A DNA stretch of 64,000 bases from Candidatus Kapaibacterium sp. (GTDB lineage Bacteria > Bacteroidota > Ignavibacteria > Kapaibacteriales > UBA2268). Below the pieces are notes generated by a model. The model saw nothing but the letters and a program-made list of their open reading frames with translations. It did not search any database and was not told where the DNA came from. The translations under genes were made by a program, and so were the position numbers. The stretch is taken from the NCBI GenBank assembly GCA_965140345.1, contig OZ223197.1, forward strand, positions 79,481 through 143,480, in the 5' to 3' direction. Positions 1 through 64,000 of the stretch are shown here, piece after piece (the first letter of the stretch is position 1; each line of letters starts with the position of its first letter).

Positions 1-135
1 ATTATCTTTATTTTTGTCTTTATCTCTGTCTTTGTGATAAAAAGATTGGGCGGTAGCCTCAGAAGTTGGTAGAATTAAAACAACTCCGGCTACAACAATA
101 AAGCAAGCAATAACAATAACAGAAACCTTATACAT
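1..135 (-). CDS. Partial CDS (N-terminus only, continues off window): small membrane-anchored protein
   Basis: Reverse-strand ATG at 135..133; translation MYKVSVIVIACFIVVAGVVLILPTSEATAQSFYHKDRDKDKNKDN shows one hydrophobic TM/signal segment followed by a charged tail; runs off the 5' edge. Confidence 0.3.
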   Translation of the reverse strand, partial: MYKVSVIVIACFIVVAGVVLILPTSEATAQSFYHKDRDKDKNKDN

Positions 136-374
136 CTTGTCTAACATAACTCTCTCTCCATTAGTTTTTTAATTTTAGAATTATTAGGAACAGAATTTAA
201 AACTTATTTATCTATAGTAATTATTAACTAATACGAGGAGAGGCATAGTTTGTTACCAAAGTGATTGATTTTTTGTGACGGGAGAAAAGTAATCACAATA
301 TTAGCATTGTAAGACAAGTAATTAATGAGTATTTTTAGATTGCTGGTCATTGTAATATTTTTGTTGATGATAAC

Positions 375-3077
375 ATGAAAAACATAGTTGCCTACTTCGC
401 TGACTGTTATTTTGCTGATAAAAACCGTAAATATATCAGAGACATTTTTAATAAGGATATAGAATTTCTTTCCTTTATGTACGGTAAAGAAGAGCTCATC
501 AACGGCTTTTTTCCTTTTGTATCTATAGATGGAGAATATGCAGAAAGTCTTAGTAAAAAGGCATATATATACCGCAAAGAAAAGGAAATTTTATACTGCA
601 CAGGTTTATTAGTTGGAATAAAACACAATGAGCAGGGGAGTGATTTCTTTTGTTCTCCCATTTTAATGCAGAATGCAAATATATTACAAAACGATACTGA
701 ATATTCTATTGAGCTACAGCCCGGGACCTTGACATTTAATGATATGTTGATAGAAAGTATCACGGAATATGATTTACAAAATGGCAACGAGTTTCAGGAG
801 ATATTATCAGGCGAATCAGCTTTATCTAATAATTCTATTGCAACAATAACAAGACTTCTTGAAGAAAGAGTAAATAATATAAAAACTCTGGAATTTACTA
901 AGTTCCCAAATTTGATTTCTGAGAAAGAACTAAAGAGAATTATCAAAAATATCAAATCACAAAAAGACGATTATTTTGAGCTGATTCCATGCTCTTTTAT
1001 AGCTTTGGCGAATAAGCCGAATGAAGCGAGAGGTGTTGTTGATGAGCTGGATAGAATAATTCAGCAGAATGATTATTCAAAAGTGCTAAAATCTATCTTT
1101 GAGAGTAAACCTAATTCTGTTAGTAAAACCAATACTGATACTTGTTTTGTTCCCGCCGTGCTTAGTCATGCTCAGGAATCAATAATGCATTCTATTGAAA
1201 GTGGAGATCACACTTTGATAATCGGTCCTCCCGGTACCGGTAAATCATATACTATTGCTGCTTTGACTATTGAACAGCTGAATCGTGGCAAAAGTGTTCT
1301 TATTGCTTCAAAGATGAATCAAGCTGTTGATGTAATTGCAGATAAAATTCAAAATCAACTTAATATTAGCGGGTGTGTAGTTAGGGGAGGCAAGCAAAGT
1401 TATCTTAAGGAGCTGAAGGAGTTCTTAAAACGACTTCTAAATAGCATGTATAATGATGCTTCTGTTGACTCAAAAACTATAGGCAGATTAAGGAAAGAGA
1501 TTTTAAACTTAGATGTGATTATACAAAAAACTGAGAAAAAACTCGAAAAGCATAGCCAAAGTGAAATTAAATATGGAGGGGTGATTTCCGGAGAGGAAAA
1601 ATCTATTCTTTTATCTATTCAGAGTTGGTTCTTTAAATTGGGTAATAAAACTCCACTTTGGGAGATATATGAGGAATATGATGCACTTTTAAATCAAAAA
1701 ATCAGCAAGATTAGCAACTTTACCAGTGATAATAATACGCTTCGTATTAATACTTCACTTAAAAAACACAGAGCAATTCTTAATACTTTTCTTAAGGCTA
1801 TAAGCAGTAGGACTGGTGGCAAGCAAGAGGATTTATTTAATTCTATTGATTTTTCAATTTTATTACAGATCTTTCCTGTTTGGCTTGTTAATTTGAGTGA
1901 CATACATAAAGTTCTACCTCTGAAAAAAGAACTATTTGATGTTGTAATCATCGATGAAGCCACACAGTGTGATGTTGCTTCATGTGTACCTGCTCTGCAA
2001 AGAGCAAAGAAAGCAGTTATAGCAGGAGACCCTAACCAACTTAGGCATATTTCATTCCTATCAAAAGCAAAGCAGGCTGAGTTTCTTGCAAAGTATGAGA
2101 TGGCAGAAACATCAGAATACGATTACAGAAATACTTCAATTTTGGATTTGTTCGCTGAGAAAATTCAAAGCCAGGAAAATGTTATTTTTCTTAATGAGCA
2201 TTATCGTTCTTTGCCTGATATTATTAGTTTTTCTAACAGAGAGTTTTATGATTCTCGTCTAAAAATAATGACTGAAAAGCCTATAAATTATAGAAAAAGA
2301 CCAGTGATATTTCACAATTGCAAAGATGGCAGAAGAAATGAATCCGGTTATAATGAAGTAGAGGCAAAGGCAATTATAGAAAAGATTAAACTTATAATAG
2401 AAAGTCAAGAACTAACGCCACCGAGCATTGGAATATTATCGCCCTTTAGAAAACAGGTGGATCACATTTCTTCAGAAATATTGAAAAACTTCTCTTTAGA
2501 TACTATAAACAGATATAATATTTTGGTTGGAACAGCCCATTCATTTCAGGGAGAAGAGCGGGACATAATGTTTATATCTCTGTCAGTTGATGCAGATTCT
2601 CATAGTGCAAGCTTCCGTTTTATAGATAATCCAAATGTCTTTAATGTTGCCATAACACGTGCTAAATCGGAACAATATATATTTCATTCCATAGAGAAGC
2701 AGCACTTAAAGCCCGGTGCAATGCTTTATAAATTTTTCGACTACTATCAGAATCCGGTACATAAGAAGCTAGATAATCATAATAAAGTCTTCGACAAATT
2801 CGCAAAAGATGTCTGCGAAGTTCTGAATAAACATAATATATCCACACAAGTAGCACTTCCAATTGCGGGGCACACAATGGATATAGTTGCGAATAACGAT
2901 CACAAAGCCATCGGCATTGATCTAATCGGCTTCCCCGGAGATTTTGCAGAGGCTTACCCTGTGGAAAGATACAAAATGTTCAATCGTGCCGGCATGAAAG
3001 TGATACCACTCCCATACTCAAATTGGGTGAATTCAAGAGAAGAATCGATTCAGTATGTATTGAAGAGTTTGAGGTAA
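375..3077 (+). CDS. SF1B (Upf1/Dna2/AAA_11-AAA_12-like) helicase with N-terminal ~270-aa domain of unknown function and C-terminal Vsr/DUF559-like restriction-endonuclease-fold domain
   Basis: Q-motif-like LSHAQESIMHSI, Walker A LIIGPPGTGKSYTIAAL, Walker B VVIIDEATQC, AAA_12 motifs HYRSLPDIISFSNREFY and VGTAHSFQGEERDIMFISL, TRA at ITRAKS; C-terminal TMDIVANNDHKAIGIDLIGFPGD...ERYKMFNRAGMKVIPLPYSNW resembles DUF559/Vsr endonuclease core. Confidence 0.8.
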   Translation: MKNIVAYFADCYFADKNRKYIRDIFNKDIEFLSFMYGKEELINGFFPFVSIDGEYAESLSKKAYIYRKEKEILYCTGLLVGIKHNEQGSDFFCSPILMQNANILQNDTEYSIELQPGTLTFNDMLIESITEYDLQNGNEFQEILSGESALSNNSIATITRLLEERVNNIKTLEFTKFPNLISEKELKRIIKNIKSQKDDYFELIPCSFIALANKPNEARGVVDELDRIIQQNDYSKVLKSIFESKPNSVSKTNTDTCFVPAVLSHAQESIMHSIESGDHTLIIGPPGTGKSYTIAALTIEQLNRGKSVLIASKMNQAVDVIADKIQNQLNISGCVVRGGKQSYLKELKEFLKRLLNSMYNDASVDSKTIGRLRKEILNLDVIIQKTEKKLEKHSQSEIKYGGVISGEEKSILLSIQSWFFKLGNKTPLWEIYEEYDALLNQKISKISNFTSDNNTLRINTSLKKHRAILNTFLKAISSRTGGKQEDLFNSIDFSILLQIFPVWLVNLSDIHKVLPLKKELFDVVIIDEATQCDVASCVPALQRAKKAVIAGDPNQLRHISFLSKAKQAEFLAKYEMAETSEYDYRNTSILDLFAEKIQSQENVIFLNEHYRSLPDIISFSNREFYDSRLKIMTEKPINYRKRPVIFHNCKDGRRNESGYNEVEAKAIIEKIKLIIESQELTPPSIGILSPFRKQVDHISSEILKNFSLDTINRYNILVGTAHSFQGEERDIMFISLSVDADSHSASFRFIDNPNVFNVAITRAKSEQYIFHSIEKQHLKPGAMLYKFFDYYQNPVHKKLDNHNKVFDKFAKDVCEVLNKHNISTQVALPIAGHTMDIVANNDHKAIGIDLIGFPGDFAEAYPVERYKMFNRAGMKVIPLPYSNWVNSREESIQYVLKSLR

Positions 3078-3126
3078 GGGGTAGGGTTGAAATTGGTTGT
3101 TATGAAATTATTAAAGGGAATTAGAC

Positions 3127-3663
3127 ATGGAAAAATTTGATCCAAAAATCTATCATGTAGATAGACATGACCATGTGTTAAAGGAAGGTGAGGACGTTGA
3201 CTTTATTAGTTATTATGATGTTAGTCATGATGATGTAGACTTTGAGTTGAAAGATAAATATTTTAGAGAAGAGGACAGACTTATTGCTTTTTTGATTGAT
3301 ATCTTTTTAGATGGTAGAAGTGTATCGGAATTGTTGATAAAAGGAGAATCTCAATGGGATATTGATCGACATGAAATGAAAACACTGGACAAGCAACATG
3401 TAGAAATATTGAAGATGTTATATAAAAGTGATGAGGAGTTTAGGATTGAATCTAAAGAAGATTTAATATTATTACTAACATTATCACTTAGAGAGCGTAT
3501 TAAAACAAAGATAAAGTTTACTGAGATGATATTTTCTTCTGGATATGATTTGTGTTTATACTTCCAGAATATTGATTATCAATATTTGAAAAGATTTGTA
3601 GAAAAGCATCAACTTCATATTTTGGGTAGTTGGTATTTGGATATATGGGATGATACATTTTAG
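3127..3663 (+). CDS. Hypothetical acidic protein, co-operonic with the upstream helicase-nuclease
   Basis: 178-aa ORF 50 bp downstream of helicase stop, same strand, followed by a strong rho-independent terminator; Asp/Glu/His-rich N-terminus (YHVDRHDHVLKEGEDVDFISYYDVSHDDVDFE); no recognisable domain. Confidence 0.5.
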   Translation: MEKFDPKIYHVDRHDHVLKEGEDVDFISYYDVSHDDVDFELKDKYFREEDRLIAFLIDIFLDGRSVSELLIKGESQWDIDRHEMKTLDKQHVEILKMLYKSDEEFRIESKEDLILLLTLSLRERIKTKIKFTEMIFSSGYDLCLYFQNIDYQYLKRFVEKHQLHILGSWYLDIWDDTF

Positions 3664-3715
3664 GAGGCAGTGTAAAAAAAACTCTGTCTTTCTTATATCT
3701 AAAGAAAAAAAATCT

Positions 3716-3763
3716 AGGATGTGATAGAAAAGATATTACTTTTTGTATCACATCCTTTTTTTT
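3716..3763. terminator. Rho-independent terminator (bidirectional position between convergent genes)
   Basis: Inverted repeat aGGATGTGATAga...tGTATCACATCCt (10-bp perfect stem) followed by T7 run; sits between + strand ORF end (3663) and - strand LRR gene end (3819). Confidence 0.75.
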
Positions 3764-3766
3764 CCC

Positions 3767-3791
3767 CTGCACAAAAACAACCAGTTAGTAT
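3767..3791 (+). repeat. Direct repeat copy A (CTGCACAAAAACAACCAGTTAGTAT) flanking the LRR gene
   Basis: 23/25 identical to copy at 5278..5302 (CTGCACAAAAACAACCACTCAGTAT); same orientation; the two copies bracket the 3819..5186 LRR gene. Confidence 0.7.
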
Positions 3792-3818
3792 ATTATAATA
3801 CAAAAGATCATTTGTTCT

Positions 3819-5186
3819 TTAAATATAAATAATTATCTGACCTTCCTGATTGTAACTCGGGAAATAAGAAAATAACTTTAATTTTTCTTCTTCATTCAAA
3901 GCATTGAATCCAAGATCAAGATGTTTTAGGTTTGTTAAATTGTGCATTGATTGTGGTACTTTCGTAAGTTTATTATAAAATAAATCTAAAGACTGAAGTT
4001 GTGTCAGATTCCCAAAAGATTCTGGTATGCTACTAAGCATATTTTCGTGAAGACTAATCTCTTTTAGTTGTTCAAGTTTACTTAATGATTCCGGAAAAAA
4101 TTTTAGAGAATTGTTCCCCAAAAATAATGATTTTAGGTTTGAACATTTTTGTATAGTATCAGGTATTTCCGTTAGATTGTTTTCAGCTACACTTAGCCAT
4201 TCAAGCTTAGATAAATTGCCTATAGCCTCTGGTAGATGATGTATTTCATTTTCAGTTAAATCCAGTTTTAGTAGGCTATGAAGAAGTCCAATCGCATCAG
4301 AAATATTCTCCATTTCATTTGCAGAAAAATTCAAATCTTGAAGATTCTTTAAAAGAGTAATTGTTTCCGGGAAAGATGAAAAGTTATTACAGCTTAAATC
4401 AAGCTCTCTAAGGTTTGGTAAGTCACCACTTTTTAAAGATATATTTTTTAATAAGTTAGACCTGAGATTCAGTTCTTCAAGATTTATAATTTCACCAAAA
4501 GATGCAGGTAAAAATTCGATACTGTTTGATTCTAAATTTAATTTCCTAAGCTGTTTTAAATTGCCGATTGAATCAGGTAAATGGTCAATCTTTGTATAGC
4601 TCAAATTTAGTTCTATAAGAGTGTCTAATTTACCAATAGTATTATCGATATTTATATTAAGATTATGTGCTAAATTGAGACTTACAATACTCTTCAGATT
4701 ACTTATTAACTGTGGCAATTCAGTAAGTTTATTATTAAATAATGTAAGCTTTCTAAGTTTGACTAGTTTCCCGATTGATTCAGGCAGGTTTGATAAATTA
4801 TTAGAATAGATACTAAGAGTTGTCAGATTTTCTAAATTACCTATAGACTCAGGTAAATCAGTAAGCTGGTTTTCACCTAAATTCAGTTCCTTAAGATTAG
4901 TCATAAAACCGATAGAGTCAGGCAAACTAGTCAATTCATTTCTACTTAAATCGAGTGAAGTTAGGTTTGTAAGCTTTCTAATTGATTCAGGTAAATGTGT
5001 AATGCCTCTATAGCTTAAATTAAGTTCTGTTGGGTTAGATTGAATTATTTCTTCTAAAACTTCTTTAGATATTGTTTTAGGGGGGTCTTCAATTCTTGAA
5101 ATTTCTGTAGATCTTCCTGTTTCAGTTTCTCTTATAGTCCAAAGTAGACCATTTCTTTCATATTGCTCAATTATCTTATCTGCCAT
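3819..5186 (-). CDS. Leucine-rich repeat (LRR) protein, no signal peptide (cytoplasmic LRR-only protein)
   Basis: About 17 tandem 23-residue LRRs of the form LxxLxxLxLxxNxLxxLPxSIGxLxx (e.g. LTNLTSLDLSRNELTSLPDSIGFMTNLKELNLGENQLTDLPESIGNLENL); N-terminus MADKIIEQYERNGLLWTIRETETGR lacks hydrophobic leader. Confidence 0.9.
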   Translation of the reverse strand: MADKIIEQYERNGLLWTIRETETGRSTEISRIEDPPKTISKEVLEEIIQSNPTELNLSYRGITHLPESIRKLTNLTSLDLSRNELTSLPDSIGFMTNLKELNLGENQLTDLPESIGNLENLTTLSIYSNNLSNLPESIGKLVKLRKLTLFNNKLTELPQLISNLKSIVSLNLAHNLNINIDNTIGKLDTLIELNLSYTKIDHLPDSIGNLKQLRKLNLESNSIEFLPASFGEIINLEELNLRSNLLKNISLKSGDLPNLRELDLSCNNFSSFPETITLLKNLQDLNFSANEMENISDAIGLLHSLLKLDLTENEIHHLPEAIGNLSKLEWLSVAENNLTEIPDTIQKCSNLKSLFLGNNSLKFFPESLSKLEQLKEISLHENMLSSIPESFGNLTQLQSLDLFYNKLTKVPQSMHNLTNLKHLDLGFNALNEEEKLKLFSYFPSYNQEGQIIIYI

Positions 5187-5277
5187 TGCTTTATTTAGAT
5201 TGTACTTAGAAAATTGTAAAGTTTAAAGGAATACGATATAGCTTATAGTTTGTTACTATAGTAATGTATTTAAAAGT

Positions 5278-5302
5278 CTGCACAAAAACAACCACTCAGT
5301 AT
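5278..5302 (+). repeat. Direct repeat copy B (CTGCACAAAAACAACCACTCAGTAT), ~90 bp upstream of LRR gene start
   Basis: See copy A; located in the LRR gene 5' region / flagellar operon upstream region. Confidence 0.7.
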
Positions 5303-5525
5303 GCTAATATTGTGCATTGGCTAAAAATGTACTGCTTTTATTACTCATCTTTTTATCAGGTTTCTATACCATTATAAATGTGGAAAAGCTTGTAAGATCT
5401 TTATTGTCAAGTAAATATGAATTTTGGAACTTCCAGATTTGTTTAAACTCTTAAAACTTGGTATCAATTTTATACCTGTATGTGGGAAGATAATTCAGGA
5501 TGGACAATAATAACAGTTATTTGAC

Positions 5526-5798
5526 ATGGAAAAGAAAAACTTCAGAGATGCCATGAACTTACTTTTTGAAGCAAAGGACGCGCAAATAGAAGTAAGCAAT
5601 GCAGGACGCAAAGGCTCTCTTACTAGAAGTATCATCTCACTTAATCGCAAAAGGAATTTGGATATCGAGAGAGATGATCAGATAATGAAACTATTGGCGA
5701 AGCTGGAGGCGAAAGGAAATGTGCCTATCAGACTTCACGATGCAATAGCAGATATTGTAGGAAAGATGTTTTTAAATAGCAGTCGGGCTTTTTCATAA
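5526..5798 (+). CDS. Hypothetical small protein immediately upstream of flgF (possible flagellar accessory/regulatory protein)
   Basis: 90-aa ORF co-directional with flagellar rod genes, 27 bp before flgF; no convincing FlgM signature. Confidence 0.4.
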   Translation: MEKKNFRDAMNLLFEAKDAQIEVSNAGRKGSLTRSIISLNRKRNLDIERDDQIMKLLAKLEAKGNVPIRLHDAIADIVGKMFLNSSRAFS

Positions 5799-5825
5799 TA
5801 GAAATAAGATGCAGGAAGCAGCAAA

Positions 5826-6605
5826 ATGTTAAAGGAATTATTCACAGCGGCTCTTGGTATGCAAAATCAGCATACTAAACTTGAAGTAACAGCTAATAAC
5901 TTATCTAATGCAAATACTTCAGGCTATAAGCGTTCAGAAGCTTTTGAGCGTAACCTTATAGATGCCCGCGCTAATTTCTATAACACGCCCGGCGATGTTG
6001 AACAAAATGACCCGCCAATCGGTTCTTATGTCGATTATTCAGCAGGAAGCTTTAATCAGACTGAAAACCAATTGGATGTGGCGATTGAAAATAAGGGATT
6101 TTTTGCACTCCAGGATGGAGAAGGAAAGAAATTTCTTACTCGTGCCGGAAGGTTTAAAGTTACTGAAGACGGAACAATTACTGCCATGGATGGCAAGACC
6201 TTACTGGGCAAGGAAGGCCCCATAAATGTATTTCAAGAGTTCATGGAAGAAGGTACAGCAAACATGGATGTTCGCTCTCTTGAAATTAAAATTAATGAAA
6301 AAGGTCAGGTCTTTGCAAATGCCAAGGAAGTAGGTTCTATCGCAATTTATAACCCGAAGGACGAAAAAACTTTGCAACGTATCTCTAACTCTGAATTTAT
6401 AGCTACAAATTGGTCTGATATAGAAGAACTGGACGAAAGTCAGATGACTCTAAGGCAAGGATGGCTGGAAGGATCAAACGTAAATGTAGTAAATGAAATG
6501 ATAGAGATGATTGAGCTTCAAAGGATGTTCGAAGCAGGAAGCAAAGTAATTAAGACAAATGATGACACCCTTACTAATAGTATTCGCCTGGGCAGATATT
6601 ATTAA
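5826..6605 (+). CDS. flgF: Flagellar basal-body rod protein FlgF
   Basis: N-terminal rod motif LGMQNQHTKLEVTANNLSNANTSGYKR and C-terminal LRQGWLEGSNVNVVNEMIEMIELQRMFEAGSKVIKTNDD (FlgF/FlgG family termini); position upstream of flgG. Confidence 0.85.
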   Translation: MLKELFTAALGMQNQHTKLEVTANNLSNANTSGYKRSEAFERNLIDARANFYNTPGDVEQNDPPIGSYVDYSAGSFNQTENQLDVAIENKGFFALQDGEGKKFLTRAGRFKVTEDGTITAMDGKTLLGKEGPINVFQEFMEEGTANMDVRSLEIKINEKGQVFANAKEVGSIAIYNPKDEKTLQRISNSEFIATNWSDIEELDESQMTLRQGWLEGSNVNVVNEMIEMIELQRMFEAGSKVIKTNDDTLTNSIRLGRYY

Positions 6606-6641
6606 TGGATTAATATTCTAAATGTTACATGGAGGTAACTT

Positions 6642-7430
6642 ATGGATAAGACGCTACGCACAGCATCGACCGGCTTATCTGCCCAGCAGCGTTATGTAGA
6701 GATTATCTCTAATAACCTTGCCAATGTAAATACGACCGGTTTCAAAAAAGTAAGACCTGAATTTCAGGATTTGTTATACGAGACTCTTCGCCCGGCAGGC
6801 AATGTTGCAAGAAGTGGGGTAGAGCCTCTTAATGAAGTTCAAATCGGTTCAGGTACAGAACTTACTGCTACTACTAAACATTTCGGTAATGGTGTTGTAG
6901 AATCTACAAATAACCAGCTTGACATGGCAATTGACGGTAATGGTTTTTTTGTACTTCAAAAGCCTGACAATAGCTTTGCATATACACGCGACGGTTCATT
7001 CAAACTAAATAAAAACGGCGTTATTGTAAATAACCAAGGTTATGCGCTTGATCCCGGTTTCACAATTCCTTCTGATGCAATTGAAGTTAGCGTATCTCCT
7101 GATGGCGTAGTAAGTTATTTATCAGAAAATTCTACACAGTTTAATACACTTGGACAATTATCCCTAGCTAGGTTCATTAATCCTGCCGGCTTAAGAGCTG
7201 AAGGTAATAACCTTTATCTGGAAACTCCTGCTTCAGGGGATGCTGTATTTGAAGTCCCCGGTGAAAATAACACAGGCCAGGTTCTTCAATCACACCTGGA
7301 ATCATCAAATGTAGATATAGTAGAAGAAATGGTAAATATGATCACTGCTCAAAGAGCGTATGAATTAAACTCTAAATCTGTGCAAACTGCAGACAGTATT
7401 TTAAGTACAGCAGTTGGGCTTAAACGCTAA
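6642..7430 (+). CDS. flgG: Flagellar basal-body distal rod protein FlgG
   Basis: MDKTLRTASTGLSAQQRYVEIISNNLANVNTTGFKK ... LQSHLESSNVDIVEEMVNMITAQRAYELNSKSVQTADSIL; 262 aa typical FlgG length. Confidence 0.9.
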   Translation: MDKTLRTASTGLSAQQRYVEIISNNLANVNTTGFKKVRPEFQDLLYETLRPAGNVARSGVEPLNEVQIGSGTELTATTKHFGNGVVESTNNQLDMAIDGNGFFVLQKPDNSFAYTRDGSFKLNKNGVIVNNQGYALDPGFTIPSDAIEVSVSPDGVVSYLSENSTQFNTLGQLSLARFINPAGLRAEGNNLYLETPASGDAVFEVPGENNTGQVLQSHLESSNVDIVEEMVNMITAQRAYELNSKSVQTADSILSTAVGLKR

Positions 7431-8155
7431 TGAAAATATTTTTTACATATAGCCTGTTTTTGTTTTTGCTTGCGTATGCAGGCAATGCAGCTTCTACTTT
7501 CAAAGGCGAAAGACTGGAAGCTGCTGCAAAAAGCTATATAGAATCTAAACTTGAAGGTGATTTTGAAGTAAAAACTTTCGGTCTAACCGATGATGTAGTT
7601 ATAGATAAAGATAATATACATGCAGAAATAAAAGAATCAGCTGATTTGAAAGGGATAATATCAGTTCCTATCATTTTCAAATCAGGTGACAAAGTAGAAA
7701 AATCTATTTCGGTGAAGCTCGAAGTTAAAACATTTGAGTTAGTTCCGGTAGCCTCAAAATATCTTAAGCAAGGCGACGAAATAACATCTCAAGATTTTAC
7801 TTTGAATCGCATTGAAACATCGTTATTAAAAAAACAGAATTATAACTCAAATGAGCTTATTGGCAGAACTATGGCGAAAAATGTTCGCAGTGGTGAACCT
7901 ATAGCTCTCAGCGACACTAAAGGGCCATTACTCATCAAACGTGGTGATGTAGTGGAGCTGTCCGTTATTTCCGGTGCTGTAAGAATCAGAGCAAATGCTG
8001 TTTCATTACAGGACGCATCTGCCGGAGATCGGGTTCGGATTAAAAGAGATGGCGAGAGCAAAGTATTACAGGGAATCGTTGCCAGAGATGGCAGCGTTCT
8101 AATAGCTCCGCCTGAATACTACAAGGATGTATCATCAATTTCAGGGACGAAATGA
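7430..8155 (+). CDS. flgA: Flagellar P-ring assembly chaperone FlgA (SAF-domain)
   Basis: Signal peptide; C-terminal IKRGDVVELSVISGAVRIRANAVSLQDASAGDRVRIKRDGESKVLQGIV matches FlgA/CpaB SAF beta-clip; ATGA start overlap with flgG stop and with flgH start. Confidence 0.8.
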   Translation: MKIFFTYSLFLFLLAYAGNAASTFKGERLEAAAKSYIESKLEGDFEVKTFGLTDDVVIDKDNIHAEIKESADLKGIISVPIIFKSGDKVEKSISVKLEVKTFELVPVASKYLKQGDEITSQDFTLNRIETSLLKKQNYNSNELIGRTMAKNVRSGEPIALSDTKGPLLIKRGDVVELSVISGAVRIRANAVSLQDASAGDRVRIKRDGESKVLQGIVARDGSVLIAPPEYYKDVSSISGTK

Positions 8156-8736
8156 TTTTTATCCGAAACATAGTAATCGCTGCATATTTAATTGGCATTT
8201 GCGGATTTTATTCCGCGAATGCTCAATTTGTACAAAGCAGCCAGCGTTCGCTTTTTTCCGATGTAAAAGCATTCCAGACCGGAGACGCGGTTATGGTTTA
8301 CATTATGGAAGACACAGAAGCCGATAATTCTGCAGAAACTAGCACAGGAAGAAGCACTGATTTAAGCCTGGGAGTTTCCGGTAATGCCGGAAGCGCAGGA
8401 GGGAGTGCAGGCGTAGGAATCGGAACTGGTAATAAACACACTGCTTCCGGAAATACAGGAAGAAGTGAAAAAATCAGATCAAAACTGAGTGCCAGAGTTG
8501 TAGAAGTTTTGGAAAACGGTGACTTAAAGATACAAGGTACACGTACTACAAAAATTAACAACGAAGAACAGAAAATATTTATAGAAGGGATTGTCAGAAG
8601 AGTAGACATTGCTCCTGATAACTCCGTAATGTCATATAATATTCTGGACTTAACTCTCCGCCTGGAAGGCGAAGGTGAAGTTTCAGAAATTCAGGAACCG
8701 GGTTTAATTACTAAGTTTTTGAGAATGCTGTTTTGA
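8152..8736 (+). CDS. flgH: Flagellar L-ring protein FlgH
   Basis: LFSDVKAFQTGDAVMVYIMEDTEADNSAETSTGRS...LSARVVEVLENGDLKIQGTRTTKINNEEQKIFIEGIVRRVDIAPDNSVMSYNILDLTLRLEG is the FlgH signature. Confidence 0.9.
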   Translation: MIFIRNIVIAAYLIGICGFYSANAQFVQSSQRSLFSDVKAFQTGDAVMVYIMEDTEADNSAETSTGRSTDLSLGVSGNAGSAGGSAGVGIGTGNKHTASGNTGRSEKIRSKLSARVVEVLENGDLKIQGTRTTKINNEEQKIFIEGIVRRVDIAPDNSVMSYNILDLTLRLEGEGEVSEIQEPGLITKFLRMLF

Positions 8737-9866
8737 TAAACAAGGCAATAAATATTACTATCATACTCGCAACTCTTTTGGTAATGCTGTTTTTACCTCT
8801 TGAGTTATCTGCTGCGCGCATAAAGGATATTGCCAGCATAGAAGGTAATTCTCACGTACAGGTTATTGGCTACGGCTTAGTTACCGGGCTTAACCAGTCA
8901 GGAGATAATCAACAGACCTCCTATACTGTGCAATCTGTATCCAATATGCTTAAACGTTTCGGTCTTACTATCCCCAAAAACAATCCAAGAGTTAGAAACG
9001 TAGCAGCAGTAATGGTAACGGCAAATATCCCTGCCTTCTCCAATCGTGGTGCAAAAATCGATGTAGTAGTTTCATCCATTGGTGATGCAACTTCTCTACA
9101 GGGCGGGGTTTTGCTTATGACTCCAATCTCGATGAGTAACGGAACTATAGTTGGTATGGCTCAAGGGCCTGTCTCAATAGGTGGTTTTGACTATAGAGCT
9201 CTTGGATCAATGGTAAGTAAAAACTCCACTACAACAGGCAGAGTGCCCAATGGTCTAATTTTGGAAATGCAGATGGATAGTGAGGTGATTACTAACCAGC
9301 AGGTGAATATTAGCCTCAAAGAACCAGATTTTACTACTGCCACTATCATAGCAAATGCAATCAATAATGCTGCATTAGCAGGGTTGGATGCAGGTGCTGC
9401 AAAGGTAATTGATCCGGGAACAGTGCAAGTGCAACTTCCTGCAAATCAAGATGTTGCAGAATCTATGCAAACTTTGGCAGCTATAGAAACTATAGATAAT
9501 ATTCAATCTGATCCTATCGCTAAGGTCGTTATAAATGAAAGGACTGGCACAGTAGTTGTCGGAGGTAATGTAGAGCTTTTACCTGCGACTATTGCTCACG
9601 GTGGTTTAGAAATCACTATAGAAAAACAAGTGTTGGTGCCGCAACCGGCCCCTTTCACAATAAGACCACCACAACCTGCCGAAACTGCAGAAATATCTGC
9701 AGAAGAGGAAGTCAAAAAAGCAATAGCTATCGATGGTGTAGGTGCTAATGTACAGGATATGTCAAATGCTCTTAATTTACTTGAAGTAAGACCGAGAGAT
9801 CTAATTGCCATATTCCAGGCACTCAAAGAAGCAGGCTCATTGCAAGGTGAACTAATTATCCAGTAG
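8733..9866 (+). CDS. flgI: Flagellar P-ring protein FlgI
   Basis: Signal peptide then RIKDIASIEGNSHVQVIGYGLVTGLNQSGDN...AAVMVTANIPAFSNRGAKIDVVVSSIGDATSLQGGVLLMTPI (FlgI signature). Confidence 0.9.
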   Translation: MINKAINITIILATLLVMLFLPLELSAARIKDIASIEGNSHVQVIGYGLVTGLNQSGDNQQTSYTVQSVSNMLKRFGLTIPKNNPRVRNVAAVMVTANIPAFSNRGAKIDVVVSSIGDATSLQGGVLLMTPISMSNGTIVGMAQGPVSIGGFDYRALGSMVSKNSTTTGRVPNGLILEMQMDSEVITNQQVNISLKEPDFTTATIIANAINNAALAGLDAGAAKVIDPGTVQVQLPANQDVAESMQTLAAIETIDNIQSDPIAKVVINERTGTVVVGGNVELLPATIAHGGLEITIEKQVLVPQPAPFTIRPPQPAETAEISAEEEVKKAIAIDGVGANVQDMSNALNLLEVRPRDLIAIFQALKEAGSLQGELIIQ

Positions 9867-9870
9867 AACA

Positions 9871-10752
9871 ATGAATGTTACTGAATTAAATAATCTGTCT
9901 AACGGCGAATCCTTATTCAAATCTAAGCTGAATCAGCTTAGTGGAGTAAAATCTATTTCTGTAAAAAGAGATTTGAGCAAAGAGGAGAGAGCACAGTACG
10001 AAAAAGCAGCTCGTGGCTTTGAATCTATGTTTGTTAATATGCTTATCAAACAAATGAAAAGCTCAATGCTGGAAGATAAAAAAGAAGAAACAACATTCGG
10101 CGCGGATACATTAGGTGGTTATACTGACATGCTTCTATCAGATGATATTTCTAAAACCGGAAAAGGTATCGGTATCGCTGAGATGGTTTTTAAACAACTA
10201 ACAGGCGGTCAGGAAATCAGTAATATAACAAACTCTGTAGAGGGATATTCTGATTTAATTAGACATAATTCAATTCCGATCTTTGAAGAACAATCAGAAG
10301 CCAAAGAAGTAAATAAAGTAGTAAAGACTCTAAGTTCAAATAGCTTGAGTGACAGAATAGAACAATATATGCCGATAATTCAAGATGCGGCAAGTAAATT
10401 TGGTATATCGGAAAATTTGATAAAAAGTGTTATTAGAACCGAGTCTGCAGGCAAACATGACGCTGTTTCACCGGTTGGTGCAAAAGGTCTTATGCAGCTG
10501 ATGGATGGGACTGCAAGTGACATGGGAGTAGAAGACTCTTTCGATCCTAAGCAAAATATTATGGGTGGAGCAAAATACTTAAAATATTTGATGGATCGTT
10601 TTGAAAATGACACTGAAACTGCACTAGCTGCATATAATGCAGGTCCGGGCAATGTTGAGAAGTATGGAGGAATTCCTCCTTTCAACGAAACACAAAATTA
10701 TGTAAAAAAAGTGCTTAATTATCTCGGTAAATATGACGAGAACTTAAAGTAG
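9871..10752 (+). CDS. flgJ: FlgJ-like protein: N-terminal rod-binding domain fused to C-terminal SLT-family lytic transglycosylase
   Basis: Rod-binding motif EKAARGFESMFVNMLIKQMKSS near N-terminus; SLT domain ES(A)G motif IRTESAGKHDAVSPVGAKGLMQLMDGTASD and AYNAGPGNVEKYGGIPPFNETQNYVKKV at C-terminus. Confidence 0.8.
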   Translation: MNVTELNNLSNGESLFKSKLNQLSGVKSISVKRDLSKEERAQYEKAARGFESMFVNMLIKQMKSSMLEDKKEETTFGADTLGGYTDMLLSDDISKTGKGIGIAEMVFKQLTGGQEISNITNSVEGYSDLIRHNSIPIFEEQSEAKEVNKVVKTLSSNSLSDRIEQYMPIIQDAASKFGISENLIKSVIRTESAGKHDAVSPVGAKGLMQLMDGTASDMGVEDSFDPKQNIMGGAKYLKYLMDRFENDTETALAAYNAGPGNVEKYGGIPPFNETQNYVKKVLNYLGKYDENLK

Positions 10753-10761
10753 GGAGTAACC

Positions 10762-11199
10762 ATGCTGACACAACTATTTACATATTTAAAATACGAGCAG
10801 CAATTACTCGAGCAGCTTATATCTTATGCCCAAGAGCAGCAGGAAGCGTTGGTTAAGATTGATATAGAAAAAGTTGCAAGCACTGCGGAGCTTCAAAATG
10901 AAGCTTTGAAATTGCTGAGAAGTGCTGAAAATCAGAGAATAAAACTGACGCAGAACTGGTTAAAAATCTCCAGAACATCTGCTATGCAAATGAAAATGTC
11001 TGATTTAGTGAAACATTTTCAAGGCGAAGAACTTAAGGAATTATCTGCACTTAAGGAATATATGCAGATATTAACTGATAGATTGAAAAAAATCAATATG
11101 GATAATAGAATTTTATCCAACAGAGCAAGACGCAGTTTCGCTGAATTTTTGGAAGTATTCAGAGAAAACCAGAAACACGTCTGTAATGTTACGGTTTAA
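10762..11199 (+). CDS. flgN: FlgN-like flagellar export chaperone
   Basis: Leu/Gln-rich coiled-coil N-terminus MLTQLFTYLKYEQQLLEQLISYAQEQQEALVKIDIEKV...LLRSAENQRIKL resembles FlgN family; located just before flgK. Confidence 0.6.
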   Translation: MLTQLFTYLKYEQQLLEQLISYAQEQQEALVKIDIEKVASTAELQNEALKLLRSAENQRIKLTQNWLKISRTSAMQMKMSDLVKHFQGEELKELSALKEYMQILTDRLKKINMDNRILSNRARRSFAEFLEVFRENQKHVCNVTV

Positions 11200-11228
11200 A
11201 GGACTAAGCAAGGTACAAGGAGGTACTA

Positions 11229-11582
11229 ATGAGTTCACCTAAAAGCATAACAAGCACAAATGTATGGCAGATTACTGACATATTTGTGCGCTCAATCAAT
11301 GAATTAACAGAAAGCATTCCTGCTTCCGAAATATACGGAGTAAAAGTTAGATTAAATGAATGCGCTAACTCAGTTCCAAAAAGTTTGGAAGAGGGAATGA
11401 AACAAAGCAAGAGAATCGAAAGGATTCGCTCACTTATCAAAGCAACAGGCTTTTTAGATGAATGCAAAGACTATTTGAATTTGATCAATAAATTGAAATA
11501 TTCAGATACAAATAATTTGTTATCAATGGCTGATGAGATTTCTGAAGTAATAAAAGAGCATCAGTTCACAGGTTTTAATTGA
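11229..11582 (+). CDS. Hypothetical protein between flgN-like gene and flgK (possible flagellar accessory factor)
   Basis: 117-aa ORF with RBS-like AAGGAGG upstream; no recognisable motif. Confidence 0.45.
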   Translation: MSSPKSITSTNVWQITDIFVRSINELTESIPASEIYGVKVRLNECANSVPKSLEEGMKQSKRIERIRSLIKATGFLDECKDYLNLINKLKYSDTNNLLSMADEISEVIKEHQFTGFN

Positions 11583-11626
11583 GATTAAAGATACTGCCAG
11601 GATGGCACTAAAACGAAAGGAATTCT

Positions 11627-13069
11627 ATGAGTAGCTTTTCTTCATTAGAGATAGGCAAAAGGGCACTGCTTGCTCAAAAATTCGGGTTAGATGTTACTTC
11701 TAATAACATAGCTAACATTAATACTGTTGGTTATTCCCGAAGACAAGCTGTTATGTCTGAAACCACTCCTGTTAACATTTCCGGCCAATTCCTTGGCACA
11801 GGTGTTATCACGGATAATTTACGCTCTTTTAGAAGTGAAATGCAAGACAAAGAAATTCGTAACAATACCTCAAGAAATGCAGGCTACGAACTGCAGGAAT
11901 CCTTGCTCACAAGATTAGAATCAATACTTGCTGAACCGTCTGATAACGGACTTAGCGAGCTGACTACTTCCTTTTTTAATACTTTTGATGAAATCTCAAC
12001 TAATCCACATGATACTGCGCTTAGAGATCACCTCCTAGACACAGCAAAACAGCTGACTGATAGATTCAATCTTACTGCTAAACAAATAGTAGATATGAGA
12101 GATGATGTGCGAAGCAATATAGAATCTGATGTAAGCAACATCAACCATTTACTTAAAGATATTGCAGAGCTAAACAGATCTATCGGATTGACTAAAGCAG
12201 AAACCAGCATTGAGGCTCAAACCTATGTGGACGAAAGAGAAGTTAAGTTAGAGAAGCTATCTAAATATGCTAATATTCATCTCGGGACAAATGATAATGG
12301 TTCAGTAAATGTGTTTATGAACGGTATTAATGTTATAACTGATACCATGTACAATGAAGTAAAAGCACAGGAATCATTGAACTCTGCTACCGGCGAAAGA
12401 ACTATTACAATAATCTCTTCCGACTTGCAGGGTAATCATCCTGAAAATTTGGATTTGCAGAATGGTGAGCTTGCTACTAAACTTAAGATCTATAATGAAA
12501 CTTTAGATGATAATGATAGCAGCTCCGGTTATTCAGTTGCAAAAAAATTAGATGAATATGCAAATGGAATAGTTCAGCAGGTAAATGCATTAATGAATAC
12601 CGGTTTTGGTTTGAATGATACAGGCACTACTCCTCCGGGAAGAAATTTCTTTGAGCCGGTTGTTGGTAATGCAAAAGCCATCAATATAAGAGTTTCTGAT
12701 GATGTATGGAACAAACCTGATGATATACCTCTATCTGATGTTGCCGGAGAAGATGGTAATAACAGTATAGCTCTGCAGATTGCTAGGCTAAGTTCTAATG
12801 AAAGCTTCATTGGAGATAGTACACCTACTGAGTTTTATGCTACTATATTAAATAAAATTGGTAACATGGGCAAAGAAGCTAAAAGTGGAAGACAAACTAC
12901 CCAGCTTATAGGTCAGCAACTTGAAACACAAAGAGAATCTATAATCGGTGTGAATCTCGATGAAGAGGCTATTTCTTTAGTAAAATTCCAAAAGGCATTC
13001 GAAGCATCATCCCGTATTGTAAATGTAACGGATGAAATACTTTCAACAATTGTAAACTTAGGCAGATAG
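11627..13069 (+). CDS. flgK: Flagellar hook-associated protein 1 FlgK
   Basis: MSSFSSLEIGKRALLAQKFGLDVTSNNIANINTVGYSRR N-terminus and C-terminal LDEEAISLVKFQKAFEASSRIVNVTDEILSTIVNL. Confidence 0.9.
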   Translation: MSSFSSLEIGKRALLAQKFGLDVTSNNIANINTVGYSRRQAVMSETTPVNISGQFLGTGVITDNLRSFRSEMQDKEIRNNTSRNAGYELQESLLTRLESILAEPSDNGLSELTTSFFNTFDEISTNPHDTALRDHLLDTAKQLTDRFNLTAKQIVDMRDDVRSNIESDVSNINHLLKDIAELNRSIGLTKAETSIEAQTYVDEREVKLEKLSKYANIHLGTNDNGSVNVFMNGINVITDTMYNEVKAQESLNSATGERTITIISSDLQGNHPENLDLQNGELATKLKIYNETLDDNDSSSGYSVAKKLDEYANGIVQQVNALMNTGFGLNDTGTTPPGRNFFEPVVGNAKAINIRVSDDVWNKPDDIPLSDVAGEDGNNSIALQIARLSSNESFIGDSTPTEFYATILNKIGNMGKEAKSGRQTTQLIGQQLETQRESIIGVNLDEEAISLVKFQKAFEASSRIVNVTDEILSTIVNLGR

Positions 13070-13082
13070 GAGGTATTAAAAA

Positions 13083-14078
13083 ATGAGAGTTACCTCTAAT
13101 TCTTCATATATTGGATTTGGAAATAACATCAGCAGAGTACAGGAAGAAAAGTATCGAGCTGAAATCCAAACATCTACAGGTCAGGCACTAATAACAATGG
13201 CTGATGATCCGGAAGCTATGATTGATATCAAAAAGCTAACTAACCGTATGTCTGAAAATGATCAGTATATCCGGGTTAATGATAAAGCAATCGGTGAGCT
13301 TTATGCTGTAGATGAATCAATAACAGCAATATCTAATCATCTTAATAATATCAGAGATTTAGCAGTTGATGGTTCAAAAACCGGCAATCTCGGGAATCTA
13401 CAAACTTTAGGTATATATATTCGCGGTTTGCTGGACGATATAGTCAAAGAATCAAATGCAGAATTTAACGGAAATTATCTTTTCTCCGGCAACAAAACAA
13501 CTCCTGAATCTTTAGATCGCACTCCTCCGGCAGAAAATAATATGCCATTTGAATTAGTTGAAGGTGAGCCAACGGAAGATAATCCTTCCGGATTGACAGT
13601 GGTTTTTAAAGGGAACTTCAAAGAAAGAATGATCAATAAAGATGTTCAAACACAAGAGCAGGTAAATACTACTCCGGATAAAATGTTTGGCAGCGAAGGC
13701 ACAGAAATGTTTGATTCTATCATAAATCTATATAATCTATTTGCTTATAATGAAAATGGTGGATTGCGTGAGAAAGATGATACTTTCAATAAAGCTGATA
13801 TAGGTTTACTGGATCAATTTCAAAGAGAAATTGCTGAATTTAATGAGAAAATTATTGATCAAGCAGGAAGAAACGGTTCTAAAATCAATAGAATAGAACA
13901 GGGCGTTATGCTTCTTAAAGAAGAAAATACGAGATTAAATGCCTTCAAATCTGAATCAAACGATACTGATATCGCTGAAGCAACCATTAATCTGAAAAAA
14001 AACGAAATTGCTCTTCAATACGCCTTACAAATAGGAGCTAAAATCTCTCAAAATACTTTATTTGATTTTCTCAGATAA
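13083..14078 (+). CDS. flgL: Flagellar hook-associated protein 3 FlgL (flagellin-fold)
   Basis: MRVTSNSSY... flagellin-like N-terminus; C-terminal INLKKNEIALQYALQIGAKISQNTLFDFL; position after flgK. Confidence 0.85.
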   Translation: MRVTSNSSYIGFGNNISRVQEEKYRAEIQTSTGQALITMADDPEAMIDIKKLTNRMSENDQYIRVNDKAIGELYAVDESITAISNHLNNIRDLAVDGSKTGNLGNLQTLGIYIRGLLDDIVKESNAEFNGNYLFSGNKTTPESLDRTPPAENNMPFELVEGEPTEDNPSGLTVVFKGNFKERMINKDVQTQEQVNTTPDKMFGSEGTEMFDSIINLYNLFAYNENGGLREKDDTFNKADIGLLDQFQREIAEFNEKIIDQAGRNGSKINRIEQGVMLLKEENTRLNAFKSESNDTDIAEATINLKKNEIALQYALQIGAKISQNTLFDFLR

Positions 14079-14096
14079 TACCAATAAATTGCCTAT

Positions 14097-14927
14097 ATGA
14101 AAATCAGCACAATCATAGGTGTTATCGTCGGTTTTGTGGCGATATTCGGAGGTTACTTATTGGAAGGCGGAACTTTTGATTCGCTTTTCATGTTGCCTGC
14201 TATGCTTATTGTTTTTGGTGGCACACTTGCCGCAGGAACAGCAGCCACTTCTCTTGAGCAAATGTTTAGAATTCCTACCCTTTTTAAAATTGCATTTGTT
14301 CCTCCAAAATATGATTTGGAAGCAATCATCAATCAGATTGTATTTTTTGCGGGAGTGGCAAGAAGAGAAGGTATTTTATCTTTAGAAGACCGATTAGATC
14401 AAGTCAAACATCCTTATTTAAAAAAACTATTTGAAATTAGTATTGATGGTACAGATCCTGAAATACTCCAAACAATAGTAGAAAATGAAATGCAGTATAT
14501 CACCGAAAGACATGAGCAAAACATTGGTTTATTTATGAAACTTGGTGGATATAGCCCTACAATGGGTATTATTGGTACTGTAATGGGATTGATCGCTACA
14601 CTTGCTGCGGCTGGTGAAGACGTAACGGAATTAGTAAGGCATATCTCTACTGCATTTATTGCTACAATGTGGGGTATTCTTATGGCTAATATAGTTTGGC
14701 TTCCTGTGGGCGATAAACTACGCAAAATTCACGAAGATGAGATGTACATCATGCAAGTGATGCTTGAAGGTGTGCATTCAGTTCAGCTTGGTGAAACTCC
14801 GTCAGTAATCCGAAATAAACTAATCAGTGCTTTTCCTCTATCTACTCAGCAGAAATTACTTAAAGGAAATATGGATGTTCTACGTCAAGATATACCTACA
14901 AAGACGGATAACGAACAAACTAATTAA
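14097..14927 (+). CDS. motA: Flagellar stator protein MotA/PomA (MotA/TolQ/ExbB proton-channel family)
   Basis: N-terminal TM MKISTIIGVIVGFVAIFGGYLLEGG, plug/cytoplasmic loop, C-terminal TMs MGIIGTVMGLIATLAAAGEDVTELVRHISTAFIATMWGILMANIVWLPVGDKL; adjacent to flgL. Confidence 0.85.
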   Translation: MKISTIIGVIVGFVAIFGGYLLEGGTFDSLFMLPAMLIVFGGTLAAGTAATSLEQMFRIPTLFKIAFVPPKYDLEAIINQIVFFAGVARREGILSLEDRLDQVKHPYLKKLFEISIDGTDPEILQTIVENEMQYITERHEQNIGLFMKLGGYSPTMGIIGTVMGLIATLAAAGEDVTELVRHISTAFIATMWGILMANIVWLPVGDKLRKIHEDEMYIMQVMLEGVHSVQLGETPSVIRNKLISAFPLSTQQKLLKGNMDVLRQDIPTKTDNEQTN

Positions 14928-14936
14928 TGAGGAAAA

Positions 14937-15479
14937 ATGATGAAGAAGATTCTATTAGTGTTGATAATGAGTATGGCATTCCTATCAACACCGGCAAAAG
15001 CTGCGTATAACAACAATATTTCAGCGGATCCATTCTCCCTAATTAACTGGGGAAGGTTTAATATAACCTATGAGCATAAAGTAAGTAGAATTAATTCTTT
15101 TACTGTGTTTTTTGAGTCATATAACAAAGACTATCACAAATACTGGAACGGGTATGGTATAGGTGGTTCGTACAGGTGGTATATTTCTCCATTCAATGAT
15201 CGCAAAACAAGTTTAGAAGGTTTTTCTTTTGGACCTTTAGCAATTTTATCTTTCTGGAATACTGATGGTTATTATAGAAAAGTAGGCAAGAATAATGTAT
15301 TCTATAAAGATGGAACGGGTTCAGCTCTAACAATAGGTGGTGAAGCTGCTTACAAATGGGTATGGGGTGGATTTTCTCTTGAACCATCAATTGTTCTCCT
15401 GTTGGATGTTAAAGGAGTAGACGACAGAGGTGATATAGATCCTCTAAGCTTGAATGTAAAAATTGGCTATGCCTGGTAG
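14937..15479 (+). CDS. Small secreted protein, probable outer-membrane beta-barrel (C-terminal aromatic residue)
   Basis: Signal peptide MMKKILLVLIMSMAFLSTPAKA; alternating amphipathic strands rich in Y/W/G; ends KIGYAW; no OmpA/MotB peptidoglycan-binding motif. Confidence 0.55.
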   Translation: MMKKILLVLIMSMAFLSTPAKAAYNNNISADPFSLINWGRFNITYEHKVSRINSFTVFFESYNKDYHKYWNGYGIGGSYRWYISPFNDRKTSLEGFSFGPLAILSFWNTDGYYRKVGKNNVFYKDGTGSALTIGGEAAYKWVWGGFSLEPSIVLLLDVKGVDDRGDIDPLSLNVKIGYAW

Positions 15480-15501
15480 AAATATAGATGATTTGCTATT
15501 T

Positions 15502-15537
15502 AGCCCAATTGAACCTCAATTCTCTTGGGCTTTTTTG
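15502..15537 (+). terminator. Rho-independent terminator after the flagellar/motA operon
   Basis: Stem AGCCCAA...TTGGGCT followed by T6 run immediately downstream of ORF stop at 15479. Confidence 0.55.
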
Positions 15538-15670
15538 TTGACAAAAATCGTTTGTTGAGTTCAATTTCCTCTTATCCTTTTATTATCACTCCAAAAATGA
15601 TTATTTTGCGTAGTTCAAAAAGTGGTTGTTTTATAAGTGAAAATACAATTAATATTACAGCAACTACCAC

Positions 15671-15826
15671 GCCCTTCGGGCACCTCTTTACTTCGGCTAG
15701 GCTCAGCACATCGCTTGAAAAGAAGGGGAATGTTTAGAGTAGTTGTAGTATCGCTTTAGTATTTATTAGATAATTAGCTTAAAGAATTCCCCTCTTTGAA
15801 AAGAGGGGTGGCACATCGAAGATGTG
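15671..15826. other. Structured non-coding region: UUCG-tetraloop hairpin plus two tandem hairpins
   Basis: GCCCttcgGGC (15671..15681), CCCCTCTTtgaaaAGAGGGG (15789..15808) and CACATCgaaGATGTG (15812..15826); 420-bp non-coding gap between operons; the 70-aa ORF 15525..15737 has no coding character. Confidence 0.3.
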
Positions 15827-15956
15827 ACGGGGTGTTTAATACCACAACCTTTAACAACACAGCTCCAATTTTGCTGGCATGTAAATATATTATTGATCTA
15901 TCAGACAGCATAATCTTGAGATTTTATCTAATAAAACTCAAACAGAAAAATCAAGC

Positions 15957-17042
15957 ATGAGTAAAATAAGACTTCAAAATATAAAAAAAGTATATCCAAA
16001 TGGTATCACTGCAGTTAGTGACGCCAATTTTGAGATAAATCAAGGCGAATTCCTGGTACTTGTCGGGCCTTCCGGTTGTGGTAAATCTACAATGCTGCGA
16101 ATGATTGCAGGATTAGAGGAAATTAGCAGCGGAGATCTGTTTTTTGATGACGTCAGAATCAATGATGTTGAACCAAAAAACAGAGATATAGGTATGGTTT
16201 TTCAGAACTATGCATTATATCCTCATAAGACAGTTTTTGAAAATATTGCTTTTCCGCTTAAAGTGAGGAAAACACCAAAAGCTGAAATGAAAAAACGTGT
16301 TACTGAAGTAGCTGAGTCTTTGGAACTGGATGCGCTTCTCAATAGAAAACCTAAGGAACTTTCCGGTGGGCAAAGGCAGCGTGTTGCTCTTGGTCGAGCT
16401 ATTATAAGGAATCCAAAGCTGTTTTTATTCGACGAACCGCTTTCAAATCTAGATGCTAAGCTTAGAGTGCAGATGCGTTCAGAGATTCAACAGCTACATC
16501 GAAATTTGGGAACAACTGCGATTTACGTTACTCATGATCAGGTTGAAGCTATGACTATGGGAAGCCGTTTAGTAGTGATGAATAAAGGTGAAATTCAGCA
16601 AATTGCACCACCACAGGAGCTTTACGACAGACCTGCGAATAAGTTTGTAGCAGGATTTCTTGGAAGTCCACAAATGAATTTCTTTGAAGGTACATTAGAA
16701 TATAAAAACGGTTTGAATTTTAGCGAACCAAACGGACTCAGCTTGGATTTACCCGAAAACATAAACAGCAAAACAAATTCAGCTTCTATGAAAGTGACTT
16801 TGGGGATTCGTCCGGAAGATATTATGCTTGAACAAAAAGCTAATACAATTCAGGTATCACTTAAAGTTGAAAATATAGAATATCTTGGGCATGAACAGCT
16901 TGTATATTTCAGAAGCTCAGGCAACTTGAAATGTTTAAGAACAGAAAACAGCAAATCACTAAAAATTGGTGAAGAATTTAAAGCATTTGTAAATTTAGAC
17001 AAACTGCATTTCTTTGATGAATTAGATAAACGAATAGATTAA
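15957..17042 (+). CDS. ABC transporter ATP-binding protein of the MalK/UgpC/MsmK sugar-import family (no cognate permease adjacent)
   Basis: Walker A GPSGCGKST, signature LSGGQRQRVALGRA, Walker B LFLFDEPLSNLD, H-loop; C-terminal TOBE-like regulatory domain (361 aa). Confidence 0.85.
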   Translation: MSKIRLQNIKKVYPNGITAVSDANFEINQGEFLVLVGPSGCGKSTMLRMIAGLEEISSGDLFFDDVRINDVEPKNRDIGMVFQNYALYPHKTVFENIAFPLKVRKTPKAEMKKRVTEVAESLELDALLNRKPKELSGGQRQRVALGRAIIRNPKLFLFDEPLSNLDAKLRVQMRSEIQQLHRNLGTTAIYVTHDQVEAMTMGSRLVVMNKGEIQQIAPPQELYDRPANKFVAGFLGSPQMNFFEGTLEYKNGLNFSEPNGLSLDLPENINSKTNSASMKVTLGIRPEDIMLEQKANTIQVSLKVENIEYLGHEQLVYFRSSGNLKCLRTENSKSLKIGEEFKAFVNLDKLHFFDELDKRID

Positions 17043-17055
17043 CATCGGTATATAA

Positions 17056-18993
17056 ATGATTACAATAGCCAATCTTTCAATAGAATTTAGCGGTAAAAAG
17101 CTATTTGACAATATTTCATTTAATGTCCAAAGCGGAGACAGAATAGGTTTAATCGGTAGAAATGGTGCCGGTAAATCTACTCTTTTAAAGATATTTGCAG
17201 GTGTACTTAATCCTGAAACAGGGAATATTAGCAAGCCTAATGATTATACTATCGGTTATTTGCCGCAGGAAGTGGAAACAAGCTCAACTCTTCCAATCTT
17301 CGAAGAGGCTGCTGCAGCACTTTCTGAAATAAAAGAAATTGAAAAAAGAATTGAAGAAACAACAACTGAAATAGCTAACAGAGAAGATTACGAATCTGCA
17401 GATTATGCAAAATTACTCGAAATTCTTGCTGAAGATAATGACAGACTTCAAATTTTAGGAGGTCATTCCATAGAAGCAGAAGTTGAGCGGGTGCTCACTG
17501 GGCTTGGCTTTACTCATGATGAGCTTCAAAAGCCTATGAATGAATTTAGCGGCGGTTGGCAAATGCGTGTTGAGTTAGCTAAATTACTGCTTGCTCGCCC
17601 TGACTGCATTCTTCTGGATGAGCCTACAAACCACCTTGATATTGAATCAATCGGTTGGGTGGAAATCTTTTTAAAATCCTATCCCGGGGAAGTCATTCTT
17701 GTTTCGCACGATAGACAGTTTCTGGATAATATAACAAACCGAACTGTAGAAATATCTTTAGGCAAAATGTATTCAAACACAATGCCTTATTCGAAATTTG
17801 TAGAATACAGAGCAATCCAAAGAGAGCAGGATCAAAATGCTTATGCTAATCAGCAGAAACAGATAGCTCAGCAGGAAAGATTCATTGAGCGATTTAAATC
17901 TAAAGCTACACTTGCTTCAAGAGCTCAATCTAAAATGAAGCTATTGGATAAGATAGAAAGAATTGAAATAGAAGAAGAAGATAATTCTAAAATAGTTCTC
18001 CGCTTTCCTGAACCTCCTCGTTCCAGTAGATTAGTGGCAGAATGCAAAAAATTATCTAAAAGCTACGGCGAAAATTTAGTGCTTTCTAATGTCAATTTTG
18101 ATATTGAAAGAGGGCAAAGAGTTGCTTTTGTAGGTAAAAACGGCGAAGGAAAATCTACTTTATCTAAAATATTAGGCAAATTTGAAAGCTATGACGGCAC
18201 AGTTAACTATGGGAATAATATTGAATTAGGGTATTTCGGTCAGCATCAGGCTCAAATGCTTGATGAAAATGCAGCTGTTTTTGATATAATTGACAGTGCT
18301 GCAACGGGAGATATGCGAAAAAATATTAGAAATTTGTTAGGTGCATTTCTGTTTAGCGGAGATGATGTTTATAAAAAAGTAAAAGTACTTTCCGGTGGTG
18401 AAAAGGCAAGGTTGTCTTTAGCAAGACTATTACTACAACCTGTAAACTTTCTTATCATGGATGAGCCTACAAATCACCTTGATATGAATTCTAAAGACGT
18501 ACTTAAAAATGCACTTATGAATTATACAGGAACTCTAATAGTTGTTTCTCATGATAGAGATTTTCTTCGAGGGCTAACTGAACGCACAATTGAGTTTAAA
18601 AACAGAAAACTAAAAACTTATGAAGGCGATATTGACTTTTTCCTTGAAAAACAGCAACTAGCTTCTCTTCAAGAGTTAGAAAAGAAAGACAAAATAAAGA
18701 AAGATGAGAAAGAATCTGTAGGTAATGCGCAGGAACAAAGAGAAAAACGAAAAGCTTTGCAGAGAGAAAAGAATAAAATTCAAAAGCTATTGGATTCTTG
18801 TGAAAGCAGAATTGCTGAACTGGAAGAAAAATCAGCTGTATTGGAAGAACTTTTTGCTAATCCTGAATTTTTTAACGACGTTGAAACTTCGCAGGAAAAA
18901 CAAAAAGAACATAATATTATGCAGGAAGAACTTGAATCTAAAATGGAAGAATGGGCTGAATTGCAGGAGCGAATGGATAAAATAGAAGAGTAA
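17056..18993 (+). CDS. ABC-F family ATPase (tandem ABC domains with inter-domain linker and C-terminal coiled coil; Uup/YbiT/EttA-like translation factor)
   Basis: Two ABC cassettes (GRNGAGKST...FSGGWQMRVELAKLL...LLDEPTNHLD; GKNGEGKST...LSGGEKARLSLARLL...LIMDEPTNHLD), no TMD, Lys/Glu-rich coiled-coil tail. Confidence 0.85.
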   Translation: MITIANLSIEFSGKKLFDNISFNVQSGDRIGLIGRNGAGKSTLLKIFAGVLNPETGNISKPNDYTIGYLPQEVETSSTLPIFEEAAAALSEIKEIEKRIEETTTEIANREDYESADYAKLLEILAEDNDRLQILGGHSIEAEVERVLTGLGFTHDELQKPMNEFSGGWQMRVELAKLLLARPDCILLDEPTNHLDIESIGWVEIFLKSYPGEVILVSHDRQFLDNITNRTVEISLGKMYSNTMPYSKFVEYRAIQREQDQNAYANQQKQIAQQERFIERFKSKATLASRAQSKMKLLDKIERIEIEEEDNSKIVLRFPEPPRSSRLVAECKKLSKSYGENLVLSNVNFDIERGQRVAFVGKNGEGKSTLSKILGKFESYDGTVNYGNNIELGYFGQHQAQMLDENAAVFDIIDSAATGDMRKNIRNLLGAFLFSGDDVYKKVKVLSGGEKARLSLARLLLQPVNFLIMDEPTNHLDMNSKDVLKNALMNYTGTLIVVSHDRDFLRGLTERTIEFKNRKLKTYEGDIDFFLEKQQLASLQELEKKDKIKKDEKESVGNAQEQREKRKALQREKNKIQKLLDSCESRIAELEEKSAVLEELFANPEFFNDVETSQEKQKEHNIMQEELESKMEEWAELQERMDKIEE

Positions 18994-19041
18994 AAATAAT
19001 CAAAATCTTATATTATATAATTGTATAATATTAGTATTGAG

Positions 19042-19075
19042 TACCCTTATGTTGTAACAATGTAAGGGTATTTTC
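19042..19075 (+). terminator. Probable rho-independent terminator after ABC-F gene
   Basis: TACCCTTATg...TAAGGGTA stem followed by TTTT. Confidence 0.4.
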
Positions 19076-19201
19076 GTAGATAAGACAGACTATGTAATAT
19101 GAAAAATAATATTGCTTTGACGTAATATAAAAAATACATTTTCGATTCTTGCTCTCAAAGCATTTAAATCTGTAAATTGCGACTATGATATTTATACAAA
19201 C

Positions 19202-20701
19202 TTGTATCAAGGTATAGAAATGGGTAATTTAACTAGATTTTATAGAAATGGTATGACATCACTTGTTATTTCATTATTGGTTTTGATTGTAAGTGCTTGT
19301 GGTGGTGATGAAGATAATAATGTAAATCAACCCACGCAAAATGTAGAAATAACAGTTCTTTATACAAATGACGAACACGGTTGGATTGATAAAAACTGGG
19401 ATAATGCCGGAGCATCCGGGTTGCTGGATTTATGGAAAAACCAGGAAGGATATAAACCTGAAGGTAATTTTATAGTCATCAGTGGTGGTGATAGTTTTTC
19501 AGGGCAGTCAATTTCAACATTCTCCGAAGGTGAATCTGCAATTGAAGTGATGAATGAAATAGGTTACGACTTATCTACTGTAGGGAATCATGAATTTGAT
19601 TTCGGTCAGAACATCTTCGAAGAAAGAGCAGAACAAGCTAATTTCCCTTATATTTCATGTAATATAATCGACGAAACTACAGGAGAAATACCTTCTTATA
19701 TTTCCCCATATGTAATGAAAGAAATTGCCGGTGTAAAAGTAGCAATTATTGGTCTGACTACAGTAAAAACGCCGCTTGAAACAAGAAAAGAATATGTAGA
19801 TAATCTTAAATTTACTGATTATAACGAAGCTTTGGATAAGTGGGTACCTAAAGTTAAAAGTCTTGGTGCGAAAGTAATTTTACTTTCCTGCCATGTACCT
19901 AATTTCGAGTTAAATGAAGTAAAAGCAAAAGCTCAAGAACTAGGTGTTTCGTTCATCGGTGCTGCTCATAGCCACCAAACTTTCAGCGAAGTTACCAATA
20001 AAGTCGCAATGGTAGAGGCAAATTGCTTTTATAATAAATATGTAGTGGCAAAAATTAGTTATGATAAAACCAATAATGTTGTAACCAATGTAACTGTAGA
20101 AATTAAGCCAAATAAAACTGATAATTCAGATGATAAAGTTGATGCAATCATTGAAAAATGGAAGAAAAAAATGGAAAGCGAGCTCGGTACAGTTATAGGT
20201 TACACAGATACTGAAATTTACAGATACTCCGGCGCAATGCAGAATTTAGTTTGCGATTCATGGCTATATTATTTCCCAAATGCAGATATTTCTGTAAGTA
20301 ATATAGGTGGATTAAGAGCTAGTATTCCTCAGGGAGAAATCACAAATGCATCTGTGATGGATGTGCTTCCATTTGATAATATCATATACGAACTTGAATT
20401 AACAGGAAGCGCAATCAAAGATTGTTTAACTCCTGAAGATGCTATTTATGGCGGAGTGTATGAAGACAGTGGCTTACATTTTATTAGTGGCAGAGAGTTT
20501 CATCCTGATTCGACTTATGTAGTTCTAACAAGCAACTATATGTATACCAGTGATAATTATAAATTCAATCAATACGATACAGAGCCGTATAATACAGGTA
20601 TAAACTGGAGAGTTCCTGTTGCAAAATGGATACAAGATATGAATTCCAATCCGTCTAATTCTTTATTCCAATATGTAGATACTCTCAGCAGAAGACAGTA
20701 A
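19202..20701 (+). CDS. Bifunctional metallophosphatase/5'-nucleotidase (UshA-like) lipoprotein
   Basis: Lipobox LIVSACGG; calcineurin-like phosphoesterase motifs VLYTNDEHGW, GGDSFSG, GNHEFDFG; C-terminal 5'-nucleotidase substrate-binding domain. Confidence 0.8.
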   Translation: MYQGIEMGNLTRFYRNGMTSLVISLLVLIVSACGGDEDNNVNQPTQNVEITVLYTNDEHGWIDKNWDNAGASGLLDLWKNQEGYKPEGNFIVISGGDSFSGQSISTFSEGESAIEVMNEIGYDLSTVGNHEFDFGQNIFEERAEQANFPYISCNIIDETTGEIPSYISPYVMKEIAGVKVAIIGLTTVKTPLETRKEYVDNLKFTDYNEALDKWVPKVKSLGAKVILLSCHVPNFELNEVKAKAQELGVSFIGAAHSHQTFSEVTNKVAMVEANCFYNKYVVAKISYDKTNNVVTNVTVEIKPNKTDNSDDKVDAIIEKWKKKMESELGTVIGYTDTEIYRYSGAMQNLVCDSWLYYFPNADISVSNIGGLRASIPQGEITNASVMDVLPFDNIIYELELTGSAIKDCLTPEDAIYGGVYEDSGLHFISGREFHPDSTYVVLTSNYMYTSDNYKFNQYDTEPYNTGINWRVPVAKWIQDMNSNPSNSLFQYVDTLSRRQ

Positions 20702-20753
20702 AAGCTATTTAAAAAAAATATAGATTTTATTATATAAATTAAGGTCAGCGTAC

Positions 20754-21668
20754 ATGAATGTGCTTGAGGTAAAAAATATCATCAAAAAATTTGGTGATTA
20801 TTATGCCAATAACGATATCAGCTTTGATGTGCCAAAAGGTAAAATCTTTGGTTTACTAGGGCCGAACGGAGCAGGTAAAACAACTATGATCAGGATGATT
20901 ACGAATATTCTTATTCCTGATAGTGGTAGTATTAGTTTATTTGATCAAAAGATGAACTCGGAACTTCAAAATAACATTGGTTATTTACCAGAAGAAAGAG
21001 GGCTTTACAAAAAAGTTAAAGTTATAGAGCAACTTGTTTACTTTGCCAGATTAAAAGGGCTTAGTCAATCAGAAGCTCATAAAAGAGCTAAAATGTGGTT
21101 GGATCATCTAGAAATTTCCGATTGGGCTAATAAAAAAGTTCAGGAACTATCTAAAGGTATGCAGCAAAAAGTGCAGTTTATATCTACGATTCTGCATGAT
21201 CCGGATTTTATTATTCTTGACGAACCATTTTCAGGGTTTGACCCGGTGAATACTGAGGTACTTAAAAATATAATTCTGGAGTTAAAAGATAAGGGTAAAA
21301 CTATTATTTTGTCTACACACGTTATGCATCAGGTAGAACAGCTGTGCGATGAGATGCTTTTAATTAATAAAGGTAAAGTGGTTTTAAGTGGTAATGTTAC
21401 TGAGGTAAAACGCAGCTTTGGTAGAAACAATGCATTTATAGAATTTGATGGCTCTTCAGCTATATTACAGAAAATACCCGGTGTATCGGTAATAAATAAA
21501 ACTGAAAATACTGCAGAAATTGCAATTGATAAATCGTTGATTACTCCTCCTGCACTGCTTAGAGAACTTGTTGAAAAATTAGATATCTATAAATTTGATA
21601 CTAAAGAACCTAGCCTGCACGAGATATTTATAGAGGTAGTTTCTAAGAAGGAGGGAAGTAATGAGTAA
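20754..21668 (+). CDS. ABC transporter ATP-binding protein (ABC-2/NatA-like)
   Basis: Walker A GPNGAGKTT, signature LSKGMQQKVQFISTIL, Walker B IILDEPFSGFD; overlaps downstream permease gene. Confidence 0.85.
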   Translation: MNVLEVKNIIKKFGDYYANNDISFDVPKGKIFGLLGPNGAGKTTMIRMITNILIPDSGSISLFDQKMNSELQNNIGYLPEERGLYKKVKVIEQLVYFARLKGLSQSEAHKRAKMWLDHLEISDWANKKVQELSKGMQQKVQFISTILHDPDFIILDEPFSGFDPVNTEVLKNIILELKDKGKTIILSTHVMHQVEQLCDEMLLINKGKVVLSGNVTEVKRSFGRNNAFIEFDGSSAILQKIPGVSVINKTENTAEIAIDKSLITPPALLRELVEKLDIYKFDTKEPSLHEIFIEVVSKKEGSNE

Positions 21669-22944
21669 TTCTAAGATTATGACTATTATTTCGCATGAAT
21701 ACATGCTAAAGTTGAAATCAAAAGGTTTTATAATAGGTACATTTATAGCACCTGTTTTGATGGCTGCTATGTTGGTTTTACCTACTTTGATTATGATGGC
21801 TACAGAAGATGATATATCGAAAAAAATCTATGTTTTGGATGAAACAGGGATATTATATGACGATATCATTGCATCTGATACAGCTACTTTTGCGAAAGCC
21901 ACAAATACTCTTGAAGAGCTAAAAGAAAAAACTCAAAATCAGGAAATTGACGGATATATATATTTGCCTTCAAATGTTATCAAAGAAGGTAAAGTGGAAG
22001 TAAATTCTATAGGTGGTGGAGGTATTAGCTTTATCCAGTCTTTGAAGTCAACTCTTCGTTCTTCTATCAGAAGTGAAAGACTGAAAAATGCAGGCATTGA
22101 TCTCCAGACATTAGAGGATGCAGGAAAAGGTATTGAAATTATAACAAAGAAAATCAGTAAAGAAGGTAAGGTTGAAGAAGATAACAATGAAATTTTAGCT
22201 GGTGTTGGTTTTATTTTTGGTTTTGCTAATTACTTCCTGATGCTTATGTATGGAGGAATGGTACTTAGAGCTGTTATAGACGAAAAAGCTAATAGAATCA
22301 TAGAAGTTATTGCTTCATCTGTTCGTCCATTTGACATCATGTTTGGTAAAATTATAGGTATCGGACTTGCAGGCTTAACTCAGGTATCTGCCTGGATGAT
22401 TTTATCTTCTGTGGTACTTATGCTTGGATTGTCTCCTGCTGAAACAACTATAACAGGAGTTGATGCACAACAAATGCAACAGGCACAAATGTTATTTGGT
22501 GAAATTCCAATGCCGGATATATCTATTTGGATGATTTTAGGATTTCTATTCTACTTCATCTCAGGTTATTTTATTTTTGCAAGTTTGTATGCGGCCATTG
22601 GTTCTGCAGTAGATCAGGAACAAGACGCACAGCAATTGCAAATGCCTGTTACAATGATAATTATAGTGCCAATTCTTTTCTTAACATCAATGATAACAAA
22701 CCCGGAAAGCACTGTAGCTATAGTAGCTTCGCATATCCCTCTATTTTCACCAATTTTAATGCCGGTGAGAATGTTTGCAACACAAATGCCTATCTGGGAA
22801 ATTGCTATATCTGTAGTAGCTATGATAGCCACATTTTTTGGAATAGTATGGGTAGCAGCAAGGATATATAGAGTAGGTATTTTGATGACAGGTAAAAAGC
22901 CTTCATTCAAAGAACTTTTTAAATGGATTAAACTTGCCAAGTAA
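21661..22944 (+). CDS. ABC-2 family transporter permease (NatB-like), partner of upstream ATPase
   Basis: N-terminal TM, large periplasmic loop, then 5 C-terminal TM helices (427 aa); start overlaps ATPase stop. Confidence 0.75.
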   Translation: MSNSKIMTIISHEYMLKLKSKGFIIGTFIAPVLMAAMLVLPTLIMMATEDDISKKIYVLDETGILYDDIIASDTATFAKATNTLEELKEKTQNQEIDGYIYLPSNVIKEGKVEVNSIGGGGISFIQSLKSTLRSSIRSERLKNAGIDLQTLEDAGKGIEIITKKISKEGKVEEDNNEILAGVGFIFGFANYFLMLMYGGMVLRAVIDEKANRIIEVIASSVRPFDIMFGKIIGIGLAGLTQVSAWMILSSVVLMLGLSPAETTITGVDAQQMQQAQMLFGEIPMPDISIWMILGFLFYFISGYFIFASLYAAIGSAVDQEQDAQQLQMPVTMIIIVPILFLTSMITNPESTVAIVASHIPLFSPILMPVRMFATQMPIWEIAISVVAMIATFFGIVWVAARIYRVGILMTGKKPSFKELFKWIKLAK

Positions 22945-22972
22945 TTAATCAGGAAAAGTTATTTAAATTAAA

Positions 22973-23011
22973 AGTAGAGATGTGTTTAGAAACGCATCTC
23001 TACTTTTTTTT
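22973..23011. terminator. Bidirectional rho-independent terminator between convergent genes
   Basis: GTAGAGATG...CATCTCTAC 9-bp stem, A-run upstream and T8 run downstream. Confidence 0.75.
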
Positions 23012-23069
23012 CTTAGATTTTCTAAAAAAACAGTAGAGTAGTAATGCTTTGCGACTTACATAAAACTAT

Positions 23070-26000
23070 CTACCTCACTATCAGCACTTTTCTTCTTTCT
23101 ACATAAGTTAGAGTTTGTAACTGTATAATATAATACCCAGCGCTTATGTGTGAAATGTCTTTTATTACCTTCATATCTTTAAATTCTGATATATTTTCAT
23201 CAAACAAAATAGAAATAGTTTTTCCGAGCATATCAATTAAAGAGATTGTAGTGGTACCTTTCTCAATAACTGAAAAATCTATTTGTAGAATTGTTTCAGC
23301 AGGATTAGGAGATAAATTTGAAATACCTACAATGCCTTCAGGGTTGACCAGACGCTTTCCTCCCTGTTCGCAGAGATCAGATATCTTTAAGCTTCCTGAT
23401 TTGGTATCTATTATCAACATATCGTCTTTAGCAATAAGTTTATCAAATTGTATAGGGCTAATCTCTTTATCACCCAGCATCACTTTGAAGGGAATTAGCG
23501 TCAAAGTATCGCCTACATTTCTTTTTATAGAAAATTCGTCAGTTGTCAATTTCGCAATATTGCCTGAAATTTCAGCAGTTCTGTCAGATGGTAACATTAC
23601 GTAACTATTGAAACTAATATTTGCAATCAATCCGTCAGCTACTAATTTACTCATATTTTCCGACTCTTCCAGTATAAGCGGCAGATAAATTGTTTCACCT
23701 GTCTCAGCCACAATATTTGGGATAGAGATGGAAATTCTAGGAAGAATTGATTTAATGGCTTCTCCCGTAACGCGAATTAGTTCAGGAGTAGCTGAATGAT
23801 TATGAGATATAGATATATTTACTGACTTATACCCGATAGTTTGCGGTGCAAAAGATAGATCTACAAAAAGTGTATCTCCTGAGTTGAGAATTAATGCTTG
23901 GAATCCGTTTCCAGGAATAAAATCCTGCAAATCTGTTCCGGTTAAAAGTATATCTGAAATTACTAAATTTTCGGTTCCTGTATTCCTAAGTATAGCTATC
24001 CTGCTACTGTCTATTTGTTGGCCTACTTCTATAGTGGCATATTCAATATTGGAAGTAATAATCTCAAAACTTTTTTGAATCGCTCGACCATCTACATTTT
24101 TAGTTATAGTATCATTCTGACATATCATATATAGAGTGGTATGTTTATCTCCTATACTAGTAGGAGAGAAGCTGATTTCTAAATTATGACCTGCGTTTGC
24201 ATCTATGGGAAATGGTAAACTGAGATTTTTAATTTCAAACTGGCCAAAATCTCCATCCTTTAAATAAACTTCCTCTACTATATTACTGTAAATCCCAGTA
24301 TTGTAGAAATAAGTACTAATTATTGAATCATTTGATTTGCCAATAAGTTGATCAGTGAAATGTACATCGCTAATATTAACTGTATTTGTGCTTATTCCTG
24401 TTCCTCTAAGATTTACTTGAGCTGGAGAGTTCAGCGAATGAAAGTGAAATAGTAATTTAGCGGAACTAGGAGCAACATTATTGGCAGTATACCTTAAATC
24501 CATACGGCATGTATCACCAGACTTTAAAGTGAAAGGAGCTGCTCCATTCAATATTGAATAATCAGAAGCATTAACTCCTGAAATTTCAGTTTTAGTTATA
24601 TCAACAGGAGAATTGTTTATGTTTGTAATTGTGATCGCATTTAAGGTATCTTTATCAGTCCCTACTTTGACTGTACCGAAATCAATTTCTTTATTGACTA
24701 TTACAATAGCAGGCTCAATTCCTTCTCCTCTGATTTTACGACGTAATGAATCAGTTTGAGATATTATTACAACATCTGCTTCATAATGACGCACTTCTTT
24801 TGGTGAAAAACGAATTTTTGAAGACTGGTCTTTCCTTCCAGGGACAGTATAAACTGGTTGAGGATTCAATAGTTGAAAAAATTGAGAGTCAGTTCCGTCA
24901 AAATAGACCGAATCTACTCTACAAGGCCAATTTGTAATATTTACAATAAAAGAATCAAAAGTTGAATCAGTATCAGAGTTTATAATTGCTTTACCAAAGT
25001 CAATATCATTACTTGTAACTCTGGGTATAACAATGGAAAATACATTGTCTGAAGTATCTGAAAGGAAAATACTTTCATCTGGAGAAAATTTTATAAGTAA
25101 ATTATCAGTGTTACCAAAACTCTCTTCAAAATCTCCATCAGTGGAATTAGTAGAGCCTCCAAGAATAAAACCATTATCTACTGATTTTTGGCAACATTCT
25201 AATACATCGCTAAAGTTTCCGCCCAGCGTTTGCTCCCACAATAAACTTCCGTTATTATCAATTTCAAAAATCCATATATCAAGTAAGCCATTGTTTTTTG
25301 ATAAATCACCATCATCCGACCAAGAATAGGCAAAGATCATAAAATCACCGTTATCAGACGTTTTTATGGATGTAGGATAATCTTCTCTTGATCCTCCATA
25401 AGACTTTTGCCACTCCAAAACACCTGTTTTGTTCAGTTTTACGACCCAAATGTCATTTGCTCCATAGTTAGAAGTAACATCACCGTCTATTGATGAAGAG
25501 GAGCCTAAAAATATAAACCTCCGTCATTGGTTTCTTCAATCGATTTAGCAGAATCAAATAAAGAGCCTCCATAAGTATTATTCCATTCAATATTTCCCGC
25601 CTTGTCTAACTTTATAACCCAAGCATCCGAAGAGCCGCGGTTTTTGTTTAAATCGCCGAATCACTAGAAGATGAATAACCGCATAATATATAGCCTCCGT
25701 CTGATGTTGATTTTGCTTCATTGGCATGATCATTGTCTGAACCACCAATTACTTCCTGCCATTCAATAGTCCCGGAATTGCTCAATTTTATAAGCCACAA
25801 ATCAAATGCTCCGATTGACTTAGGCACATCACCATCAGTAGATTTAGTTGTCGCCAGGATAAAATAATCCCCCGTCAATACTAGGCGCTACAGAAATTGG
25901 ATAATCAGTATTGGAGCCTCCAAATATTTTATTCCATTCAATATTGCCATCAAAATCTAATTTTACAATCCACAAATCATTTGCTCTTTTAGAACAGTTC

Positions 26001-27744
26001 CGGGAATATCATCTGAATCAGTAAATCCGACTAAAATGTATCCTCCATCATCAGTAAGCTTTATATCTATAGCCTGATCTGATCCTCTTCCTCCGTAAGA
26101 TTTTTTCCCATTCTATTGTCCCAAACAGATCTGTTTTTACCAGCCAAATGTCTCTTTTGCCATGATTGTTTGAAATCTGTCCATCTGTAGAATTAGTAGA
26201 GCTAGCAATTATAAACCCACCATCTATTGTGTTATCAATAGAGTAAATACTTTCAAAAGAGTTGCCACCCATAGTTTTATACCACTCAAACTCAGAAATT
26301 CCTTCTTTTTGGTGAGTAACAGAAACGAGGCATTTATTAGAGTTTGTATTTTTATCGATTTTCCAATTATAATTCAGGTTTTGTTCGTTGTTAGATATTT
26401 CAGTCCAATTTTTCCCATTATCTTTGCTAAATTTTATATCAACAGGCTCATTTAATTTTAAGCCTTCCCATTCAATCAAAGTATCTGTGCCGGCATAAAA
26501 TATCTCGCCTCCGTTTGGAGTAAGCAATTCTAAATACTTTTTATCATTAGCATATTTCGAGTAATAGGAGAAAGTTTTAAAAGAAATTGTACAAGGTGAT
26601 GCATCAATTTCTATTTCAGTAGATTTGAAGTTACTGTCTTGTGGTGTATAGCTGACAGTTAATACTTGAGTTTCATTTTCATCCAGAGTAAAAGATTTTG
26701 GGGAAATATCACAATCAGGATTATTTGTTTTAATATCATTAATAATGTAATCAGATCCAATAGCAGATAATTCAATTGTTGAGCTTGTTTTTATTCCAAG
26801 GGGTTCATCAATAAATGACAGTCCAACAGGTTCTAATTTTAAATTAGAAGTTGAACCTTCCGGTGGAGAATAAGAAAATGTACCCACAGATCCATTTTTA
26901 TAAGTCATTTCGACATTAATTAAACCAGTTTCGCAAAATTGTCACTTTCCCAAACAATGCGACAAGGAGTGAGTTGATGAGAATAATGTAGAATATCATT
27001 AAAAGCTTCTCTAGCTTCAGCAACTGAAGTAATATGATCAAAATATAAGCCACCGGTAGAATATGTGATACTCTTCAAAATATCAGGGCATATGGCATTA
27101 ATTATTATACAATAAACAGTTATATCGTAGTTTTTTGCTCTGTTGATGATAAGACTCTGGTTGCCGGTTGCATCACCATCCGAGATCAAAATCATTATTT
27201 TTTTGTGAGGAGCATTTTGCAATATCCGCAAACCACCTGCTTGAGCATTAATAAAAGCAGCATCAAAACTAGTCCCTTCCGTAGTATCTTTAATATCTTC
27301 TAAGTTGTTAATTGCACTTTTTATTAGATTCTTATTATTAGTAAAATCTTGCTCTAGTTTATTCTCTTCACTAAAGGATGTGACAGCACACTCTCCAATA
27401 TTTAATGGCAACTCTTCTACCCAGTTATATGCAGCTTCTTTAGCAATTTGGAAATTTTCTCCTGCCATAGAGCCACTTATGTCGAATGTAAGCAAATTCG
27501 AAACAGTATCTAATTCTATTGCCTCTTTACAATTTACAGAGATAATGTTTCGAATCTCACCATTTTCTGTAATAGTCAAATCCTTGAGTGAGATATTCTT
27601 TATTCTCTTACCGCGATCATCCGTGGCGTAAAAAGTAGCCTTGATAAGTGGATATTCTGATGAATCAATATCAAGGATATTTATTGATTGACTATTTGAT
27701 TGGTAATAGATTAGAGATAAAAATATAAAGTAAAAATATCTCAT
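23070..27744 (-). pseudogene. Large secreted adhesin-like protein (signal peptide + VWA domain + SBBP-like beta-propeller repeats + Ig-like domains + T9SS C-terminal sorting domain), disrupted by multiple frameshifts
   Basis: ORFs 26920..27744 (signal peptide, VWA MIDAS DISGSMAG...ILISDGDATG), 26051..26908, 25648..25878 and 23070..25418 abut without intergenic space and carry the same ~58-aa repeat (..W..K..GGS..D...SI..T.DGG[FY]I..G.S.S.DGD..). Frame continuity is restored by single-base shifts, e.g. at T5 run ~25506 (GGLYF/LGSSSSIDGD). C-terminus SPNPAETILQIDFSV...ISLIDMLGKTISIL...SAGYYIIQLQT...KVLIVR matches the T9SS type-A CTD. Confidence 0.65.
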
Positions 27745-28110
27745 ATATTTTGCCTATTAAATAATTATAAAGTAACAATATAGTAAAAAATTAAAATAGC
27801 AGCATATAAAAAGTTATAAATATCATTATATACATATTATTGATATCAAAAGGAATTTGAATTGATAGTATGCATTACAATATAAAAATTGAAAAAAGTA
27901 CTTGTAGGAAATTAGACCTAAATAAAAAAAATACAAATGCACTCCTAAATGATAAATTTAATGCAATAAAATAGCCATTAAGTAGTAATACGTAATACGG
28001 GTATGTAAATTTTCTCTAATCGTTATAAAATGTAATGTATATTTTGTATACATTATTATATCATTCTAAAGGAATATAGTTGTTATTTTTCTTTTATTGG
28101 AGATTGCCTT

Positions 28111-29391
28111 ATGCAAAGACATTGCAATGTCAAGTATTATAAAACACTCTTAATTATTATGCTGTCGATTTTGGTCGTTAGTTGTAGCGATGACGATGAT
28201 GGTCCAATTACTCCAACTTCCAAAATTTTGGATATAGAAACCCAGCAGGCTCTGCATTACATGATGGATACAATGACCTCGAATAGGGGAATACCTGGAG
28301 CCATCGTCATGGTGCAAAAAGCCGGATATGAACCGTGGTATACTTCAGTAGGTTATAGAGATATAAGTACAAAAGACACATTGCTTCCTACACATCGTTT
28401 TCTAGTAGGTAGTATCTCAAAAACATTTGTAGGAGCAGTAATTCTTCAGCTTATTCAAGATGGAAAATTAGGACTAGATGATAAGTTAGTAGATCATCTT
28501 GATGCTGTAACTTTAAATCCGGACGTATACGACACAAGTATGTATAAGTTCTCTGAGATAACAATTAGAGAAATGCTTAACCACACTAGTGGAATGGGGA
28601 ATTATCTGAATGAGTATTTTGTTCCTTGGGCATTTGAAAACAGATCATCTTCAATAACTCGCGAAGCTCTGACTGATTCTTTGAATTCTGATGGACTTTA
28701 TTTCGCACCTGGAACAGGTGTGCAATACTCTAACTCTGCTTACATCACTCTTGGTTTGCTAGCAGAAAAAGTAACAGGCAAAAAGATAGAAGATTTAGTT
28801 AAAGACAGATATATAGATCCTATGGGACTATCCAATTCTTACTTCCCAAGTACTCTTTCTGAAACATCAGCATGGTTGGATGATAATACTCATGGTTATG
28901 CAATTTACTTGGATGGCAATCAACATGATGTAACAGATTTTGATCCTTCATATACTTGGGCTGCAGGCGCAGTAGTTTCTAACGCAGAAGATTTACTTGT
29001 TCACCTTAAAGAAATGTTGACTGGTAGCAAGATGCTTAATCCACAAATCCAGGCAGAAAGATTAAAATTTGAAGAAACAGAAATGCATGGATATGGCAAA
29101 GCTGGATTTGGCTTAGCGATAGCTGAAATCGGTGATTTATACAGAGGTCACTCGGGTGGCTGGATTGGATATAATACTAATATTTATTACAGAAAAGATA
29201 AAGATGCATATATCATAACATTTGTAAACAGATATTCCGGTGGTGAAAATCCTGCCTGGGATTTATTCTTGTATGCTAATGAAGTAGTGTTCCCTAATTC
29301 ACCTGTACAAAAAATAGCTCCTGCAAATGAGATTCAGGGACTAAAATATTCAATTGACCCTCAAAGTACCAATTTTTTCAAAATTAAGTAG
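28111..29391 (+). CDS. Beta-lactamase-fold serine hydrolase lipoprotein (class C beta-lactamase / D-Ala-D-Ala peptidase-like PBP family)
   Basis: Lipobox LVVSCSDDDD; SxxK GSISKTF, YxN YSNSAY, H/KxG HSGGWIGY; 426 aa. Confidence 0.8.
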   Translation: MQRHCNVKYYKTLLIIMLSILVVSCSDDDDGPITPTSKILDIETQQALHYMMDTMTSNRGIPGAIVMVQKAGYEPWYTSVGYRDISTKDTLLPTHRFLVGSISKTFVGAVILQLIQDGKLGLDDKLVDHLDAVTLNPDVYDTSMYKFSEITIREMLNHTSGMGNYLNEYFVPWAFENRSSSITREALTDSLNSDGLYFAPGTGVQYSNSAYITLGLLAEKVTGKKIEDLVKDRYIDPMGLSNSYFPSTLSETSAWLDDNTHGYAIYLDGNQHDVTDFDPSYTWAAGAVVSNAEDLLVHLKEMLTGSKMLNPQIQAERLKFEETEMHGYGKAGFGLAIAEIGDLYRGHSGGWIGYNTNIYYRKDKDAYIITFVNRYSGGENPAWDLFLYANEVVFPNSPVQKIAPANEIQGLKYSIDPQSTNFFKIK

Positions 29392-29402
29392 AGGTAATAG
29401 AA

Positions 29403-29891
29403 ATGGCACAAGTAGAAAACTTGGCACAAAACCAAACAGCCACAGCCAATAATATCGTAAATAAGTACATCTGGTGGGCTGCCGGAGGTGGTGCGATTCC
29501 ACTTCCAATATTTGATATTGCAGCAGTAAGTGCTGTGCAGTTGAAAATGCTAAAATCACTTGCAGAGCATTATGAAATCGAATTTAAGCAGGACTGGGGT
29601 AAATCCTTCATTGCTGCTTTATTGGGCGGTATCGCTGCAGATCAATTAACTCGCAGTACAATCACTAGCTGGGTTAAAGCTATTCCCATCGTTGGCATAG
29701 TTGCAACTCTTTCAATGCCTATTTACTCAGGAGCAATGACTTACGCTGTTGGTAAAGTATTTATTCAGCATTTCGAATCAGGTGGTACTTTCCTTGATTT
29801 TAATCCTGATAAAGTAAAAGCTTACTTCGCAGAAATGTTCAAAGAAGGCACTCAAAAAGGTGCTACTGCAACTGCTACAAAAAAAGCATAA
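29403..29891 (+). CDS. Hypothetical protein with DUF697/YcjF-like glycine-rich membrane-associated motif
   Basis: WAAGGGAIPLPIFDIAAVSAVQLKMLKSLAEHYEIEF resembles DUF697 core; 12 bp after the serine hydrolase gene; domain name recalled from memory, not searched. Confidence 0.45.
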   Translation: MAQVENLAQNQTATANNIVNKYIWWAAGGGAIPLPIFDIAAVSAVQLKMLKSLAEHYEIEFKQDWGKSFIAALLGGIAADQLTRSTITSWVKAIPIVGIVATLSMPIYSGAMTYAVGKVFIQHFESGGTFLDFNPDKVKAYFAEMFKEGTQKGATATATKKA

Positions 29892-29905
29892 CTTCTTTTT
29901 TCTAT

Positions 29906-29947
29906 CCGGGAGCAAGTTCTAAAGGCTTGCTTTCGGATTTTATTTTT
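29906..29947 (+). terminator. Rho-independent terminator upstream of the PKS-NRPS megasynthase gene
   Basis: CCGGGAGCAAG...CTTGCTTTCGG 11-bp stem (two G-U pairs) followed by ATTTTATTTTT. Confidence 0.55.
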
Positions 29948-29991
29948 GAAAAAATGAGAATACTGACTAGAAAGCACATATTGGAGATGAA

Positions 29992-32900
29992 ATGAAAAAC
30001 TTAATAGAATTATTGGCAAACATCAGAAACAGCTCTAAAGGAATAACATTTTATACTAGCACAGGAACATCTGAATTTTATTCTTACCAATATTTATATC
30101 TTTCATCTCAGTCTAGACTTCAACATTTTAATCAGAATAATATAGATTCTTCTTTTCAGGCGGTTTTTCAAATCTCTTCAGATAAAAACTTTATTGAATC
30201 ACTATGGGCTTGTATCCTTGGTGGAATTACAGTTGTTCCATTACCTCTAGCCGATAGTAAGGAATCAGAGCAAAAATTAAGGAATATATTAGACTTACTT
30301 GATAACCCTATTATTCTAAGTGATTCTGATGCTATAATTGAAGACTATGATGCAATAGATGTTTCCGAGACTTTTGTAGAATCTGAAATTGAATTAGAGT
30401 TTAAATCTCAAAATCCACTTCTGATTCAATTTTCATCCGGTTCGACAGGCTCACCTAAAGGAGTCATTGTATCGCATGAAAATTTAATTTCAAATCTGGA
30501 ATCAATGAGAACAACTTTGGAGTTCAGGAAAGATGAAGTTTTTCTTTCATGGGCACCACTGACCCATAGTTCAGGTATGATACTCGCACACTTGAATGCC
30601 GTCAGAGGCGATTATAATCAGATTCAAATAGAACGTCAGGCTTTCATTTCTAATCCTTTAAACTGGATCTATCTGACAGATAAACATAAAGCTACATTTA
30701 TTTTTGCACCAAATTTTGGTTACAAATATTTTTTATCTGCATTGGATAAAAAAGTTAATTACGAATGGGATCTAAGTTCTGTGCGATATATTATGAATGG
30801 CTCAGAACAAATCTCTGCTGAAATAGCAAATGAGTTTACCTACACTCTTTCAAAATATAGACTAAATTCTAAAGCTATGACTACCATATATGGCCTGGCT
30901 GAAGCAACACTCGCTGTCAGTTGCGAATCAATTTATGAAGAGCTTCAATATCTGAATGTAAATAGGAATTCTATAAATCTTGGTGGTTCTATAGAAGTAA
31001 GTAAAGATGACAAAAACTCACTCAAACTTGTATCACAAGGTAAAGCTGTAGCAAATACTCAGATTAGAATATTCGATGAAGAAGTTCTTTCTGACAATAT
31101 GGTAGGAGAGATTCAGGTTAGAAGTGATTCTGTTATATCATCCTATTATAAAAATCCAACTGCTACAGAATCTTTACTAACTCCTGATTCTTGGCTTAAA
31201 ACAGGTGACTTAGGATTTTTAAGAGATGGTAAGTTATATGTATGCGGAAGACAGAAAGAACTTATAATCATCAACGGAATAAATTACTACCCTGATGATA
31301 TAGAAAGGCAACTTGCTTCTTTAATTGATATCTCTCAAAATCATATTATAGTCTCTTCAAAAATAAATGAGACAAGTGGAACGGAAGAAATTGTATGCGG
31401 AGTTGCTTCTGAGAGAGATTTAGATGTAGAATCGATAAAAAAGAATTTCATTGCTAAATACGGTATTGTTATATCTCACATTAGAAAAATCGAATCGATA
31501 CCAACTACTTCAAACGGTAAGAAACAGAGAATCAAGTTCGCTAAAGACTTCATTATTGAGCATGATAAAACTGATAATAATATCAGTATCAATAATTTGG
31601 ATCTTTGGCAAATTAGAGATGTTATAATCAAAGTGGCAGAGAAATTTGTAGAAAGCAATTTTGATTCGAATAAAAACTTTGCTCTTCAGGGATTCAACTC
31701 CATTAAAACAGTTGAATTTGTTTCTGACTTGTCTAAAATACTGAATATAAATTTAGATGCATTCGTAGTTTTTAATAATCCTGATGTACAATCTTTAAGC
31801 AATTATATAAGCTCAAAGATGAGTTATTTGGAAGCTAAAAAAGATATATCTGAAGATCAGAATTATGAAGATATCGCTATCATTGGTATAGATTGCAGAT
31901 TTCCAAAAGCTAAAAATGCAGATGAGTTCTATAGAAATCTGATAAGCCACATTGATTGTATTTCAGAGATTCCAAAATCGCGTTGGGATGTATCAAAAAT
32001 AGCTGATTCTAAGATCAAGGAGATACCAAATTATGGAGGTTTCCTATCTGACTTTGATCTTTTTGACAATGAATTCTTTAATATCCTACCAATTGAAGCA
32101 AAATCCCTTGATCCTCAGCAACGCCTGCTTTTGGAAACAACAATACATGCTCTGGAAGATGCAAATATTAAAATTGAAGATATTCGTAATTCAGATTGTG
32201 GAGTCTATGTAGGAATCGCAAACAGTGATTATGCGGCAGTAGAAGCAAAATCTTCTGAACTTCAAAAAATAACACCTTACAGTTTCACGGGTTACACTCC
32301 AAGCACTGCCGCAGGTAGAATTTCTTATTTTCTAGGTTTACATGGTCCAAACTTAGCAATAGATACAGCTTGCTCTTCATCGCTCGCGGCATTGCATTAT
32401 GCATCTCGTGGTATTCAAAATAAAGAATGTAAACTGGCTATTGTATCCGGAGTAAATCTTATTCTAAGTCCGGAAATGAATATTGGGCTTTATGAAATGG
32501 GAGTGCTTTCTGAAGATGGCAGATGCAAAACATTTGATAAAAAAGCCAATGGATATGTCCGTTCTGAAGGCTGTGCAACTCTAATTATTAAAAGTTTAAA
32601 ACAAGCAGAGGAAGATGGAGACAGAGTTTATGGTGTGGTTAAAGCGTCTGCTCTATCTCATGATGGTGCTAGCAACGGTTTAACTGCTCCAAACGGTGTG
32701 GCACAAGTCAAAGTAATGCAAAAATCTTTGGGAATCGCAAAGCTACATGCTAAAGATATAAACTACTTTGAAGCACATGGCACAGGCACAGTTGTTGGAG
32801 ATTTGCAGGAACTTAATTCAATAAGTGAATTATGCGGAAAGATAGAACCTCATCAGAAAGTTGGTGCTGTTAAATCAAATATAGGTCATACTGAAGCGGC

Positions 32901-35900
32901 AGCAGGTCTTGCGGGTGTTATTAAAATTCTAAAAGCTTATGAAAAAGGTACACTGCCGGGGAATCTACATTTCAATCACTTACCTGAAAATTCTCATGTA
33001 GATATTTCTGATTCTAATATAGTATCTAAAAATATTGATATTTTTGAACTTCTCAGTGAAGCAAATTCTGATAAGCTCAGAGCTTCAATCAATTCATTCG
33101 GATATAGTGGAACGAATGTCAATCTGATTCTGGAGCAATACCCAAATGCTAATATAAAAACGAAAGTAACACATTCTTCTAATGCAATCCGAGTATTACC
33201 ATTAACAGCAAAAACTAGCGAATCTCTGGATAAAACCATGCAAGCATACTCCGAATTGCTAAATAAAGAAGCTATACATATCGATGATTTAATTGCAAAT
33301 CTAGAGCTTTTTAGAGACAAGTATAAGCATAGAGCAGCTATAGTTTCTACTAATTCGAATATTATTGATATCCTTTCAGATCCTACTTCTAGCAAGATTA
33401 AATACAAAGTACTGAAAAGTAGTAGTATAACAGAAAGTAAGGGTATTGTTTTTACCTATCCAGGTGGCGGAGCTCAGCGTCTTAAAATGGGGCAGGAGCT
33501 TATACAAAAAGACTCAGTTTTTGCAGATAATATGCTCAAGTGTGATAAATTGTTATCTAATTACCTCAATACATCTATAATTGATATAATCAACAATAAC
33601 AAAGAAAAACTCGGTAAACTTGAGTTTGCTCAGCCAGCGCTTTTTGCAATTGAATATTCTCTAAGTCAGATGTTTGTTTCTTATGGATTAACTCCGCAAG
33701 CTGTAATAGGGCATAGCACGGGTGAGTATGCTGCAGCGTGCATTGCGGGGATTATCTCACTGGAAGATGCTGTAAAAATGATCTCTGTCAGAGCTAAACT
33801 TATGGATAGCATTGACACAAAAGGCAAAATGGTTGCTGTATATACTAATTCTGAAACAGTTGGGAAATATCTGACTGATTATCAGAAATATGTAAGTATA
33901 GCTACTATTAATTCTTCTGAAAATGTTGTTATATCAGGTAGTAGCGAAAAAGTTGATGAGATCGTTCAAAAAATTAAAGCAGACGGTATTGAATTCAAAG
34001 AACTCAAGATCTCACAAGCTTCACATTCACCGATTATGGAAGAAATTATTGATCCATATAGAGAAGCGATTAAATATATTGAATTTAAAGAAGCAAAGAT
34101 TGATTACTACAACAATATAACAGGAAAGAAGCTTGAAAAAGGAACTATCTTAGATGCAGAATATTGGTGTAATCATATTCTGGAATGTGTAAATTTTGCT
34201 GCTTCATTACAAAATATCCGAGAAGACGGATTCCATATATTCCTTGAATTAGGACCATCTCCTGTATTGACAGGGGTAGGTTTGCAGGATTATCCGGATG
34301 ATCTTTTTATATCAGCATTTGCTAAAGACTTTGATGAATACGAACAAATACAGCGTGTTCTAGGAGAACTTTATGTAAATGGTATTGATTTAAGCTTTTC
34401 TAAAATATATAAGATAGAGCAATTTAATAAGATAGAATTGCCGAAATATCAATTCTCTCAAAAGCGTTTTTATCAGGATCCAAATCATGGTCTTTATAAA
34501 CAAAACAATCAAATATATCAAACTGTTACAAGTATTCCGGAGCAAGTAAAGATGAAAACATCAAGAAACTATAAGAACGAAATTCTTGAAATTATTGCTG
34601 ATAAAACCGGATTAGAGAAAGAACAGCTTGATATCAATACCGGATTTTTCCAAATGGGAATGGATTCGCTTACTTTAGTGAAAATGAGGCAAGAGATAAA
34701 CAAAAAGTATGCTATTTCTGTCTCAATGACTGATTTGGTTAAAAACTATGATACAGTATCCAAGCTTTCTGAATTTGTAAGCAGCAATATGCCTGAAGAA
34801 CCGGAAGTGATTGAAAATTCTACTTATGAGCCGGTACAGCCTTTACAAAACCATCAACAAACAAGCTCTAATCAAAATGTTAGTTATGTTGAATCCATAA
34901 TTCAGCAGCAAATGCAAATAATGCAACAGCAGCTGAATTTACTTCAAAATTCGGCGCAAGTAATTTCTGAACCAGTTCAACAAAAGAAAGTCAAGAAACA
35001 AAGCAAACCTACAAATTTCAGATCTCTAAAGCTGGATGGTGACAATTTAAGCGTTGAGCAGGAAAAGTTTATAAATGATTTGATTGAAAAATACAATCAT
35101 AAAACTAAAAGCTCGATGGAATATGCTCAAAAGCATAGAAAGCACCTCTGTGATTGGATAAATACTCTTTCTTTCCGCTTTAGTCTAAAAAAAATGAGCT
35201 ATCCTTTTGTTTCTTCCAGATCTGAAGGCGGTTATGTTTGGGATTTAGATGGTAATAAATACATTGATATAGCTAATGGTTATGGAGTTCACTTCTTCGG
35301 TCATAGACCAAAATTTGTAGAAGAAGCTATTTTGCAGCAAATAGACAAAGGCTTTGAACTTGGTCCACAATCTGCAATTGTAGGTGAGACAGCGGAACTT
35401 CTTGCTCGCCTCAGTAAAAACGAAAGGGTTACTTTCTGTAACACGGGCTCTGAAGCTATCATGGTCGCTATTAGAGTAGCACGTGCAAAGACAGGTAGAG
35501 ATGAAATAGTGATCTTTGGTGGTTCTTATCATGGTACATTTGACGGCGTACTAGCTGTCCCTGATGATGATGGTGATTCACGCCCTGTTTCCATTGGTGT
35601 TCCTGAAGGTATGGTAGAGAATGTAAAAGTCTTAGATTATGGTTCTGATGAAGCTTTAGAATATATTAAAATCAAAAGCCAAAATATTGCTGCAGTTATC
35701 TGCGAACCAGTTCAAAGTAGAAAACCGCATTTACAACCTAAGGAGTTTATAAAAGAACTCAGAGAAATCACTCAAAACTCTGGGACTACTCTGATCTTTG
35801 ATGAAGTTGTAAACGGGTTTAGAATTTCAGCCGGAGGGGCTCAGGAATTTTATGGTATAAAAGCTGATTTGGTTACTTATGGCAAAGTAATTGGCGGTGG

Positions 35901-38900
35901 TATGCCATTGGGAGTACTTGCCGGAAAAGCTGAATTCCTTGATTATATTGATGGAGGAAATTGGGATTTTGCTGATAACTCTGTACCTGAAAATGATATA
36001 ATATTTTTTGGAGGCACTTTTTGTAAACATCCTCTTACAATGGCTGCGTGCAATGCAGTATTGAAAAAAATAGAAAAAGAAGGGGACGAGCTATATAACA
36101 GACTAAATAGTATGACTGCTGATTTTGCAGATAAAGCGAATAAGTTATTCAAAGAACTACGAGTTCCCTTGACTTGTACTTACTTTGCATCTCAGTTTCG
36201 CATAGATGGTCAAAACGAATACAGCTTACTTTTAAAACCTATTGAGCTCGATATATTCTTCTACTTGATGATATACAAAGGTGTTTATTTCTGGGAAAGA
36301 AAGGTAAACTTCTTCTCCACTGAAACATCTAAAGAAGATGTAGAATACATCCTGAAAGCGATGCGCGAAGCTCTTACGGAAATGATTGATAATGGGTTCT
36401 TTCCTGATGAAACTAGAAAAATATCTCCAATTAAAATAATGGAAGCTTCTACATCTCAAAAGAGAATGTTCCTATTAAGTCAGTATGAAGGTGGAGAAAT
36501 AGCTTATCATATCACACTTCCATTTTTAGTAAAAGGCAAACTAGAAACCAATAAACTTGAAGCAGCTATAAGCAAAATTGTTGATCGCCATGAAATATTA
36601 CGTACTAAATTTTATCTGAAAGATAGTAAGATAATAAGCGAAGTAGTTGATAATTATGATTTTAAATTGACTCATTTTGAAATAGAAGATGATTTACAAA
36701 GTGGAATAAATAAGTTTATTCAAAGCTTTGATTTATCTTCATTACCACTATTTAGATTTGGTTTGGCTAAGATAAATGAAAACGAGCATCTACTTGTTTT
36801 GGATATCCATCATATTATCTTCGATGGTCTTTCTATTGCTGTTCTGATAGATGAATTGTGCAAGTTCTATGTTGGTGAAGAAGTTGACTATCAGCCAGTA
36901 CAATTTAAGAGATTTTTGAATTTAGAAGAAAAGTATTTTGGCAGCAAAGATTTTCAAATCGATAAAGAATATTGGCTTGAAAATCTAAAAGATTTGCCAG
37001 TAGCCGCTGATTTACTTCATGATTTTAGCAGACCACCAAAAACAACATTTGAAGGTGATCAGTTACATTTTCAAATAGATTCTGAATTAACAACTAAGAT
37101 ATTTAAATATTCTAGAGAAAAAGGAATTACTCTAAATACCGTACTTCTAAGTGCTTATGCCTTGATGTTAAATAAACTATCCGGTGCAGAGGATTTTGTT
37201 ATAGGTTGTCCTGCTTCTATTAGATCAATAGATGATGATCTTGATACTGCAATTGGTCTGATGGCTAATACAGTTCCTCACAGAATCAAATTGGATAAAA
37301 TTCAAAAGTTCTCAGAATTTGCTCAAAAGCAAGCTATACAAACAACTGAAAATTATGAGCATTCCATATATCCAATTGAAAAGATTATTGAAGACCTTGC
37401 TCTTGAAAATTATGGCAATAGGCATCCTTTGTTTGATTCTCTTTTCATTTTTGAAGCAGCTGATAGTAGGCTTTTTGATATAGAAGGACTTAGCTTTGAA
37501 AGATATAAATATCAGAAACAAACAACAATGTCCGATCTGGTATTTGAAGCTATAAAAGAGTCCGGTGTTATAAATTGTAGTATTGAATATGATAAGAATC
37601 TATTTGAAAAAGCTACGATTCAGAGATTTATAGTTTATTATAATAATATTCTTTCTCAGATAATATCTGATAACGATGTTTCAATTCAAGATGTTAACAT
37701 AATTCCTGAAAAAGAATATCAAATACTAAAATCCGGATTGATGGATTATAATCATGAGGCAAAACTAGAATCAGCTTTAGATATATTTACAAAAAATGTA
37801 GCTAATAATCCTTATAAAAAAGCTGTAATTACCTCTGATAAAACTATTCTTTATAAAGATTTAGATAAATTATCTAATTCCATTGCTTATCATATTCAAA
37901 ATAATATCAACAGAACAGATGCAAAAGTTGCATTGCTCTTGGATAGAAATGAATACTTAATAGCAGCTATTCTTGCATGCTATAAACTTGGAGTTCCTTA
38001 TATTCCATTAGATAAAAGTACTCCTCAAGAACGCAATGAGTACATTTTGCAAGACTCTATGGCTGATTTGCTTATCACCGAAGATGATATGAAAATATCC
38101 ATTCCACAACTTCATTTGAGTGGAATTGATTTTTCTGAAGATCACATTGTAGAGTATAATTCTGATTTAAATTCTCTAGCGTATATCACTTATACTTCAG
38201 GTTCTACAGGAAAGCCCAAAGGTGTAATTATCCGACAAGAGAATATAGTTGCGTTTGTAGATAACTTTGATAAAGTCTTTAATTTCCAGAGAGATGAAAA
38301 AATTCTTGCAGTTACAACTGTCTCTTTTGACATCTCGAATCTTGAAATTATCTGCTCTCTACTTTACGGAATGACAGTTGTTCTCGCTTCTGACGCTGAA
38401 ATCAATAATCTAAATCTGCTCAAGGAATTATGTCACATAAACCATATTGAGAATATTCAGTTAACTCCCAGCCGCTGCAATCTTTTATATCAGGAACTAG
38501 GCAAACCATTCTTAACAAGCTTTAAAACAATTCTTGTTGGTGGTGAAGCAATGCCTAAATCACTGTATAATGAACTTAAACACTTCAAAAATACCAGAGT
38601 CATAAACGTTTACGGGCCAACAGAAACTACTATTTGGTCGAGCTCTAAGCTGATTAATGATAGTGAATTGAATATCGGTAGAGCCTTAGTCGGAGAGAAA
38701 ATCTTTATATTGGATCAAGAGAATAATCCTGTACCAATCGGCGTCAAAGGTGATATATGTATAGCAGGAACAGGAGTAGGAAATGGTTATTATAATCGCA
38801 AAGATCTTACAAAAGATAGATTTATAAAAGCTGATTTTATTGATGATATAATCTATAAAACAGGTGATATAGGAAGGATCAATAATAACCTTGAAGTGGA

Positions 38901-41900
38901 GATTTTTGGCAGAAACGATAACCAGATAAAAATCAGAGGTTATAGGGTAGAACTTGAAGAAATTGAAAATATAGCAAATTCGATTAGTGGTGTGCAAAGT
39001 GCAGTTTGTAAACTTGAGAATGACTCTACATTAGCAATGTTTTATATAGGGATTATAACAGAGCAGGAGCTTAAAAAAGAGCTTAGAGATAAGCTACCTG
39101 CATATATGCTACCAGCATATTTTACCAAAGTTGAGAATTTTCCACAAACTCCAAATGGAAAAATAAATCGCAAAGCATTAAAGTCAGAAATAAAGAATGA
39201 AAAGATAGAGTATTTAGATAAGCAATTGAATAATAAAGAATCTAAGTTTATTGAAATACTGAAAGAAGTTTTAGGTTTGGATTCAAAAATATCTCTCGAT
39301 TCAGATTATTTTGAGATAGGTGGAGATTCTATAAAGTCTATAAAACTAATCTCAGCTTTGTATAAAGAAGTAATAGAAGTAGATTTTAAAACTCTTTTCA
39401 CAGCTGACAGTATAGCTGAAATCATTCAAAAGGCTACATTTAAAGATAATATTAAAGATGATAATGAAATAGAAATATCTGATATGCTTGACTTGCTACC
39501 AATGCAGGAAGGTATGCTCTTTGAATCATTAGGTAAAGATAAATCTATATATCACGAGCAGCTATCATTCAGTCTTCAAGGGGATTTAGATTTCAAGAGA
39601 TATAAAAATGCCTGGAATAAAGTTTTAGGTCATTTTGATATTTTCAAATCAACTCTGCAAACAGATGAGAATTATAAATATAAACGCAAAATAAATAATC
39701 ATATGACAGGCAAGGGATTTATCTCTGAAAATAGTGATTTCGAAGTACTTAAACGCAATGATTTAGAGAATAACTTTTCTATTGAGAATGGCGAACTATA
39801 TAGATTGTATTTAAATAAACGCAATGATATCACTGATGTTATATTCAGTTATCATCACCTGATTTTAGACGGCTGGTCTTTGACAATTCTTTTTGATCTG
39901 ATACGGAAATTATATAAGAATCCAGAGTATGATATCTCTGAGATTCCTGATACATATTCTCAAATATCTCAAAAGATAATTAAAAATAACGCTAGTGTGT
40001 CTATTCAGGACGCCACACAATCTTTACTTGGATTAGAGAATTTAAAAGAAACTAAACTCTGTATTCAATCAAATGACATGTTAGAAAATATAGAATCTGT
40101 TTCGACTACTCTAAATGTAGTAACTCTAGATAAGTTAAAAGATTATGCTACTAAGCAGAAAGTGAGTTTGCAAAGTATTTTACTGGGAGCTTGGACAAAG
40201 CAACTAAGCATGCAAAATCAGTCAGATACAGCATGCTTTGCTTTAAGTATTTCAGGAAGGAATTACTCATATCCTGATATTGATAAAGCAGTCGGTTTGT
40301 TGATGAATACATTACCTATGAAAATAAATACTGATAATAATATCAATACAAGTATAAAAGAAGTACATGCAAAACTAGCTTCAGTATTGGATTATCAGCA
40401 TATTTCTTTAGCGGAGATTATTGCTAACTTTGATAACAAAAATATATATGATCATATAATTGTGATCGAAAATTACCAACCTACTGATTTATCAGTTTCA
40501 GATACAGTAAAAGTAGAAAATATTGATTTTTATGAGAATACAGATACTCCTGCAGTAGTTTATTTCTCAATAGAAGATGGTATTATTATACGTATAAATT
40601 CTAAAACTGCTGATAAAGCAAGTTTAGAAGCATTTTTAGAATCTTATAAATCTCAACTGCTTGCTATCACAGGAGATAATAAGGACAAAGGATTACCTGA
40701 AAAAGATATATCTAAACAAGTTATCTCATTATTTGAAAAAATACTAGAAGTAAAAAATCTTAGTTTAAACAGCGATTTCTTTGACTTTGGCGGACACAGC
40801 CTTAAGATTATAAGACTTCTGACAGCTATGTACAAAGAATTTAATTTTAAGATGGAAGTGGAAGAACTTTATAAAAATCCTACTCCATTAAAAATCGCAA
40901 GTTTAATAGAGAAAGCTTCAAATACAGATTTATCAGTTACTCAAGAGATATATCCATTACCTCCTAAAGAAAAGTATGATTTATCTTATGCTCAAAGGCG
41001 ATTATGGCTCTTTGCAGAACGTTTTCCTGAAAATACATCTTATAATGTTTTTGGTAATTTAATTTTTGAAGGTGATTTGGATATAAATGCTTTTGAAAAA
41101 ACTATTAGAACAATCCTTGAGATAAATCCGATTTTTCGAATAGCTATCGATAATGAAGGAGGTATGCCTTCTCAAAGAATTATGGCAAATGATTTTGTGT
41201 TAAAGGTAAACGAATTTGAGAATAAAAAAGAAATAGAAGAGTATGTAGAATCTTTTTCTAGAACAGAGATGCAGCTTAATAAAGGCAATCTATTTAGAAT
41301 AGAGCTGATTAAGTTGAATCATAGTAAATATATTTTCCTTTTTAATGCTCATCATATAATTTTTGACGGTTGGTCAAATGATCTGTTACTGAAACAAATA
41401 CAAACAATATACAGAGATATAGTAAAAGGACAAGCAATTGATATTCAAACTGGCTCTATAAACTACTTTGATTATGCTCACTGGCACAATCAAGGCGTTA
41501 TGAACGGAAAATTTCATAGCCAGAAATTGTATTGGCAGAATCAACTGCAAGATATACAGGAAATATCTATTTTAAAAGGAGATCTTTCTACCGAAATAAA
41601 TATTCCTGCTCTCAGCATATACAAAGAGCTAAAACTCAATGAACTTATAATATCAAGAAGATATTCTAAATTTACCATTCTTACTGCTGCAGTTACTATG
41701 CTTATCTCAGCTTATGAAAATAGAGATAAGATTATACTTGGAATCCCTGTATCAGGCAGAACCCCACAAATAGAATTATCCTCATTAATGGGGTATTTTA
41801 TCAATACTTTACCACTGGTTGTGGATATAAATAAAGAATCCGGAGTGGAAGATTATTTGGAAGAAATTACTGAGAAAATCAGCAACATAAATTCTAATCA

Positions 41901-42303
41901 ATTATATCCTCTCGAATTGCTTGATGAGCTAAACCAGAATGATGATATGGCATTAAACAAGCTATTTAATGTTATAGTTAACAGTTTTGATAGCAATCTT
42001 GATAATTTAAAACTAGATAATATCAGAATAACTGAATATCCTGTAAAAGCAAATCAGAGTAAATACGACTTGCAATTCTACTTTGAAGAGAAAGAAGAAG
42101 TAAAACTCCTAATTGAATATAGTTCAAAGATATACAGCTCTAAGTTTATAGATAAATTGACTCAAAAACTTGAAACAATACTAAATATGATGCAGGTCTC
42201 TCAGATTAAAATAAAGGATATTTTAAATTCAATATCTGAGCAAGCTTTATATAAACGAGATGACTTTTTAAGAGACATAGACAATATTGACGAGGAATTT
42301 TAA
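29992..42303 (+). CDS. Hybrid fatty-acyl-AMP ligase / PKS / aminotransferase / NRPS megasynthase (iturin/mycosubtilin MycA-like): AL-ACP-KS-AT-ACP-AMT-C-A-PCP-C-PCP-C
   Basis: Approximate nt ranges: AL 29992-31600 (FSSGSTGSPKGV, YGLAEATLAV); ACP ~31640-31840; KS 31860-33130 (DTACSSSL, EAHGTGT, NIGHTEAAAG); AT 33430-34350 (GHSTGEYAA); ACP ~34560-34780 (GMDSLTL); class-III aminotransferase 35150-36420 (GSEAIMVAIRVARA, PLP-Lys TYGKVIGGGMP); C 36440-37720 (HHIIFDGLS); A 37750-39180 (YTSGSTGKPKGV, NVYGPTETT, YKTGD, IRGYRVELEEIE); PCP ~39300 (GGDSIKSI); C 39470-40690 (HHLILDGWS); PCP ~40790 (GGHSLKII); C 40950-42303 (HHIIFDGWS). Uninterrupted 4103-aa ORF. Confidence 0.95.
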   Translation: MKNLIELLANIRNSSKGITFYTSTGTSEFYSYQYLYLSSQSRLQHFNQNNIDSSFQAVFQISSDKNFIESLWACILGGITVVPLPLADSKESEQKLRNILDLLDNPIILSDSDAIIEDYDAIDVSETFVESEIELEFKSQNPLLIQFSSGSTGSPKGVIVSHENLISNLESMRTTLEFRKDEVFLSWAPLTHSSGMILAHLNAVRGDYNQIQIERQAFISNPLNWIYLTDKHKATFIFAPNFGYKYFLSALDKKVNYEWDLSSVRYIMNGSEQISAEIANEFTYTLSKYRLNSKAMTTIYGLAEATLAVSCESIYEELQYLNVNRNSINLGGSIEVSKDDKNSLKLVSQGKAVANTQIRIFDEEVLSDNMVGEIQVRSDSVISSYYKNPTATESLLTPDSWLKTGDLGFLRDGKLYVCGRQKELIIINGINYYPDDIERQLASLIDISQNHIIVSSKINETSGTEEIVCGVASERDLDVESIKKNFIAKYGIVISHIRKIESIPTTSNGKKQRIKFAKDFIIEHDKTDNNISINNLDLWQIRDVIIKVAEKFVESNFDSNKNFALQGFNSIKTVEFVSDLSKILNINLDAFVVFNNPDVQSLSNYISSKMSYLEAKKDISEDQNYEDIAIIGIDCRFPKAKNADEFYRNLISHIDCISEIPKSRWDVSKIADSKIKEIPNYGGFLSDFDLFDNEFFNILPIEAKSLDPQQRLLLETTIHALEDANIKIEDIRNSDCGVYVGIANSDYAAVEAKSSELQKITPYSFTGYTPSTAAGRISYFLGLHGPNLAIDTACSSSLAALHYASRGIQNKECKLAIVSGVNLILSPEMNIGLYEMGVLSEDGRCKTFDKKANGYVRSEGCATLIIKSLKQAEEDGDRVYGVVKASALSHDGASNGLTAPNGVAQVKVMQKSLGIAKLHAKDINYFEAHGTGTVVGDLQELNSISELCGKIEPHQKVGAVKSNIGHTEAAAGLAGVIKILKAYEKGTLPGNLHFNHLPENSHVDISDSNIVSKNIDIFELLSEANSDKLRASINSFGYSGTNVNLILEQYPNANIKTKVTHSSNAIRVLPLTAKTSESLDKTMQAYSELLNKEAIHIDDLIANLELFRDKYKHRAAIVSTNSNIIDILSDPTSSKIKYKVLKSSSITESKGIVFTYPGGGAQRLKMGQELIQKDSVFADNMLKCDKLLSNYLNTSIIDIINNNKEKLGKLEFAQPALFAIEYSLSQMFVSYGLTPQAVIGHSTGEYAAACIAGIISLEDAVKMISVRAKLMDSIDTKGKMVAVYTNSETVGKYLTDYQKYVSIATINSSENVVISGSSEKVDEIVQKIKADGIEFKELKISQASHSPIMEEIIDPYREAIKYIEFKEAKIDYYNNITGKKLEKGTILDAEYWCNHILECVNFAASLQNIREDGFHIFLELGPSPVLTGVGLQDYPDDLFISAFAKDFDEYEQIQRVLGELYVNGIDLSFSKIYKIEQFNKIELPKYQFSQKRFYQDPNHGLYKQNNQIYQTVTSIPEQVKMKTSRNYKNEILEIIADKTGLEKEQLDINTGFFQMGMDSLTLVKMRQEINKKYAISVSMTDLVKNYDTVSKLSEFVSSNMPEEPEVIENSTYEPVQPLQNHQQTSSNQNVSYVESIIQQQMQIMQQQLNLLQNSAQVISEPVQQKKVKKQSKPTNFRSLKLDGDNLSVEQEKFINDLIEKYNHKTKSSMEYAQKHRKHLCDWINTLSFRFSLKKMSYPFVSSRSEGGYVWDLDGNKYIDIANGYGVHFFGHRPKFVEEAILQQIDKGFELGPQSAIVGETAELLARLSKNERVTFCNTGSEAIMVAIRVARAKTGRDEIVIFGGSYHGTFDGVLAVPDDDGDSRPVSIGVPEGMVENVKVLDYGSDEALEYIKIKSQNIAAVICEPVQSRKPHLQPKEFIKELREITQNSGTTLIFDEVVNGFRISAGGAQEFYGIKADLVTYGKVIGGGMPLGVLAGKAEFLDYIDGGNWDFADNSVPENDIIFFGGTFCKHPLTMAACNAVLKKIEKEGDELYNRLNSMTADFADKANKLFKELRVPLTCTYFASQFRIDGQNEYSLLLKPIELDIFFYLMIYKGVYFWERKVNFFSTETSKEDVEYILKAMREALTEMIDNGFFPDETRKISPIKIMEASTSQKRMFLLSQYEGGEIAYHITLPFLVKGKLETNKLEAAISKIVDRHEILRTKFYLKDSKIISEVVDNYDFKLTHFEIEDDLQSGINKFIQSFDLSSLPLFRFGLAKINENEHLLVLDIHHIIFDGLSIAVLIDELCKFYVGEEVDYQPVQFKRFLNLEEKYFGSKDFQIDKEYWLENLKDLPVAADLLHDFSRPPKTTFEGDQLHFQIDSELTTKIFKYSREKGITLNTVLLSAYALMLNKLSGAEDFVIGCPASIRSIDDDLDTAIGLMANTVPHRIKLDKIQKFSEFAQKQAIQTTENYEHSIYPIEKIIEDLALENYGNRHPLFDSLFIFEAADSRLFDIEGLSFERYKYQKQTTMSDLVFEAIKESGVINCSIEYDKNLFEKATIQRFIVYYNNILSQIISDNDVSIQDVNIIPEKEYQILKSGLMDYNHEAKLESALDIFTKNVANNPYKKAVITSDKTILYKDLDKLSNSIAYHIQNNINRTDAKVALLLDRNEYLIAAILACYKLGVPYIPLDKSTPQERNEYILQDSMADLLITEDDMKISIPQLHLSGIDFSEDHIVEYNSDLNSLAYITYTSGSTGKPKGVIIRQENIVAFVDNFDKVFNFQRDEKILAVTTVSFDISNLEIICSLLYGMTVVLASDAEINNLNLLKELCHINHIENIQLTPSRCNLLYQELGKPFLTSFKTILVGGEAMPKSLYNELKHFKNTRVINVYGPTETTIWSSSKLINDSELNIGRALVGEKIFILDQENNPVPIGVKGDICIAGTGVGNGYYNRKDLTKDRFIKADFIDDIIYKTGDIGRINNNLEVEIFGRNDNQIKIRGYRVELEEIENIANSISGVQSAVCKLENDSTLAMFYIGIITEQELKKELRDKLPAYMLPAYFTKVENFPQTPNGKINRKALKSEIKNEKIEYLDKQLNNKESKFIEILKEVLGLDSKISLDSDYFEIGGDSIKSIKLISALYKEVIEVDFKTLFTADSIAEIIQKATFKDNIKDDNEIEISDMLDLLPMQEGMLFESLGKDKSIYHEQLSFSLQGDLDFKRYKNAWNKVLGHFDIFKSTLQTDENYKYKRKINNHMTGKGFISENSDFEVLKRNDLENNFSIENGELYRLYLNKRNDITDVIFSYHHLILDGWSLTILFDLIRKLYKNPEYDISEIPDTYSQISQKIIKNNASVSIQDATQSLLGLENLKETKLCIQSNDMLENIESVSTTLNVVTLDKLKDYATKQKVSLQSILLGAWTKQLSMQNQSDTACFALSISGRNYSYPDIDKAVGLLMNTLPMKINTDNNINTSIKEVHAKLASVLDYQHISLAEIIANFDNKNIYDHIIVIENYQPTDLSVSDTVKVENIDFYENTDTPAVVYFSIEDGIIIRINSKTADKASLEAFLESYKSQLLAITGDNKDKGLPEKDISKQVISLFEKILEVKNLSLNSDFFDFGGHSLKIIRLLTAMYKEFNFKMEVEELYKNPTPLKIASLIEKASNTDLSVTQEIYPLPPKEKYDLSYAQRRLWLFAERFPENTSYNVFGNLIFEGDLDINAFEKTIRTILEINPIFRIAIDNEGGMPSQRIMANDFVLKVNEFENKKEIEEYVESFSRTEMQLNKGNLFRIELIKLNHSKYIFLFNAHHIIFDGWSNDLLLKQIQTIYRDIVKGQAIDIQTGSINYFDYAHWHNQGVMNGKFHSQKLYWQNQLQDIQEISILKGDLSTEINIPALSIYKELKLNELIISRRYSKFTILTAAVTMLISAYENRDKIILGIPVSGRTPQIELSSLMGYFINTLPLVVDINKESGVEDYLEEITEKISNINSNQLYPLELLDELNQNDDMALNKLFNVIVNSFDSNLDNLKLDNIRITEYPVKANQSKYDLQFYFEEKEEVKLLIEYSSKIYSSKFIDKLTQKLETILNMMQVSQIKIKDILNSISEQALYKRDDFLRDIDNIDEEF

Positions 42304-44158
42304 AATGTGCGGAATTGCTGGAATATTTGACCCTAAAACAAAAAGCTCTTTTAATACTAAAACTTTAAAGAGAATGGCTGATAAGATAGTACATCGTGGA
42401 CCGGATGATGATGGCTATTTTGTGGATAGTATGTGCGGACTTGCATTCAGAAGACTTTCAATTGTAGATTTATCCACAGCTGGTAATCAGCCGTTTTATA
42501 ACGAAGAAAAGTCAATTGTATCAGTTACAAATGGCGAAATTTACAACTATCCTGAACTTAGGAAAGATCTTTTGGCTAAAGGACACAAATTAAATTCTAA
42601 CTGTGATACTGAGATAATAAATCATCTTTATGAAGAGTATGGAGATACTTTTGTAGAAAAGCTTGACGGTCAGTTTGCAGTAGCACTTTATGATAAAAAC
42701 CTGCAATCCTTGCTTCTTGCCAGAGATTTTGTGGGAGTAGCACCTTTGTTTTGGACTAAGCATAATGGTGTTATATATTTTGCTTCAGAGATAAAAGCGA
42801 TATTAGCTAATCAAGATATAACACGAGAGATTGACCTGACTTCTCTGGATTCTATGTTTACATTTCCATCAATTGTTTCGCCAAGAACGATGTTCAAAGG
42901 TATTCACTCATTAAAGCCGGGACATATTCTAAAAATCCATTCTGATGAAGCTAAAGAATTGAAATATTACGATTTAGACTATCCACAGGAAATAGATTTA
43001 GATTCAGAAAAATCTGTTGATGAGCATATAGAAAATATTGATTTTCTACTTGGAAAAGCTGTTAAAAAAAGATTGCAGGCAGATGTTCCTGTGGGCTGTT
43101 ATATAAGTGGTGGACTCGATTCTTCTATAATATCATCTCTCACTCGTAAAGAATTGTCAAATAGAGACCTAAATTCATATTCTATTCTTTTCGATGATAA
43201 CAAAATAGATGAAAGAAAATATCAAAGAATGATGTCTCAGCAGATTGCTTCCAATCACAATGAAATAGAATTCGATTGGCAGAGCATTAGCAATTATCTG
43301 CAAAAAGCTGTGTACCATGCGGAAACACCTCTTAAAGAAACATATAATACCTGTTCACTGGCACTTTCTGAAAAAGTGAATGATTCAGGATTAAAAGTGA
43401 TTCTAACAGGTGAAGGAGCTGATGAGATTTTTGCAGGCTATGTAGGCTATAGATTGGATTTGGAACGTGAGCCTGAAGAATTAGAACCTGAAATAATCGA
43501 AGATCAGGCTATTAGAGAAGATTTGTGGGGAGATTCGCAATTTATATACGAAAGAAGCTTTGTCGAGCTGAATGAGCTTAAAAATGCGATTTATGGAGAT
43601 AATATCGTTTCTTCGCTTAATGATTTTAATGCAGCATTCTCAAAACCTGTAAATAAAGAATATTTGCAGGGTAGACATATAAATCATAAACGCTCTTATT
43701 TAGATTTCAAACTAAGAATTTCTGATCACTTAGTTGCTGATCATGGCGACAGAGTAACTTTTGCTAATTCAATCGAAGGCAGATATCCATTTCTTGATAA
43801 AGATCTCTTAGATTACACAAGAAAGATACATCCTAAGTATTTAATAGAAAATGGAATAGAGAAATCAATTCTAAAAAAATATGCTGCTAAGATTGTTCCT
43901 GATGAAATTAGGAATAGAGAAAAGTTTGCATTTGTTGCGCCGGGTAGCCAATATCTGCTTCAGCATAATTATGAGTTTGTATCAGATTATCTTTCCTATG
44001 ACAGTATAAAAAGTGCAGGATATTTTAATCCTGCCACCATAGAAAGACTCAAAAAAATGTATTTAAGGCCGGATTTTTCGATAAATCAAACATTTGAAAA
44101 CGACATTCTGATGATAGTTTTGACTTTTAATATCTTATTAGAACAGTACAAAATATAA
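42287..44158 (+). CDS. Asparagine synthetase (glutamine-hydrolysing) family amidotransferase (AsnB-like)
   Basis: N-terminal Ntn Cys MCGIAGIF (class-II GATase), PP-loop SGGLDSS, 623 aa; start overlaps megasynthase stop; embedded between NRPS genes. Confidence 0.85.
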   Translation: MTRNFKMCGIAGIFDPKTKSSFNTKTLKRMADKIVHRGPDDDGYFVDSMCGLAFRRLSIVDLSTAGNQPFYNEEKSIVSVTNGEIYNYPELRKDLLAKGHKLNSNCDTEIINHLYEEYGDTFVEKLDGQFAVALYDKNLQSLLLARDFVGVAPLFWTKHNGVIYFASEIKAILANQDITREIDLTSLDSMFTFPSIVSPRTMFKGIHSLKPGHILKIHSDEAKELKYYDLDYPQEIDLDSEKSVDEHIENIDFLLGKAVKKRLQADVPVGCYISGGLDSSIISSLTRKELSNRDLNSYSILFDDNKIDERKYQRMMSQQIASNHNEIEFDWQSISNYLQKAVYHAETPLKETYNTCSLALSEKVNDSGLKVILTGEGADEIFAGYVGYRLDLEREPEELEPEIIEDQAIREDLWGDSQFIYERSFVELNELKNAIYGDNIVSSLNDFNAAFSKPVNKEYLQGRHINHKRSYLDFKLRISDHLVADHGDRVTFANSIEGRYPFLDKDLLDYTRKIHPKYLIENGIEKSILKKYAAKIVPDEIRNREKFAFVAPGSQYLLQHNYEFVSDYLSYDSIKSAGYFNPATIERLKKMYLRPDFSINQTFENDILMIVLTFNILLEQYKI

Positions 44159-44168
44159 GGGGAAAAGT

Positions 44169-45020
44169 ATGAAGGTGATTATATACTCTCTAATAATATC
44201 AATGTTTTACATAGTCGTTTTAAAAGCAGATGATAATAAAGAATCTCATCCTAATGATTCACAATGGTGGCTAAAAAGCCCGATGGATAATCCTGAATTA
44301 TATAATCAGACTCTTTACCATGTGGAAGGATCATATTCTTTTACAAATATGACAGGTAATATTGAAGGTAGTGTTCATAAAGGTACTCTCTTGAACTTTC
44401 TACGCTATAATGACTTTACATTTCATTTTAATATGATGGTTGATAAGTATAGAATAACTACATATTATGACAATTCAGGAAAGATTGAGTCTGAGAAAAC
44501 TGTTACTTCAGATCATCAAATAGCTGAGTTTGCTGTCGACTTTAACCTCTCTAAATATTTTAACATCGAAGGTGGAGTTATTTGGGAAAAAGATCAAAAA
44601 CAATCTGTGCTTGACAGATGGTCTTATTATGCAGGTCTTGGATTTAATCATCACTTTGATAATCACTATCTCGATTTTATTGTAGCAGGAGGCATGGTTG
44701 ATATAGACTATGATATACCTTCCTATATTCTAAATCTATTTGATGTTCAAAAAGAACCTGATGCTTATTTGTTCTTAATACAGAGTTACTCCTGGGCTAT
44801 CACAAAGGGAGTAATGTTTAAAGAAAAATTTCAATTTTTCCCAAATCTGTCTGAAACTAAAAGATATAGATATGGTCTTGATGTTTCAATGATCTTTAAT
44901 GTTTGGAAATCCTTGTCTGTTATGGTAGAACATATTAGAAATTATGACAACGATGCTAAAAATATTGAAGCGTACAGCACTGACACAAAAACTCTTATCG
45001 GTATCCAACTGCAATATTAG
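44169..45020 (+). CDS. Probable outer-membrane beta-barrel protein (DUF481-like) embedded in the BGC
   Basis: Signal peptide MKVIIYSLIISMFYIVVLKA; alternating aromatic/hydrophilic strands; C-terminal ...TLIGIQLQY. Confidence 0.5.
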   Translation: MKVIIYSLIISMFYIVVLKADDNKESHPNDSQWWLKSPMDNPELYNQTLYHVEGSYSFTNMTGNIEGSVHKGTLLNFLRYNDFTFHFNMMVDKYRITTYYDNSGKIESEKTVTSDHQIAEFAVDFNLSKYFNIEGGVIWEKDQKQSVLDRWSYYAGLGFNHHFDNHYLDFIVAGGMVDIDYDIPSYILNLFDVQKEPDAYLFLIQSYSWAITKGVMFKEKFQFFPNLSETKRYRYGLDVSMIFNVWKSLSVMVEHIRNYDNDAKNIEAYSTDTKTLIGIQLQY

Positions 45021-45035
45021 AAACTGAGGCAAATA

Positions 45036-48000
45036 ATGAACAAGAAAATATATTACACGGTTTTTGACTCTATAGCAAAGCAATATCCGAATAATATTGC
45101 TATTGAAGAACAAAACAGAACAATTACTTACCGGGAATTAAAAGAAAAGTCTGATCAAATAGCGGCACATATATTAAACCTGAATATTGGGCTATCCAAA
45201 GTAATAGCTATATCTATTTCTGAATCTATAGAATATGTTGCAACAGCTCTTGGTGTTATGAAGTCAGGCAATATTTTTATGCCATTGGATTTAAAACATC
45301 CGCATGAACGATTGAATAGAATTATAAAGAAAACTTCACCGGAGCTTTTAATATATAATGAAGTATCAGTAGTTAATAGATTGATACATAAGAGTATTAG
45401 CTATGATGCATTGCTCATGGATGTTGTTAATAATACCTTGCCTGAAATGTCAGGTGAAGAACCGTGTTATATCATTTCTACATCCGGTTCTACCGGAGAA
45501 CCTAAGTCAATATTAGGAATGCACAAAAGCTTTTCCCATTTTATGCACTGGGAAAGTAAAGAGTTTGAAATAAGCGAAAATGATAGAGTACCTCTGATAG
45601 CTCCTACTACTTTCGATGTGAGCTTCAGAGATATATTTGTTCCGCTTATGAATGGGGCGACTTTAGTTATTCCTCCAATTGATATTAAAAAAGATATAAA
45701 AGAATTATGTAAGTGGTTGGAAGAAAAGAATATTACATTGCTTCATATAGTGCCTTCTATCTTTAGAATGATTACTAAGATTGCAGAAAAAGATCAACAA
45801 TATAAGTTCAATAATCTTAAGCATGTTTTACTTGCAGGCGAACCTCTTTACGGAAGAGATGTTCAAGCATGGAGGAATGTATTTGGATCTAATACAGAGC
45901 TGATTAATCTATACGGCCCTTCTGAAACTACCCTGGCAAAAATTTTCAACAGACTTGGTGAGAAGCAATTTGAAGACAATAGAATTATCCCACTTGGGCA
46001 ACCAATAAGTAACACAGCAGTTCTAATTTTAAATAGAGGCAAACTTTGCGATATAGGTGAGCAAGGTGAAATTTACATAAAAACACCATTCCGTTCTTTG
46101 GGATATATAGGAGATACAAAGTTAAATGGTGAGGTGTTTGTACAAAATCCTTTAAAAGAGGAAGCAGATATAGTTTATAAAACAGGTGATATGGGTAGAT
46201 ATTTACCGGATCACTCTATCGAATTTATTGGTAGAATCGACAGGCAGATTAAAATCTCAGGAAATAGAGTTGAGTTAAATGAAATCGAATCCGCTTTTAA
46301 AGATTTTGAAGCTATTGATGATGTTATAATTATTCCTCAGAAAGATTCTGATAAAAATATTCGTCTATGTGCTTATTACACAGCAAAACATGAAATTAAT
46401 CAGTCTGAATTGAGATCTTTTTTAAGCGAAAAATTGACTGATTATATGATGCCGTCTTATTTTGTTGAGATGAAGGAATTTCCTCTTAACTTCAATGGCA
46501 AGATAGACAAAAAGGCACTTCCAAAACCTGAAGATATGCTTTATGAGAAAATTAAGTTTGTAGAAGCTGATTCAGAAATTCAAAAGACTTTAGTTCAAAT
46601 ATGGCGAGAAATATTCGAAATATCCAGAATTGGAATAAATAATAAATTTACTGATTTTGGTGGCAATTCTATGCTTGCCATAAAACTAATTGCAAAAATA
46701 TATCAAACATTCGGTAAATCAATCAGTATAAAAGAGCTTTTTGAAGATGGTTCAATAAAATCAATATCCGATACAATTTCTATTGATAATATCACTGAAA
46801 TTTCTATTGCAAAAGCTGTAAAGAAGGAAATGTACAAATTGTCATTCCAACAAGAACGACTTTGGATTTTATCACAAATTGAAGAAGCAAATGCTTCGTA
46901 TAACATTGCTTCAGCTTATAGTGTAAAAGGAAGCTTTGATGTTGGATTATTTGAAAAAGCTATAAATTTGGTGCTGAATAGACATGATGTGTTCAGAACT
47001 TCATTTCATGCTCTAAATGGGCAGCCTTTTGCAAAGATTCAGGATTTCGTAGATTTTCAAATTGATGTAGAAGTTTCACAACATCGTAATTTAGAGCAAA
47101 CGTTATCTAAAGAATCAGCAATCCAGTTCGATTTGACTCAAGCACCTCTTTGCAAGTGTAAAGTCTTTCAATTGTCTGAGGAAGAGAGAATTCTTTTCTT
47201 TAATATACATCATATCGTTGCTGATGGGAATTCATTACGTTTACTTGTAAAAGAAATAAATGATGTATATAAGCAATTGAAAAACAATAGTATTACAGAG
47301 TTTATCGATGATAGATTAAATTATGTAGATTACGCTGAATGGCAACAAGAATATTTGAAATCAGAAGAAGCAAAAGAATTCCACAACTTCTTTAGAGATA
47401 AGTTAAATGGTGAGTTGCCAATATTGACTCTACCTACCGAGTATGCCAGAACTAATTCCAAGTCTTATAATGGAAGTAGAATTAATTTAGCACTGGATTT
47501 TGAAACTACACAAGCATTAGATAGCATTTCGAACGATCTGTCTGTATCTAAGTTTACTGTGTTTGTGGCTGCAATGAACTTAATATTTAGAAAGCTTGCT
47601 GGCACAAATGATATAATTACAGGGACAGTAGCAAAAAACCGTTCATTGTCGCAATTAGAGAATATGCAGGGGTATTTCTCTAATACTCTGCCACTTAGAG
47701 TTAAAATTGACCGAGAAAAGCCTGCAAATGAATTCATCAGTCAAGTAAAAAAAGAGATATTATCAACACTTGATAAACAAATCTATCCATTTGATAAAAT
47801 CATTTCTGAATTAGATCTTGTTAGAGATTTTTCCAGAAATCCTGTGTTTGATGTGATGCTAATGTACCGAGAGAATGTGCAGGAAGATTTAAATATTCAG
47901 GGTGCTGAAATTCAAGAAATAGAAATTCCTGAAAGTCTAAGCAGAATTGAACTTGCATTTGAACTCATAGAAGCAGGTGATGATTATAAACTGGAAATAT

Positions 48001-51000
48001 CTTACAATTCTGATCTTTACTCAGAAGAACAGGTAAGAGAATATCAAAAATATTTTTCTGAAATACTAAAACAAATTTCAGTAAATAATACTAAAAGAGT
48101 TAAAGATATTTCGCTTCTATCTCAGCAAGAAACCTTAGAGTTGATTTCTAATTCTTATAGAAAATCTGAATATTCTTATCAGCAAAATATTTATAGTTTG
48201 TTCGCAGATACAGCTACTAAATATTCAGATTATAATTCTTTAAGTAACGAAGATTCTACAATAACATACTCAGAACTAGTTTCAGATGTAAATAAGATAG
48301 CAGAGTTTTTTGTTCAAGATGGCATCAAAGAAGGTGATATTGTAGCAGTTAAATCAGGTAGAACAGGAAAGCGTGTGGCTATTGTTCTAGCTCTATGGAA
48401 AATCGGAGCTGCATATCTACCGATTATAGATTCACTTCCTCAGGAAAGGATAAATTTTATATTAGCTGATTCAGGAGCTAGGTATTATGAAGAAAATTCT
48501 ATCACAGTGCCTTCTAAAAGCTCAATAGAAATAGCAATATCAGACAAAATGTTAAATCCTGCTTATGTGATCTATACTTCGGGTACGACCGGCAAGCCAA
48601 AGGGTGTAAAGGTTTCACATGCAAGCTTCCTAAATCAACTTCTGCACCAGAAAGAAGAACTGAAAATTGATGAAAAATCTGCAGTTTTGCAATTCCACGA
48701 ACATTCATTTGATGGTGCGATGGTTGAGCAGTTTCTTCCTATGATTGCAGGTGCTAAATCAGTAATAGCTACAAAAGAAATTATTGAAGATATAAGCAAC
48801 ATATACAGCTTATGTGAAAAAGAGCAAGTTACTCATGCCATTTTCCCGCCTTCGTACTTAAGCTTATTAGATATTTCCAAGCTTAATTCTTTGAAAATGA
48901 TTGCTACTGCCGGCGATGTGCCTAATATAAAAACTATCCAGGCTGTTCTTGATGCAGGAATTGAATATTATAATCTTTATGGACCAACTGAAACTTCATG
49001 CACTACTTCGATACAAAAAGTCGATCATATTGAACCTGAAATACCTTTGGGTAAACCTGTTTATAATACTTATATGTTTATAGTAGATGAGGATATGCAG
49101 GTACTTCCGCAGAGAGCTATGGGCGAAATATGTATTTCAGGAGCAGCACTAAGTCTTGGTTATATCAATAATTCTAATGACGATTCTTTTACTAAGTTAT
49201 CTTCATTAAATAATATATCTGTTTATAAAACAGGCGACGTAGCTAAAGTTGATAAAAACGGCAATTTGGTTTATATCGGAAGGAAAGATAATAGGATTAA
49301 GATACGTGGTTATAGATTAGATCCACAGGAAATAAGACAAGAAATATTGAAAGAAAATTCAGTGGTAGATGTAGAAGTAATAGCTCATAAACAGCAGCTT
49401 AAGGCTTTTGTGAAGTCTTCCAATACTTTGGATACTAATGAACTCAAAAGTCATCTGGCAACTATTCTTCCAAATTATGCTATTCCTGAGATATATTTTG
49501 TAGATACTATACCTAAAAATGCAAATAACAAAACAGACTTTGATGCATTACTTAAGCTATCTGATTTTTACGATTATCAATCAATCGAAGATGAGCTAAG
49601 TGATTTTCAGTCAGAAGTTAGGCTTGTTTTAAAAGAAGTTTTGCCGATAGAAAATATAAGACTAGACGATAACTTCTTTAAGCTAGGCGGTCATAGTCTA
49701 CTGGCGATAAGCTTAATAAGTAAAATAAATGAGAAGTTTACCAGCGATGTTAAGATAAAAGATTTCTTTAAGAATCCGACATTGAGACATTTAGCAAGCA
49801 TTATCGAAGAGGCATCTGAAAAGAATATTGTAAAACTTAAAAAAGCTCCTGTTCAAGAATCTTTTGAATTAAGTTCTCAGCAAAAAAGGATATATTCAGT
49901 TGCAAAAATGGGTGGGGATCAGGCATATAATGCACCTATTGCTATTCGATTTGAGAATTTGGACATAGAACTTTTTTCTAGAGCTTTAAACAATGTGATT
50001 CAAAAACATCCAATGCTTCGTGCTAGGATCCAAGAACATAATGGTGAACCTTGCTTATTTATCAGGGAGCATTTTGAGTATACTCCTGAAGTATTCCTTG
50101 TATCTAATGTAAACAACAAAGCTATAACTGAGAAATTGGTGGACAAACTTTCTACTGATTATCTCAATATTTCAGATTATCCTCTTTTCAAAATCTCATT
50201 CATAAAAGATGAGTTCCAAAATTCAGTTATGATCTTGAATATTCATCACGTAATAGCTGATGGTATTTCTTTAAATATCTTTGTAAAAGATTTAACAAAA
50301 GAGTATAACCATTTGAAAAGCAATGTAGTAACAGTTGAAAGAAAAGAAAATTATATTTATTTAGATTATATTTATAATCAACAATATGAAGTTGAATTAG
50401 AGAGAAACAAGACAGCTAGGGAATACTGGAAAAACAAATTACAAGGTGAACTCACCGTATTGGATTTGCCTACTAAAACTGTTAGGTCACAAGTACAGAC
50501 TTACAACGGATTGGTAGTCCATTCAACTATTGATAAGAGAAATCTAAATAAACTGAATAGAATTGCAGGTGAGTTAGGTGTTTCAAAATTCTCCATGGCG
50601 GTGGCGTTAGTAAAAATCCTTTTAAGGAGATATACGGGGCAAAATGATATTATATTGGGCACAGCTGTTTCCGGTAGAGAATATAAAGAATATGAAGATA
50701 TTATAGGGCTTTTCTCAAATATTATTCCATTAAGGGATAATATTGAAAAATCAGATACGCTTGTGAACATAATTGAAAAAGTAAGCAAGACAATTAATGA
50801 AAGCTTTGAGTATCAAGCGTATCCATTTGAAAAAATGATTGAAGACTTAGCTCTAGAAAGAGACATGAGCCGAGGTGCAATTTTCGATTTTGCAATGACT
50901 TATGGTTATAAAGATGAAGCACAATTTGAGTTTGACGGAGTTAAAGCTGAGTATCTTCAAAATAAAGGCTATTACAGTAAATTTGATATATTATTCTCTT

Positions 51001-54000
51001 TCATTGAAAGTGATAATAAGCTTGATCTTGAATTGACTTATAATACAGATTTATATGAAGACAAGTTTATTGCCTCTATTTCAGGCCATCTAGAACAAAT
51101 AATAGAAGAGATCACAATCTCAATCAATCAGCCTGTAGATTCTATCAATATTCTGACTCAAAATGAATTGGATCAATTACTAAAATTCAATAAGACAGAG
51201 TATAAATACTCGGATAATTCCTCAATTACGGACTATGTAGATCAGATAGCAGAAAAATATCCTGAAAATACAGCTCTTACTCTAAAAGACAAAAGTATAA
51301 GCTATAAAGAATTGAAAAAACGATCTGATGTGATAGCTGCTAATATATTGAAAAATAATGACATTAGGATTGGTGATAATGTCGCAGTCTTTACTAAAAG
51401 AGATATTGATTTTGTACCGATAATGCTTGGCGTTATGAAAACAGGGGCTATATATGTTCCGATAGATGAAGAAACTCCTCTAATTAGATTGAAAAAAATC
51501 CTCAATAATTGCTCTGCAAAGATGTTGATAACTGATAAAATAATTGATGTCGATGTTCAGGTCGTAGATAAAAACAATCTTATAAACACTGATATATCTA
51601 TGATTCAACTAGCTAAACTTGAGTCCAAAACTCCTGCATATATAATTTACTCATCAGGAACAACAGGTGAGCCAAAAGGAATTGTTGCTACTCATTCCAA
51701 CTTGATCAACACAATAGAAGATCAGATTCATGCTTTTGAGATAGATACAAATTCTAAAGTGATGCAATTTTACTCAACTGCTTTTGATGCTTCTATGTTG
51801 GAAGTATATTTGGCTCTTTTTGCCGGTGCTGAACTTGTGGTAACCCCAAAAGAAATTATATCAGACAAAACAATGATAGAAAGCTATTTGCAAGAAAAAC
51901 AAGTTAGTTTTGCATTTTTCCCTCCTTCATATCTAAAGATATTGGATAAAGAAAAACTTGCTAATGTTAAGACCATAGTTACCGGAATGGAACCGCCGAT
52001 ATTAGAAGACGCTTCCTATTTTGCGGAAAAAGGAAATTATTTCAATATTTATGGCCCTACAGAAACAACTGTAATTTGCTCTTATCACAAAGTTGATCCT
52101 AGAGAGAATAATAATTCGGCTATTCCTATCGGTAAACCGATGCGAAATTATTCTATGTATATCATGAATGATGAACTTCAAATTCAGCCGATTGGATTTC
52201 CGGGAGAAATCTGCATAGAAGGTGAGGGGCTGGCTTTGGGATATCTTAACGATAAAGATTTAACTGACTCTAAGTTTAAAATCAATCCATTGACAGGCCA
52301 CAGGATCTTCTGTTCAGGTGATATTGGTAAAATGCTACCAAACGGCGATATAGTTTATCTGTCTCGTAAAGACAAACAGGTCAAAATAAGAGGATATAGA
52401 ATTGAGACCGGAGAAATTAAAGCTAATATTGACAAAATAGATGGAATAAGAGAATCTTATATTAATGTTATTGATGAAAATGGCAATAAAGAGTTAGCTG
52501 CTTATGCTATTTCTAATAGCTTGAAAGAGTCTGAAATCAGACAGAGACTAAAATCTATGCTTCCTCAGTACATGATTCCGAAATATATTAAGCTAATAGA
52601 TGTTATGCCTCTTACTCTAAACGGCAAGATTGATAAGAATGCGTTGCCAACTGATTTCTCAGATGAAATAGATAACAAACATGAGAATCAGGAACTTAAC
52701 GAAAAAGAGAGTATGGTACTTGAAATTTGGAAAAATGTTTTGGCAAAAGAAGTTATAGGAATAAACCGCAATTTTTTTGAACTGGGTGGTGATTCTATAA
52801 AAGCTATACAGATTTGCTCTCTATTAGCACAAAAAGGCTATTTAGCGAATGTTAGAGACGTTTTTTCACATAATACCATCAAAGATTTAGCTAGTGTTCT
52901 AAAAGCTAAGGAAACTCGAATTGAGCAGGATCTCGAACCCGGCATATATCCTCTCAGCCCTATTCAAAAATGGTTTATAGATCAAAACCATGGGATAGTG
53001 GATCATTTCAATCAGGCACAATGCTATGAATTTACTTCAAAAATCGATTCCGCTAAATTTAAAGAAGCTATTGATTTTGTAATGAAAAGGCATTCTGCCT
53101 TTAGAACAAAGTATATTAAAACTGAGAATGGGTACGCTCAAGAATTAATGGAATCGCCAACAGAATATAAATATTTTGAAGTGCTTGAACAGAAGTTTGA
53201 CAAAGACAACATACTGTCAATCTCAGAAGAGATGAATAAATCTATGAATCCTCAAAAAGGAGAGATGATTAAATTCAAGATTATCAGAGAAGAAAATGTT
53301 GATTATCTAATCATTGTAGCACATCACTTTATTATAGATGGTGTTTCATGGAGAATCCTAACACAAGAGCTAGAGACTGCTTATAAGGCTTTAGAATCCG
53401 GTTCCAAAATTTCCCTTCCGGAAGAATCAGATAGTTTTCAAATATGGACGCAAAATATTGAATCTGTGTTCAGTAGTAAAAAGCCTAATATTGAATACTG
53501 GAATAAATTTGAAACAAACGAATATATAGTTGAATTTCAACAAAAAGAAACGAAATTTTATACAGCTTCATTTGAATTGGATCAAGAATATACTCGCAAA
53601 TTATTAGAAGATTGCAACAAGGCATTTAGTACAGAGATAAACGATGTTTTACTAACAGCAGTTAATATCGGATTTGCTGATATGTTCCCTAAACATAATC
53701 ATATTGATATAATGCTTGAAAGTCATGGTCGAGAACATGATTTTAAAAATATAAATATATCCGACACAATTGGTTGGTTTACAACATTTTATCCTGTCTC
53801 TTTTTCGGTAAAATCTAATCTCAAAGAAAGCATTGTCGAAGTTAAAGATAAGCTGAGATCTGTTCCGAATAAAGGATTTGATTTTATTGCTCTAAAGTAT
53901 ATATCAAATGAGCTTAAGCATATTAAAGAACCTAAAATTACATTCAATTACTTAGGTATATTTAATGAAGTAGGAGAGTCTAGTCTGTTGAAAATAAAAG

Positions 54001-54272
54001 ATATAGAGATGTATTCTGTGATGAGTGGTGATATATCTTTTCATCAGGACTTTGTTATAAATGCAGTAGTCGAAAATGGGAAATTTAAGCTGTTTTTGGA
54101 TTCAAAATATAATAAACAAGTCTCCGAGCAATTGTCTGGTTTTATTAAACAACAGCTTATAAAAACAATAGATTTTCTATCCTCTTATGAAGAACAAGAA
54201 ATTACAAAAACAGATATAGATTTCGATGGATTTGAGTCAGATGAGTTAGACGACTTTTTAAATACTCTTTAG
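45036..54272 (+). CDS. Non-ribosomal peptide synthetase, three modules: A-PCP-C-A-PCP-C-A-PCP-E (+C-terminal acidic docking tail)
   Basis: A cores IISTSGSTGEPKSI (~45480), YVIYTSGTTGKPKGV (~48575), YIIYSSGTTGEPKGI (~51645); PCPs GGNSMLAIKLI, GGHSLLAISLI, GGDSIKAIQI; C domains HHIVADGNS (~47210), HHVIADGIS (~50250); epimerisation domain PLSPIQKWF...AHHFIIDGVSWRIL (~52930-54200); tail DFDGFESDELDDFLNTL. Confidence 0.95.
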   Translation: MNKKIYYTVFDSIAKQYPNNIAIEEQNRTITYRELKEKSDQIAAHILNLNIGLSKVIAISISESIEYVATALGVMKSGNIFMPLDLKHPHERLNRIIKKTSPELLIYNEVSVVNRLIHKSISYDALLMDVVNNTLPEMSGEEPCYIISTSGSTGEPKSILGMHKSFSHFMHWESKEFEISENDRVPLIAPTTFDVSFRDIFVPLMNGATLVIPPIDIKKDIKELCKWLEEKNITLLHIVPSIFRMITKIAEKDQQYKFNNLKHVLLAGEPLYGRDVQAWRNVFGSNTELINLYGPSETTLAKIFNRLGEKQFEDNRIIPLGQPISNTAVLILNRGKLCDIGEQGEIYIKTPFRSLGYIGDTKLNGEVFVQNPLKEEADIVYKTGDMGRYLPDHSIEFIGRIDRQIKISGNRVELNEIESAFKDFEAIDDVIIIPQKDSDKNIRLCAYYTAKHEINQSELRSFLSEKLTDYMMPSYFVEMKEFPLNFNGKIDKKALPKPEDMLYEKIKFVEADSEIQKTLVQIWREIFEISRIGINNKFTDFGGNSMLAIKLIAKIYQTFGKSISIKELFEDGSIKSISDTISIDNITEISIAKAVKKEMYKLSFQQERLWILSQIEEANASYNIASAYSVKGSFDVGLFEKAINLVLNRHDVFRTSFHALNGQPFAKIQDFVDFQIDVEVSQHRNLEQTLSKESAIQFDLTQAPLCKCKVFQLSEEERILFFNIHHIVADGNSLRLLVKEINDVYKQLKNNSITEFIDDRLNYVDYAEWQQEYLKSEEAKEFHNFFRDKLNGELPILTLPTEYARTNSKSYNGSRINLALDFETTQALDSISNDLSVSKFTVFVAAMNLIFRKLAGTNDIITGTVAKNRSLSQLENMQGYFSNTLPLRVKIDREKPANEFISQVKKEILSTLDKQIYPFDKIISELDLVRDFSRNPVFDVMLMYRENVQEDLNIQGAEIQEIEIPESLSRIELAFELIEAGDDYKLEISYNSDLYSEEQVREYQKYFSEILKQISVNNTKRVKDISLLSQQETLELISNSYRKSEYSYQQNIYSLFADTATKYSDYNSLSNEDSTITYSELVSDVNKIAEFFVQDGIKEGDIVAVKSGRTGKRVAIVLALWKIGAAYLPIIDSLPQERINFILADSGARYYEENSITVPSKSSIEIAISDKMLNPAYVIYTSGTTGKPKGVKVSHASFLNQLLHQKEELKIDEKSAVLQFHEHSFDGAMVEQFLPMIAGAKSVIATKEIIEDISNIYSLCEKEQVTHAIFPPSYLSLLDISKLNSLKMIATAGDVPNIKTIQAVLDAGIEYYNLYGPTETSCTTSIQKVDHIEPEIPLGKPVYNTYMFIVDEDMQVLPQRAMGEICISGAALSLGYINNSNDDSFTKLSSLNNISVYKTGDVAKVDKNGNLVYIGRKDNRIKIRGYRLDPQEIRQEILKENSVVDVEVIAHKQQLKAFVKSSNTLDTNELKSHLATILPNYAIPEIYFVDTIPKNANNKTDFDALLKLSDFYDYQSIEDELSDFQSEVRLVLKEVLPIENIRLDDNFFKLGGHSLLAISLISKINEKFTSDVKIKDFFKNPTLRHLASIIEEASEKNIVKLKKAPVQESFELSSQQKRIYSVAKMGGDQAYNAPIAIRFENLDIELFSRALNNVIQKHPMLRARIQEHNGEPCLFIREHFEYTPEVFLVSNVNNKAITEKLVDKLSTDYLNISDYPLFKISFIKDEFQNSVMILNIHHVIADGISLNIFVKDLTKEYNHLKSNVVTVERKENYIYLDYIYNQQYEVELERNKTAREYWKNKLQGELTVLDLPTKTVRSQVQTYNGLVVHSTIDKRNLNKLNRIAGELGVSKFSMAVALVKILLRRYTGQNDIILGTAVSGREYKEYEDIIGLFSNIIPLRDNIEKSDTLVNIIEKVSKTINESFEYQAYPFEKMIEDLALERDMSRGAIFDFAMTYGYKDEAQFEFDGVKAEYLQNKGYYSKFDILFSFIESDNKLDLELTYNTDLYEDKFIASISGHLEQIIEEITISINQPVDSINILTQNELDQLLKFNKTEYKYSDNSSITDYVDQIAEKYPENTALTLKDKSISYKELKKRSDVIAANILKNNDIRIGDNVAVFTKRDIDFVPIMLGVMKTGAIYVPIDEETPLIRLKKILNNCSAKMLITDKIIDVDVQVVDKNNLINTDISMIQLAKLESKTPAYIIYSSGTTGEPKGIVATHSNLINTIEDQIHAFEIDTNSKVMQFYSTAFDASMLEVYLALFAGAELVVTPKEIISDKTMIESYLQEKQVSFAFFPPSYLKILDKEKLANVKTIVTGMEPPILEDASYFAEKGNYFNIYGPTETTVICSYHKVDPRENNNSAIPIGKPMRNYSMYIMNDELQIQPIGFPGEICIEGEGLALGYLNDKDLTDSKFKINPLTGHRIFCSGDIGKMLPNGDIVYLSRKDKQVKIRGYRIETGEIKANIDKIDGIRESYINVIDENGNKELAAYAISNSLKESEIRQRLKSMLPQYMIPKYIKLIDVMPLTLNGKIDKNALPTDFSDEIDNKHENQELNEKESMVLEIWKNVLAKEVIGINRNFFELGGDSIKAIQICSLLAQKGYLANVRDVFSHNTIKDLASVLKAKETRIEQDLEPGIYPLSPIQKWFIDQNHGIVDHFNQAQCYEFTSKIDSAKFKEAIDFVMKRHSAFRTKYIKTENGYAQELMESPTEYKYFEVLEQKFDKDNILSISEEMNKSMNPQKGEMIKFKIIREENVDYLIIVAHHFIIDGVSWRILTQELETAYKALESGSKISLPEESDSFQIWTQNIESVFSSKKPNIEYWNKFETNEYIVEFQQKETKFYTASFELDQEYTRKLLEDCNKAFSTEINDVLLTAVNIGFADMFPKHNHIDIMLESHGREHDFKNINISDTIGWFTTFYPVSFSVKSNLKESIVEVKDKLRSVPNKGFDFIALKYISNELKHIKEPKITFNYLGIFNEVGESSLLKIKDIEMYSVMSGDISFHQDFVINAVVENGKFKLFLDSKYNKQVSEQLSGFIKQQLIKTIDFLSSYEEQEITKTDIDFDGFESDELDDFLNTL

Positions 54273-54281
54273 GAGAGAATA

Positions 54282-54659
54282 ATGAGTGAAATGAACAAAG
54301 TTCAAAACCAAGTTAAACCAAAAATATGGTTGCTTAATATAGCAGAAAAAGAAATCGGTATAGCTCGTCTTTTTGATGAAAAATTCAAAAAAGAGTTTAA
54401 AGACAGATATGAAATGATTACTTCTGCTAACAATATCCAAAAGCAACAAAATGATTTAGTTGTGGAGCTACATAGCACTTATAATGGACTGTTTTTCGCT
54501 ACTGCTATTAAGTTCTATAAATTTCAAGAAGTTAATAAAGAAATTATATGGCGTTCTATTGGAGAGTCAAGCATATCTGTCTATAAAGACACAAAATATT
54601 TTGACATAGCAAGAGATTACTATCAGATTACAAAAAGAAGCTTAGAACAATACCTCTAG
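54282..54659 (+). CDS. Hypothetical small protein between NRPS genes (not MbtH-like)
   Basis: 125-aa ORF; 9 bp after NRPS stop, 10 bp before next NRPS start; basic, no MbtH W/P signature. Confidence 0.5.
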   Translation: MSEMNKVQNQVKPKIWLLNIAEKEIGIARLFDEKFKKEFKDRYEMITSANNIQKQQNDLVVELHSTYNGLFFATAIKFYKFQEVNKEIIWRSIGESSISVYKDTKYFDIARDYYQITKRSLEQYL

Positions 54660-54669
54660 GGAATACGAT

Positions 54670-57600
54670 ATGCTCAAGAAAGAGAATATTAAAAATATTA
54701 TACCAATGTCGCCTTTGCAAGAGGCGATGTACTTCCGTAAAACAATGGATGAAAAGTCCTCTGCATACTTCAATCAAATAGCTTTTACTTTGAAAGGGTG
54801 CTTTGATTTCGAACTTTTTCGCAAATCTTGGGAGCTCATTTTTGAAAGACATGATGCATTCAGAACAGCTTTTGTACATGAAAATGCACCCAGACCGCTC
54901 CAAATTATTCTCAAGGAACGAAAACCTGAAATAAATTTACAAGGTGATTTCGAAGAAAATAAGTTTGTAGAATATAAGCAATTTGATTTGGAGAGAGGGT
55001 TTAATTTCAAAACACATCCTCTGATGAGATTCTCTTTGTGGACAATAGATCAAGATACAGTAAAAGTTTTATGGAGCTTCCATCATATTATTATGGATGG
55101 CTGGTGTAATAGTATACTATTCTCAGAATTTGAGCAAATTTATTCTTCTCTAATTGATAATAAACAATGGAACTTAGATCCAGCATCTTCATACTCTGGC
55201 TATATCAAATGGATAGAGTCAATAGATAAGTCCAAATCTGAATCTTATTGGAGAGAATATCTATCAGATTTTGAAGAGGCTAGTCTAATTGCTAAAAAGA
55301 ATGATGAGGCTCTGTATAGCCTCTCTAAATCTAAACTCAAACTTGATATTGACACTAGTAATAAACTTAAAGAAATAGCTCAAATCCAGGGTTTAACATT
55401 AACGAATCTTATTAAAGCAATTTGGAGCGTCATACCTGCAAAATTAAATGATACAAATCGATCCTGTTTTGCATATACTATTTCAGGAAGAGATTATCCT
55501 ATCGAAAATATTGAAAAAATGGTAGGTCTTTTTATCAATACATTGCCTCAGTTTATTGATCTGGATAAGCATCAATCTATACCTGATTTAGCCATGAGTA
55601 TTCAGAATGATGATATCAAGAATAAAGAGTACGGCTTTGTTGCAGGTGCAGATATTGCTTCTTATACCGGCAAAGATATATTATATGATCATATATTGAT
55701 ATTTGAGAATTATCCCATAGAGAGTGGCGAAGATTCGTTTTTTGAATACAGTGACTTTGAAGATTTTGAACAGACAGACTTTCCTCTGGCTCTTTATGTG
55801 AGTATGGGAGCAGAAATTAAAATTACTTATAAATATAATAAAAATGAGATAAGTGATTGTAAAATAGATAATATACGGATGTATTTTAAAACTTTAGTTT
55901 CTCAGTTTCTTGCAAATGCTTATATGCCATTAGCTGATTACAAATTACTCTCTAAAGAAGAGGAAACGGAAATTATCAAAATAAACTCAGGGGAAAATTT
56001 CTCAATCGACAGCTCTAAAGATTTAGCTGCATTATTTAAGTCTCAGGTTATAAATAATCCTGACAGAGTTATTCTTGTAACTAAAAACAAATCTTATACA
56101 TATAAGCAGGTTGATCTGCTGTCAAACTCAGTTGCAAATATGCTAATGACAGAATCTTCTGAAATTGTCGGAGTTTATCTTGAGAGATCAGAGTTGATAA
56201 TTATTTCTATTTTAGGTATTCTCAAAGCAGGTAAAGCTTTTTTACCACTATCTACTGAACATCCTTTTGATAGAAATCAATACATAATTAGGGATAGCGA
56301 TGTTAAAACCATAATCAGTGATCAGACTACAAACTTTGGCATTAAGAGAATTATCAATCCTGATAATTTCTCTGAAGAAACTTTGCATCAAGAGAAAAGC
56401 AGAGATATCAGCGATACTGCTTATCTGATTTATACATCTGGTACAACGGGTAAACCAAAGGGTGTACTTCTAAAACAAGAAAATCTAATTAGTTTTACTC
56501 AAAATCTGACTCAAACATTTGGGATAGATGATCAGGACTCTCTTCTTGCGATAACTACTCATACTTTTGATATTTCAATACTAGAGATGATAAGCACTTT
56601 ACTGGTAGGTATTAAAGTGTATTTCTGCGATAAAGAAGAAGCTTTAAACCCTAAAAAAATATCAGAGATTATTGAAAAATATAGAATAAATACTCTTCAG
56701 ATTACACCTTCACATCTAGCAGGAATAATTGACGTTGTAGGAATTGAATTTCTGAATAATCTTAAGACTATACTTGTAGGTGGTGAGGAGTTCCCAATTT
56801 CTCTTATGAATAGTCTTGAATCAATAGTAAATACAAATATTTATAATGTTTATGGGCCAACTGAAACTTGTATTTGGTCAACTGCTAAGCTATTGAAAGG
56901 TGAGATGAGCATTGGTCAGCCTCTATTAGGTGAAAAAGTCTATATTCTCGACAGACATAATCACATTATGCCACAAGGATATATCGGTGAGATATGTATA
57001 GGTGGTATTGGTGTTGGTGTTGGATATCATAATAAAAAAGAGCTGTCACAAGAGAGATTCATTCAAGTGGATAATATCCCTGATTCTGTCATATATAAAA
57101 CAGGCGACTACGGATATTATGATGAAAACAAAGAGATTAAATTTGTAGGTAGAAAAGATTTTCAATTAAAAGTCAGAGGATTTAGGATAGAGGAACAAGA
57201 AATTGTAAAAGCGATTTTATCGATTGACTATATAAAGGATTGTGTAATCTTAAAAGGTGAAAGTGATAACTTAATAGCATATCTTGTTGCAAATAAAGAA
57301 TATACGAACGATTATATTAAGAAATGTCTTAACGATATTCTACCCAAATATATGATCCCTGACACATATATGTTTATCGACAACTTTCCTTTGAATGCAA
57401 ATGGCAAAATAGATAGAAATGCTCTGCCAAAACCTAATTCTAAACGTATAGTTTCAGATGAGTTTACAACCCATCAATATCAAATCGCATCAGTTTGGTC
57501 TAAGATTTTAGGGCATAATAACTTTGATTCGAAAACAAGTTTTATGACTGCAGGGGGACACAGCCTTAAAGCTATGAGATTAGTTGCTTTATTCAATAAG

Positions 57601-60600
57601 AAATTTGAAAAGCAGCTGGAAATTACAGCTTTTATGAAAGAACCTACAATCGAGTTTATGGAGACTTTTCTACAGAGTGTAGAAGATAACAAAATAGAGA
57701 TTGAAAAACTTGAAAAAGCTGAGTTATATAAACCATCTTCTAATCAGAAAAGACTCTGGGTTCTACAAAAACACTCAGGCAGCTCTGTCGATTATAATAT
57801 GCCATCTGCCTTTTTAATTAAAGGGAATATAGATTTAGCTAGACTTGAAAATGCATTTAATAAACTGATTCAAAAATATGATATTCTAAGAACCAGATTT
57901 ATAGAGGAAAACGGCGAGCCATATTTAAAAGTAAGTACTAGTTTGGACTATAAGATACCTAAGATAAATATTTATGACATACAGGCATGCAAGGAAAAGA
58001 TTGAAAATTTAGCCCTTAAAGAATTGAAATTAGATGAGCTTCCGCTTTTTGATGTAAGATTCTTTTCTTGCAATGATGATAATCAAATTCTTTACTTTAA
58101 TATTCACCATTCAATTTCAGATGGCTGGTCTCAGGATATATTATTTAAAGAATGGATAGAAATATATAACGGTAAAGAGCCGCTTGACAATCATTTGCAA
58201 TACCAAGATTTAATTGCAGATATTGCAAAAAATGCGGAATCGCTTGAAAATAAAGAATATTGGTTGCATCGGCTTTCAGGCTTCGAGAAAGCAGGATCTA
58301 ATCTGGTTAATTACGAATATTCAGTTCCCGGAAGCTCAATATTTAGAATGGATCTTACACATCTTTCAGATCAGGAAATTAGAGATTATTGCAACAGAAT
58401 CGGAGTTTCAATCTATAGCTATTTCTTAGGATTAACTTCTTTATTGCTAAAAAGATATTCAGATGCTAATGAAGTGTGTATTGCTACTGTATCAGCAGGA
58501 AGAGATAATCATGATTTGCAAATAGCTCCCGGATATTTTGCCAATACTATGGTTTTTAGAAGTAAAACTCATATTGATGAATCAAGTGAAATATATCTTA
58601 AAAATATTCAAAATAGATTGTATAGAGACCTTGAACATCAACATTATCCGTATGATAAAGTTCTGAATATATTGGCTAAAGAATCTAACTTGAATATAAA
58701 TGAAATTGTAGATACTATATTTGTTTTCCAAGAGAATGAAGAAATAGATGCCGGTTTCGAGGGAACAAGTTTAGAACAACTGGATATTAGTGTTCCTCTT
58801 AAGCGTTTTGGACTAGCCATACATCTTGCTAGAAAAGAGAGTAAATACTCCTGCGAGATCATATATGAAAACAAAAGATTTTCTGAGAGCATGATTGCCA
58901 GAATGTGTTTGCATTTACAACAGCTCAGCAGAGAAATTATTGATAAACCGAGTAAACCATGTCTAAAACTAGATATTCTAAGTTCATTTGAGGAGAAACT
59001 ATATCAAAATATAAATGAGAATTATTTAGGCTTTGATATACCTCAAAATTGTTTCCAAATTGTAAATGCTATCTCAAAAAGAAATGCTGATTCATGTGCA
59101 GTTATATCTGATCTAATGCAATTATCTTACAAAGATTTGATTGCAAAAACTAATGAGATTGCAGAAAAGTGGAAAGCAAAACATAAAATAAAAAGGGGAG
59201 ATGTCATTGCATTTTATGATCACAAATCTCCTGAAATGATCTCTGCTATTTTAACGATATGGAGACTTGGTTGTGTTTATTTACCGATTGATGTTGGTTT
59301 ACCCCAAGATAGAGTTACTTATATTCTTGAAGACAGTAATGTAAGGTTTATCACTAATAGTCATCTAAATCTAGAGAAGAATAGAGCTTATGATGAAGCT
59401 CATAAGATAAGTGTCGATGCGGCATATATTATCTATACCTCAGGAACTACCGGTAGACCAAAAGGAGTTGCTGTTAAGCATGCGGCTCTTGCTAATACCA
59501 TTTTTAATCAAATAGAGCAGTTTGAAATTCAAAATAATGATACTGTTTTGCAGTTTGCTTCATTATCATTTGATGCTTCAATTTCTGAAATATGTCAGGC
59601 ACTTTTTTCAGGAGCAAGAATAGCAATACCCCAATTAGAAAAAATTAAAGACCCTGAGGATTTGGCTGAGTTTATTAGGAAATATAAAGTGAGTGTTGCA
59701 ACAATACCTCCTTCCATGCTAGGCTTCTTGAAAGGTAAAAATGTTCTTACTCTAAAATCTATTATTAGTGCCGGAGAGCAAGCTGTTAAGTCTGATATGG
59801 TATATTTCTCAAATATTGCTAATGTCTTTAATGCTTATGGACCTACAGAAACAGCTATCTGTTCTACTATTTACAAAGTCAATGATACAGATATACATTT
59901 ACCTCAAGTACCTATCGGTAAACCTTTGGCAAATACTCAGGTTTTGCTTTTAGATTCAAATATGAATCAGGTTCCGGTTTCTTCTATAGGTGATTTATAT
60001 TTATTTGCACCAAATACTGAAAACTGCTATTTCAGCAGCGAAAGACTAAATAAAGAAGCTTTTATTCAAGTAGGAAATCAAACTTACTATAAATCAGGTG
60101 ATAGAGCATACTCTATGGAAACAGGTGATTTAGTTTTTGCTGGCAGAAGCGATGATCAGGTAAAGGTTAGAGGGTACAGAATAGAACCTCAGGAGATTTC
60201 AAAGGCGATTAAAGAAATAAGAGGTGTGTCAAATGCTTTTGTTTTAATAAAAGGCAAACACATCCAAAAACAAATTGTTGCTTTTATAGTAGGTAAACAG
60301 GATGAGCGTTTTATTCGTGACTCGTTGAGAAGACACCTCCCTGATTATATGATTCCGTCAGAATATGTATTTCTTGAAAGATTGCCTTTGAATAAAAATG
60401 GGAAAATAGATAAAATTACCCTACAATTGATGAACAATAAAGATTCAAATTTTGAGAAAATTCAAAATGAGGACGAAAAAGCTGTTATTGCAATAATGGC
60501 TGAAGTTACAGGGAATTATCAAATAGAAGTAGAAGACAGTTTTTTCGAGTCAGGTGGAAACTCTTTGTTAGTTATTTTATTCAGACAGAAACTGGAAACA

Positions 60601-61368
60601 AAATTCAGAAAACAAATATCAATAGCTGACTTATATAATCTTCAGTCAGCAAGAAATATCTCAGATTATCTTTCAACTGAAGAGAAAAAAAAATCTGCAG
60701 TGATTCATTTTGATAACGGAAATGAGAATTTAATTTTTGCATTTCCTTCTATATTTGGGAATGCTTCTGAATATGAGTCACTTTCCAATTATCTGCAGTC
60801 TAATCAAATTATAGCTTTTGATTTCAATTCCAGAGATAGTATTGATATTAATCAGCTCACCGATGAGATTAAACAACTTGCCGCAAACAGAAGATTTTCT
60901 CTAATGGGATATTCTGTAGGAGGTGCTATGGCTTATCTGGTTGCAGAAAAACTAAAAGAAGCTGAACTTGAACCAGAAATGATATTTATGTTAGATTCTC
61001 ATTTGTTTGATCCGAAGAATTATCTTGTAGATGACAATAATATAGATATATTGGTAAAAAATAGTAATACAGGAATAAATCTTGATAAAAATATGAAAAA
61101 CAAGATATATACGTATTTAGATATTCTTGCCGGCAGCGAATATAATCACAAAATATCAAGCAGAATTGTACAGCTTAATTCAAATGATATTTATGAAAAC
61201 GATAAACGTTTTGCTTGGCAGGCACTTACAGATAAAAAACTAGAGGTATATCAGGGATTAGGAATGCACAGCCAAATGCTTAGTGAACCTTACGCTTTTG
61301 AAAATGCTGTGATTTTGAATGGGATATTATCAAACAATAAATACAAAAAAGATGAAAAGCGAAAATAA
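54670..61368 (+). CDS. Non-ribosomal peptide synthetase, two modules with terminal thioesterase: C-A-PCP-C-A-PCP-TE
   Basis: C (HHIIMDGWCNSILF ~55090, N-terminal MSPLQEAMYF, follows an E domain so probably D-C-L type); A YLIYTSGTTGKPKGV (~56425); PCP GGHSLKAMRL; C HHSISDGWS (~58105); A YIIYTSGTTGRPKGV (~59435); PCP GGNSLLVILF; TE GYSVGGAMAY (GxSxG ~60910). Confidence 0.95.
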   Translation: MLKKENIKNIIPMSPLQEAMYFRKTMDEKSSAYFNQIAFTLKGCFDFELFRKSWELIFERHDAFRTAFVHENAPRPLQIILKERKPEINLQGDFEENKFVEYKQFDLERGFNFKTHPLMRFSLWTIDQDTVKVLWSFHHIIMDGWCNSILFSEFEQIYSSLIDNKQWNLDPASSYSGYIKWIESIDKSKSESYWREYLSDFEEASLIAKKNDEALYSLSKSKLKLDIDTSNKLKEIAQIQGLTLTNLIKAIWSVIPAKLNDTNRSCFAYTISGRDYPIENIEKMVGLFINTLPQFIDLDKHQSIPDLAMSIQNDDIKNKEYGFVAGADIASYTGKDILYDHILIFENYPIESGEDSFFEYSDFEDFEQTDFPLALYVSMGAEIKITYKYNKNEISDCKIDNIRMYFKTLVSQFLANAYMPLADYKLLSKEEETEIIKINSGENFSIDSSKDLAALFKSQVINNPDRVILVTKNKSYTYKQVDLLSNSVANMLMTESSEIVGVYLERSELIIISILGILKAGKAFLPLSTEHPFDRNQYIIRDSDVKTIISDQTTNFGIKRIINPDNFSEETLHQEKSRDISDTAYLIYTSGTTGKPKGVLLKQENLISFTQNLTQTFGIDDQDSLLAITTHTFDISILEMISTLLVGIKVYFCDKEEALNPKKISEIIEKYRINTLQITPSHLAGIIDVVGIEFLNNLKTILVGGEEFPISLMNSLESIVNTNIYNVYGPTETCIWSTAKLLKGEMSIGQPLLGEKVYILDRHNHIMPQGYIGEICIGGIGVGVGYHNKKELSQERFIQVDNIPDSVIYKTGDYGYYDENKEIKFVGRKDFQLKVRGFRIEEQEIVKAILSIDYIKDCVILKGESDNLIAYLVANKEYTNDYIKKCLNDILPKYMIPDTYMFIDNFPLNANGKIDRNALPKPNSKRIVSDEFTTHQYQIASVWSKILGHNNFDSKTSFMTAGGHSLKAMRLVALFNKKFEKQLEITAFMKEPTIEFMETFLQSVEDNKIEIEKLEKAELYKPSSNQKRLWVLQKHSGSSVDYNMPSAFLIKGNIDLARLENAFNKLIQKYDILRTRFIEENGEPYLKVSTSLDYKIPKINIYDIQACKEKIENLALKELKLDELPLFDVRFFSCNDDNQILYFNIHHSISDGWSQDILFKEWIEIYNGKEPLDNHLQYQDLIADIAKNAESLENKEYWLHRLSGFEKAGSNLVNYEYSVPGSSIFRMDLTHLSDQEIRDYCNRIGVSIYSYFLGLTSLLLKRYSDANEVCIATVSAGRDNHDLQIAPGYFANTMVFRSKTHIDESSEIYLKNIQNRLYRDLEHQHYPYDKVLNILAKESNLNINEIVDTIFVFQENEEIDAGFEGTSLEQLDISVPLKRFGLAIHLARKESKYSCEIIYENKRFSESMIARMCLHLQQLSREIIDKPSKPCLKLDILSSFEEKLYQNINENYLGFDIPQNCFQIVNAISKRNADSCAVISDLMQLSYKDLIAKTNEIAEKWKAKHKIKRGDVIAFYDHKSPEMISAILTIWRLGCVYLPIDVGLPQDRVTYILEDSNVRFITNSHLNLEKNRAYDEAHKISVDAAYIIYTSGTTGRPKGVAVKHAALANTIFNQIEQFEIQNNDTVLQFASLSFDASISEICQALFSGARIAIPQLEKIKDPEDLAEFIRKYKVSVATIPPSMLGFLKGKNVLTLKSIISAGEQAVKSDMVYFSNIANVFNAYGPTETAICSTIYKVNDTDIHLPQVPIGKPLANTQVLLLDSNMNQVPVSSIGDLYLFAPNTENCYFSSERLNKEAFIQVGNQTYYKSGDRAYSMETGDLVFAGRSDDQVKVRGYRIEPQEISKAIKEIRGVSNAFVLIKGKHIQKQIVAFIVGKQDERFIRDSLRRHLPDYMIPSEYVFLERLPLNKNGKIDKITLQLMNNKDSNFEKIQNEDEKAVIAIMAEVTGNYQIEVEDSFFESGGNSLLVILFRQKLETKFRKQISIADLYNLQSARNISDYLSTEEKKKSAVIHFDNGNENLIFAFPSIFGNASEYESLSNYLQSNQIIAFDFNSRDSIDINQLTDEIKQLAANRRFSLMGYSVGGAMAYLVAEKLKEAELEPEMIFMLDSHLFDPKNYLVDDNNIDILVKNSNTGINLDKNMKNKIYTYLDILAGSEYNHKISSRIVQLNSNDIYENDKRFAWQALTDKKLEVYQGLGMHSQMLSEPYAFENAVILNGILSNNKYKKDEKRK

Positions 61369-63010
61369 ATATACATTACTTGATTTTATTAAAAGAGAAT
61401 CCAAAAAGTCGCATAAGAATATATTAGGTGTAGCCGCTGTTTCGGGTATTGCTAATGCTCTGGTACTAGGTATTATTAATAGTGCCAGCAAGGTAGCGCA
61501 ACACGAAGAAGTAAGCTTTCAATACTTAGTTCTTTTTATGCTTAGTTTGACTCTTTTTATTATAACTGAAAGATATATTCTCAAAAATGGTGCTATCATC
61601 ATGGAGGGAATTGTAGATAGTATTAGAAAAAGATTAGCAGACAAAATCAGAAAAGCTGATTTACTTAGTTTAGAGAATATCGGACCTGCTCAGATATATA
61701 ACAGACTTACAAATGAAACAACGGCAATATCGCAGTCTGCCGGTCTTATTGTAGCAACTATGCAATCTGTTGTTATGCTGATCTTTGTTGTCTTTTATAT
61801 GGCGTATCTTTCTATTACTGCATTTGTTCTTATAGTTATTCTATTGATTGCAGGAATAGGAGTCTATCTAAGAAACGAGAAGATTCTAAAAAAAGAACTT
61901 AGACAAACAAATCAGACTGAAATTAAGTTTTTTGATACATTAACTTCGATATTAGAAGGTATCAAAGAAATCAAATTCAACAAAAACAGAAGTGATGAAA
62001 TATATTCATCTGCTGATTATATCTCTACTCGATTAAAGAATTTAAAAATCAGCTCTAGCATCAAATATGCTCAAAATTATATTTTTTCCCAGTCATTTTT
62101 CTTTGTGTCTATAGCAGTCATTGTTTTTATCCTTCCTAGGTTAGAACTCTCTGATACAGATGTAATAACACAATCAACTGCTGCAATTTTATTTATGATA
62201 GGGCCTGTTTCAAACATAGCAGCCGTAATTCCTGTAATGAATCAAGTAAGTCAATCTATAAATCATATTTATGAATTAGAAGATCAAATTAACAAAATAC
62301 AAGATACTCACCTCACAGATAGCGATGATACCAAATTCCACAACTTTAATAATATCTCAATAAAAAATCTGGAATTTACTTTTCCAAATGGGAATGGGAG
62401 CTCAAAATTCTCTATTGGCCCTATTGATTTAGATATTAAAAAGGGAGAGAAAATATTTGTTGTAGGTGGCAATGGTAGTGGTAAAACTACATTTATCAAA
62501 AATATGACAAAACTCTATCAACCTGACTCAGGTGAAATACTGATAGATGGTGAAGCTTTGAAGGAAGAAGATATTTGCAGTTATAGAGAGCTTTTCTCAG
62601 GAATCTTTGCAGAGTTCCATTTGTTCAGAAAGCTTTATGGTTTGAGTAAAATCGATAAAGAAAGAGTAAATGAGCTTCTTACATTAATGGAAATAGAGCA
62701 TAAAACAAAGTATATGGATGGTGCATTTACTAATCTGGATCTTTCTACAGGGCAAAGAAAAAGACTTGCATTAGTAGTCACGATGCTTGAAGATAAACCT
62801 ATTTGTATTTTTGATGAATGGGCTGCTGATCAAGATCCAATCTTCCGCCAGTTTTTCTATGAAACTTTATTAGATAAATTAATCAGTCAGGGTAAAACTG
62901 TGATTGCAGTCAGCCACGATGATAGATATTTTGGATTTGCCGATAAAGTAATAAAAATGGAATATGGCAAAATAATAGAAGTGCTTGACAATACTAAACT
63001 TAAGAGTTAG
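61319..63010 (+). CDS. Fused permease-ATPase ABC exporter of the cyclic-peptide/siderophore export type (SyrD/PvdE-like)
   Basis: 6 N-terminal TM helices then ABC domain (Walker A GGNGSGKTT, signature LSTGQRKRLALVV, Walker B IFDEWAADQD); annotated start overlaps NRPS 3' end by 50 nt; an internal Met at ~61352 (MKSENKY) is an alternative start. Confidence 0.85.
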   Translation: MGYYQTINTKKMKSENKYTLLDFIKRESKKSHKNILGVAAVSGIANALVLGIINSASKVAQHEEVSFQYLVLFMLSLTLFIITERYILKNGAIIMEGIVDSIRKRLADKIRKADLLSLENIGPAQIYNRLTNETTAISQSAGLIVATMQSVVMLIFVVFYMAYLSITAFVLIVILLIAGIGVYLRNEKILKKELRQTNQTEIKFFDTLTSILEGIKEIKFNKNRSDEIYSSADYISTRLKNLKISSSIKYAQNYIFSQSFFFVSIAVIVFILPRLELSDTDVITQSTAAILFMIGPVSNIAAVIPVMNQVSQSINHIYELEDQINKIQDTHLTDSDDTKFHNFNNISIKNLEFTFPNGNGSSKFSIGPIDLDIKKGEKIFVVGGNGSGKTTFIKNMTKLYQPDSGEILIDGEALKEEDICSYRELFSGIFAEFHLFRKLYGLSKIDKERVNELLTLMEIEHKTKYMDGAFTNLDLSTGQRKRLALVVTMLEDKPICIFDEWAADQDPIFRQFFYETLLDKLISQGKTVIAVSHDDRYFGFADKVIKMEYGKIIEVLDNTKLKS

Positions 63011-63012
63011 AT

Positions 63013-63894
63013 ATGAAGGATAAGAAATCATTCTCATACAAAATGACATACCAGTATCGAAAGTTTAAATATAACATGATGCGACTTTGGTTCCTTCATA
63101 AGTTTAAACTATCGATTATAACTGTAGTTTTGGGACTACTGATTACCTATTTCTGGCAGGGAATATTTGTATCTATCGGTTCCGGTGAGCAAGGTGTTCT
63201 CTGGTATCGAATTACAGGTACTAATATGGATCAGATTTATGACGAAGGTTTACATCTCGTTTTTCCTTGGGATAAAATGTATGTCTATAATGTCAGGATT
63301 CAATCAGTTAATGATACTATGTCAATTCTAACTTCTCAGGGATTAACTGTTAAGTTTCATATTACTTACAGATTCTATCCGGATAAAAATGAATTGCCAA
63401 AGATACATAAAATACTTGGCCCTGAATATAATGCTACTTATGTGAAGCCAGAGATAAAAGCGGCTGCCATGTCAATACTCGGTAATTATACTCCTGAGAA
63501 GCTTTATACCATGTCTACTCAGGTGATTCAGGCAACTATTAAACAGTATGTACTAAAAGAACTTTACGATCAGGATATTATTCTGGAAGACTTTTTAATA
63601 AATAAGATAGAATTACCGATAAAAATTGCATCAGCAATTGAAGATAAATTAGCAAAAGAACAGCTACTTTTAGAATTTGATTATAGAATAGGAATAGCAG
63701 AGAAAGAAAAGCTAAGAAAAGGAATTGAAGCAGATGGAATCAAAAAGTTCGAAGATATTTCCGGAGTATCTATACTTAAATGGCGTGGTATAGAAGCAAC
63801 AGAAAAGCTTACGACTTCTCCTAATTCTAAAGTTATCATAGTGGGTACAAGCGATAAAGATTTACCTGTCATCCTTAATTCGGAGTCTAAATAG
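63013..63894 (+). CDS. SPFH/band-7 (prohibitin/stomatin-like) membrane protein
   Basis: N-terminal TM IITVVLGLLITYFW followed by SPFH core EQGVLWYRITGT...TSQGLTVKFHITYRF...IKAAAMSILGNYTPEKLY; C-terminal coiled coil; starts 3 bp after ABC exporter stop. Confidence 0.75.
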   Translation: MKDKKSFSYKMTYQYRKFKYNMMRLWFLHKFKLSIITVVLGLLITYFWQGIFVSIGSGEQGVLWYRITGTNMDQIYDEGLHLVFPWDKMYVYNVRIQSVNDTMSILTSQGLTVKFHITYRFYPDKNELPKIHKILGPEYNATYVKPEIKAAAMSILGNYTPEKLYTMSTQVIQATIKQYVLKELYDQDIILEDFLINKIELPIKIASAIEDKLAKEQLLLEFDYRIGIAEKEKLRKGIEADGIKKFEDISGVSILKWRGIEATEKLTTSPNSKVIIVGTSDKDLPVILNSESK

Positions 63895-63907
63895 CTTGCT
63901 TAAATAT

Positions 63908-64000
63908 TTGAAAATACTGCTCCTCATGTTATTGTTAATCCCGAAAGCAAACGCAGAAAAGATAAGAATACATATTGACGGAGACTTGGGTGCTGATTAT
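63908..64000 (+). CDS. Partial CDS (N-terminus; continues off window): secreted protein with signal peptide
   Basis: LKILLLMLLLIPKANAEKIRIHIDGDLGADY in frame to window end; start codon uncertain (TTG 63908 or ATG 63926). Confidence 0.3.
   Translation, partial: MKILLLMLLLIPKANAEKIRIHIDGDLGADY

Follow-up and report, generated by a model that had tools for sequence, protein, structure and literature searches.

Upf1-like helicases that are fused to or paired with nucleases recur among described and candidate defence systems. Hhe is a single-protein anti-phage system composed of DUF4011, a helicase and a Vsr endonuclease (Gao et al. 2020), and at ~1800–1900 aa it carries C-terminal extensions in addition to the N-terminal DUF4011. 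Mokosh likewise combines a Upf1-like (COG1112) helicase with a nuclease, either fused in type II (MkoC) or paired in type I (MkoA and MkoB) (Millman et al. 2022). Both Hhe and Mokosh have been validated experimentally, and defence requires the helicase and nuclease sites. In CoCoNuT type III-B, the Upf1-like helicase CnuH carries a large insertion of helices after Walker A and is directly fused to a Vsr-like nuclease (Bell et al. 2024, PMC11090510). The authors who described Mokosh and CnuH hypothesised RNA targets for both. PDC-S37, a PADLOC candidate system, comprises proteins of ~1550 aa with a canonical ECDG..H nuclease motif. Nhi (Bari et al. 2022) unites an SF1 helicase and a PD-(D/E)xK-type nuclease fold in one polypeptide of ~610 aa, in which an HsdR-like nuclease is N-terminal and the helicase is of the DUF2075 type (PMC11232893).

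The window analysed here, a 64,000-nucleotide stretch of contig OZ223197.1 from Candidatus Kapaibacterium sp., contains a 900-aa protein gene at positions 375–3077 of the forward strand. Because full-length homologues number in the hundreds (98–100% coverage, at least eight phyla) and dN/dS is ~0.06 in all three domains within the Kapabacteria, which indicates strong purifying selection, this gene is real. The protein, whose AF2 model has a pLDDT of 84.8 and a pTM of 0.77, is a member of a rare, old family with a fixed architecture of N-domain, Upf1-type motor and nuclease-fold tail. Pfam and family-level matches agree with the preliminary description of the locus, which had divided the protein into an unknown N-domain, an SF1B core and a C-terminal restriction endonuclease (REase) fold.

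By analogy of layout, the protein appears closest to Hhe and type II Mokosh. Its helicase-nuclease portion matched the PADLOC models MkoA (3.3e-49, the best), PDC-S37 (9e-48, residues 498–843), MkoC (4.7e-47) and Hhe (6.8e-21), as well as ProA (2.1e-45) and Hhe (8.6e-28) in NCBIfam. The curated cut-off of none of the named PADLOC and NCBIfam defence families was passed; the NCBIfam Hhe model NF042953 scored 96.3 bits against a cut-off of 2000, with partial coverage. As in Hhe, a Upf1-like AAA_11/AAA_12 helicase is followed by an MTES_1575/Vsr fold in one protein, with matches over residues ~496–837. Unlike Hhe, the protein is only about half the size, has an unrelated N-domain, ends at the nuclease fold and carries an altered nuclease motif; DUF4011 gave no match at E ≤ 0.1, and no Hhe-sized protein occurred among the best 150 matches of the N-domain profile. 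In L049 and L080 a gene for a PLD-like nuclease lies directly beside that of the helicase, an arrangement resembling type I Mokosh, and PLD neighbours occur at 3 of ~78 family loci. The protein itself differs from Mokosh in having neither a PLD domain (no PLDc match) nor a kinase domain, its nuclease fold is Vsr-type, the Mokosh matches cover the helicase core only, and the neighbours in the window are a 178-aa gene and an LRR gene. CnuH shares the Upf1-like helicase, the helical insertion and the fused Vsr-like nuclease. In contrast to type III-B CoCoNuT, the gene stands alone: the window contains no genes for an McrB-like GTPase (CnuB) or McrC (CnuC), and the protein has no Sul7s-like wHTH and no detected OB domain. 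PDC-S37 proteins differ in length, N-terminal regions and the canonical nuclease motif. A PDC-S37-like relative of 1576 aa, which adjoins BREX-1 on an Acinetobacter plasmid, aligns to residues 501–899 (28% identity), a stretch that spans helicase domain 2A and the nuclease fold.

The label "Nhi-like" of the preliminary description had to be abandoned. The domain order is opposite to that of Nhi, with a Vsr-type nuclease fold at the C-terminus, the helicase belongs to AAA_11/AAA_12, and the protein has 900 aa. No nuclease or other family matched residues 1–258. PF09848, which we take to be the former DUF2075, reached 18.1 bits against a cut-off of 24 and covered residues 281–355 (the P-loop) only. 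None of the 15 PADLOC matches at E ≤ 0.1 was to an Nhi model, although the library may hold no such model.

Architecture of the 900-aa protein

The N-domain (residues 1–258; positions 375–1148, forward strand) is an alpha/beta domain specific to this family. It matched no family in Pfam, NCBIfam, PADLOC or PHROGs and no PDB sequence, and a Foldseek search of its structure model (pLDDT 86.9) returned no match in the PDB (best E 0.068). A profile built from it found only 620 clusters among 1.84 billion representative proteins; in the best 150 of the 620 matches the domain is always N-terminal, and the full-length proteins among them are ~900 aa long. Residues C11, D15, E69, G81, P95, N122, P178 and G220 are invariant. 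The N-domain may serve as a sensor or in substrate recognition.

The motor (residues ~259–795; positions 1149–2759, forward strand) combines all features of a Upf1-like SF1B helicase: AAA_11 and AAA_12, intact Walker A and B, motifs III–VI and a Upf1-type fold. Both Pfam matches exceed the gathering score (AAA_11, residues 267–557, 7.7e-24; AAA_12, residues 592–769, 8.1e-30), and the motifs GPPGTGK (284–290), DEA (527–529), GDPxQL (551–556), QGxERD (725–730) and TRA (761–763) are invariant. In the complete Walker A GPPGTGKS (residues 284–291; positions 1224–1247, forward strand), G284–K290 are invariant and S291 is nearly so across 32 family members. RecA1 is interrupted at residues ~340–500 (positions 1392–1874, forward strand) by an all-helical, stalk or coiled-coil-like insertion, whose helices span residues 341–356, 366–404, 411–423, 428–464, 466–477, 481–490 and 493–499 in the AF2 model. 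A similar helical insertion has been described for CnuH helicases (PMC11090510). The best Foldseek matches of the motor were SETX, Sen1, UPF1, IGHMBP2, Aquarius, Dna2 and ZNFX1 (E 1e-26 to 1e-18). The motor shares its fold with eukaryotic Upf1, SETX, IGHMBP2 and Dna2, but the 900-aa protein has no CH domain, 1B beta-barrel or Dna2-type nuclease domain, and the domains at its two ends are of a bacterial, family-specific type.

The C-terminal domain (residues 796–900; positions 2760–3074, forward strand) appears to have the Vsr-type PD-(D/E)xK fold of MTES_1575, with a divergent active site. PF18741 (REase_MTES_1575) matched residues 809–898 over profile positions 1–95 of 96 (6.2e-05), with 23.4 bits against a gathering threshold of 38.2; among 28 C-terminal domains of the family, 22 matched at E ≤ 0.01 (best 1.3e-8). 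The canonical catalytic set, consisting of the alpha-1 Glu, the beta-2 Asp and the beta-3 E-x-D-G...H, is incomplete. The beta-3 "ECDG..H" of canonical relatives reads "GIDLIGFPG", and throughout the family Gly847 stands in place of the beta-3 Glu, Pro854 in place of the His and "KFA" in place of the alpha-1 "EFE". D836 in beta-2 is invariant, D807 and D849 are nearly invariant, and other acidic positions are semi-conserved. Because the canonical beta-3 Glu, His and alpha-1 Glu are missing, nuclease activity of this domain is uncertain.

The variable slot behind the helicase gene

The window is colinear with the sister locus L001 over positions 1–3080 (97%) and 5277–8000 (98.9%), and the first conserved block stops 3 bp after the helicase stop codon. 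The strain-variable segment between these blocks (positions 3081–5276) extends from the helicase stop to the conserved leader of a flagellar operon. In its place, L001 carries a gene for a 616-aa OLD/AriAB-like ATPase. This slot is occupied by OLD/PARIS-like ATPase genes in sister genomes (AriA, 3.6e-61, next to Abi_C; AriAB, 6e-29), which account for two of the four distinct arrangements found in the Kapabacteria.

The ancestral right end of the slot is a hairpin formed by inverted repeat I1 (positions 3709–3763), which is preceded by an A-run and followed by a T-run, as in a bidirectional intrinsic terminator, and folds at −22.9 kcal/mol (z = −6.1). L002 and L005 retain it, and L001 does so in part, directly ahead of the CTGCACAAAAACAACC motif. 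A 25-nt direct repeat (family D7, copies 92% identical) follows, with a left copy at positions 3767–3791 and a right, ancestral copy at 5278–5302; its motif occurs once in each of L001, L002 and L005. The two copies flank a 1486-nt insert containing the gene for a 455-aa LRR protein (positions 3819–5186, reverse strand; LRR_8, 3.4e-53), for which XopL-like NCBIfam matches stayed under the cut-off and PADLOC gave no match. The repeat-flanked LRR gene that had been reported beside the helicase unit is thus confirmed.

The 178-aa gene (positions 3127–3663, forward strand) encodes an acidic protein (40 D+E, 25 K+R, 8 H; pI 4.9) that matched no family in Pfam, NCBIfam, PADLOC or PHROGs and has only two homologues in 5.8 billion proteins. 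A dN/dS of 0.16 relative to the homologue in L005 indicates purifying selection. Since the 49-nt gap that separates it from the helicase gene is unstructured (−2.9 kcal/mol, z = −0.08) and the hairpin lies downstream, co-transcription and co-termination of the two genes are physically plausible in this strain. The ORF, its composition and the folding energy bear out the preliminary description insofar as it had noted a real acidic ORF behind the helicase, followed by a strong hairpin terminator. Its reading of this ORF as a partner within a terminator-bounded unit fails: the gene is missing from L001, L002 and L004, and the sister loci without it include ones of 98% (L001) and 73% identity; in L005 it precedes the helicase gene, with another gene in between; colinearity ends at 3080, and the hairpin marks the right end of the slot in all relatives rather than belonging to the pair. 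The 178-aa gene is strain-specific cargo and not a partner of the helicase, which works alone, without a partner gene. The 178-aa and LRR genes are unrelated strain-specific insertions into a slot that starts 3 bp past the helicase stop codon.

Genomic context, descent and possible roles

In four lineages of the Kapabacteria the helicase gene occupies the same position beside the flagellar operon. Synteny is lost even between related genera, and a search across ~80 species loci found no conserved neighbour family. A neighbour-joining tree of the family largely follows phylum-level taxonomy, which suggests that descent was mostly vertical. Kapaibacterium also has a second copy (L017), which shares only 35% identity and clusters in the tree with sequences from Acidobacteria and Alphaproteobacteria. 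Full-length members were not found on phages, and the single plasmid-borne one that was found is on a Persicobacter megaplasmid. The neighbours are for the most part ordinary chromosomal genes, for example those for PheT, SurE, TonB receptors and sulfatases; in raw counts, PADLOC models were matched by about 5 of the 148 genes directly adjacent and by only a few of the 147 second neighbours. On the placement in a defence or accessory islet, as proposed earlier, the signs are mixed: the gene borders a strain-variable slot, but defence matches around it are few in ~78 other species. Syntenic in related Kapabacteria and with little defence content nearby elsewhere, the helicase is yet not a housekeeping gene, because its N-domain occurs in only 620 clusters of 1.84 billion representatives.

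We favour, at a confidence just short of even, the view that this solo helicase with a nuclease-fold tail acts in nucleic-acid-targeting conflict or defence, with the 178-aa and LRR genes as unrelated insertions. Defence is the leading role and an anti-phage function is plausible. The N-domain would recognise a nucleic-acid substrate or gate access to it, the motor would move along single-stranded DNA or RNA in the 5'→3' direction, driven by ATP, and the C-terminal domain may then cut, or at least grip, the substrate. This view draws on the architecture, the homology of the helicase-nuclease part to validated or candidate defence proteins (MkoA, PDC-S37, MkoC, Hhe), the experimental validation of Hhe and Mokosh, the lack of a conserved neighbour at the ~80 loci, the rarity and patchiness of the family (including the divergent copy L017), the OLD/PARIS-like ATPases in the adjacent slot of sister genomes, the BREX-1-adjacent relative and the Mokosh-I-like PLD pairing in a minority of genomes. 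Against it stand a defence content near background in the raw PADLOC counts, a position and dN/dS in the Kapabacteria that are steadier than is typical of defence genes, a tree that follows taxonomy, the scarcity of mobile members, the failed curated cut-offs and the missing canonical residues of the C-terminal domain. Tentatively, and with less confidence, we propose the ~900-aa family as a "mini-Hhe", an unrecognised stand-alone immune protein in which the structurally novel N-domain would sense a nucleic-acid or protein cue of an invader and license the Upf1-like motor, coupled to a remodelled Vsr-fold nuclease. Such a family would be old, and in several phyla its inheritance would have been largely vertical.

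A serious, if less likely, rival is a genome-maintenance enzyme, mostly vertical but often lost, that would act in accessory DNA repair, recombination or R-loop and replication conflicts by a Dna2 or SETX/Sen1 logic, with the tail as a structure-specific nuclease or DNA-binding domain. The taxonomic signal of the tree, the stable position and strong purifying selection in the Kapabacteria, the mostly housekeeping neighbours and the structural matches to SETX, Sen1, UPF1 and Dna2 fit such a role, as do a LexA/S24-type repressor gene immediately upstream in L090 and, in the vicinity of the helicase gene in L026, L080 and L090, giant DUF3686 proteins ("ATPase involved in DNA repair"). Vsr is itself a repair nuclease. 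However, a core repair gene would be far more common and far less patchy; this one also loses synteny between related genera and adjoins a slot with defence-like cargo, and its nearest sequence relatives of known role are defence proteins.

It is rather improbable that the REase fold at the C-terminus is catalytically dead and used only in DNA binding or regulation, which would make the protein a translocase or remodeller. The family-wide replacements and the score below the Pfam gathering threshold point that way, but the conserved D836, D807, D849 and further acidic positions do not, a Ralstonia relative (L094) likewise lacks the Glu, and PD-(D/E)xK sites can relocate catalytic residues. Less probable still is an RNA-targeting surveillance enzyme, a mechanistic variant of either role in which the motor would act on RNA or RNA/DNA hybrids. 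The RNA helicases SETX, Sen1, UPF1 and IGHMBP2 are top structural matches, and RNA was also the target hypothesised for Mokosh and CnuH; yet the Upf1/Dna2 clade acts on ssDNA too, Pfam revealed no CSD, SmpB-like or YTH RNA-binding domain in the protein, and all characterised Vsr-fold nucleases are, to our knowledge, DNA enzymes. The two-gene Nhi-like module of the helicase-nuclease and a co-transcribed acidic partner, which the terminator-free gap, the shared terminator and a selected 178-aa gene near the helicase in two lineages had made attractive, is largely refuted by the sister loci, the colinearity breakpoint, the ~80 loci and the absent Nhi features, and does not exist as proposed.

Helicase-nuclease fusions are common, and the finding is modest either way. 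If defensive, the protein would be a compact helicase-nuclease system encoded by one gene, with a sensor domain for which Pfam, the PDB and the other libraries searched gave no detectable relative, and it would extend the Hhe/Mokosh/CnuH group of Upf1-like immune helicases that parallels eukaryotic UPF1, MOV10 and ZNFX1. An ancient and mostly vertical inheritance would then be unusual for a defence gene. If a repair enzyme, it would represent a bacterial counterpart, as yet unstudied, of the Dna2/SETX logic.

Architecture and terminal domains of the helicase

The gene at positions 375–3077 (+ strand) encodes a 900-aa protein in which AAA_11 (residues 267–557) and AAA_12 (residues 592–769) were both recognized above the Pfam gathering threshold. 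Residues 809–898 gave a weak Pfam match to REase_MTES_1575 that spans the full length of the profile, and the C-terminal 105 residues matched PF18741 in 22 of 28 family members. Across 32 aligned full-length homologues, the Walker A motif GPPGTGK and the motifs DEA, GDPxQL, QGxERD, and TRA were all invariant. The AlphaFold model was confident (pLDDT 84.8, pTM 0.77), its top PDB matches were SETX, Sen1, UPF1, IGHMBP2, Aquarius, Dna2, and ZNFX1, and its RecA1 domain contains an all-helical insertion of ~160 residues. Because of these domain matches, invariant motifs, and structural matches, the three-part architecture of the preliminary description (N-terminal domain, Upf1-like core, and nuclease-fold domain) can be regarded as real. 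All three domains are under strong purifying selection in the Kapabacteria, as judged by dN/dS. At two homologous loci the gene appears to be split, with two ORFs of 296 and 604 aa in L006 (4241–6942) and an N-terminal fragment of 170 aa in L053 (9983–10492), which reflects either pseudogenisation or assembly frameshifts.

The N-terminal domain (residues 1–258) has a confidently predicted fold (domain model pLDDT 86.9). No family was found for it in Pfam, NCBIfam, PADLOC, or PHROGs, no relative was obtained with its profile among PDB sequences, and its model had no Foldseek match in the PDB. When 1.84 billion representative proteins were searched exhaustively with this profile, only 620 matched. 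In all of the best 150 of these 620 the domain was N-terminal; the full-length proteins among them were ~900 aa long, and the shorter ones resembled truncated copies. Hence, the N-domain is private to one fixed architecture of ~900 aa, and the family is rare.

The PF18741 domain was defined as a novel Vsr-fold REase (Anantharaman et al. 2013). A profile of the C-terminal domain found nothing among PDB sequences. Canonical relatives (a PDC-S37-like protein located next to BREX in Acinetobacter, a Variovorax plasmid protein, and a Fusobacterium record) share the motifs ‘EFE’ (helix 1), ‘ID’ (strand 2), and ‘ECDG..H’ (strand 3). In the alignment to these relatives, the helicase family retains D836 and D849, whereas the other motif positions read ‘KFA’ and ‘GIDLIGFPG’ instead of ‘EFE’ and ‘ECDG..H’. 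The nuclease fold is atypical, with a remodelled active site. Purifying selection on this domain (dN/dS 0.06–0.13) indicates that it is functional, but its nuclease activity is putative.

The downstream gene and a strain-variable slot

The acidic 178-aa protein encoded at 3127–3663 (+ strand; pI 4.9) had been proposed as a partner of the helicase. It is the product of a genuine gene (dN/dS 0.16), showed no family match, and has only two homologues among 5.8 billion proteins. An exact-sequence search with P0121, a 178-aa protein 100% identical to it, gave no entry. The gene is absent from the sister locus L001, which is 98% identical and carries a convergent gene for a 616-aa OLD/AriAB-like ATPase in its place, and in L005 (88% identical) the homologue lies two genes upstream of the helicase. 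The window and L001 are colinear over positions 1–3080 and 5277–8000, which places the breakpoint 3 bp past the helicase stop codon. These findings speak against a partnership, and we conclude that the helicase acts alone. As the gap between both genes is unstructured, they are probably co-transcribed in the window, which is an accident of insertion.

The segment from the helicase stop to the leader of the flagellar operon is a strain-level replacement hot spot (window, 3081–5276; L001, 12707–14903; L002, 12710–15690; L005, 14611–17480). Its content comprises the 178-aa gene and an LRR gene in the window, the OLD/AriAB-like ATPase-Toprim gene in L001, genes for an AriA-like ATPase (3.6e-61) and an Abi_C protein in L002 and L004 (helicase 73% identical), and TPR and unknown genes in L005. 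A hairpin at 3709–3763 (−22.9 kcal/mol, z = −6.1), overlooked by the terminator scan owing to its loop-size rule, is the right-hand terminator of the slot and is conserved in all relatives. A sigma-70 promoter scan showed no excess (33 versus 27.4 in shuffles). The LRR gene (3819–5186, − strand), which is convergent to the helicase, resides in an insert of 1486 nt (3792–5277) flanked by 25-nt direct repeats (CTGCACAAAAACAACCA[G/C]T[T/C]AGTAT) at 3767–3791 and 5278–5302. In the relatives this motif is single-copy and directly follows the conserved hairpin; the arrangement resembles a target-site duplication or the site-specific insertion of a cassette.

The flagellar rod/ring operon, starting at 5526, contains between flgN and flgK a gene for a 117-aa 23S_rRNA_IVP protein (PF05635, four-helix-bundle; 11229–11582) that is conserved in L001, L002, and L004. 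Farther downstream, three giant ORFs of 4103, 3078, and 2232 aa (29992–42303, 45036–54272, and 54670–61368) form a hybrid PKS-NRPS cluster with the domain order KS-AT-ACP-aminotransferase-C-A-T, followed by multiple C-A-T modules and a terminal thioesterase, which points to a biosynthetic gene cluster of the lipopeptide type in a genome of the Kapabacteria.

Genomic context and descent of the family

The family occurs in at least 296 species. Genomic context was assessed at 80 loci from different species of at least eight phyla, for which ORFs were called and all neighbours clustered. No neighbour family recurred across these loci except for synteny among close Kapabacteria, and another Kapabacteria chromosome (L008, 71% identical) had zero neighbours in common. 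The immediate neighbours differed from locus to locus, and most were ordinary, among them beta-lactamase-fold proteins, PheT, SurE, TonB receptors, sulfatases, and MFS transporters. PADLOC matches among them were limited to two OLD/AriA-like proteins, both in Kapabacteria, and three PLD-like proteins, with only a few further matches among second neighbours. Three further contexts on long contigs looked chromosomal, with mobile or defence-like genes only scattered and several kb away. No full-length member was found in phage records, and among plasmids only a Persicobacter megaplasmid carried one. A neighbour-joining tree of 80 members largely tracks taxonomy, the exceptions being L017 and the polyphyletic Bacteroidota.

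In Cryomorpha ignava (L049, 358–1035) and Ectopseudomonas composti (L080, 9291–9977), a PLD-like gene (226–229 aa) directly adjoins the start of the helicase gene, the gap being 1 or −1 nt. Its products contain PLDc_2, match DrmC/MkoB models, and are 41% identical despite their different phyla; these pairs may represent a two-gene variant of the family that resembles type I Mokosh. Three distant genomes (L026, 3913–8931; L080, 3373–8730; L090, 1–4558) encode giant DUF3686/DUF7902/AAA_5 proteins of ~1660–1790 aa (‘ATPase involved in DNA repair’) a few genes away from the helicase, and in L090 a LexA/S24-like HTH repressor gene lies directly upstream of the helicase. Overall, nearby giant genes, considered as signs of defence islands, mostly encode alpha-2-macroglobulins and T9SS cargo and were dismissed.

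Possible roles and relation to known systems

A role in defence or conflict ranks first, with close to an even chance of being correct, because of the homology to defence proteins, the rarity of the family, synteny that is lost outside close relatives, and a location bordering a slot that collects OLD/PARIS-like cargo. A role in genome maintenance is a serious rival, albeit a less likely one, favored by mostly vertical inheritance, a stable position, strong constraint, and housekeeping neighbours. The preliminary description, which had proposed a candidate defence module in a defence or accessory islet, was confirmed in its sequence observation and only partly supported in its interpretation: by the counterevidence that it had named itself, the defence reading is weakened, yet not overturned. 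Pairing with an adjacent OLD-like ATPase as in Gabija was rejected, since neither the window nor ~78 other loci contain this ATPase and its gene is convergent in L001, and so was a hidden upstream partner in Gammaproteobacteria, where the ~220-aa genes encode unrelated products (Nudix, alpha/beta hydrolase, SDR, Lgt, and PLD).

The proposed Nhi-like label does not apply, as Nhi combines an N-terminal HsdR-like nuclease with a DUF2075-type helicase in ~610 aa. Homology to the matching portions of Hhe, PDC-S37, MkoA/MkoC, and ProA extends over the motor and the C-terminal fold, but the protein scored far below the respective cut-offs and belongs to none of these; it lacks the DUF4011 of Hhe and the PLD of Mokosh, and no McrBC operon accompanies it. 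By analogy, its closest functional counterparts would be Hhe and type II Mokosh, both validated single-protein systems, together with the CnuH type III-B architecture. A defence role of larger relatives of the family is supported by the Acinetobacter plasmid pYUSHP14-1 (L091, 1–7359), where BREX-1 pglZ and brxL are immediately followed by the gene for a PDC-S37-like helicase-Vsr protein of 1576 aa. The fusion of a Upf1-like helicase to a Vsr-fold nuclease domain is of a known kind, and what is new in this family is the N-domain and the remodelled active site.

What the first reader, a model, noticed from the sequence alone, without database searches (positions are those of the whole stretch)
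3767..5302. Cytoplasmic LRR-only protein bracketed by 25-bp direct repeats
The LRR gene (about 17 repeats, no signal peptide) lies on the opposite strand to its neighbours. It is flanked by two same-orientation copies of CTGCACAAAAACAACCA[G/C]T[T/C]AGTAT: 3767-3791 (just past its stop) and 5278-5302 (about 90 bp upstream of its start). This pattern suggests insertion as a discrete cassette (site-specific recombination or long target duplication) or a shared cis-regulatory motif. Eukaryote-like LRR-only proteins in bacteria often act as effectors or sensors.
Basis: seen in the sequence. Interest (0 to 1): 0.55.

Follow-up and report, generated by a model that had tools for sequence, protein, structure and literature searches.

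The report
LRR gene inserted beside flagellar operon
One strain of an uncultured Kapaibacterium-like bacterium carries an extra leucine-rich-repeat gene just upstream of a flagellar operon, bracketed by a 25-base duplicate of the operon's conserved upstream sequence; the insertion scar is real, the event is fairly ordinary, and its mechanism is unresolved.

Summary
Two same-strand 25-mers (3767-3791 and 5278-5302, 23/25 identical) bracket a 455-aa, 17-repeat, soluble LRR-only gene on the minus strand. No other copy lies in the window.

Seven related lineages, one about 98% identical (same species), carry exactly one copy at the same place and no LRR gene. These are empty sites.

The 25-mer is not a dispersed motif. 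It is the first 25 nt of a conserved block of about 58 nt (block A) that heads the roughly 250-nt regulatory region of a 10-kb flagellar operon. Copy 2 is the intact native block. Copy 1 is a truncated orphan in the LRR 3' UTR, next to a bidirectional terminator.

The slot upstream of block A is a variable, defence-gene-rich hotspot with different cargo in almost every lineage and mosaic flanks.

The insert has no recombinase, no terminal inverted repeats, no attC-like hairpin and no similarity beyond the 25 nt. The LRR protein has no close homologue.

Best reading (about 45%): a by-product of one-sided homologous plus illegitimate recombination between hotspot alleles. Main rival (about 22%): site-specific integration with a 25-bp att identity. 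The function of the LRR protein is unknown.

The parts
375..3077 (+). SF1 helicase (900 aa), the conserved left border of the variable slot
   Evidence: Pfam AAA_11/AAA_12. PADLOC gives MkoA/MkoC-like partial hits and NCBIfam gives a ProA-like partial hit, all below cut-off. Homology to L009, L001, L003, L014 and L018 ends 0-9 nt beyond its last stop-codon base.
3127..3663 (+). 178-aa ORF of unknown function, the cargo of the slot in this strain
   Evidence: No Pfam, PADLOC, NCBIfam or PDB match. Only two homologues are known. The 73%-identical one sits in L014 two genes upstream of the helicase. The AlphaFold model is unusable (pLDDT 36).
3709..3763 (.). Hairpin with an A8 run before it and a T8 run after it: a bidirectional intrinsic terminator for the convergent 178-aa and LRR genes
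   Evidence: Inverted repeat I1. Folding energy is -22.9 kcal/mol on the + strand (z = -6.1) and -26.1 kcal/mol on the - strand (z = -5.3). Homologous stems (GGATGTGA / TCACATCC followed by a T/C tract) precede the single 25-mer in L001, L003, L014 and L019; L009 keeps only the right arm.
3767..3791 (+). Repeat copy 1: an orphan, truncated copy of the first 25 nt of block A, lying in the LRR 3' UTR
   Evidence: It is contiguous with the hairpin and T/C tract, as in relatives. What follows it (ATTATAAT...) is unrelated to the rest of block A. Its positions 18-21 (GTTA) differ from every other lineage (CTCA, CTAA, CACT, CACA).
3792..3818 (-). 27-nt 3' flank of the LRR gene (left end of the insert)
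   Evidence: It shows no similarity to relatives and no terminal inverted repeat with the right end (p = 0.93).
3819..5186 (-). LRR-only protein gene: 455 aa, a unique 52-aa N-terminus, 17 repeats of 23 residues and a 12-aa tail
   Evidence: The best database homologues are 29-49% identical over parts of the protein, which is generic LRR similarity, and the N-terminus matches nothing specific. The closest solved structures are LRRD1, SHOC2 and Leptospira LIC11098. GC3 is 0.208, the lowest of 27 ORFs, but codon choice fits the window's own bias.
5187..5277 (-). 91-nt 5' flank of the LRR gene (right end of the insert), presumed to hold its promoter
   Evidence: A weak sigma-70-like match TTTAAA-17-TACAAT lies at 5227-5199. 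The flank is not homologous to the L010 spacer (p = 0.62).
5278..5302 (+). Repeat copy 2: the native first 25 nt of block A
   Evidence: It is identical to the single copies of L009 and L001 and continuous with the rest of block A.
5278..5335 (+). Block A, a conserved non-coding block: CTGCACAAAAACAACCAC..(A/T)GTATGCTAATATT...CA.TGGCTAAAAAT.TACTG
   Evidence: Alignment A2 of 7 sequences. Conservation starts exactly at CTGCAC in all of them, whatever lies upstream. The core TATGCTAA(A)TAT persists in a distant relative whose FlhB-like protein is 37% identical (L021). There is no covariation support for an RNA structure and no Rfam match.
5453..5525 (+). Block B, a second conserved block directly before the operon's first ATG
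   Evidence: Alignment A2. TTGGTATCAA(A)TTTTAT is also present in L021.
5526..15479 (+). Flagellar operon: flhB-like 90-aa ORF, flgF, flgG, flgA, flgH, flgI, flgJ, flgN, a 23S_rRNA_IVP-family ORF, flgK, flgL, motA and a following ORF
   Evidence: Pfam on the window's ORFs and the precomputed Pfam on the collinear genes of L009. NCBIfam flhB_rel gives a weak hit.

Best explanation
The LRR gene is a strain-specific accessory gene. It sits at the right edge of a recombination hotspot (a variable, defence-gene-rich slot) that lies between a conserved SF1 helicase gene and the regulatory region of a 10-kb flagellar operon.

The 25-mer is native DNA: the first 25 nt of conserved block A of that regulatory region. 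Copy 2 is the intact block and still serves the operon. Copy 1 is a truncated leftover.

I propose that the pair arose in one recombination between two different alleles of this slot. One end crossed over homologously in a conserved flank. The other end joined illegitimately, 25 nt inside block A on one partner and 27 nt past the LRR stop codon on the other. This is homology-facilitated illegitimate recombination.

On this view the left edge of the repeat is simply the edge of sequence constraint. The right edge is the single illegitimate junction.

The result is a compact convergent pair (the 178-aa gene and the LRR gene) sharing one bidirectional terminator. The LRR gene is transcribed divergently from the flagellar operon out of the 91-nt flank.

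Shown: the empty sites, the native origin of the 25-mer, the truncation of copy 1, the hotspot and the mosaic flanks. Inferred: the recombination mechanism, which partner was the newcomer, and transcription and termination of the LRR gene. What the LRR protein binds is unknown.
For: 1. Single copy, no LRR gene, in seven lineages. These are L009 (98.2% identical on the right flank and 97.1% on the left), L014/15, L018, L001, L003, L010-13 and L019.

2. Position in block A. The 25-mer is the 5' end of a block of about 58 nt. Junction J1 (AGTAT|) splits the core TATGCTAATAT, which is conserved even in a distant relative.

3. The left boundary needs no mechanism. All lineages diverge exactly at CTGCAC, whatever lies upstream: hairpin, DsbD spacer, helicase spacer or LRR flank.

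4. The slot is hypervariable. Cargo is an AriA/OLD-like ATPase plus Abi_C (L001, L003), an OLD-like ATPase on the minus strand with only half a hairpin (L009), a TPR protein plus two unknowns (L014), nothing (L018), and a 308-aa unknown or nothing in a DsbD context (L019, L010).

5. The flanks are mosaic against the conspecific L009. Tracts of 100% identity alternate with tracts of 87-95%, and identity is 89.5% over the last ~200 nt compared (helicase 3' end and just beyond). Allelic exchange by homologous recombination is therefore frequent here.

6. Copy 1 and its hairpin are a different allele from that of L009. The stems match L019 and L014, the segment is 88% identical against 97-98% for the flanks, and the two mismatches fall at the positions that vary between lineages.

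7. The insert has no hallmark of a mobile element. It has no terminal inverted repeats and no similarity beyond 25 nt. It encodes no recombinase or transposase; the only other ORF of at least 60 aa inside it is a 62-aa frame antisense to the LRR gene. The 25-mer is absent from viral contigs. The cassette has no match in plasmids, phages or viral contigs.

8. A published analogue exists. One-sided illegitimate displacement has been proposed to explain orphan immunity genes downstream of T6SS effector-immunity modules, and strings of orphaned variable 3' regions in Rhs loci (PMC5361080).
Against: Neither predicted parental allele was found: LRR abutting block A without copy 1, or the 178-aa gene, hairpin and block A with the GTTA variant.

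Homology-facilitated illegitimate recombination is rare where it has been measured (PMC5361080). By my recollection it usually deletes recipient DNA rather than duplicating it. Natural competence in this lineage is unknown.

Three independent alleles (the L010 spacer, the L018 spacer and the LRR flank) meet block A at the very same nucleotide. That could equally indicate a specific recombination site.

A duplication that regenerates an intact regulatory block next to the operon is also what an integrative element carrying part of its target would produce.

The comparative sample is small (eight genomes of this clade). My collection-wide pattern (NTNAG after the 17-mer) would have missed the CACAG and CACTG alleles.
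Confidence: 0.45

Rival explanations
1. Site-specific integration. A small circular cassette (about 1.5 kb, the LRR gene plus an attP) carried its own version of the first 25 nt of block A (CTGCACAAAAACAACCAGTTAGTAT, or the CTCA version). A recombinase encoded elsewhere integrated it into the chromosomal 25-mer (attB). This produced attL (copy 1) and attR (copy 2) and regenerated an intact block A for the operon, much as tRNA-targeting elements regenerate their target.
For: Direct repeats with sharp ends flank a single gene, and empty sites carry one copy.

The two mismatches are clustered and can be read as attP/attB differences on one side of a crossover.

The identity runs exactly to the functional edge of block A. 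Three different alleles abut block A at the same nucleotide.
Against: No integrase or recombinase was recognised among the ORFs annotated in the 64-kb window. The insert itself has only the LRR gene and an antisense 62-aa frame.

No other cargo in seven lineages is flanked by a second copy, even allowing 4 mismatches in the 17-mer.

The 25-mer occurs nowhere else in viral, metagenome or genome collections except at the native loci and in unrelated chance contexts.

The 25-mer has no inverted-repeat core architecture beyond a 7-bp ACTCAGT.
Confidence: 0.22
2. A long target-site duplication. A transposition-like or break-repair insertion at nicks staggered by 25 nt duplicated the target, and copy 1 then acquired two substitutions.
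For: The arrangement is a same-orientation duplication of native target DNA with sharp ends, immediately flanking the insert.
Against: The insert has no terminal inverted repeats and no transposase. A 25-bp duplication is outside the range of ordinary bacterial IS elements or transposons (own knowledge).

Two changes in 25 nt is high against about 2% strain divergence. Both changes fall at positions that vary between lineages, together with a divergent hairpin allele. That points to different ancestry rather than later mutation.

The left cut would have to coincide with the edge of block A by chance.
Confidence: 0.08
3. The two copies are kept because the 25-mer is itself a working signal. For example, the reverse complement TGGTTGTTTTTGTGCAG could be a sigma-54 -24/-12 promoter that drives the LRR gene from copy 2. 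That would couple LRR expression to flagellar regulation, and copy 1 would be a second site.
For: The invariant 17-mer spans exactly TGG-N9-TGCA with the canonical GG-N10-GC spacing. It faces the LRR gene and lies 91 nt upstream of its ATG. In many bacteria sigma-54 controls flagellar rod and hook genes (own knowledge).
Against: Only 7 of 12 consensus positions match. The loose pattern occurs 10 times in the window against 5.4 expected.

In all other lineages the motif points into a terminator, the 3' end of a + strand gene, or spacer, with no conserved minus-strand target.

Copy 1 points into the terminator. Copy 1 also lacks the rest of block A. The presence of rpoN was not tested.
Confidence: 0.08
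4. The LRR gene with two repeats is ancestral, and relatives lost it by recombination between the repeats. Alternatively, the arrangement is an assembly artefact.
For: Direct repeats can mediate precise deletion.

The LRR protein is absent from the 15-billion-protein collection, with any plausible start codon. Eleven other proteins of the same window are present, ten of them listed from a contig of 1,232,905 bp.
Against: Loss would have to occur in seven lineages spanning 79-98% identity, while the window nests beside L009. One gain is more parsimonious.

A 25-bp repeat is too short to mislead a long-contig assembly. The junctions carry a coherent bidirectional terminator and an intact 455-aa ORF with host-like codon usage.
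Confidence: 0.05

Closest known systems
Homology-facilitated illegitimate recombination leaving orphaned pieces: Vibrio cholerae T6SS effector-immunity arrays and Rhs/CDI orphan arrays (PMC5361080; de Vries and Wackernagel 2002 and Prudhomme et al. 2002, as cited there)
   Same: A conserved anchor next to a variable slot. A new module enters with one homologous and one illegitimate end. A resident piece is displaced and left behind next to the newcomer. Ordinary allele replacement by homologous recombination is common at the same locus.
   Different: Here the anchor is a non-coding regulatory block or the flagellar operon, not a gene's 5' region. Only 25 nt are duplicated. There is only one instance and no array. 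The mechanism is inferred, not observed, and neither parent allele was found.
Integrative elements flanked by att direct repeats that regenerate their target, including integrase-less derivatives (cis-mobilizable elements) (own knowledge)
   Same: Direct repeats of native target sequence flank the insert. The empty site has one copy. The target element is restored intact on one side.
   Different: No integrase lies in or near the insert. The insert is a single 1.4-kb gene. No second occurrence of the att-like sequence exists on any mobile replicon or at any other site. The target is a regulatory block, not a tRNA or protein gene.
Integron gene cassettes
   Same: A single-gene unit without its own recombinase, in a slot whose content differs between strains.
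   Different: The insert has no attC hairpin with RYYYAAC/GTTRRRY cores. No intI or attI lies nearby. The gene is in the opposite orientation to the neighbouring cargo. The repeat is a copy of the target, not a cassette-borne site.
Defence islands and integration hotspots between conserved core genes
   Same: The slot holds OLD/AriA-like ATPases, an Abi_C protein and a Mokosh-like helicase in relatives. Its content changes between close strains and its flanks are mosaic.
   Different: The LRR protein and the 178-aa protein match no known defence family. The LRR gene lies outside the usual cargo position, downstream of the terminator hairpin and inside the operon's upstream block.
SHOC2-like 'typical' LRR solenoids: SHOC2, LRRD1 and Leptospira LIC11098/LIC12759
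   Same: 23-residue repeats with an LxxLxLxxNxLxxLPxxIG consensus. PDB sequence matches reach E values of 1e-65 to 1e-79.
   Different: Identity is generic to the repeat. The 52-residue N-terminus is unique. There is no partner domain and no secretion signal.

Membership tests
Leucine-rich repeat proteins (Pfam LRR_8/LRR_4/LRR_1) | Tandem LxxLxLxxN repeats that score above the Pfam gathering thresholds | tested here: met
   LRR_8 scores 177.7 bits against a cut-off of 27. There are 16 regex cores and 17 units in an unbroken 23-residue register.
Type III-secreted LRR effectors (NCBIfam XopL, XopAE, XopAC, SspH2) | A whole-protein score above the curated cut-off, including the non-LRR effector domain | tested here: not met
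   Scores are 234, 206, 196 and 53 bits against cut-offs of 500, 600, 450 and 1243. Only the LRR part matches.
Known anti-phage defence proteins (PADLOC-DB v2) | A match of the LRR protein or its 178-aa neighbour to a defence-system model | tested here: not met
   Both proteins match 0 families at E <= 0.01.
IS element, transposon or MITE | Terminal inverted repeats | tested here: not met
   The insert's left 60 nt against the reverse complement of its right 60 nt score 9, against a shuffle mean of 11 (p = 0.93).
IS element, transposon or MITE | A transposase gene in the element | tested here: not met
   The insert (3792-5277) holds the LRR ORF and only a 62-aa frame antisense to it.
Site-specific integrative element (att-flanked) | Direct repeats of target sequence at both ends, and an empty site with a single copy | tested here: met
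Site-specific integrative element (att-flanked) | A recombinase gene within or beside the element | tested here: not met
   No integrase or recombinase domain was found in the ORFs scanned. A few ORFs of the window were not scanned. A recombinase acting in trans from elsewhere in the genome cannot be excluded.
Site-specific integrative element (att-flanked) | Independent occurrences: other cargo at the same att, or the same att on a mobile replicon | tested here: not met
   None was found in seven lineages or in the viral, plasmid, phage, metagenome or genome scans. The scan pattern missed alleles with CACAG or CACTG.
Integron cassette | An attC site (imperfect hairpin with RYYYAAC...GTTRRRY) at the cassette's 3' end and an integron integrase nearby | tested here: not met
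   The 27-nt 3' flank together with copy 1 has no stable fold (-7.1 kcal/mol, z = -0.2). No integrase was recognised in the window.
Product of homology-facilitated illegitimate recombination | One junction inside homologous sequence and one novel junction at a microhomology, with identifiable parental alleles | tested here: inconclusive
   The topology and the allele mosaicism fit. No parental allele was found, so microhomology at junction J1 cannot be read.
Sigma-54 promoter | GG-N10-GC with flanking consensus, a gene downstream, and rpoN in the genome | tested here: inconclusive
   The spacing and TGG...TGCA are met on the minus strand. There is no conserved downstream target in relatives. 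The presence of rpoN was not tested.
Structured RNA, tRNA or known RNA family at the 25-mer | An Rfam or tRNA match, or covariation | tested here: not met
   Rfam gave 0 matches and ARAGORN gave 0. RNAalifold found 0 compensatory pairs.

The most novel reading that the evidence does not exclude
The left 25 nt of the flagellar operon's upstream block could be a dedicated attachment site. Integrase-less single-gene cassettes would be inserted there by a recombinase encoded elsewhere, each bringing its own copy of the 25-mer so that the operon's control region is regenerated. The LRR gene would then be read divergently from that region, possibly from the sigma-54-like TGG-N9-TGCA in the repeat, and so be tied to flagellar regulation. 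The fact that three unrelated alleles abut block A at the same nucleotide would be the footprint of repeated use of this site.
Probability: 0.15. Interest if true: 0.55.

Novelty: new member of a known kind. Interest (0 to 1): 0.3.

Why it matters
It is a clean natural example, with empty sites in a conspecific and six further lineages, of how a single accessory gene becomes lodged at the edge of a regulatory region without breaking it. The duplicated 25 nt leave the flagellar operon's conserved upstream block intact.

It also marks a small variable, defence-gene-rich slot in a little-studied, uncultured lineage (Kapaibacteria, Chlorobiota). And it defines two strongly conserved non-coding blocks that probably control a 10-kb flagellar operon.

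If the site-specific reading were right, it would point to a new cassette-capture site. If the illegitimate-join reading is right, it is an ordinary by-product of hotspot recombination. The LRR protein itself is an orphan of unknown function.

Tried and rejected
**Searches that found nothing**
- Rfam and tRNA scans of the window found nothing.
- Metagenome and viral scans for the 25-mer gave only chance hits with no flank homology (L002, L004-L008), or none at all.
- blastn of the cassette against plasmids and phages gave no match. A viral-contig search with the LRR protein found no relative.
- Homologues of the LRR protein reach only generic LRR similarity of 49% or less, and its N-terminus matches nothing specific. 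An exact look-up failed, including three alternative starts.

**Tests of the repeat and the insert**
- Similarity does not extend beyond 25 nt, and the insert has no terminal inverted repeats.
- I asked whether the L010 spacer is a remnant of the LRR flank. It is not (p = 0.62).
- An RNA structure in blocks A and B has no covariation support.

**Promoter readings (considered, not testable here)**
- Sigma-54 (minus strand) and sigma-28 (plus strand, AAAA-N15-GCTAATAT) fit only partly.
- I found no convincing match to a Bacteroidota-type -33/-7 promoter by eye.
- dif/Xer and integron attC/attI readings were rejected by inspection.

**Composition and structure**
- A foreign compositional origin is not supported. 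GC3 is the lowest of 27 ORFs, but codon choice fits the window's own bias (z = +1.96).
- The AlphaFold model of the 178-aa neighbour, built on a 2-sequence alignment, has pLDDT 36 and is unusable. No fold search was run.

**A limitation of my own scan**
- My collection-wide pattern required NTNAG after the 17-mer.
Full report
**1. The observation**

The degenerate 25-mer matches only at 3767-3791 and 5278-5302, both on the + strand, with no match in 100 shuffles. The 17-nt core with up to 3 mismatches gives the same two sites and nothing else in 64 kb. The copies differ at positions 18 and 20: CCAGTTAG against CCACTCAG.

Between them lies ORF 3819-5186 on the minus strand. Its stop is 27 nt from copy 1 and its ATG is 91 nt from copy 2. 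The 455-aa product has these features:
- It is LRR-only by Pfam (LRR_8, 3.4e-53).
- It has a 52-residue N-terminus that matches nothing specific.
- It has 17 repeats in an unbroken 23-residue register.
- It has no hydrophobic segment, so it is predicted soluble and non-secreted.

The repeat ends sharply. The sequence just outside the two copies is no more alike than shuffles, and the insert has no terminal inverted repeats.

**2. Genomic setting**

Upstream on the + strand lie three features:
- a 900-aa SF1 helicase (AAA_11/AAA_12, with Mokosh MkoA/MkoC-like partial hits);
- a 178-aa ORF with no match to anything;
- a strong hairpin at 3709-3763, flanked by A8 and T8 runs, which folds well on both strands and so looks like a bidirectional terminator.

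Downstream on the + strand is a 10-kb flagellar operon: a flhB-like 90-aa ORF, then flgF, flgG, flgA, flgH, flgI, flgJ, flgN, flgK, flgL and motA. The window also holds a T9SS-tailed protein and a PKS/NRPS cluster.

The nearest named genomes are a Candidatus Kapaibacterium MAG and a Chlorobiota MAG.

**3. Empty sites**

A genome-collection scan, plus look-ups through the flhB-like, 178-aa and FlgF proteins, recovered seven related lineages.

| Locus | Relation to the window | What lies before the 25-mer | Copies |
|---|---|---|---|
| L009/L017 | same species: 98.2% identical over 6.7 kb on the right, 97.1% over 3.1 kb on the left | helicase, 616-aa OLD/AriA-like ATPase on the minus strand, right half of the hairpin | 1 |
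| L001, L003 | 80-82% on the right flank | helicase, AriA/OLD-like ATPase, Abi_C protein, hairpin | 1 |
| L014/L015 | 88% | helicase, TPR protein, two unknown proteins, hairpin | 1 |
| L018 | 85% | helicase, 116-nt spacer | 1 |
| L010-L013 | 82% | DsbD, 194-nt spacer | 1 |
| L019 | same species as L010 (98% on the right flank) | DsbD, 308-aa unknown protein, hairpin | 1 |

None of these loci has an LRR gene, and none has a second copy of the 17-mer even at 4 mismatches.

**4. What the 25-mer is natively**

An alignment of the seven intergenic regions (A2) shows two strongly conserved blocks:
- Block A (window 5278-5335): CTGCACAAAAACAACCAC..(A/T)GTATGCTAATATT...CA.TGGCTAAAAAT.TACTG.
- Block B (5453-5525), which abuts the first ATG of the operon.

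Conservation begins exactly at CTGCAC in every lineage, whatever lies upstream. The 25-mer is the first 25 nt of block A.

In a distant relative whose FlhB-like protein is 37% identical (L021), the core TATGCTAA(A)TAT and the block B core TTGGTATCAA(A)TTTTAT survive. The right end of copy 1 (AGTAT|) cuts through that deep core. Copy 1 is therefore a truncated fragment, and copy 2 is the intact native element.

Blocks A and B match no Rfam family and show no compensatory pairs. They are most simply DNA-level control signals of the operon. Which signals they are is open:
- The reverse complement of the invariant 17-mer (TGGTTGTTTTTGTGCAG) has sigma-54 spacing, but it has no conserved minus-strand target.
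- The plus strand reads AAAA-N15-GCTAATAT, a partial sigma-28 match.

Both are my own readings and are untested.

**5. The slot is a recombination hotspot**

Cargo between the helicase and block A differs in nearly every lineage and is rich in defence-type genes.

Homology to relatives stops 0-9 nt beyond the helicase's last stop-codon base. It resumes at the hairpin or at CTGCAC.

Against the conspecific L009, the flanks are a mosaic of 100% tracts and 87-95% tracts, with 89.5% over the last ~200 nt compared at the helicase 3' end. This is the signature of frequent allelic exchange by homologous recombination.

The window's hairpin and copy 1 belong to a different allele from that of L009:
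- The stems GGATGTGATAG / TATCACATCC match L019, and the right arm matches L014.
- The segment is 88% identical, against 97-98% for the flanks.
- The two mismatches of copy 1 lie at positions 18-21, exactly the positions that vary between lineages: CTCA, CTAA, CACT, CACA, and here GTTA.

**6. Mechanism**

The insert carries no recombinase, transposase, terminal inverted repeats or attC-like fold. Neither the 25-mer nor the cassette occurs in viral, plasmid, phage or metagenome collections outside the native loci.

*Preferred model, one illegitimate junction (about 45%).* Two alleles of the slot recombined. One end crossed over homologously in a conserved flank. The other end joined illegitimately, 25 nt into block A on one partner and 27 nt beyond the LRR stop on the other.
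- A fragment carrying only 25 nt of right-hand homology could not complete normal allele replacement. That would explain why the duplication is so short.
- The left edge of the repeat then needs no mechanism, because it is simply where constraint begins.
- This is the logic proposed for orphan immunity genes in Vibrio T6SS loci and for orphaned 3' regions in Rhs loci (PMC5361080).
- Weak points: neither parental allele was sampled, such events are rare, and a duplication rather than a deletion is unusual.

*Main rival, site-specific integration (about 22%).* A small cassette carried a 25-bp att identity.
- It equally explains the sharp repeat, the clustered mismatches and the regeneration of block A.
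- It is favoured by three unrelated alleles meeting block A at one nucleotide.
- It lacks any recombinase and any second instance.

*Less likely readings.* These are a long target-site duplication, functional retention of two regulatory sites, ancestral presence followed by repeated loss, and an assembly artefact.

**7. How the arrangement probably works now (inference)**

The LRR gene is probably transcribed from its 91-nt flank, or from the edge of block A, divergently from the flagellar operon. It probably terminates at the bidirectional hairpin, with copy 1 in its 3' UTR.

The A-run that makes the hairpin bidirectional is present here but not in L001.

The operon keeps an intact block A and block B. 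The ligand of the LRR protein is unknown:
- It matches no defence model.
- It scores far below the cut-offs of the type III LRR effector families.
- It resembles SHOC2, LRRD1 and Leptospira LRR proteins only generically.
- Its GC3 (0.208) is the lowest of 27 ORFs, but its codon choice follows the window's own bias. A compositionally foreign donor is therefore not indicated.

**8. Caveats**
- Only eight genomes of this clade are in the collections.
- My collection-wide pattern demanded NTNAG after the 17-mer and so missed the CACAG and CACTG alleles.
- The LRR protein is absent from the 15-billion-protein collection with any plausible start. Eleven other proteins of the window are present, ten of them listed from a contig of 1,232,905 bp. 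I cannot explain this. It weakens the statement that the protein has no orthologues anywhere, but it does not affect the DNA-level empty sites.

**9. Verdict**

The insertion reading is supported by empty sites. The 25-mer is a duplicated piece of a native regulatory block, not a dispersed motif. The mechanism is unresolved between an incidental illegitimate join and a dedicated att site.

This is a new member of a known kind: a strain-specific accessory gene in a variable hotspot. Interest is modest.

Noticed in passing
window 375-5277, compared with L001 2358-5390, L009 7555-9752, L014 14611-17530, L018 878-993 and L019 8288-9453: The slot between the SF1 helicase (or DsbD in one lineage) and the flagellar operon holds different cargo in almost every lineage. 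Cargo seen: an AriA/OLD-like ATPase plus Abi_C, an OLD-like ATPase-Toprim, a TPR protein plus two unknowns, a 308-aa unknown, or nothing. It looks like a small defence-island hotspot.
   Followed up: partly
window 3819-5186: The exact LRR protein, and three versions with alternative start codons, are absent from the 15-billion-protein collection. Eleven other proteins of the window are present, ten of them listed from a contig of 1,232,905 bp. I have no explanation for this.
   Followed up: partly
window 5278-5335 and 5453-5525: Two strongly conserved non-coding blocks lie upstream of the flagellar operon. Parts of both (TATGCTAA(A)TAT and TTGGTATCAA(A)TTTTAT) persist in a relative whose FlhB-like protein is only 37% identical (L021 2963-2973 and 3077-3093). 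They are probably promoter or operator signals of unknown type.
   Followed up: partly
window 5278-5294 and 3767-3783, minus strand: The reverse complement of the invariant 17-mer, TGGTTGTTTTTGTGCAG, has the sigma-54 TGG-N9-TGCA layout. On the plus strand, AAAA-N15-GCTAATAT is a partial sigma-28 match. Neither reading was tested.
   Followed up: no
L001 5343-5376 and L003 6469-6502: The loop of the terminator hairpin just upstream of the 25-mer resembles the 25-mer itself. In L001 ACACAAACAACCAATC matches ACAAAAACAACCACTC at 14 of 16 positions (p about 0.003). The p value is 0.05 in L003 and not significant in other lineages. This could be an older degenerate copy or chance.
   Followed up: partly
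window 3709-3763: The hairpin has an A8 run before it and a T8 run after it, so it can terminate both convergent genes. The homologous hairpin in L001 has no U-run on the minus strand (the other relatives were not checked on that strand).
   Followed up: yes
window 3127-3663 and L014 10001-10537: The 178-aa ORF has only two known homologues. In L014 it lies two genes upstream of the helicase, between a TPR protein and a WG-repeat protein. So it moves around and tends to sit beside repeat proteins. Its structure prediction failed (pLDDT 36).
   Followed up: partly
window 29992-61368: A large hybrid PKS/NRPS cluster. It includes a 4103-aa protein with KS, AT, aminotransferase, C, A and PCP domains, and NRPS proteins of 3078 aa and 2232 aa.
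   Followed up: no
window 1-12000 compared with L009: Identity to the conspecific genome is mosaic. Tracts of 100% alternate with tracts of 87-95%, for example 10178-10477 in flgJ and 1201-1500 in the helicase. This indicates frequent recombination with diverged lineages.
   Followed up: partly
window 27962-27977, minus strand: TGGCTATTTTATTGCA is a better sigma-54-like match than the 25-mer. It lies about 220 nt upstream of a VWA-domain gene (26920-27744, minus strand).
   Followed up: no

Follow-up and report, generated by a model that had tools for sequence, protein, structure and literature searches.

Iturins follow the residue pattern Asn/Tyr/Asn/Gln/Pro/Ser, and their synthetases contain three E domains. 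The iturin synthetase relies on a trans enzyme, ItuD/FenF (PMC11751314), and a PKS-aminotransferase (AmT) starter logic has been published for the cyanobacterial puwainaphycins (PMC4219810). In the window, the 64,000-nt stretch of DNA analysed here, positions 28111-63894 form a single plus-strand operon of ten tightly packed genes (Table 1), which the original prediction had described as an iturin-type lipoheptapeptide assembly line. The starter logic, the seven residues and the TE of that description stand, whereas membership in the iturin family does not, given the A-domain codes, the single E domain and the integrated AT. Judging from its sequence, we consider it likely that this hybrid PKS-NRPS operon directs the synthesis of a beta-amino-acyl lipopeptide with seven carrier-bound residues and belongs to a cross-phylum orphan family, not to the iturins.

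The bacterium is, from sequence comparison, uncultured and Kapaibacterium-like, and the operon is genuine. The nearest genomes are three MAGs (one Candidatus Kapaibacterium, one Chlorobiota and one unclassified 'uncultured bacterium'), which bears out the FCB-group host proposed originally; the flagellar genes (flgF/G/A/H/I/J/K/L and motA, 5826-14927) and the T9SS C-terminal sorting domain protein (23070-25418; PF18962, 35 bits versus a cutoff of 27) noticed in the window are real. Every ORF listed originally was found at its given position. For asnB, the ATG at 42305, 1 base past the P1 stop, is most likely the start and is preferred to the TTG at 42287 chosen before, giving an MCGIAG N-terminus with the N-terminal nucleophile Cys, and the ABC exporter gene may really start at ATG 61352. 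No phosphopantetheinyl transferase gene was found within the window. Domains were assigned by Pfam, in-window phmmer and motif mapping, and A-domain codes were read against the GrsA sequence, which reproduces DAWTIAAICK at the canonical positions.

Table 1 Genes, domains and modules of the operon, with positions in the window
Feature	Position	Strand	Details
S12 (beta-lactamase-fold) serine hydrolase, predicted lipoprotein	28111..29391	+	PF00144, E 9e-47
DUF697 protein	29403..29891	+	PF05128, E 2.9e-13
P1 megasynthase, 4103 aa	29992..42303	+	FAAL-ACP-KS-AT-ACP-AmT-C-A(Gly)-T-C(DCL type)-T-C
Acyl-AMP ligase (FAAL-like) loading domain	29992..31566	+	A3 motif SSGSTGSPK
ACP0	31594..31836	+	Ser570 in GFNS; one of four PP-binding stretches in P1
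Ketosynthase (KS)	31867..32973	+	PF00109 + PF02801; DTACSS 791, EAHGTG 927, KSNIGH 961
Integrated acyltransferase (AT)	33448..34287	+	PF00698, E 1.2e-61; motifs GHSTGE; FAQPALFAIEYSL; QASH
ACP1	34564..34791	+	GMDSL; best PF00550 stretch aa 1530-1596
PLP-dependent aminotransferase (AmT)	35092..36411	+	PF00202, class III; TYGK lysine conserved
Module 1: C1 (LCL-like)-A1-T1 (GGDSI)	36439..39441	+	A1 code DILQLGVIWK, Gly
Module 2 without A domain: Cx-T2	39541..40941	+	Cx DCL type, HHLILDG; T2 GGHSL
C3 (LCL-like), condensation half of split module 3	40984..42222	+	then acidic C-terminal tail
Glutamine-dependent AsnB-type amidotransferase	42305..44158	+	MCGIAG N-terminus; SGGLDSS PP-loop
DUF481 protein	44169..45020	+	PF04338, E 3.6e-12; signal-peptide-like N-terminus
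P2, 3078 aa	45036..54272	+	A3-T3-C4-A4-T4-C5-A5-T5-E
125-aa gene, between P2 and P3	54282..54659	+	gaps 9 and 10 nt to neighbours
P3, 2232 aa	54670..61368	+	C6 (DCL type)-A6-T6-C7-A7-T7-TE
ABC exporter, cyclic-peptide-export subfamily	61319..63010	+	TIGR01194, PF00664 + PF00005
SPFH/Band 7 protein	63013..63894	+	PF01145, E 3.2e-23

The top solved match of the FAAL-like domain is the loading domain of McyG (248 bits), followed by the FAALs 3PBK, 3KXW and FadD32. Since McyG loads phenylpropanoid acids, the starter acid might not be a fatty acid. This domain and ACP0 would load a carboxylic acid, to which the KS, the AT and ACP1 would attach one C2 unit without reducing it; Pfam found no KR, DH or ER domain in P1. 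On sequence reading the KS catalytic triad (Cys791/His927/His966) is intact, and the KS is cis-AT-like, its top single-domain solved match being the cis-AT KS of CurL. The AT has a malonyl-like upstream motif but an atypical QASH, so any extender assignment is tentative. The AmT would then replace the beta-keto group of the thioester by a beta-amino group. Among solved structures it is closest to the MycA aminotransferase domain (6KFM), matched over the full length (429 bits, E 1.8e-127); the match to glutamate-1-semialdehyde aminomutases is far weaker (E about 1e-56). Thus, the MycA-like AmT with its PLP lysine, the intact KS triad and the lack of reductive domains support the MycA/ItuA-like beta-amino starter logic predicted before.

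Domain mapping of P1-P3 reproduced the earlier tally: seven residues on carriers, with six A domains, a single E domain and a single TE. The six A-domain core positions given with it are no more than ~10 nt away from A3 core motifs; the first NRPS module, called A-T at the time, maps instead as C-A-T. C1 would couple the beta-amino starter to Gly. The codes extracted from the other A domains are DVRHLALLAK for A3, which is unusual, DGVIAALCTK for A4 and the hydrophobic-looking DALFVGIVIK for A5, both without an assigned residue, DILQLGVIWK (Gly) for A6 and DASTIAAICK (Tyr-like) for A7. Six A domains would therefore serve seven peptidyl carriers. The Cx domain of the A-less module has McyB, BacC, TycB and SrfA-C as top solved matches, and we take the C domains of TycB and SrfA-C to accept D-configured donors. 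Cx and C6 share an N-terminal motif (LPMQEGM/SPLQEAM) and, within the window, match each other better than they match anything else (137 bits). The T5 motif GGDSI directly precedes the E domain (HHFIIDG, ESHGRE, GWFTTFYP and FNYLG), and the next C domain, C6, is of the D-donor type; the E domain would produce a D residue, which C6 would accept. At the C-terminus of P1, C3 is followed by the conserved acidic tail DIDNIDE(E/D)F. The residue order would be beta-amino-acyl, Gly, X2, X3 (DVRHLALLAK), X4, a D-residue with the hydrophobic-looking code, Gly and a Tyr-like residue, with X2 on the A-less carrier T2. The line ends in a type-I TE (GYSVGG), and chain release there would plausibly close a macrolactam with the beta-amine, the mode known from iturins.

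In Kapaibacterium-like genomes the operon is conserved in its entirety. The A codes of these relatives are identical or one residue apart at just 62-71% protein identity, which indicates that the product structure is under selection across species. The A1 code is identical in three related genomes (L001-L003), and the A codes of P2, and likewise P3, are conserved in two further loci (L091 and L092). KS-AT-ACP-AmT loci were found in Bacteroidia, Flavobacteriales, Myxococcales, cyanobacteria, Planctomycetes, Acidobacteria and Bdellovibrionota MAGs; with the puwainaphycins (PMC4219810), they make the claim that this starter logic is characteristic of Bacillus too narrow, and clusters that combine FAAL, PKS-AmT and NRPS are widespread outside that genus. 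Family members combine asnB with a mix of S12 hydrolase, DUF481, DUF697, SPFH and ABC exporter genes, and the present cluster is, by its gene content, the Kapaibacterium-lineage member of this asnB-containing orphan family. The embedded asnB and 'OMP' genes are indeed present, the latter encoding the DUF481 protein, whose presumed location is the outer membrane; both mark the conserved cross-phylum family and are not peculiar to Kapaibacterium. The A-less C-T module and the 125-aa gene were seen in this form in Kapaibacterium-like genomes only, and are conserved in all relatives covering them. The 125-aa protein, absent from the original prediction, has no Pfam match; its homologues (67-79% identity) come from related genomes only and hold the same position in both that were inspected. 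The orphan family, the pairing of asnB with DVRHLALLAK, the A-less module and the 125-aa gene are new.

AsnB scores 468 bits with TIGR01536, the asparagine synthase equivalog (cutoff 267), and has E. coli AsnB (1CT9) as its top solved match. Homologues with 52-55% identity directly follow AmT megasynthases in four loci (L085, L086, L087 and L089); another adjoins one in L090, and one lies within an NRPS in Chitinophaga varians. Because one homologue (L088, 52%) has a non-NRPS context, AsnB may be an ordinary asparagine synthetase recruited for precursor supply only. Of 74 A domains scanned, 16 have the code DVRH[L/F]ALLAK, all of them in loci that also contain a close asnB homologue; in every sampled family member whose sequence extends downstream, the A domain after asnB carries DVRHLALLAK without variation. 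Our acidic or Asx reading of this code is based on the microcystin codes DARHVGIFVK and DPRHSGVVGK, presumably for iso-linked D-MeAsp and D-Glu. X would then be an Asx-type residue tied to AsnB, which would either supply free Asn or amidate a free carboxylate after the A domain has activated Asp.

T2 would be charged by a neighbouring A domain, and loading by A3 in trans is slightly, and only tentatively, favoured over loading by A1 in cis: A3 would dock onto C3 directly beside T2, giving two identical X residues. It is possible, though doubtful, that A1 loads T2 in cis, so that the peptide starts with Gly-Gly and AsnB merely supplies Asn for an Asn-activating A3. In yersiniabactin HMWP2 a single A domain loads both carriers of an A-PCP-Cy-PCP arrangement, which A1-T1-Cx-T2 mirrors, and a plain Asn supplier is consistent with the score above the equivalog cutoff and with a non-NRPS homologue (52%) about as close as the NRPS-linked ones (53-55%). 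However, the five best matches of C3, whose donor comes from T2, are C domains downstream of DVRHLALLAK modules (139-174 bits, versus 129 bits for the next C domain), and three such modules occur in tandem in Chitinophaga. Moreover, Arg239 and His278 in the A3 pocket, with no acidic residue, would suit a carboxylate better than a carboxamide.

Export of the product would fall to the ABC exporter (358 bits with TIGR01194, cutoff 286) together with the DUF481 protein. Outside the cytoplasm, the S12 lipoprotein would serve as a D-stereospecific peptidase in immunity or maturation. The S12 translation has a lipobox-like signal (...LSILVVSC) and SISK, YSN and HSG motifs, and among solved proteins it comes closest to a DD-carboxypeptidase, alkaline D-peptidase and the R61 DD-peptidase. 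Its gene (84-85% identity) holds the same position in L001 and L002, where the DUF697 protein is 84-93% identical. DUF697 genes are also present in L085 and L090, a DUF481 gene follows asnB in L085 and L086, and in L091 and L092 an SPFH gene comes after the ABC gene, with a Band_7 gene in the L090 cluster too. ClbP cuts a prodrug cap outside the cytoplasm in colibactin-type pathways, and it seems unlikely that the acylated N-terminus is such a cap, removed by the exported S12 peptidase to leave a shorter linear active peptide. This would fit the conserved S12 gene with its lipoprotein signal at the start of the operon, the PF00144 gene adjoining asnB in L090, and the relatives whose E domain in module 1 would yield acyl-D-Xaa. 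Here, however, A1 is a Gly domain in a module without E, the S12 protein matches DD-peptidases and alkaline D-peptidase (E 1e-38 to 1e-29) better than it matches ClbP (E about 1e-14) and has no C-terminal hydrophobic stretch resembling the ClbP membrane helices, and the terminal TE and free beta-amine favour cyclisation.

Relatives in other phyla carry C-A-T-E-C, with the E domain in module 1, at the site of C-A-T-C-T-C here, and T1 retains GGDSI like the pre-E T5, suggesting a past rearrangement. That the C-T unit is what remains of a module after loss of its A domain, in a decaying assembly line that is inactive or skips it, is nevertheless very improbable: the HHxxxDG motif of Cx and the GGHS serine of T2 are conserved in L001-L003 at 51-73% identity over the region, the A codes are likewise conserved from species to species, and P1-P3 run through 9,400 codons without a frameshift or stop.

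That an FCB bacterium acquired an orthologue of ituABC/mycABC and uses it to make an iturin-like, Asn-rich cyclic lipoheptapeptide is scarcely credible and already disfavoured, for although the starter-domain order is the same, P1 ends in C and P2 begins with A, the AmT best matches MycA, seven residues and a TE are present and the embedded asnB could hint at Asn use, the operon has the GC content of its flanking genes and in gene content the nearest clusters are MAG loci labelled Proteobacteria, Desulfatitalea or without a taxon label, not Bacillus. Compared with the Asn/Tyr/Asn/Gln/Pro/Ser pattern of iturins, the six A domains here read Gly, DVRHLALLAK, DGVIAALCTK, DALFVGIVIK, Gly and Tyr-like, with the canonical Asn code in none. 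Two further differences from Bacillus clusters, both listed originally, were seen: there is one E domain, not three, and the AT is integrated in P1, whereas the iturin synthetase uses the trans enzyme ItuD/FenF (PMC11751314).

The operon under study consists of ten plus-strand genes spaced by 1–15 nt, except that a 100-nt gap precedes the gene of the first synthetase, P1, and that the ABC gene overlaps slightly. In order, they encode an S12 beta-lactamase-fold protein, a DUF697 protein, P1 (4103 aa), an AsnB-type amidotransferase, a DUF481 protein, the second synthetase P2 (3078 aa), a 125-aa protein, the third synthetase P3 (2232 aa), an ABC exporter and an SPFH/Band 7 protein. The 125-aa gene, which the original prediction had missed, is 9–10 nt away from either neighbour; its product had no Pfam match, and its homologues (67–79% identity) were found only in three related genomes, with the same position in both of the two examined. 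The window is AT-rich (~32% GC), the composition of the cluster is that of its flanks, and an Rfam search of the window returned no RNA element. Upstream of the cluster, we confirmed the flagellar genes (flgF, G, A, H, I, J, K, L and motA) as well as the C-terminal sorting domain of the T9SS protein. In this cargo protein, HYDIN/ASH-type Ig-like domains and a DUF1573 stretch precede Por_Secre_tail, and two further genes, one of them with a VWA domain, lie between its gene and the cluster. For an ORF of 180 aa just after motA, in the place expected for motB, Pfam returned nothing at E 0.1. A 455-aa protein made up almost completely of leucine-rich repeats (nine LRR_8 stretches) is encoded between the flagellar operon and a superfamily-1 helicase gene.

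Coordinates of features in the window and in loci used for comparison
Feature	Sequence	Coordinates	Strand
Leucine-rich repeat protein	window	3819-5186	-
180-aa ORF after motA	window	14937-15479	+
T9SS cargo protein	window	23070-25418	-
Two genes between cargo gene and cluster	window	26051-27744	-
Ten-gene operon	window	28111-63894	+
Integrated AT of P1	window	33448-34287	+
Carrier T1 of P1	window	39229-39441	+
Carrier T5 of P2	window	52698-52910	+
125-aa gene between P2 and P3	window	54282-54659	+
Gene region around asnB	L083, Chitinophaga varians (JABAIA010000004.1)	464-21878	
ORF with code DARHFSLMVK	L008, Leptolyngbyaceae MAG	starts at 9299	
Asp/Glu racemase gene	L086	12990-13778	
PALP and ornithine-cyclodeaminase-like genes	L087	1-1895	
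Start of NRPS with A-less C-T-C	L089	17472-17857 and beyond	

The host had been predicted to belong to the FCB group, and this is borne out: Kapaibacterium is placed in the Bacteroidota within this group, and the nearest relatives of the class III aminotransferase domain (AmT) of P1 come from Kapaibacterium and Chlorobiota MAGs. When one genome per species was scanned, the closest AmT domains belonged to an 'uncultured bacterium' MAG (88% identity), a Candidatus Kapaibacterium MAG (82%) and a Chlorobiota MAG (81%), and all others had at most 46% identity. The whole operon was present in the same order in two relatives (for the third, L003, a partial contig is available), and the A-domain codes were identical or differed in one residue between relatives with 62–71% protein identity. 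Since the operon and the codes have been conserved despite this divergence, sequence comparison indicates that the cluster is native to the Kapaibacterium-like lineage and under selection for its product. A copy with 99–100% identity lies on an ENA contig of 3.65 Mb, where the 617-aa AsnB read from an ATG start is matched at 99%; the 623-aa product read from a TTG start had no exact database match.

Domains were mapped from Pfam matches, from core motifs and by using the window's own domains as phmmer queries. P1 has the order FAAL-ACP-KS-AT-ACP-AmT-C1-A1-T1-Cx-T2-C3, where FAAL is the acyl-AMP ligase loading domain, A are adenylation domains, T are carriers and Cx is the C domain of a module without an A domain. 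P2 is A3-T3-C4-A4-T4-C5-A5-T5-E, and P3 is C6-A6-T6-C7-A7-T7-TE. The MycA/ItuA-like starter logic that had been proposed is present: P1 has the order of the first iturin megasynthase (acyl ligase-ACP-KS-ACP-AmT-C-A-T-C), with an AT inserted after the KS. The AmT has kept the PLP lysine (TYGK), and its best solved match is the MycA aminotransferase domain (6KFM; 429 bits, E 1.8e-127, full-length alignment), followed by glutamate-semialdehyde aminomutases at ~E 1e-56. As to a possible trans-AT origin of the KS, among single-domain matches its best solved relative is the KS of CurL, a cis-AT enzyme, and its Cys-His-His triad is present. Of the refuting conditions named in the original prediction, those examined, on the AmT and on the KS, did not apply. 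No KR, DH, ER or MT domain was found in P1. The integrated AT was recovered as PF00698 at aa 1153–1432 of P1, and the operon has no separate AT gene. The motif of this AT is QASH, matching neither HAFH nor YASH, which we take to indicate malonyl and methylmalonyl specificity, respectively; the extender is therefore uncertain, and an alpha-methyl branch is possible but equally uncertain. The loading domain falls into the acyl-AMP ligase group, its best solved match being the loading domain of McyG, followed by bona fide FAALs. This relationship points to an acyl carboxylate as the starter, which may be a fatty acid. Beta-amino-acyl lipopeptide hybrids in general combine FAAL-type loading with a non-reducing PKS module and an embedded class III aminotransferase, followed by an NRPS, and, as judged by its domain order, the cluster is a PKS-NRPS hybrid of this already known class.

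The synthetases contain seven NRPS carriers and a TE, yet six A domains: in module 2, T2 comes immediately after Cx, and the next domain is C3. As far as can be read from the sequence, the A-less Cx-T2 unit is a real module; the catalytic His motif of Cx and the carrier Ser of T2 are conserved in all three related genomes that cover the region. Cx had been suspected to be an E domain because of the GGDSI-type carrier in front of it, but this was ruled out, as it has neither EGHGRE nor FNYLG, contains LPMQEGM and groups with C6, TycB and SrfA-C. Within the window, Cx and C6, which comes after the E domain, are each other's best match and share an N-terminal motif (LPMQEGM/SPLQEAM). The best solved matches of Cx include TycB and SrfA-C, whose C domains, in our reading of those pathways, presumably take D-configured donors; C1, C3, C4, C5 and C7 are of the ordinary LCL (L-donor) kind. 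The single E domain that had been counted is the last domain of P2, after module 5, and has the motifs HHFIIDG, ESHGRE, GWFTTFYP and FNYLG. The GGDSI motif of T1 is that of T5; T5 precedes the E domain, whereas T1 precedes a C domain. In L085–L087, three MAG loci with an asnB homologue near an AmT-NRPS, the megasynthase ends with C-A-T-E-C(DCL type) before asnB, whereas the window has C-A(Gly)-T-C(DCL type)-T-C, without the E domain and with an extra T-C pair. Because relatives from other phyla carry an E domain here, the GGDSI of T1 seems to be left over from an E domain that has been lost. In the Kapaibacterium line, the E domain appears to have been lost and the T-C pair gained, and Gly as the first residue fits this loss. 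In the distant relative L089, the following NRPS begins with C, PP-binding, C and A in Pfam order, which is an A-less C-T-C start, so carrier-only modules may be recurrent in the asnB-linked family.

Specificity codes were read by aligning the six A domains to a GrsA A-domain sequence; as a control, this sequence returned DAWTIAAICK at positions 235–517. Substrates were named after published codes rather than with a predictor. A1 and A6 both have the code DILQLGVIWK, which we take to be Gly, one residue off the classical code. The code of A4 is DGVIAALCTK, that of A5, whose module is followed by the E domain, is DALFVGIVIK and looks hydrophobic, and DASTIAAICK of A7 is presumably Tyr-like. A3 has the unusual code DVRHLALLAK. 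Read in order (Gly, DVRHLALLAK, DGVIAALCTK, hydrophobic-looking, Gly, Tyr-like), the codes do not contain the iturin residue pattern. A literature search for the code strings found nothing. A 503-bit match of A3 to an LgrA module had suggested activation of Gly, but two ordinary domain matches of 250 bits each add up to this score, which therefore carries no substrate information.

The asnB gene follows P1 directly, with a gap of 1 nt, and its product has an intact glutaminase Cys and PP-loop and scores above the TIGR01536 cutoff. We sampled the contigs of asnB homologues at 52–55% identity. The homologue follows an AmT megasynthase directly in L085 (labelled Proteobacteria), L086 (Desulfatitalea-like), L087 and L089, and is adjacent to one in L090. 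A DUF481 gene comes after asnB in L085 and L086, a DUF697 gene is also found in L085, and in L090 genes for S12 beta-lactamase-fold, ABC, DUF697 and Band_7 proteins lie beside the megasynthase; the window carries all five accessories (DUF481, DUF697, S12 hydrolase, Band_7 and ABC exporter), of which these three loci have subsets. In Chitinophaga varians (L083), asnB is located inside an NRPS without an AmT domain, and an Omnitrophota MAG carries one homologue that has no NRPS nearby. In the window and in every family locus with downstream sequence (that is, not L086 and L090), DVRHLALLAK is the code of the first A domain after asnB, and among the 74 A domains of the loci scanned this code occurred only where a close asnB homologue was present. 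By gene order and specificity code, the window cluster belongs to an orphan cross-phylum subfamily, which we define by asnB and a DVRHLALLAK module. The first residue differs in each asnB-linked cluster, and only Kapaibacterium-like genomes were found to have the 125-aa gene. In the literature, whose coverage was incomplete, we found no product for the clusters of L085–L087, L089, L090 or L083, nothing on asnB in lipopeptide or NRPS clusters, and no paper on this subfamily or on any natural product or characterised cluster of Kapaibacterium.

Several of these loci have further peculiarities. The Chitinophaga region contains a NusG-like gene, a MacB-type transporter gene, FAAL-T-C-A-T-C, asnB and a luciferase-like monooxygenase gene, and after asnB three consecutive A-T-C proteins, all with DVRH[L/F]ALLAK; if the strain is in culture, it is the most tractable place to identify the DVRHLALLAK residue. 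Apart from these, a single xRH-type code, DARHFSLMVK, was seen in the 74 domains; it comes from a cyanobacterial AmT cluster, in a Leptolyngbyaceae MAG, in which no asnB was detected. In L087, whose A1 code is DIWEITADDK, PALP and ornithine-cyclodeaminase-like genes lie upstream of the megasynthase, a pair that we take to resemble SbnA/SbnB, the makers of 2,3-diaminopropionate. In L086, an Asp/Glu racemase gene (PF01177) directly follows asnB and the DUF481 gene, a hint at a possible D-configured acidic amino acid as the asnB-linked residue.

The binding pocket of A3 has Arg239 and His278 above a hydrophobic pocket, which presumably resembles microcystin codes for iso-linked acidic residues. 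Based on this likeness, the racemase of L086 and the intact AsnB, the DVRHLALLAK residue most likely ends as Asn or isoAsn, either from a supply of free Asn or by amidation of incorporated Asp. It is possible, though on the whole improbable, that the asnB/DVRHLALLAK pairing marks an undescribed route to an NRPS building block, in which the A domain would activate Asp with its free carboxylate and AsnB would amidate this carboxylate either while the chain is on the assembly line or once the peptide has been released, giving an Asn or isoAsn residue that canonical Asn-activating domains do not make, and in which the same A domain would also charge, in trans, the added carrier-only module of Kapaibacterium, so that two such residues would be installed. 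For T2 itself, loading by A3 in trans would be slightly favoured over loading by A1 in cis, by a small margin, since C3, which takes its donor from T2, is most similar to five C domains after DVRHLALLAK modules, and since tandem modules of this type exist in Chitinophaga. Among the carriers, T2 is closest to T4, then to T3 and then to T1.

In the proposed pathway, the FAAL domain would activate and load the acyl group, one Claisen extension would follow, and the AmT would transaminate the product to a beta-amino thioester, a reaction that has been established in iturin synthetase (PMC11751314) and put forward as a general rule (PMC4219810). The peptide would then be extended over seven carriers with one epimerisation, at residue 5, released by the TE and exported by the ABC transporter, whose profile match is to the cyclic-peptide export subfamily. 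The expected product would be a beta-amino-acyl heptapeptide that contains Gly twice, a Tyr-like residue and a single D residue. The S12 lipoprotein groups with DD-peptidases and alkaline D-peptidase, and the substrates of such D-stereospecific peptidases include nonribosomal peptides (PMC9541196), which makes a role in immunity or maturation plausible.

These results place beta-amino lipopeptide biosynthesis in Kapaibacterium-like Bacteroidota, an uncultured lineage, and what seemed to be a stray iturin cluster belongs, as one of its branches, to a conserved and uncharacterised family of clusters that extends across several phyla. Genome mining gains a simple marker in the strict pairing of asnB with DVRHLALLAK, which also poses the enzymological question of what the A domain loads and what AsnB amidates, and the A-less module offers a compact natural example for work on carrier charging in trans. 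Current understanding is not overturned, and a specialist will not be surprised; the value lies in a well-defined, testable genome-mining lead.

Among known systems, the N-acyl-D-Asn prodrug pathways of the ClbP/XcnG type combine a starter module C-A(Asn)-T-E with an S12 peptidase that has C-terminal membrane helices. The window does not fit this type: A1 is read as Gly, module 1 has no E domain, and the S12 hydrolase is a lipoprotein without a hydrophobic C-terminus that is only distantly related to ClbP. In yersiniabactin HMWP2, one A domain serves several carriers, and a carrier that lacks an A domain of its own is charged by a neighbouring one, which may serve as a model for T2; chemistry and families are different, and the parallel would concern the loading principle only. 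In the cyanobacterial puwainaphycin cluster puwA-K, FAAL activation likewise leads to a PKS module that has its own AT, with an aminotransferase embedded and an NRPS following (PMC4219810). The beta-amino starter logic is therefore general outside Bacillus, and to regard it as characteristic of Bacillus is too narrow. The puw cluster differs in its separate FAAL and ACP proteins, an extra reducing and methylating PKS module, a monooxygenase domain and a ten-residue ring, and asparagine synthase is not mentioned for it (PMC4219810).

With mycosubtilin and iturin, whose pathway logic has been described (PMC11751314, PMC4219810), the window shares one protein with acyl ligase, ACP, KS, ACP, AmT, C-A-T and a trailing C, a next protein that begins with an A domain, a terminal TE, and an AmT clearly homologous to that of MycA; its seven NRPS carriers, served by six A domains, may also stand for the seven residues of iturins. 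The iturin product is a macrolactam closed through the beta-amine, and the TE of the window may plausibly act in the same way. In iturin systems, malonyl is loaded by a separate transacylase acting in trans (FenF/ItuD; PMC11751314) and the megasynthase has no AT, whereas the AT of the window is integrated. Further differences are the one A-less module, the asnB, S12 hydrolase, DUF481, DUF697 and SPFH accessories, and a Kapaibacterium-like host instead of Bacillus. The iturin signature is L-Asn, D-Tyr and D-Asn at positions 1–3, made with three E domains, whereas the window has one E domain, Gly instead of Asn as the first residue, and no canonical Asn, Gln, Pro or Ser code. Since the AT arrangement, the number of E domains and the residue pattern all depart from those of the iturin family, the cluster should not be filed as an iturin cluster; its starter does resemble that of MycA/ItuA.

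Follow-up and report, generated by a model that had tools for sequence, protein, structure and literature searches.

Modules that lack an adenylation (A) domain of their own are documented in the assembly lines for mannopeptimycin (MppB), capreomycin (CmnI), WS9326A and syringomycin (PMC8949500, PMC12400406, PMC7539972), and to call such modules rare, as a sequence-only reading of the locus described here had done, overstates the case. In MppB, with the domain order C-A-T-E-C-A-T-C-T-E, an internal A-T-C-T stretch lies within one polypeptide, and the upstream A domain is taken to feed the same monomer to both carriers, the downstream A-less T included (PMC8949500). The A-less C-T module of CmnI is a separate protein that is charged in trans by CmnA-A1, the A domain of another module, as has been shown experimentally (PMC12400406). 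Likewise, SyrE module 9 (with SyrB1/SyrC) and WS9326A provide A-less C-T modules in a lipopeptide line, with dedicated stand-alone A(-T) proteins encoded in their clusters (PMC8949500, PMC7539972).

The module considered here, C2-PCP2, can be compared with each of these systems. It shares with MppB the internal A-T-C-T arrangement in one polypeptide, a layout in which a single A domain would serve two carriers; however, the A-less carrier of MppB precedes an E domain and its cargo is not Gly, whereas C2 is a DCL-type C domain that follows a residue predicted to be achiral, PCP2 is followed by the C domain of a split module, and the loader proposed here is a prediction. With CmnI it shares a C-T module that would be served by the A domain of another module, although C2-PCP2 is embedded in a megasynthase, with a complete domain on either side, and the two are only 13–14% identical in sequence. 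Unlike SyrE and WS9326A, this cluster encodes no dedicated stand-alone A(-T) protein.

C2-PCP2 lies in a hybrid PKS-NRPS megasynthase, the first of three subunits of an assembly line (~28.1–63.0 kb) in the window, by which we mean the whole 64,000-nucleotide stretch of DNA that was analysed (Table 1). Pfam recognizes three Condensation domains, two AMP-binding domains (the FAAL and one NRPS A domain, A1, which is the sole A domain besides the FAAL) and four PP-binding stretches in the 4103-aa product, and together with motifs this gives the order FAAL-ACP-KS-AT-ACP-AmT-C1-A1-PCP1-C2-PCP2-C3, followed by a C-terminal tail ending ...NIDEEF. The pattern ...[DE][DE]F is common to the megasynthase termini of related clusters, and C1 groups with the C1 domains of orthologues and relatives by sequence clustering and in the tree. 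C3, the further C domain that the sequence-only reading had seen closing the protein, is the C half of a module split over two genes; the A domain that opens the second NRPS (45087–46511, code DVRHLALLA) completes that module together with its PCP. The DASTIAAIC code in the third NRPS is presumably Tyr/Phe-like.

Table 1. Positions in the window of the megasynthase, its NRPS domains and the genes downstream, with the basis of each assignment.
Feature	Position	Strand	Basis and details
Hybrid PKS-NRPS megasynthase	29992..42303	+	One continuous ORF, 4103 aa (ORF list, Pfam, motifs)
C1, LCL-like condensation domain	36439..37728	+	Pfam, 325 bits; HHIIFD at aa 2273
A1, adenylation domain	37786..39162	+	Pfam; code DILQLGVIWK (predicted Gly-type)
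PCP1	39244..39429	+	Pfam; aa 3085-3146, GGDSI, Ser3113, nt ~39328
C2, condensation domain of the A-less module	39478..40701	+	Pfam; aa 3163 to ~3570
PCP2, carrier of the A-less module	40717..40908	+	Pfam PP-binding; aa 3576-3639, GGHSLKII, Ser3603 at nt 40798-40800
C3, terminal LCL-like condensation domain and tail	40969..42300	+	Pfam, 205 bits; domain aa ~3660-4095; HHIIFDGWS at aa 3787; tree, BLAST
Asparagine synthase homologue, glutamine-dependent	42305..44158	+	Pfam; 617 aa; N-terminal MCGIAG
DUF481 protein	44169..45020	+	Pfam; syntenic in orthologues L001, L081, L083 and relatives L086, L089
Second NRPS	45036..54272	+	3078 aa; A-PCP-C-A-PCP-C-A-PCP-E; Pfam, motifs
Third NRPS	54670..61368	+	2232 aa; C(DCL)-A(Gly code DILQLGVIW)-PCP-C-A(DASTIAAIC)-PCP-TE; Pfam, motifs

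The overall layout recalls the iturin and mycosubtilin synthases ItuA and MycA, which have the order FAAL-ACP-KS-ACP-AmT-C-A-PCP-C and make lipopeptides with a beta-amino fatty acid. Beta-amino fatty acid logic, a terminal C domain belonging to a two-protein split module and a ring size of eight are common to both, and we infer that the line described here builds an iturin-like lipopeptide from a beta-amino fatty acid and seven amino acids. The megasynthase differs from MycA and ItuA in carrying its AT in cis and in the insertion of an extra A-less C-PCP. Further differences from the iturin cluster are the asparagine synthase and DUF481 genes between the subunits and the host, which is Gram-negative and Ignavibacteria/Kapabacteria-like.

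Three approaches agree that no A domain lies between C2 and PCP2. The sequence-only reading had placed at 39470–40920 a full-length C domain, beginning with LLPMQEGML and carrying an HHLILDGWS motif, and a carrier protein directly after it, with no A domain in between; this span coincides with C2 plus PCP2. The LLPMQEGML stretch begins at aa 3168, the catalytic HHLILDGWS, which contains the HHxxxDG signature, occupies aa 3288–3296 (nt 39853–39879), and C2 matches PF00668 over profile positions 2–377 with 146 bits against a cut-off of 30.6. PCP2 matches PF00550 over its whole annotated extent and has the GGxS serine, the predicted Ppant site. An AF2 model shows a full C fold and a four-helix PCP (mean pLDDT 83.7, ~90 for the PCP2 bundle). 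A Pfam segment scan between PCP1 and PCP2 reveals no AMP-binding match, hidden or degenerate, even at E≤5; the A3, A5, A7, A8 and A10 core motifs of the megasynthase are confined to aa 2736–3055, with none between the two PCPs; and six-frame tblastn with A1 as the query returns no A-like sequence in the 64-kb window beyond 30133–31530 (the FAAL), 37786–39171 (A1) and five sites from 45087 on, so that 39171–45087 gives no A-domain signal by any of the three approaches. The 490 aa that separate the carrier serines correspond to one full-length C domain, and the C2-PCP2 linker is ~8 residues long, with no A-domain remnant at the junction '...QLLAITGDNKDKGLPEKDISKQ...'. C2-PCP2 thus has a C and a T domain and neither an A domain nor the remnant of one.

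NRPS repeats are prone to mis-assembly, and a neighbouring gene in the window (23070–27744) is frameshifted relative to its orthologue, observations that might be taken to mean that an assembly or sequencing artefact deleted an A domain. This reading is refuted by independent assemblies. The megasynthase is collinear, with the same domain order and length, in four of them (the window, ENA ERZ21831251, MAG CALNXW01 and Logan SRR29257459), the three others being 95%, ~73% and ~62% identical to the window, and an alignment of C2-PCP2 from the four orthologues contains only three single-residue indels. The collinear megasynthase orthologues are L081/P0035 (95%), L001 (~73%) and L082. Exact-sequence look-ups of the window proteins returned no match, and the 95% relative was found through a representative search. 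With no hidden A domain, four assemblies alike and a catalytic motif and Ppant serine kept by purifying selection, the evidence supports the earlier proposal that C2-PCP2 is a genuine A-less C-PCP elongation module, probably charged by an A domain from elsewhere.

What type of condensation domain C2 is bears on the role of the module. In a neighbor-joining (NJ) tree C2 falls in a clade with the post-E C domains (DCL) of the cluster (98.5% bootstrap), and we assign it to the DCL clade on this result, its PDB matches and its modelled fold. Its best PDB sequence matches are the N-terminal C domains of McyB, BacC, TycB1 and SrfA-C, with an alignment to SrfA-C residues 8–423, and no LCL structure matches below E 1e-5 in the same search. 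Likewise, Foldseek searches with the C2 model return the C domains of TycB and SrfA-C as top matches (TM 0.80–0.81 for SrfA-C, target-normalised), and the CmnI crystal structure 9uay is also among the structural matches. The position of C2 departs from that typical of a DCL domain, directly after an E domain and with a D-configured donor: PCP1 directly precedes C2, and the donor residue is predicted to be Gly. The 'GGDSI' core of PCP1 is found elsewhere in these clusters, in the window and its relatives, only in carriers that precede E domains.

An epimerisation-like role for this C domain, raised by the sequence-only reading, does not fit these features. Dual E/C domains are recognised by an additional His motif close to their N-terminal end, HH[I/L]xxxxGD (Rausch 2007, PMC1894796). 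This motif is absent from C2, the N-terminus of which reads LLPMQEGMLFESLGKDKSIYHEQ, and no HH occurs there in any orthologue. The E-domain motifs (EGHGRE and an RTVGWFT-type C5) are also absent, C2 reading SISGRN...VGLLMNTLP, and the true E domains of the clusters possess EGHGR and form a separate clade in the tree. A dual E/C or E-like C2 is rejected on motifs, and the predicted donor, Gly, is achiral.

It is also worth considering that C2-PCP2 may be something other than a normal elongation module: skipped, a structural spacer, or used in a role that does not form an amide. No C domain of the cluster is more divergent than C2; its Pfam score is the weakest of the three in the megasynthase (146 bits vs 205 for C3 and 325 for C1), its pN is the highest among them, marking it as the fastest-evolving, and at ~15 near-invariant columns, among them the equivalents of Arg62, Arg67 and Trp202, it does not follow the DCL consensus. 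Furthermore, the dehydrating C domain CmodAA of AmbE is among its structural matches. Nonetheless, we regard such a role as unlikely. None of the four orthologues departs from HHxxxDG, the Asn335 equivalent, the PCP serine, VGLLMNTLP or GGHSL, and the full His motif reads HH(L/M/S)(I/L)LDGWS across them; pN over C2-PCP2 is 0.12–0.31 (0.20–0.31 in C2, 0.12–0.20 in PCP2) vs a pS of ~0.7; and PCP2 is as constrained as PCP1, a pattern of purifying selection that takes in HHxxxDG and the Ppant serine. At the sequence level AmbE matches weakly (35 bits vs ~100 for DCL domains), and with Gly upstream there would be no residue to dehydrate or epimerise. The equivalents of TycB1 Arg62 and Trp202, missing from C2, are retained by most neighbouring C domains; we considered their loss as a sign of inactivity and found it not to be diagnostic, because C domains of the cluster that are presumably active are missing some of these 'structural' residues too.

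The phylogenetic context of the module is informative with respect to its origin. Uncharacterised relatives of the cluster occur in Proteobacteria-type MAGs (L086, L088 and L089) and in Chitinophaga varians (L084/85), and they share with the window the succession of a megasynthase, an asparagine synthase, in some a DUF481 gene, and an NRPS that starts with an A(DVRHLALLA) domain. The AmT-C1-A1-PCP1(GGDSI) core is found in L086, L088 and L089 as well, and the C-terminal tail is common to all relatives. Where the window and its orthologues have PCP1-C2-PCP2-C3, however, the relatives have PCP1-E-DCL or a plain terminal C domain, and none contains an A-less carrier. Because PCP1-E-DCL occupies this place in homologous clusters that are more distant, C2-PCP2-C3 appears to be a clade-specific remodelling. 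The ancestral arrangement would then have been PCP1-E-DCL, and in the lineage of the window A1 may have become Gly-specific and E may have been lost, with a DCL-PCP-LCL block in its place. Word-based and full HMMER searches uncovered no relative of C2-PCP2 above ~33% identity outside the clade; hence these searches supplied no A-retaining orthologue from which the cargo of PCP2 could be deduced.

The loader that we favor, tentatively and at somewhat less than even confidence, is A1: C2-PCP2 would be a functional A-less module of the three-subunit line, with PCP2 most likely charged in cis by this Gly-specific domain, 450 residues upstream in the same polypeptide. The FAAL-ACP-KS-AT-ACP-AmT part would deliver a beta-aminoacyl thioester, C1 would join the beta-aminoacyl-ACP to Gly on PCP1, the DCL-type C2 would couple acyl-Gly-S-PCP1 with Gly-S-PCP2, and C3 would pass the chain, now containing a predicted Gly-Gly, to the A-PCP at the start of the next subunit. 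The A1 code, which is identical in all four orthologues, was read by alignment to what we take to be the corresponding GrsA fragment, and DILQLGLIWK is reportedly the canonical Gly code, said to go back to Stachelhaus 1999. The closest paralogue of A1 is the second Gly-code A domain (56035–57417, in the third-subunit Gly module; 41% identity). DILQLGMIWK is listed as Gly-activating (PMC12283262), and by its specificity code A1 would be of the Gly type. The 451-bit match of A1 to the LgrA Gly module in the PDB was dropped as proof, because that score sums two A-domain stretches and because the DVRHLALLA domain, which is unrelated, reaches 484 bits. Also pointing to A1, the closest paralogue of C2 in an all-vs-all BLAST comparison is the N-terminal DCL of the third NRPS (29%, 137 bits), the acceptor of which is the Gly module, and the two are sisters in the NJ tree (91.5%). 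Counting against A1, this grouping involves a long branch, and C2 is both fast-evolving and altered at the Arg62 and Trp202 positions.

The main rival to A1, clearly less probable in our judgment though far from negligible, is the N-terminal A domain of the next subunit, which would charge PCP2 in trans after docking at the C3 tail. The top five non-orthologous BLAST matches of C3 (139–163 bits) are all C domains downstream of DVRHLALLA-type modules, some from Chitinophaga, and among the matches of PCP2, PCP1 comes just behind the carriers of DVRHLALLA modules; both results fit a cargo that comes from the next subunit's A domain. In addition, the terminal DCL of the relatives has the DVRHLALLA residue as its acceptor, the three consecutive A(DVRH)-T-C units in Chitinophaga varians show that the family has runs of this residue, and CmnI provides a proven case of a trans-iterative A domain (PMC12400406). 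However, C3 and the post-DVRH C domains form a clade in 0 of 200 bootstraps, C2 groups with the Gly-acceptor DCL and not with the terminal DCLs of the relatives, and the score differences are small and PCPs short. If this A domain loads PCP2, the product would carry two consecutive DVRHLALLA-type residues. A literature search for the code DVRHLALLAK returned nothing; DPRHLALLAK, identical at nine of ten positions, is the code of Zmn16-A1 in the zeamine cluster, for which '2-aminoadipate' is a software prediction only (PMC3547906). We suspect that the DVRHLALLA residue is acidic or amidated.

In the trans-loaded precedents known to us the A partner lies inside the cluster, which counts against loading of PCP2 by a free-standing A or A-PCP protein encoded elsewhere in the genome, possibly together with a shuttling acyltransferase. 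Such a loader has precedents in SyrB1/SyrC, which serve SyrE, and in the trans A domains of WS9326A (PMC8949500, PMC7539972). Pfam and tblastn find no free-standing A domain in the cluster or in the remaining window, as the sequence-only reading had stated, but that reading should be set beside the A-PCP at the start of the next NRPS gene (45036). A gene for a stand-alone A or A-T protein of the SyrE/SyrB1 type is likewise missing from 28–64 kb of the window and from the orthologous and homologous loci, and we consider a free-standing loader improbable.

The translationally coupled gene that starts 2 nt after the megasynthase stop codon invites a different idea, namely that the asparagine synthase homologue charges PCP2 or creates its cargo, either because the Ppant thiol captures beta-aspartyl-AMP or because Asp-S-PCP2 is amidated. 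Its Cys nucleophile is intact, the gene is kept in all orthologues, and the cluster has no canonical Asn or Asp code; such chemistry would amount to a carrier-protein-dependent route to an (iso)asparagine residue. Nevertheless, it is very unlikely that this enzyme loads PCP2, because homologues of 54–55% identity occupy the same position in L086, L088, L089 and L084, where the megasynthases end in E-DCL or C without an A-less carrier, and where the gene co-occurs with the DVRHLALLA A domain. The protein also passes the equivalog cut-off for ordinary asparagine synthase (TIGR01536, 468 bits), and no member of this family is known to us to load a carrier protein. Loading of PCP2 with malonyl by the cis AT and subsequent amidation, of the OxyD or glutarimide type, was rejected: PCP2 is PCP-like and not ACP-like, and the acceptor of a C domain has to be an amine or a hydroxyl.

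The arrangement is real and conserved and has known precedents, and it establishes no new principle, the service of several carriers by one A domain having already been demonstrated experimentally. Collinearity-based tools would call the product one residue short, and structure predictions for such lines therefore need correcting; the module may also be of use in NRPS engineering. For the organisms themselves, the finding is a conserved A-less module inside a megasynthase of an uncultured, flagellated lineage with low GC that belongs to the FCB group and has Kapabacteria/Ignavibacteria MAGs as its closest named relatives. Given that sister clusters keep the presumably ancestral PCP-E-DCL, the two forms offer a natural before-and-after pair in which a residue would have been gained without the gain of an A domain.

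Between PCP1 and PCP2 of the megasynthase, Pfam matches Condensation only, with no AMP-binding match even at E<=5. A motif scan confines the A-domain core motifs of the protein to aa 2736-3055, and six-frame tblastn with its A domain (A1) as query finds no A-like sequence in nt 39171-45087. The condensation domain in this interval (C2) is full length, aligning end to end with that of SrfA-C (query 9-406 to chain 8-423), and in a confident AlphaFold2 model of C2-PCP2 (mean pLDDT 83.7) both lobes of the C fold are complete and the PCP forms four helices; the two domains are joined by a short linker, GDNKDKG, without an A remnant. Across the megasynthase, Pfam recognizes three Condensation stretches and further PP-binding domains. 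The A-less C-PCP that the sequence-only reading placed at 39470-40920 is thus confirmed, every motif it quoted (PMQEGML, HHLILD and GGHSL) is present, as are GGDSI and HHIIFD, and its view of a true A-less module charged by an A domain from elsewhere is supported.

Features of the megasynthase, its downstream genes and the counterpart regions (aa, megasynthase residues; other positions, nt)
Feature	Position	Strand	Details
Megasynthase ORF	29992-42303	+	4103 aa, 12.3 kb, single ORF (ORF list)
AMP-binding (FAAL) + PP-binding	N-terminal, first in domain order		Pfam
KS	aa 626-994		Pfam
AT	aa 1153-1432		Pfam
ACP	aa 1530-1596		Pfam
Class-III aminotransferase	aa 1738-2051		Pfam
NRPS AMP-binding (A1)	aa 2599-3057		Pfam; only one besides FAAL
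PCP1	aa 3085-3146		GGDSI, serine 3113; Pfam on sub-segments, motif
C2	aa 3163 to ~3570		PMQEGML from 3170, HHLILD from 3288; Pfam on sub-segments, motif
PCP2	aa 3576-3639		GGHSL, serine 3603; Pfam on sub-segments, motif
C3	aa ~3660 to C-terminus		HHIIFD from 3787; Pfam on sub-segments, motif
Asparagine synthase homologue, glutamine-dependent	starts 2 nt past megasynthase stop		MCGIAG N-terminus; TIGR01536, 468 bits
DUF481 protein	after asparagine synthase homologue		
Second subunit NRPS	after DUF481		3078 aa, A-PCP-C-A-PCP-C-A-PCP-E
125-aa ORF	54282-54659		no family match; between second and third NRPS genes
Third subunit NRPS	after 125-aa ORF		2232 aa, C-A-PCP-C-A-PCP-TE
ABC transporter	after third subunit		
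PCP1(GGDSI)-C2-PCP2-C3	39244-42300		window
PCP1(GGDSI)-E-DCL counterparts	L086:2-9982; L088:2503-9897; L089:2-9994		related clusters

Three additional versions of the megasynthase come from independent assemblies: L081/P0035 (ENA ERZ21831251; 95% identical, likewise 4103 aa), L001 (MAG CALNXW01; ~73% identical) and L082 (Logan SRR29257459; C2 53% and PCP2 66% identical). In all of them PCP1-C2-PCP2-C3 is collinear, with just three single-residue indels in the alignment, and HHxxLDGWS, VGLLMNTLP and GGHSL are retained throughout; the same architecture in three independent assemblies leaves an assembly artefact a practically negligible probability. In the distant orthologue comparisons synonymous sites are saturated (pS ~0.7) and pN is 0.20-0.31 for C2 against 0.15-0.23 for C1 and C3, so that C2 evolves ~1.3-fold faster than its neighbouring C domains yet is clearly constrained; PCP2 (pN 0.12-0.20) is as constrained as PCP1. 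Outside this small clade, no relative of C2-PCP2 exceeds ~33% identity among 1.8 billion representative proteins. Stand-alone A-less C-PCP-C proteins of ~1000 aa occur in other MAGs (L002:9956-14611, L004:5973-10813 and P0001), one labelled Aminicenantes and another an unclassified 'uncultured bacterium'. These align with the whole of C2-PCP2 at just 22-23% identity, and in L002 and L004 a B12-binding radical-SAM enzyme of ~570 aa follows.

Over 29992-42300, identity to L081 (10001-22309) is a mosaic, ranging from 87% to 99% per 600-nt window: PCP1-C2-PCP2 (38992-41391) stands at 98-99% nucleotide identity and its flanks at 92% and 87%. The mosaic suggests between-strain recombination inside the NRPS gene; ABC-F, a housekeeping protein, has 100% identity. 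The host belongs to an uncultured lineage; its ABC-F protein shares 58-61% identity with the counterparts in Kapabacteria/Ignavibacteria MAGs. A Gram-negative flagellar block (FlgF/G, FlgA, FlgH, FlgI, FlgJ-like, FlgN, FlgK, flagellin-like, MotA) lies at 375-15479, a stretch that also encodes an SF1 helicase and, at 3819-5186 on the - strand, a leucine-rich-repeat protein. A VWA / Ig-like protein that carries a T9SS sorting domain is found at 23070-27744 (- strand). The flagellar block, T9SS cargo and 32% GC fit an Ignavibacteria/Kapabacteria-like organism. The VWA / Ig-like gene, intact in L081 (1557 aa), is here broken up across three frames, switching frame several times and aligning to L081 in four or more pieces, and is either a pseudogene or affected by indel errors in a repetitive region.

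The closest in-cluster relative of C2 (29%, 137 bits) is the C domain that opens the third subunit, a DCL domain because it is preceded by the E domain at the second subunit's end. The top-scoring PDB sequences for C2 all belong to C domains that follow an E domain (N-terminal C of McyB, BacC, TycB1 and SrfA-C), and in Foldseek the first places go to the C domains of TycB and SrfA-C. An NJ tree built on 32 C/E domains of this cluster and related ones nests C2 in the DCL clade (98.5% bootstrap), where its sister is the DCL of the third subunit (91.5%, although the branch is long). The epimerisation role once offered as an alternative can be rejected: at the position of the dual E/C signature HH[I/L]xxxxGD (PMC1894796) C2 reads MLFESLGKDKSIY, and motif inspection found none of the E-specific motifs. 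About 15 near-invariant DCL-consensus columns differ in C2, including the equivalents of TycB1 Arg62, Arg67 and Trp202. Since some of these residues are also missing from other C domains of the cluster, the departures mark divergence and not demonstrated inactivity. We think it improbable that C2-PCP2 is non-canonical or skipped.

Because the second subunit begins with A-PCP, C3 is the C half of a gene-split module. Specificity codes, read by alignment to a GrsA fragment (which gives its known code, DAWTIAAIC), are in order DILQLGVIW (A1), DVRHLALLA, DGVIAALCT, DALFVGIVI, DILQLGVIW and DASTIAAIC. DILQLGVIW, shared by A1 and the third subunit's first A, is a predicted Gly-type code, and DASTIAAIC we take to be Tyr/Phe-like. 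If the A-less module is counted, the product would comprise a beta-amino fatty acid and seven residues, matching the ring size of iturin. Directly upstream of the megasynthase (28111-29891) lie a DUF697 protein, whose gene is also present inside the L086 cluster, and a 426-aa beta-lactamase-fold protein, a putative serine hydrolase that could act as a trans cyclase or peptidase.

It is possible, and we tentatively favour, that PCP2 is charged in cis by A1 with Gly: A1 is adjacent to its module in one polypeptide, the acceptor of C2's closest paralogue is Gly, and direct precedents exist in MppB, with its A-T-C-T arrangement (PMC8949500), and CmnI, charged by CmnA-A1 (PMC12400406). Neither the cluster nor the 64-kb window holds a stand-alone A domain, which also favours A1; an unlinked one has a slim chance of being the loader. 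Loading by the second subunit's first A domain (DVRHLALLA) would accord with C3's best non-orthologous matches, which are C domains following DVRHLALLA modules, and with the marginally higher score of PCP2 to carriers of such modules, but the C3 grouping is unsupported in the NJ tree and we regard this route as unlikely. The asparagine synthase homologue travels with the DVRHLALLA A domain and not with the A-less carrier, making it a poor candidate whose chance of charging PCP2 is very slight.

Homologues of this synthase, 54-55% identical, sit in NRPS clusters of other phyla. In L086, from a Proteobacteria-type MAG, DVRHLALLA is the code of the first A domain in the NRPS that follows DUF481; in Chitinophaga varians (L084/L085) the synthase is preceded by an A-T-C-A-T-C protein and followed by one luciferase-like gene and three A(DVRH[L/F]ALLA)-T-C units. 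Synteny across phyla is conserved (window 42305-46535; L086, L088, L089, L084/L085, L001 and a further locus, L083), in the order NRPS ending in C with a ...[DE][DE]F tail, asparagine synthase (54-99% identical), often DUF481, and NRPS opening with a DVRHLALLA A domain; L089 has an additional Asp/Glu racemase. DVRHLALLA is 9/10 identical to the code of Zmn16-A1 of the zeamine cluster (DPRHLALLAK; its substrate only predicted). We suspect that the DVRHLALLA residue is acidic, its free carboxylate being amidated by the asparagine synthase.

The description of such modules as rare was overstated, as A-less C-T modules are documented for mannopeptimycin, capreomycin, syringomycin, WS9326A, ramoplanin and enduracidin (PMC8949500, PMC12400406, PMC7539972). 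C2-PCP2 probably works like these; it differs in that its C is of DCL type after a predicted achiral residue, in its placement between a complete and a split module, and in standing in place of an ancestral E-DCL pair. The megasynthases of L086, L088 and L089 run ...AmT-C1-A1-PCP1(GGDSI)-E(EGHGR)-DCL and end in the same kind of acidic tail as the window's, with asparagine synthase and DUF481 downstream in L086 and L089. Since PCP1-E-DCL is found at this position in all three, it is probably the family default, from which C2-PCP2-C3 of the window clade would derive by remodelling; PCP1's GGDSI core, of the E type, is a likely relic. The clade's A1 shares 41% identity with the second Gly-code A domain of the cluster versus ~30% with the relatives' A1, a pattern that fits module shuffling within the cluster. 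PCP1-E-DCL and PCP1-C2-PCP2-C3 thus form a natural pair for studying the gain of a module without an A domain.
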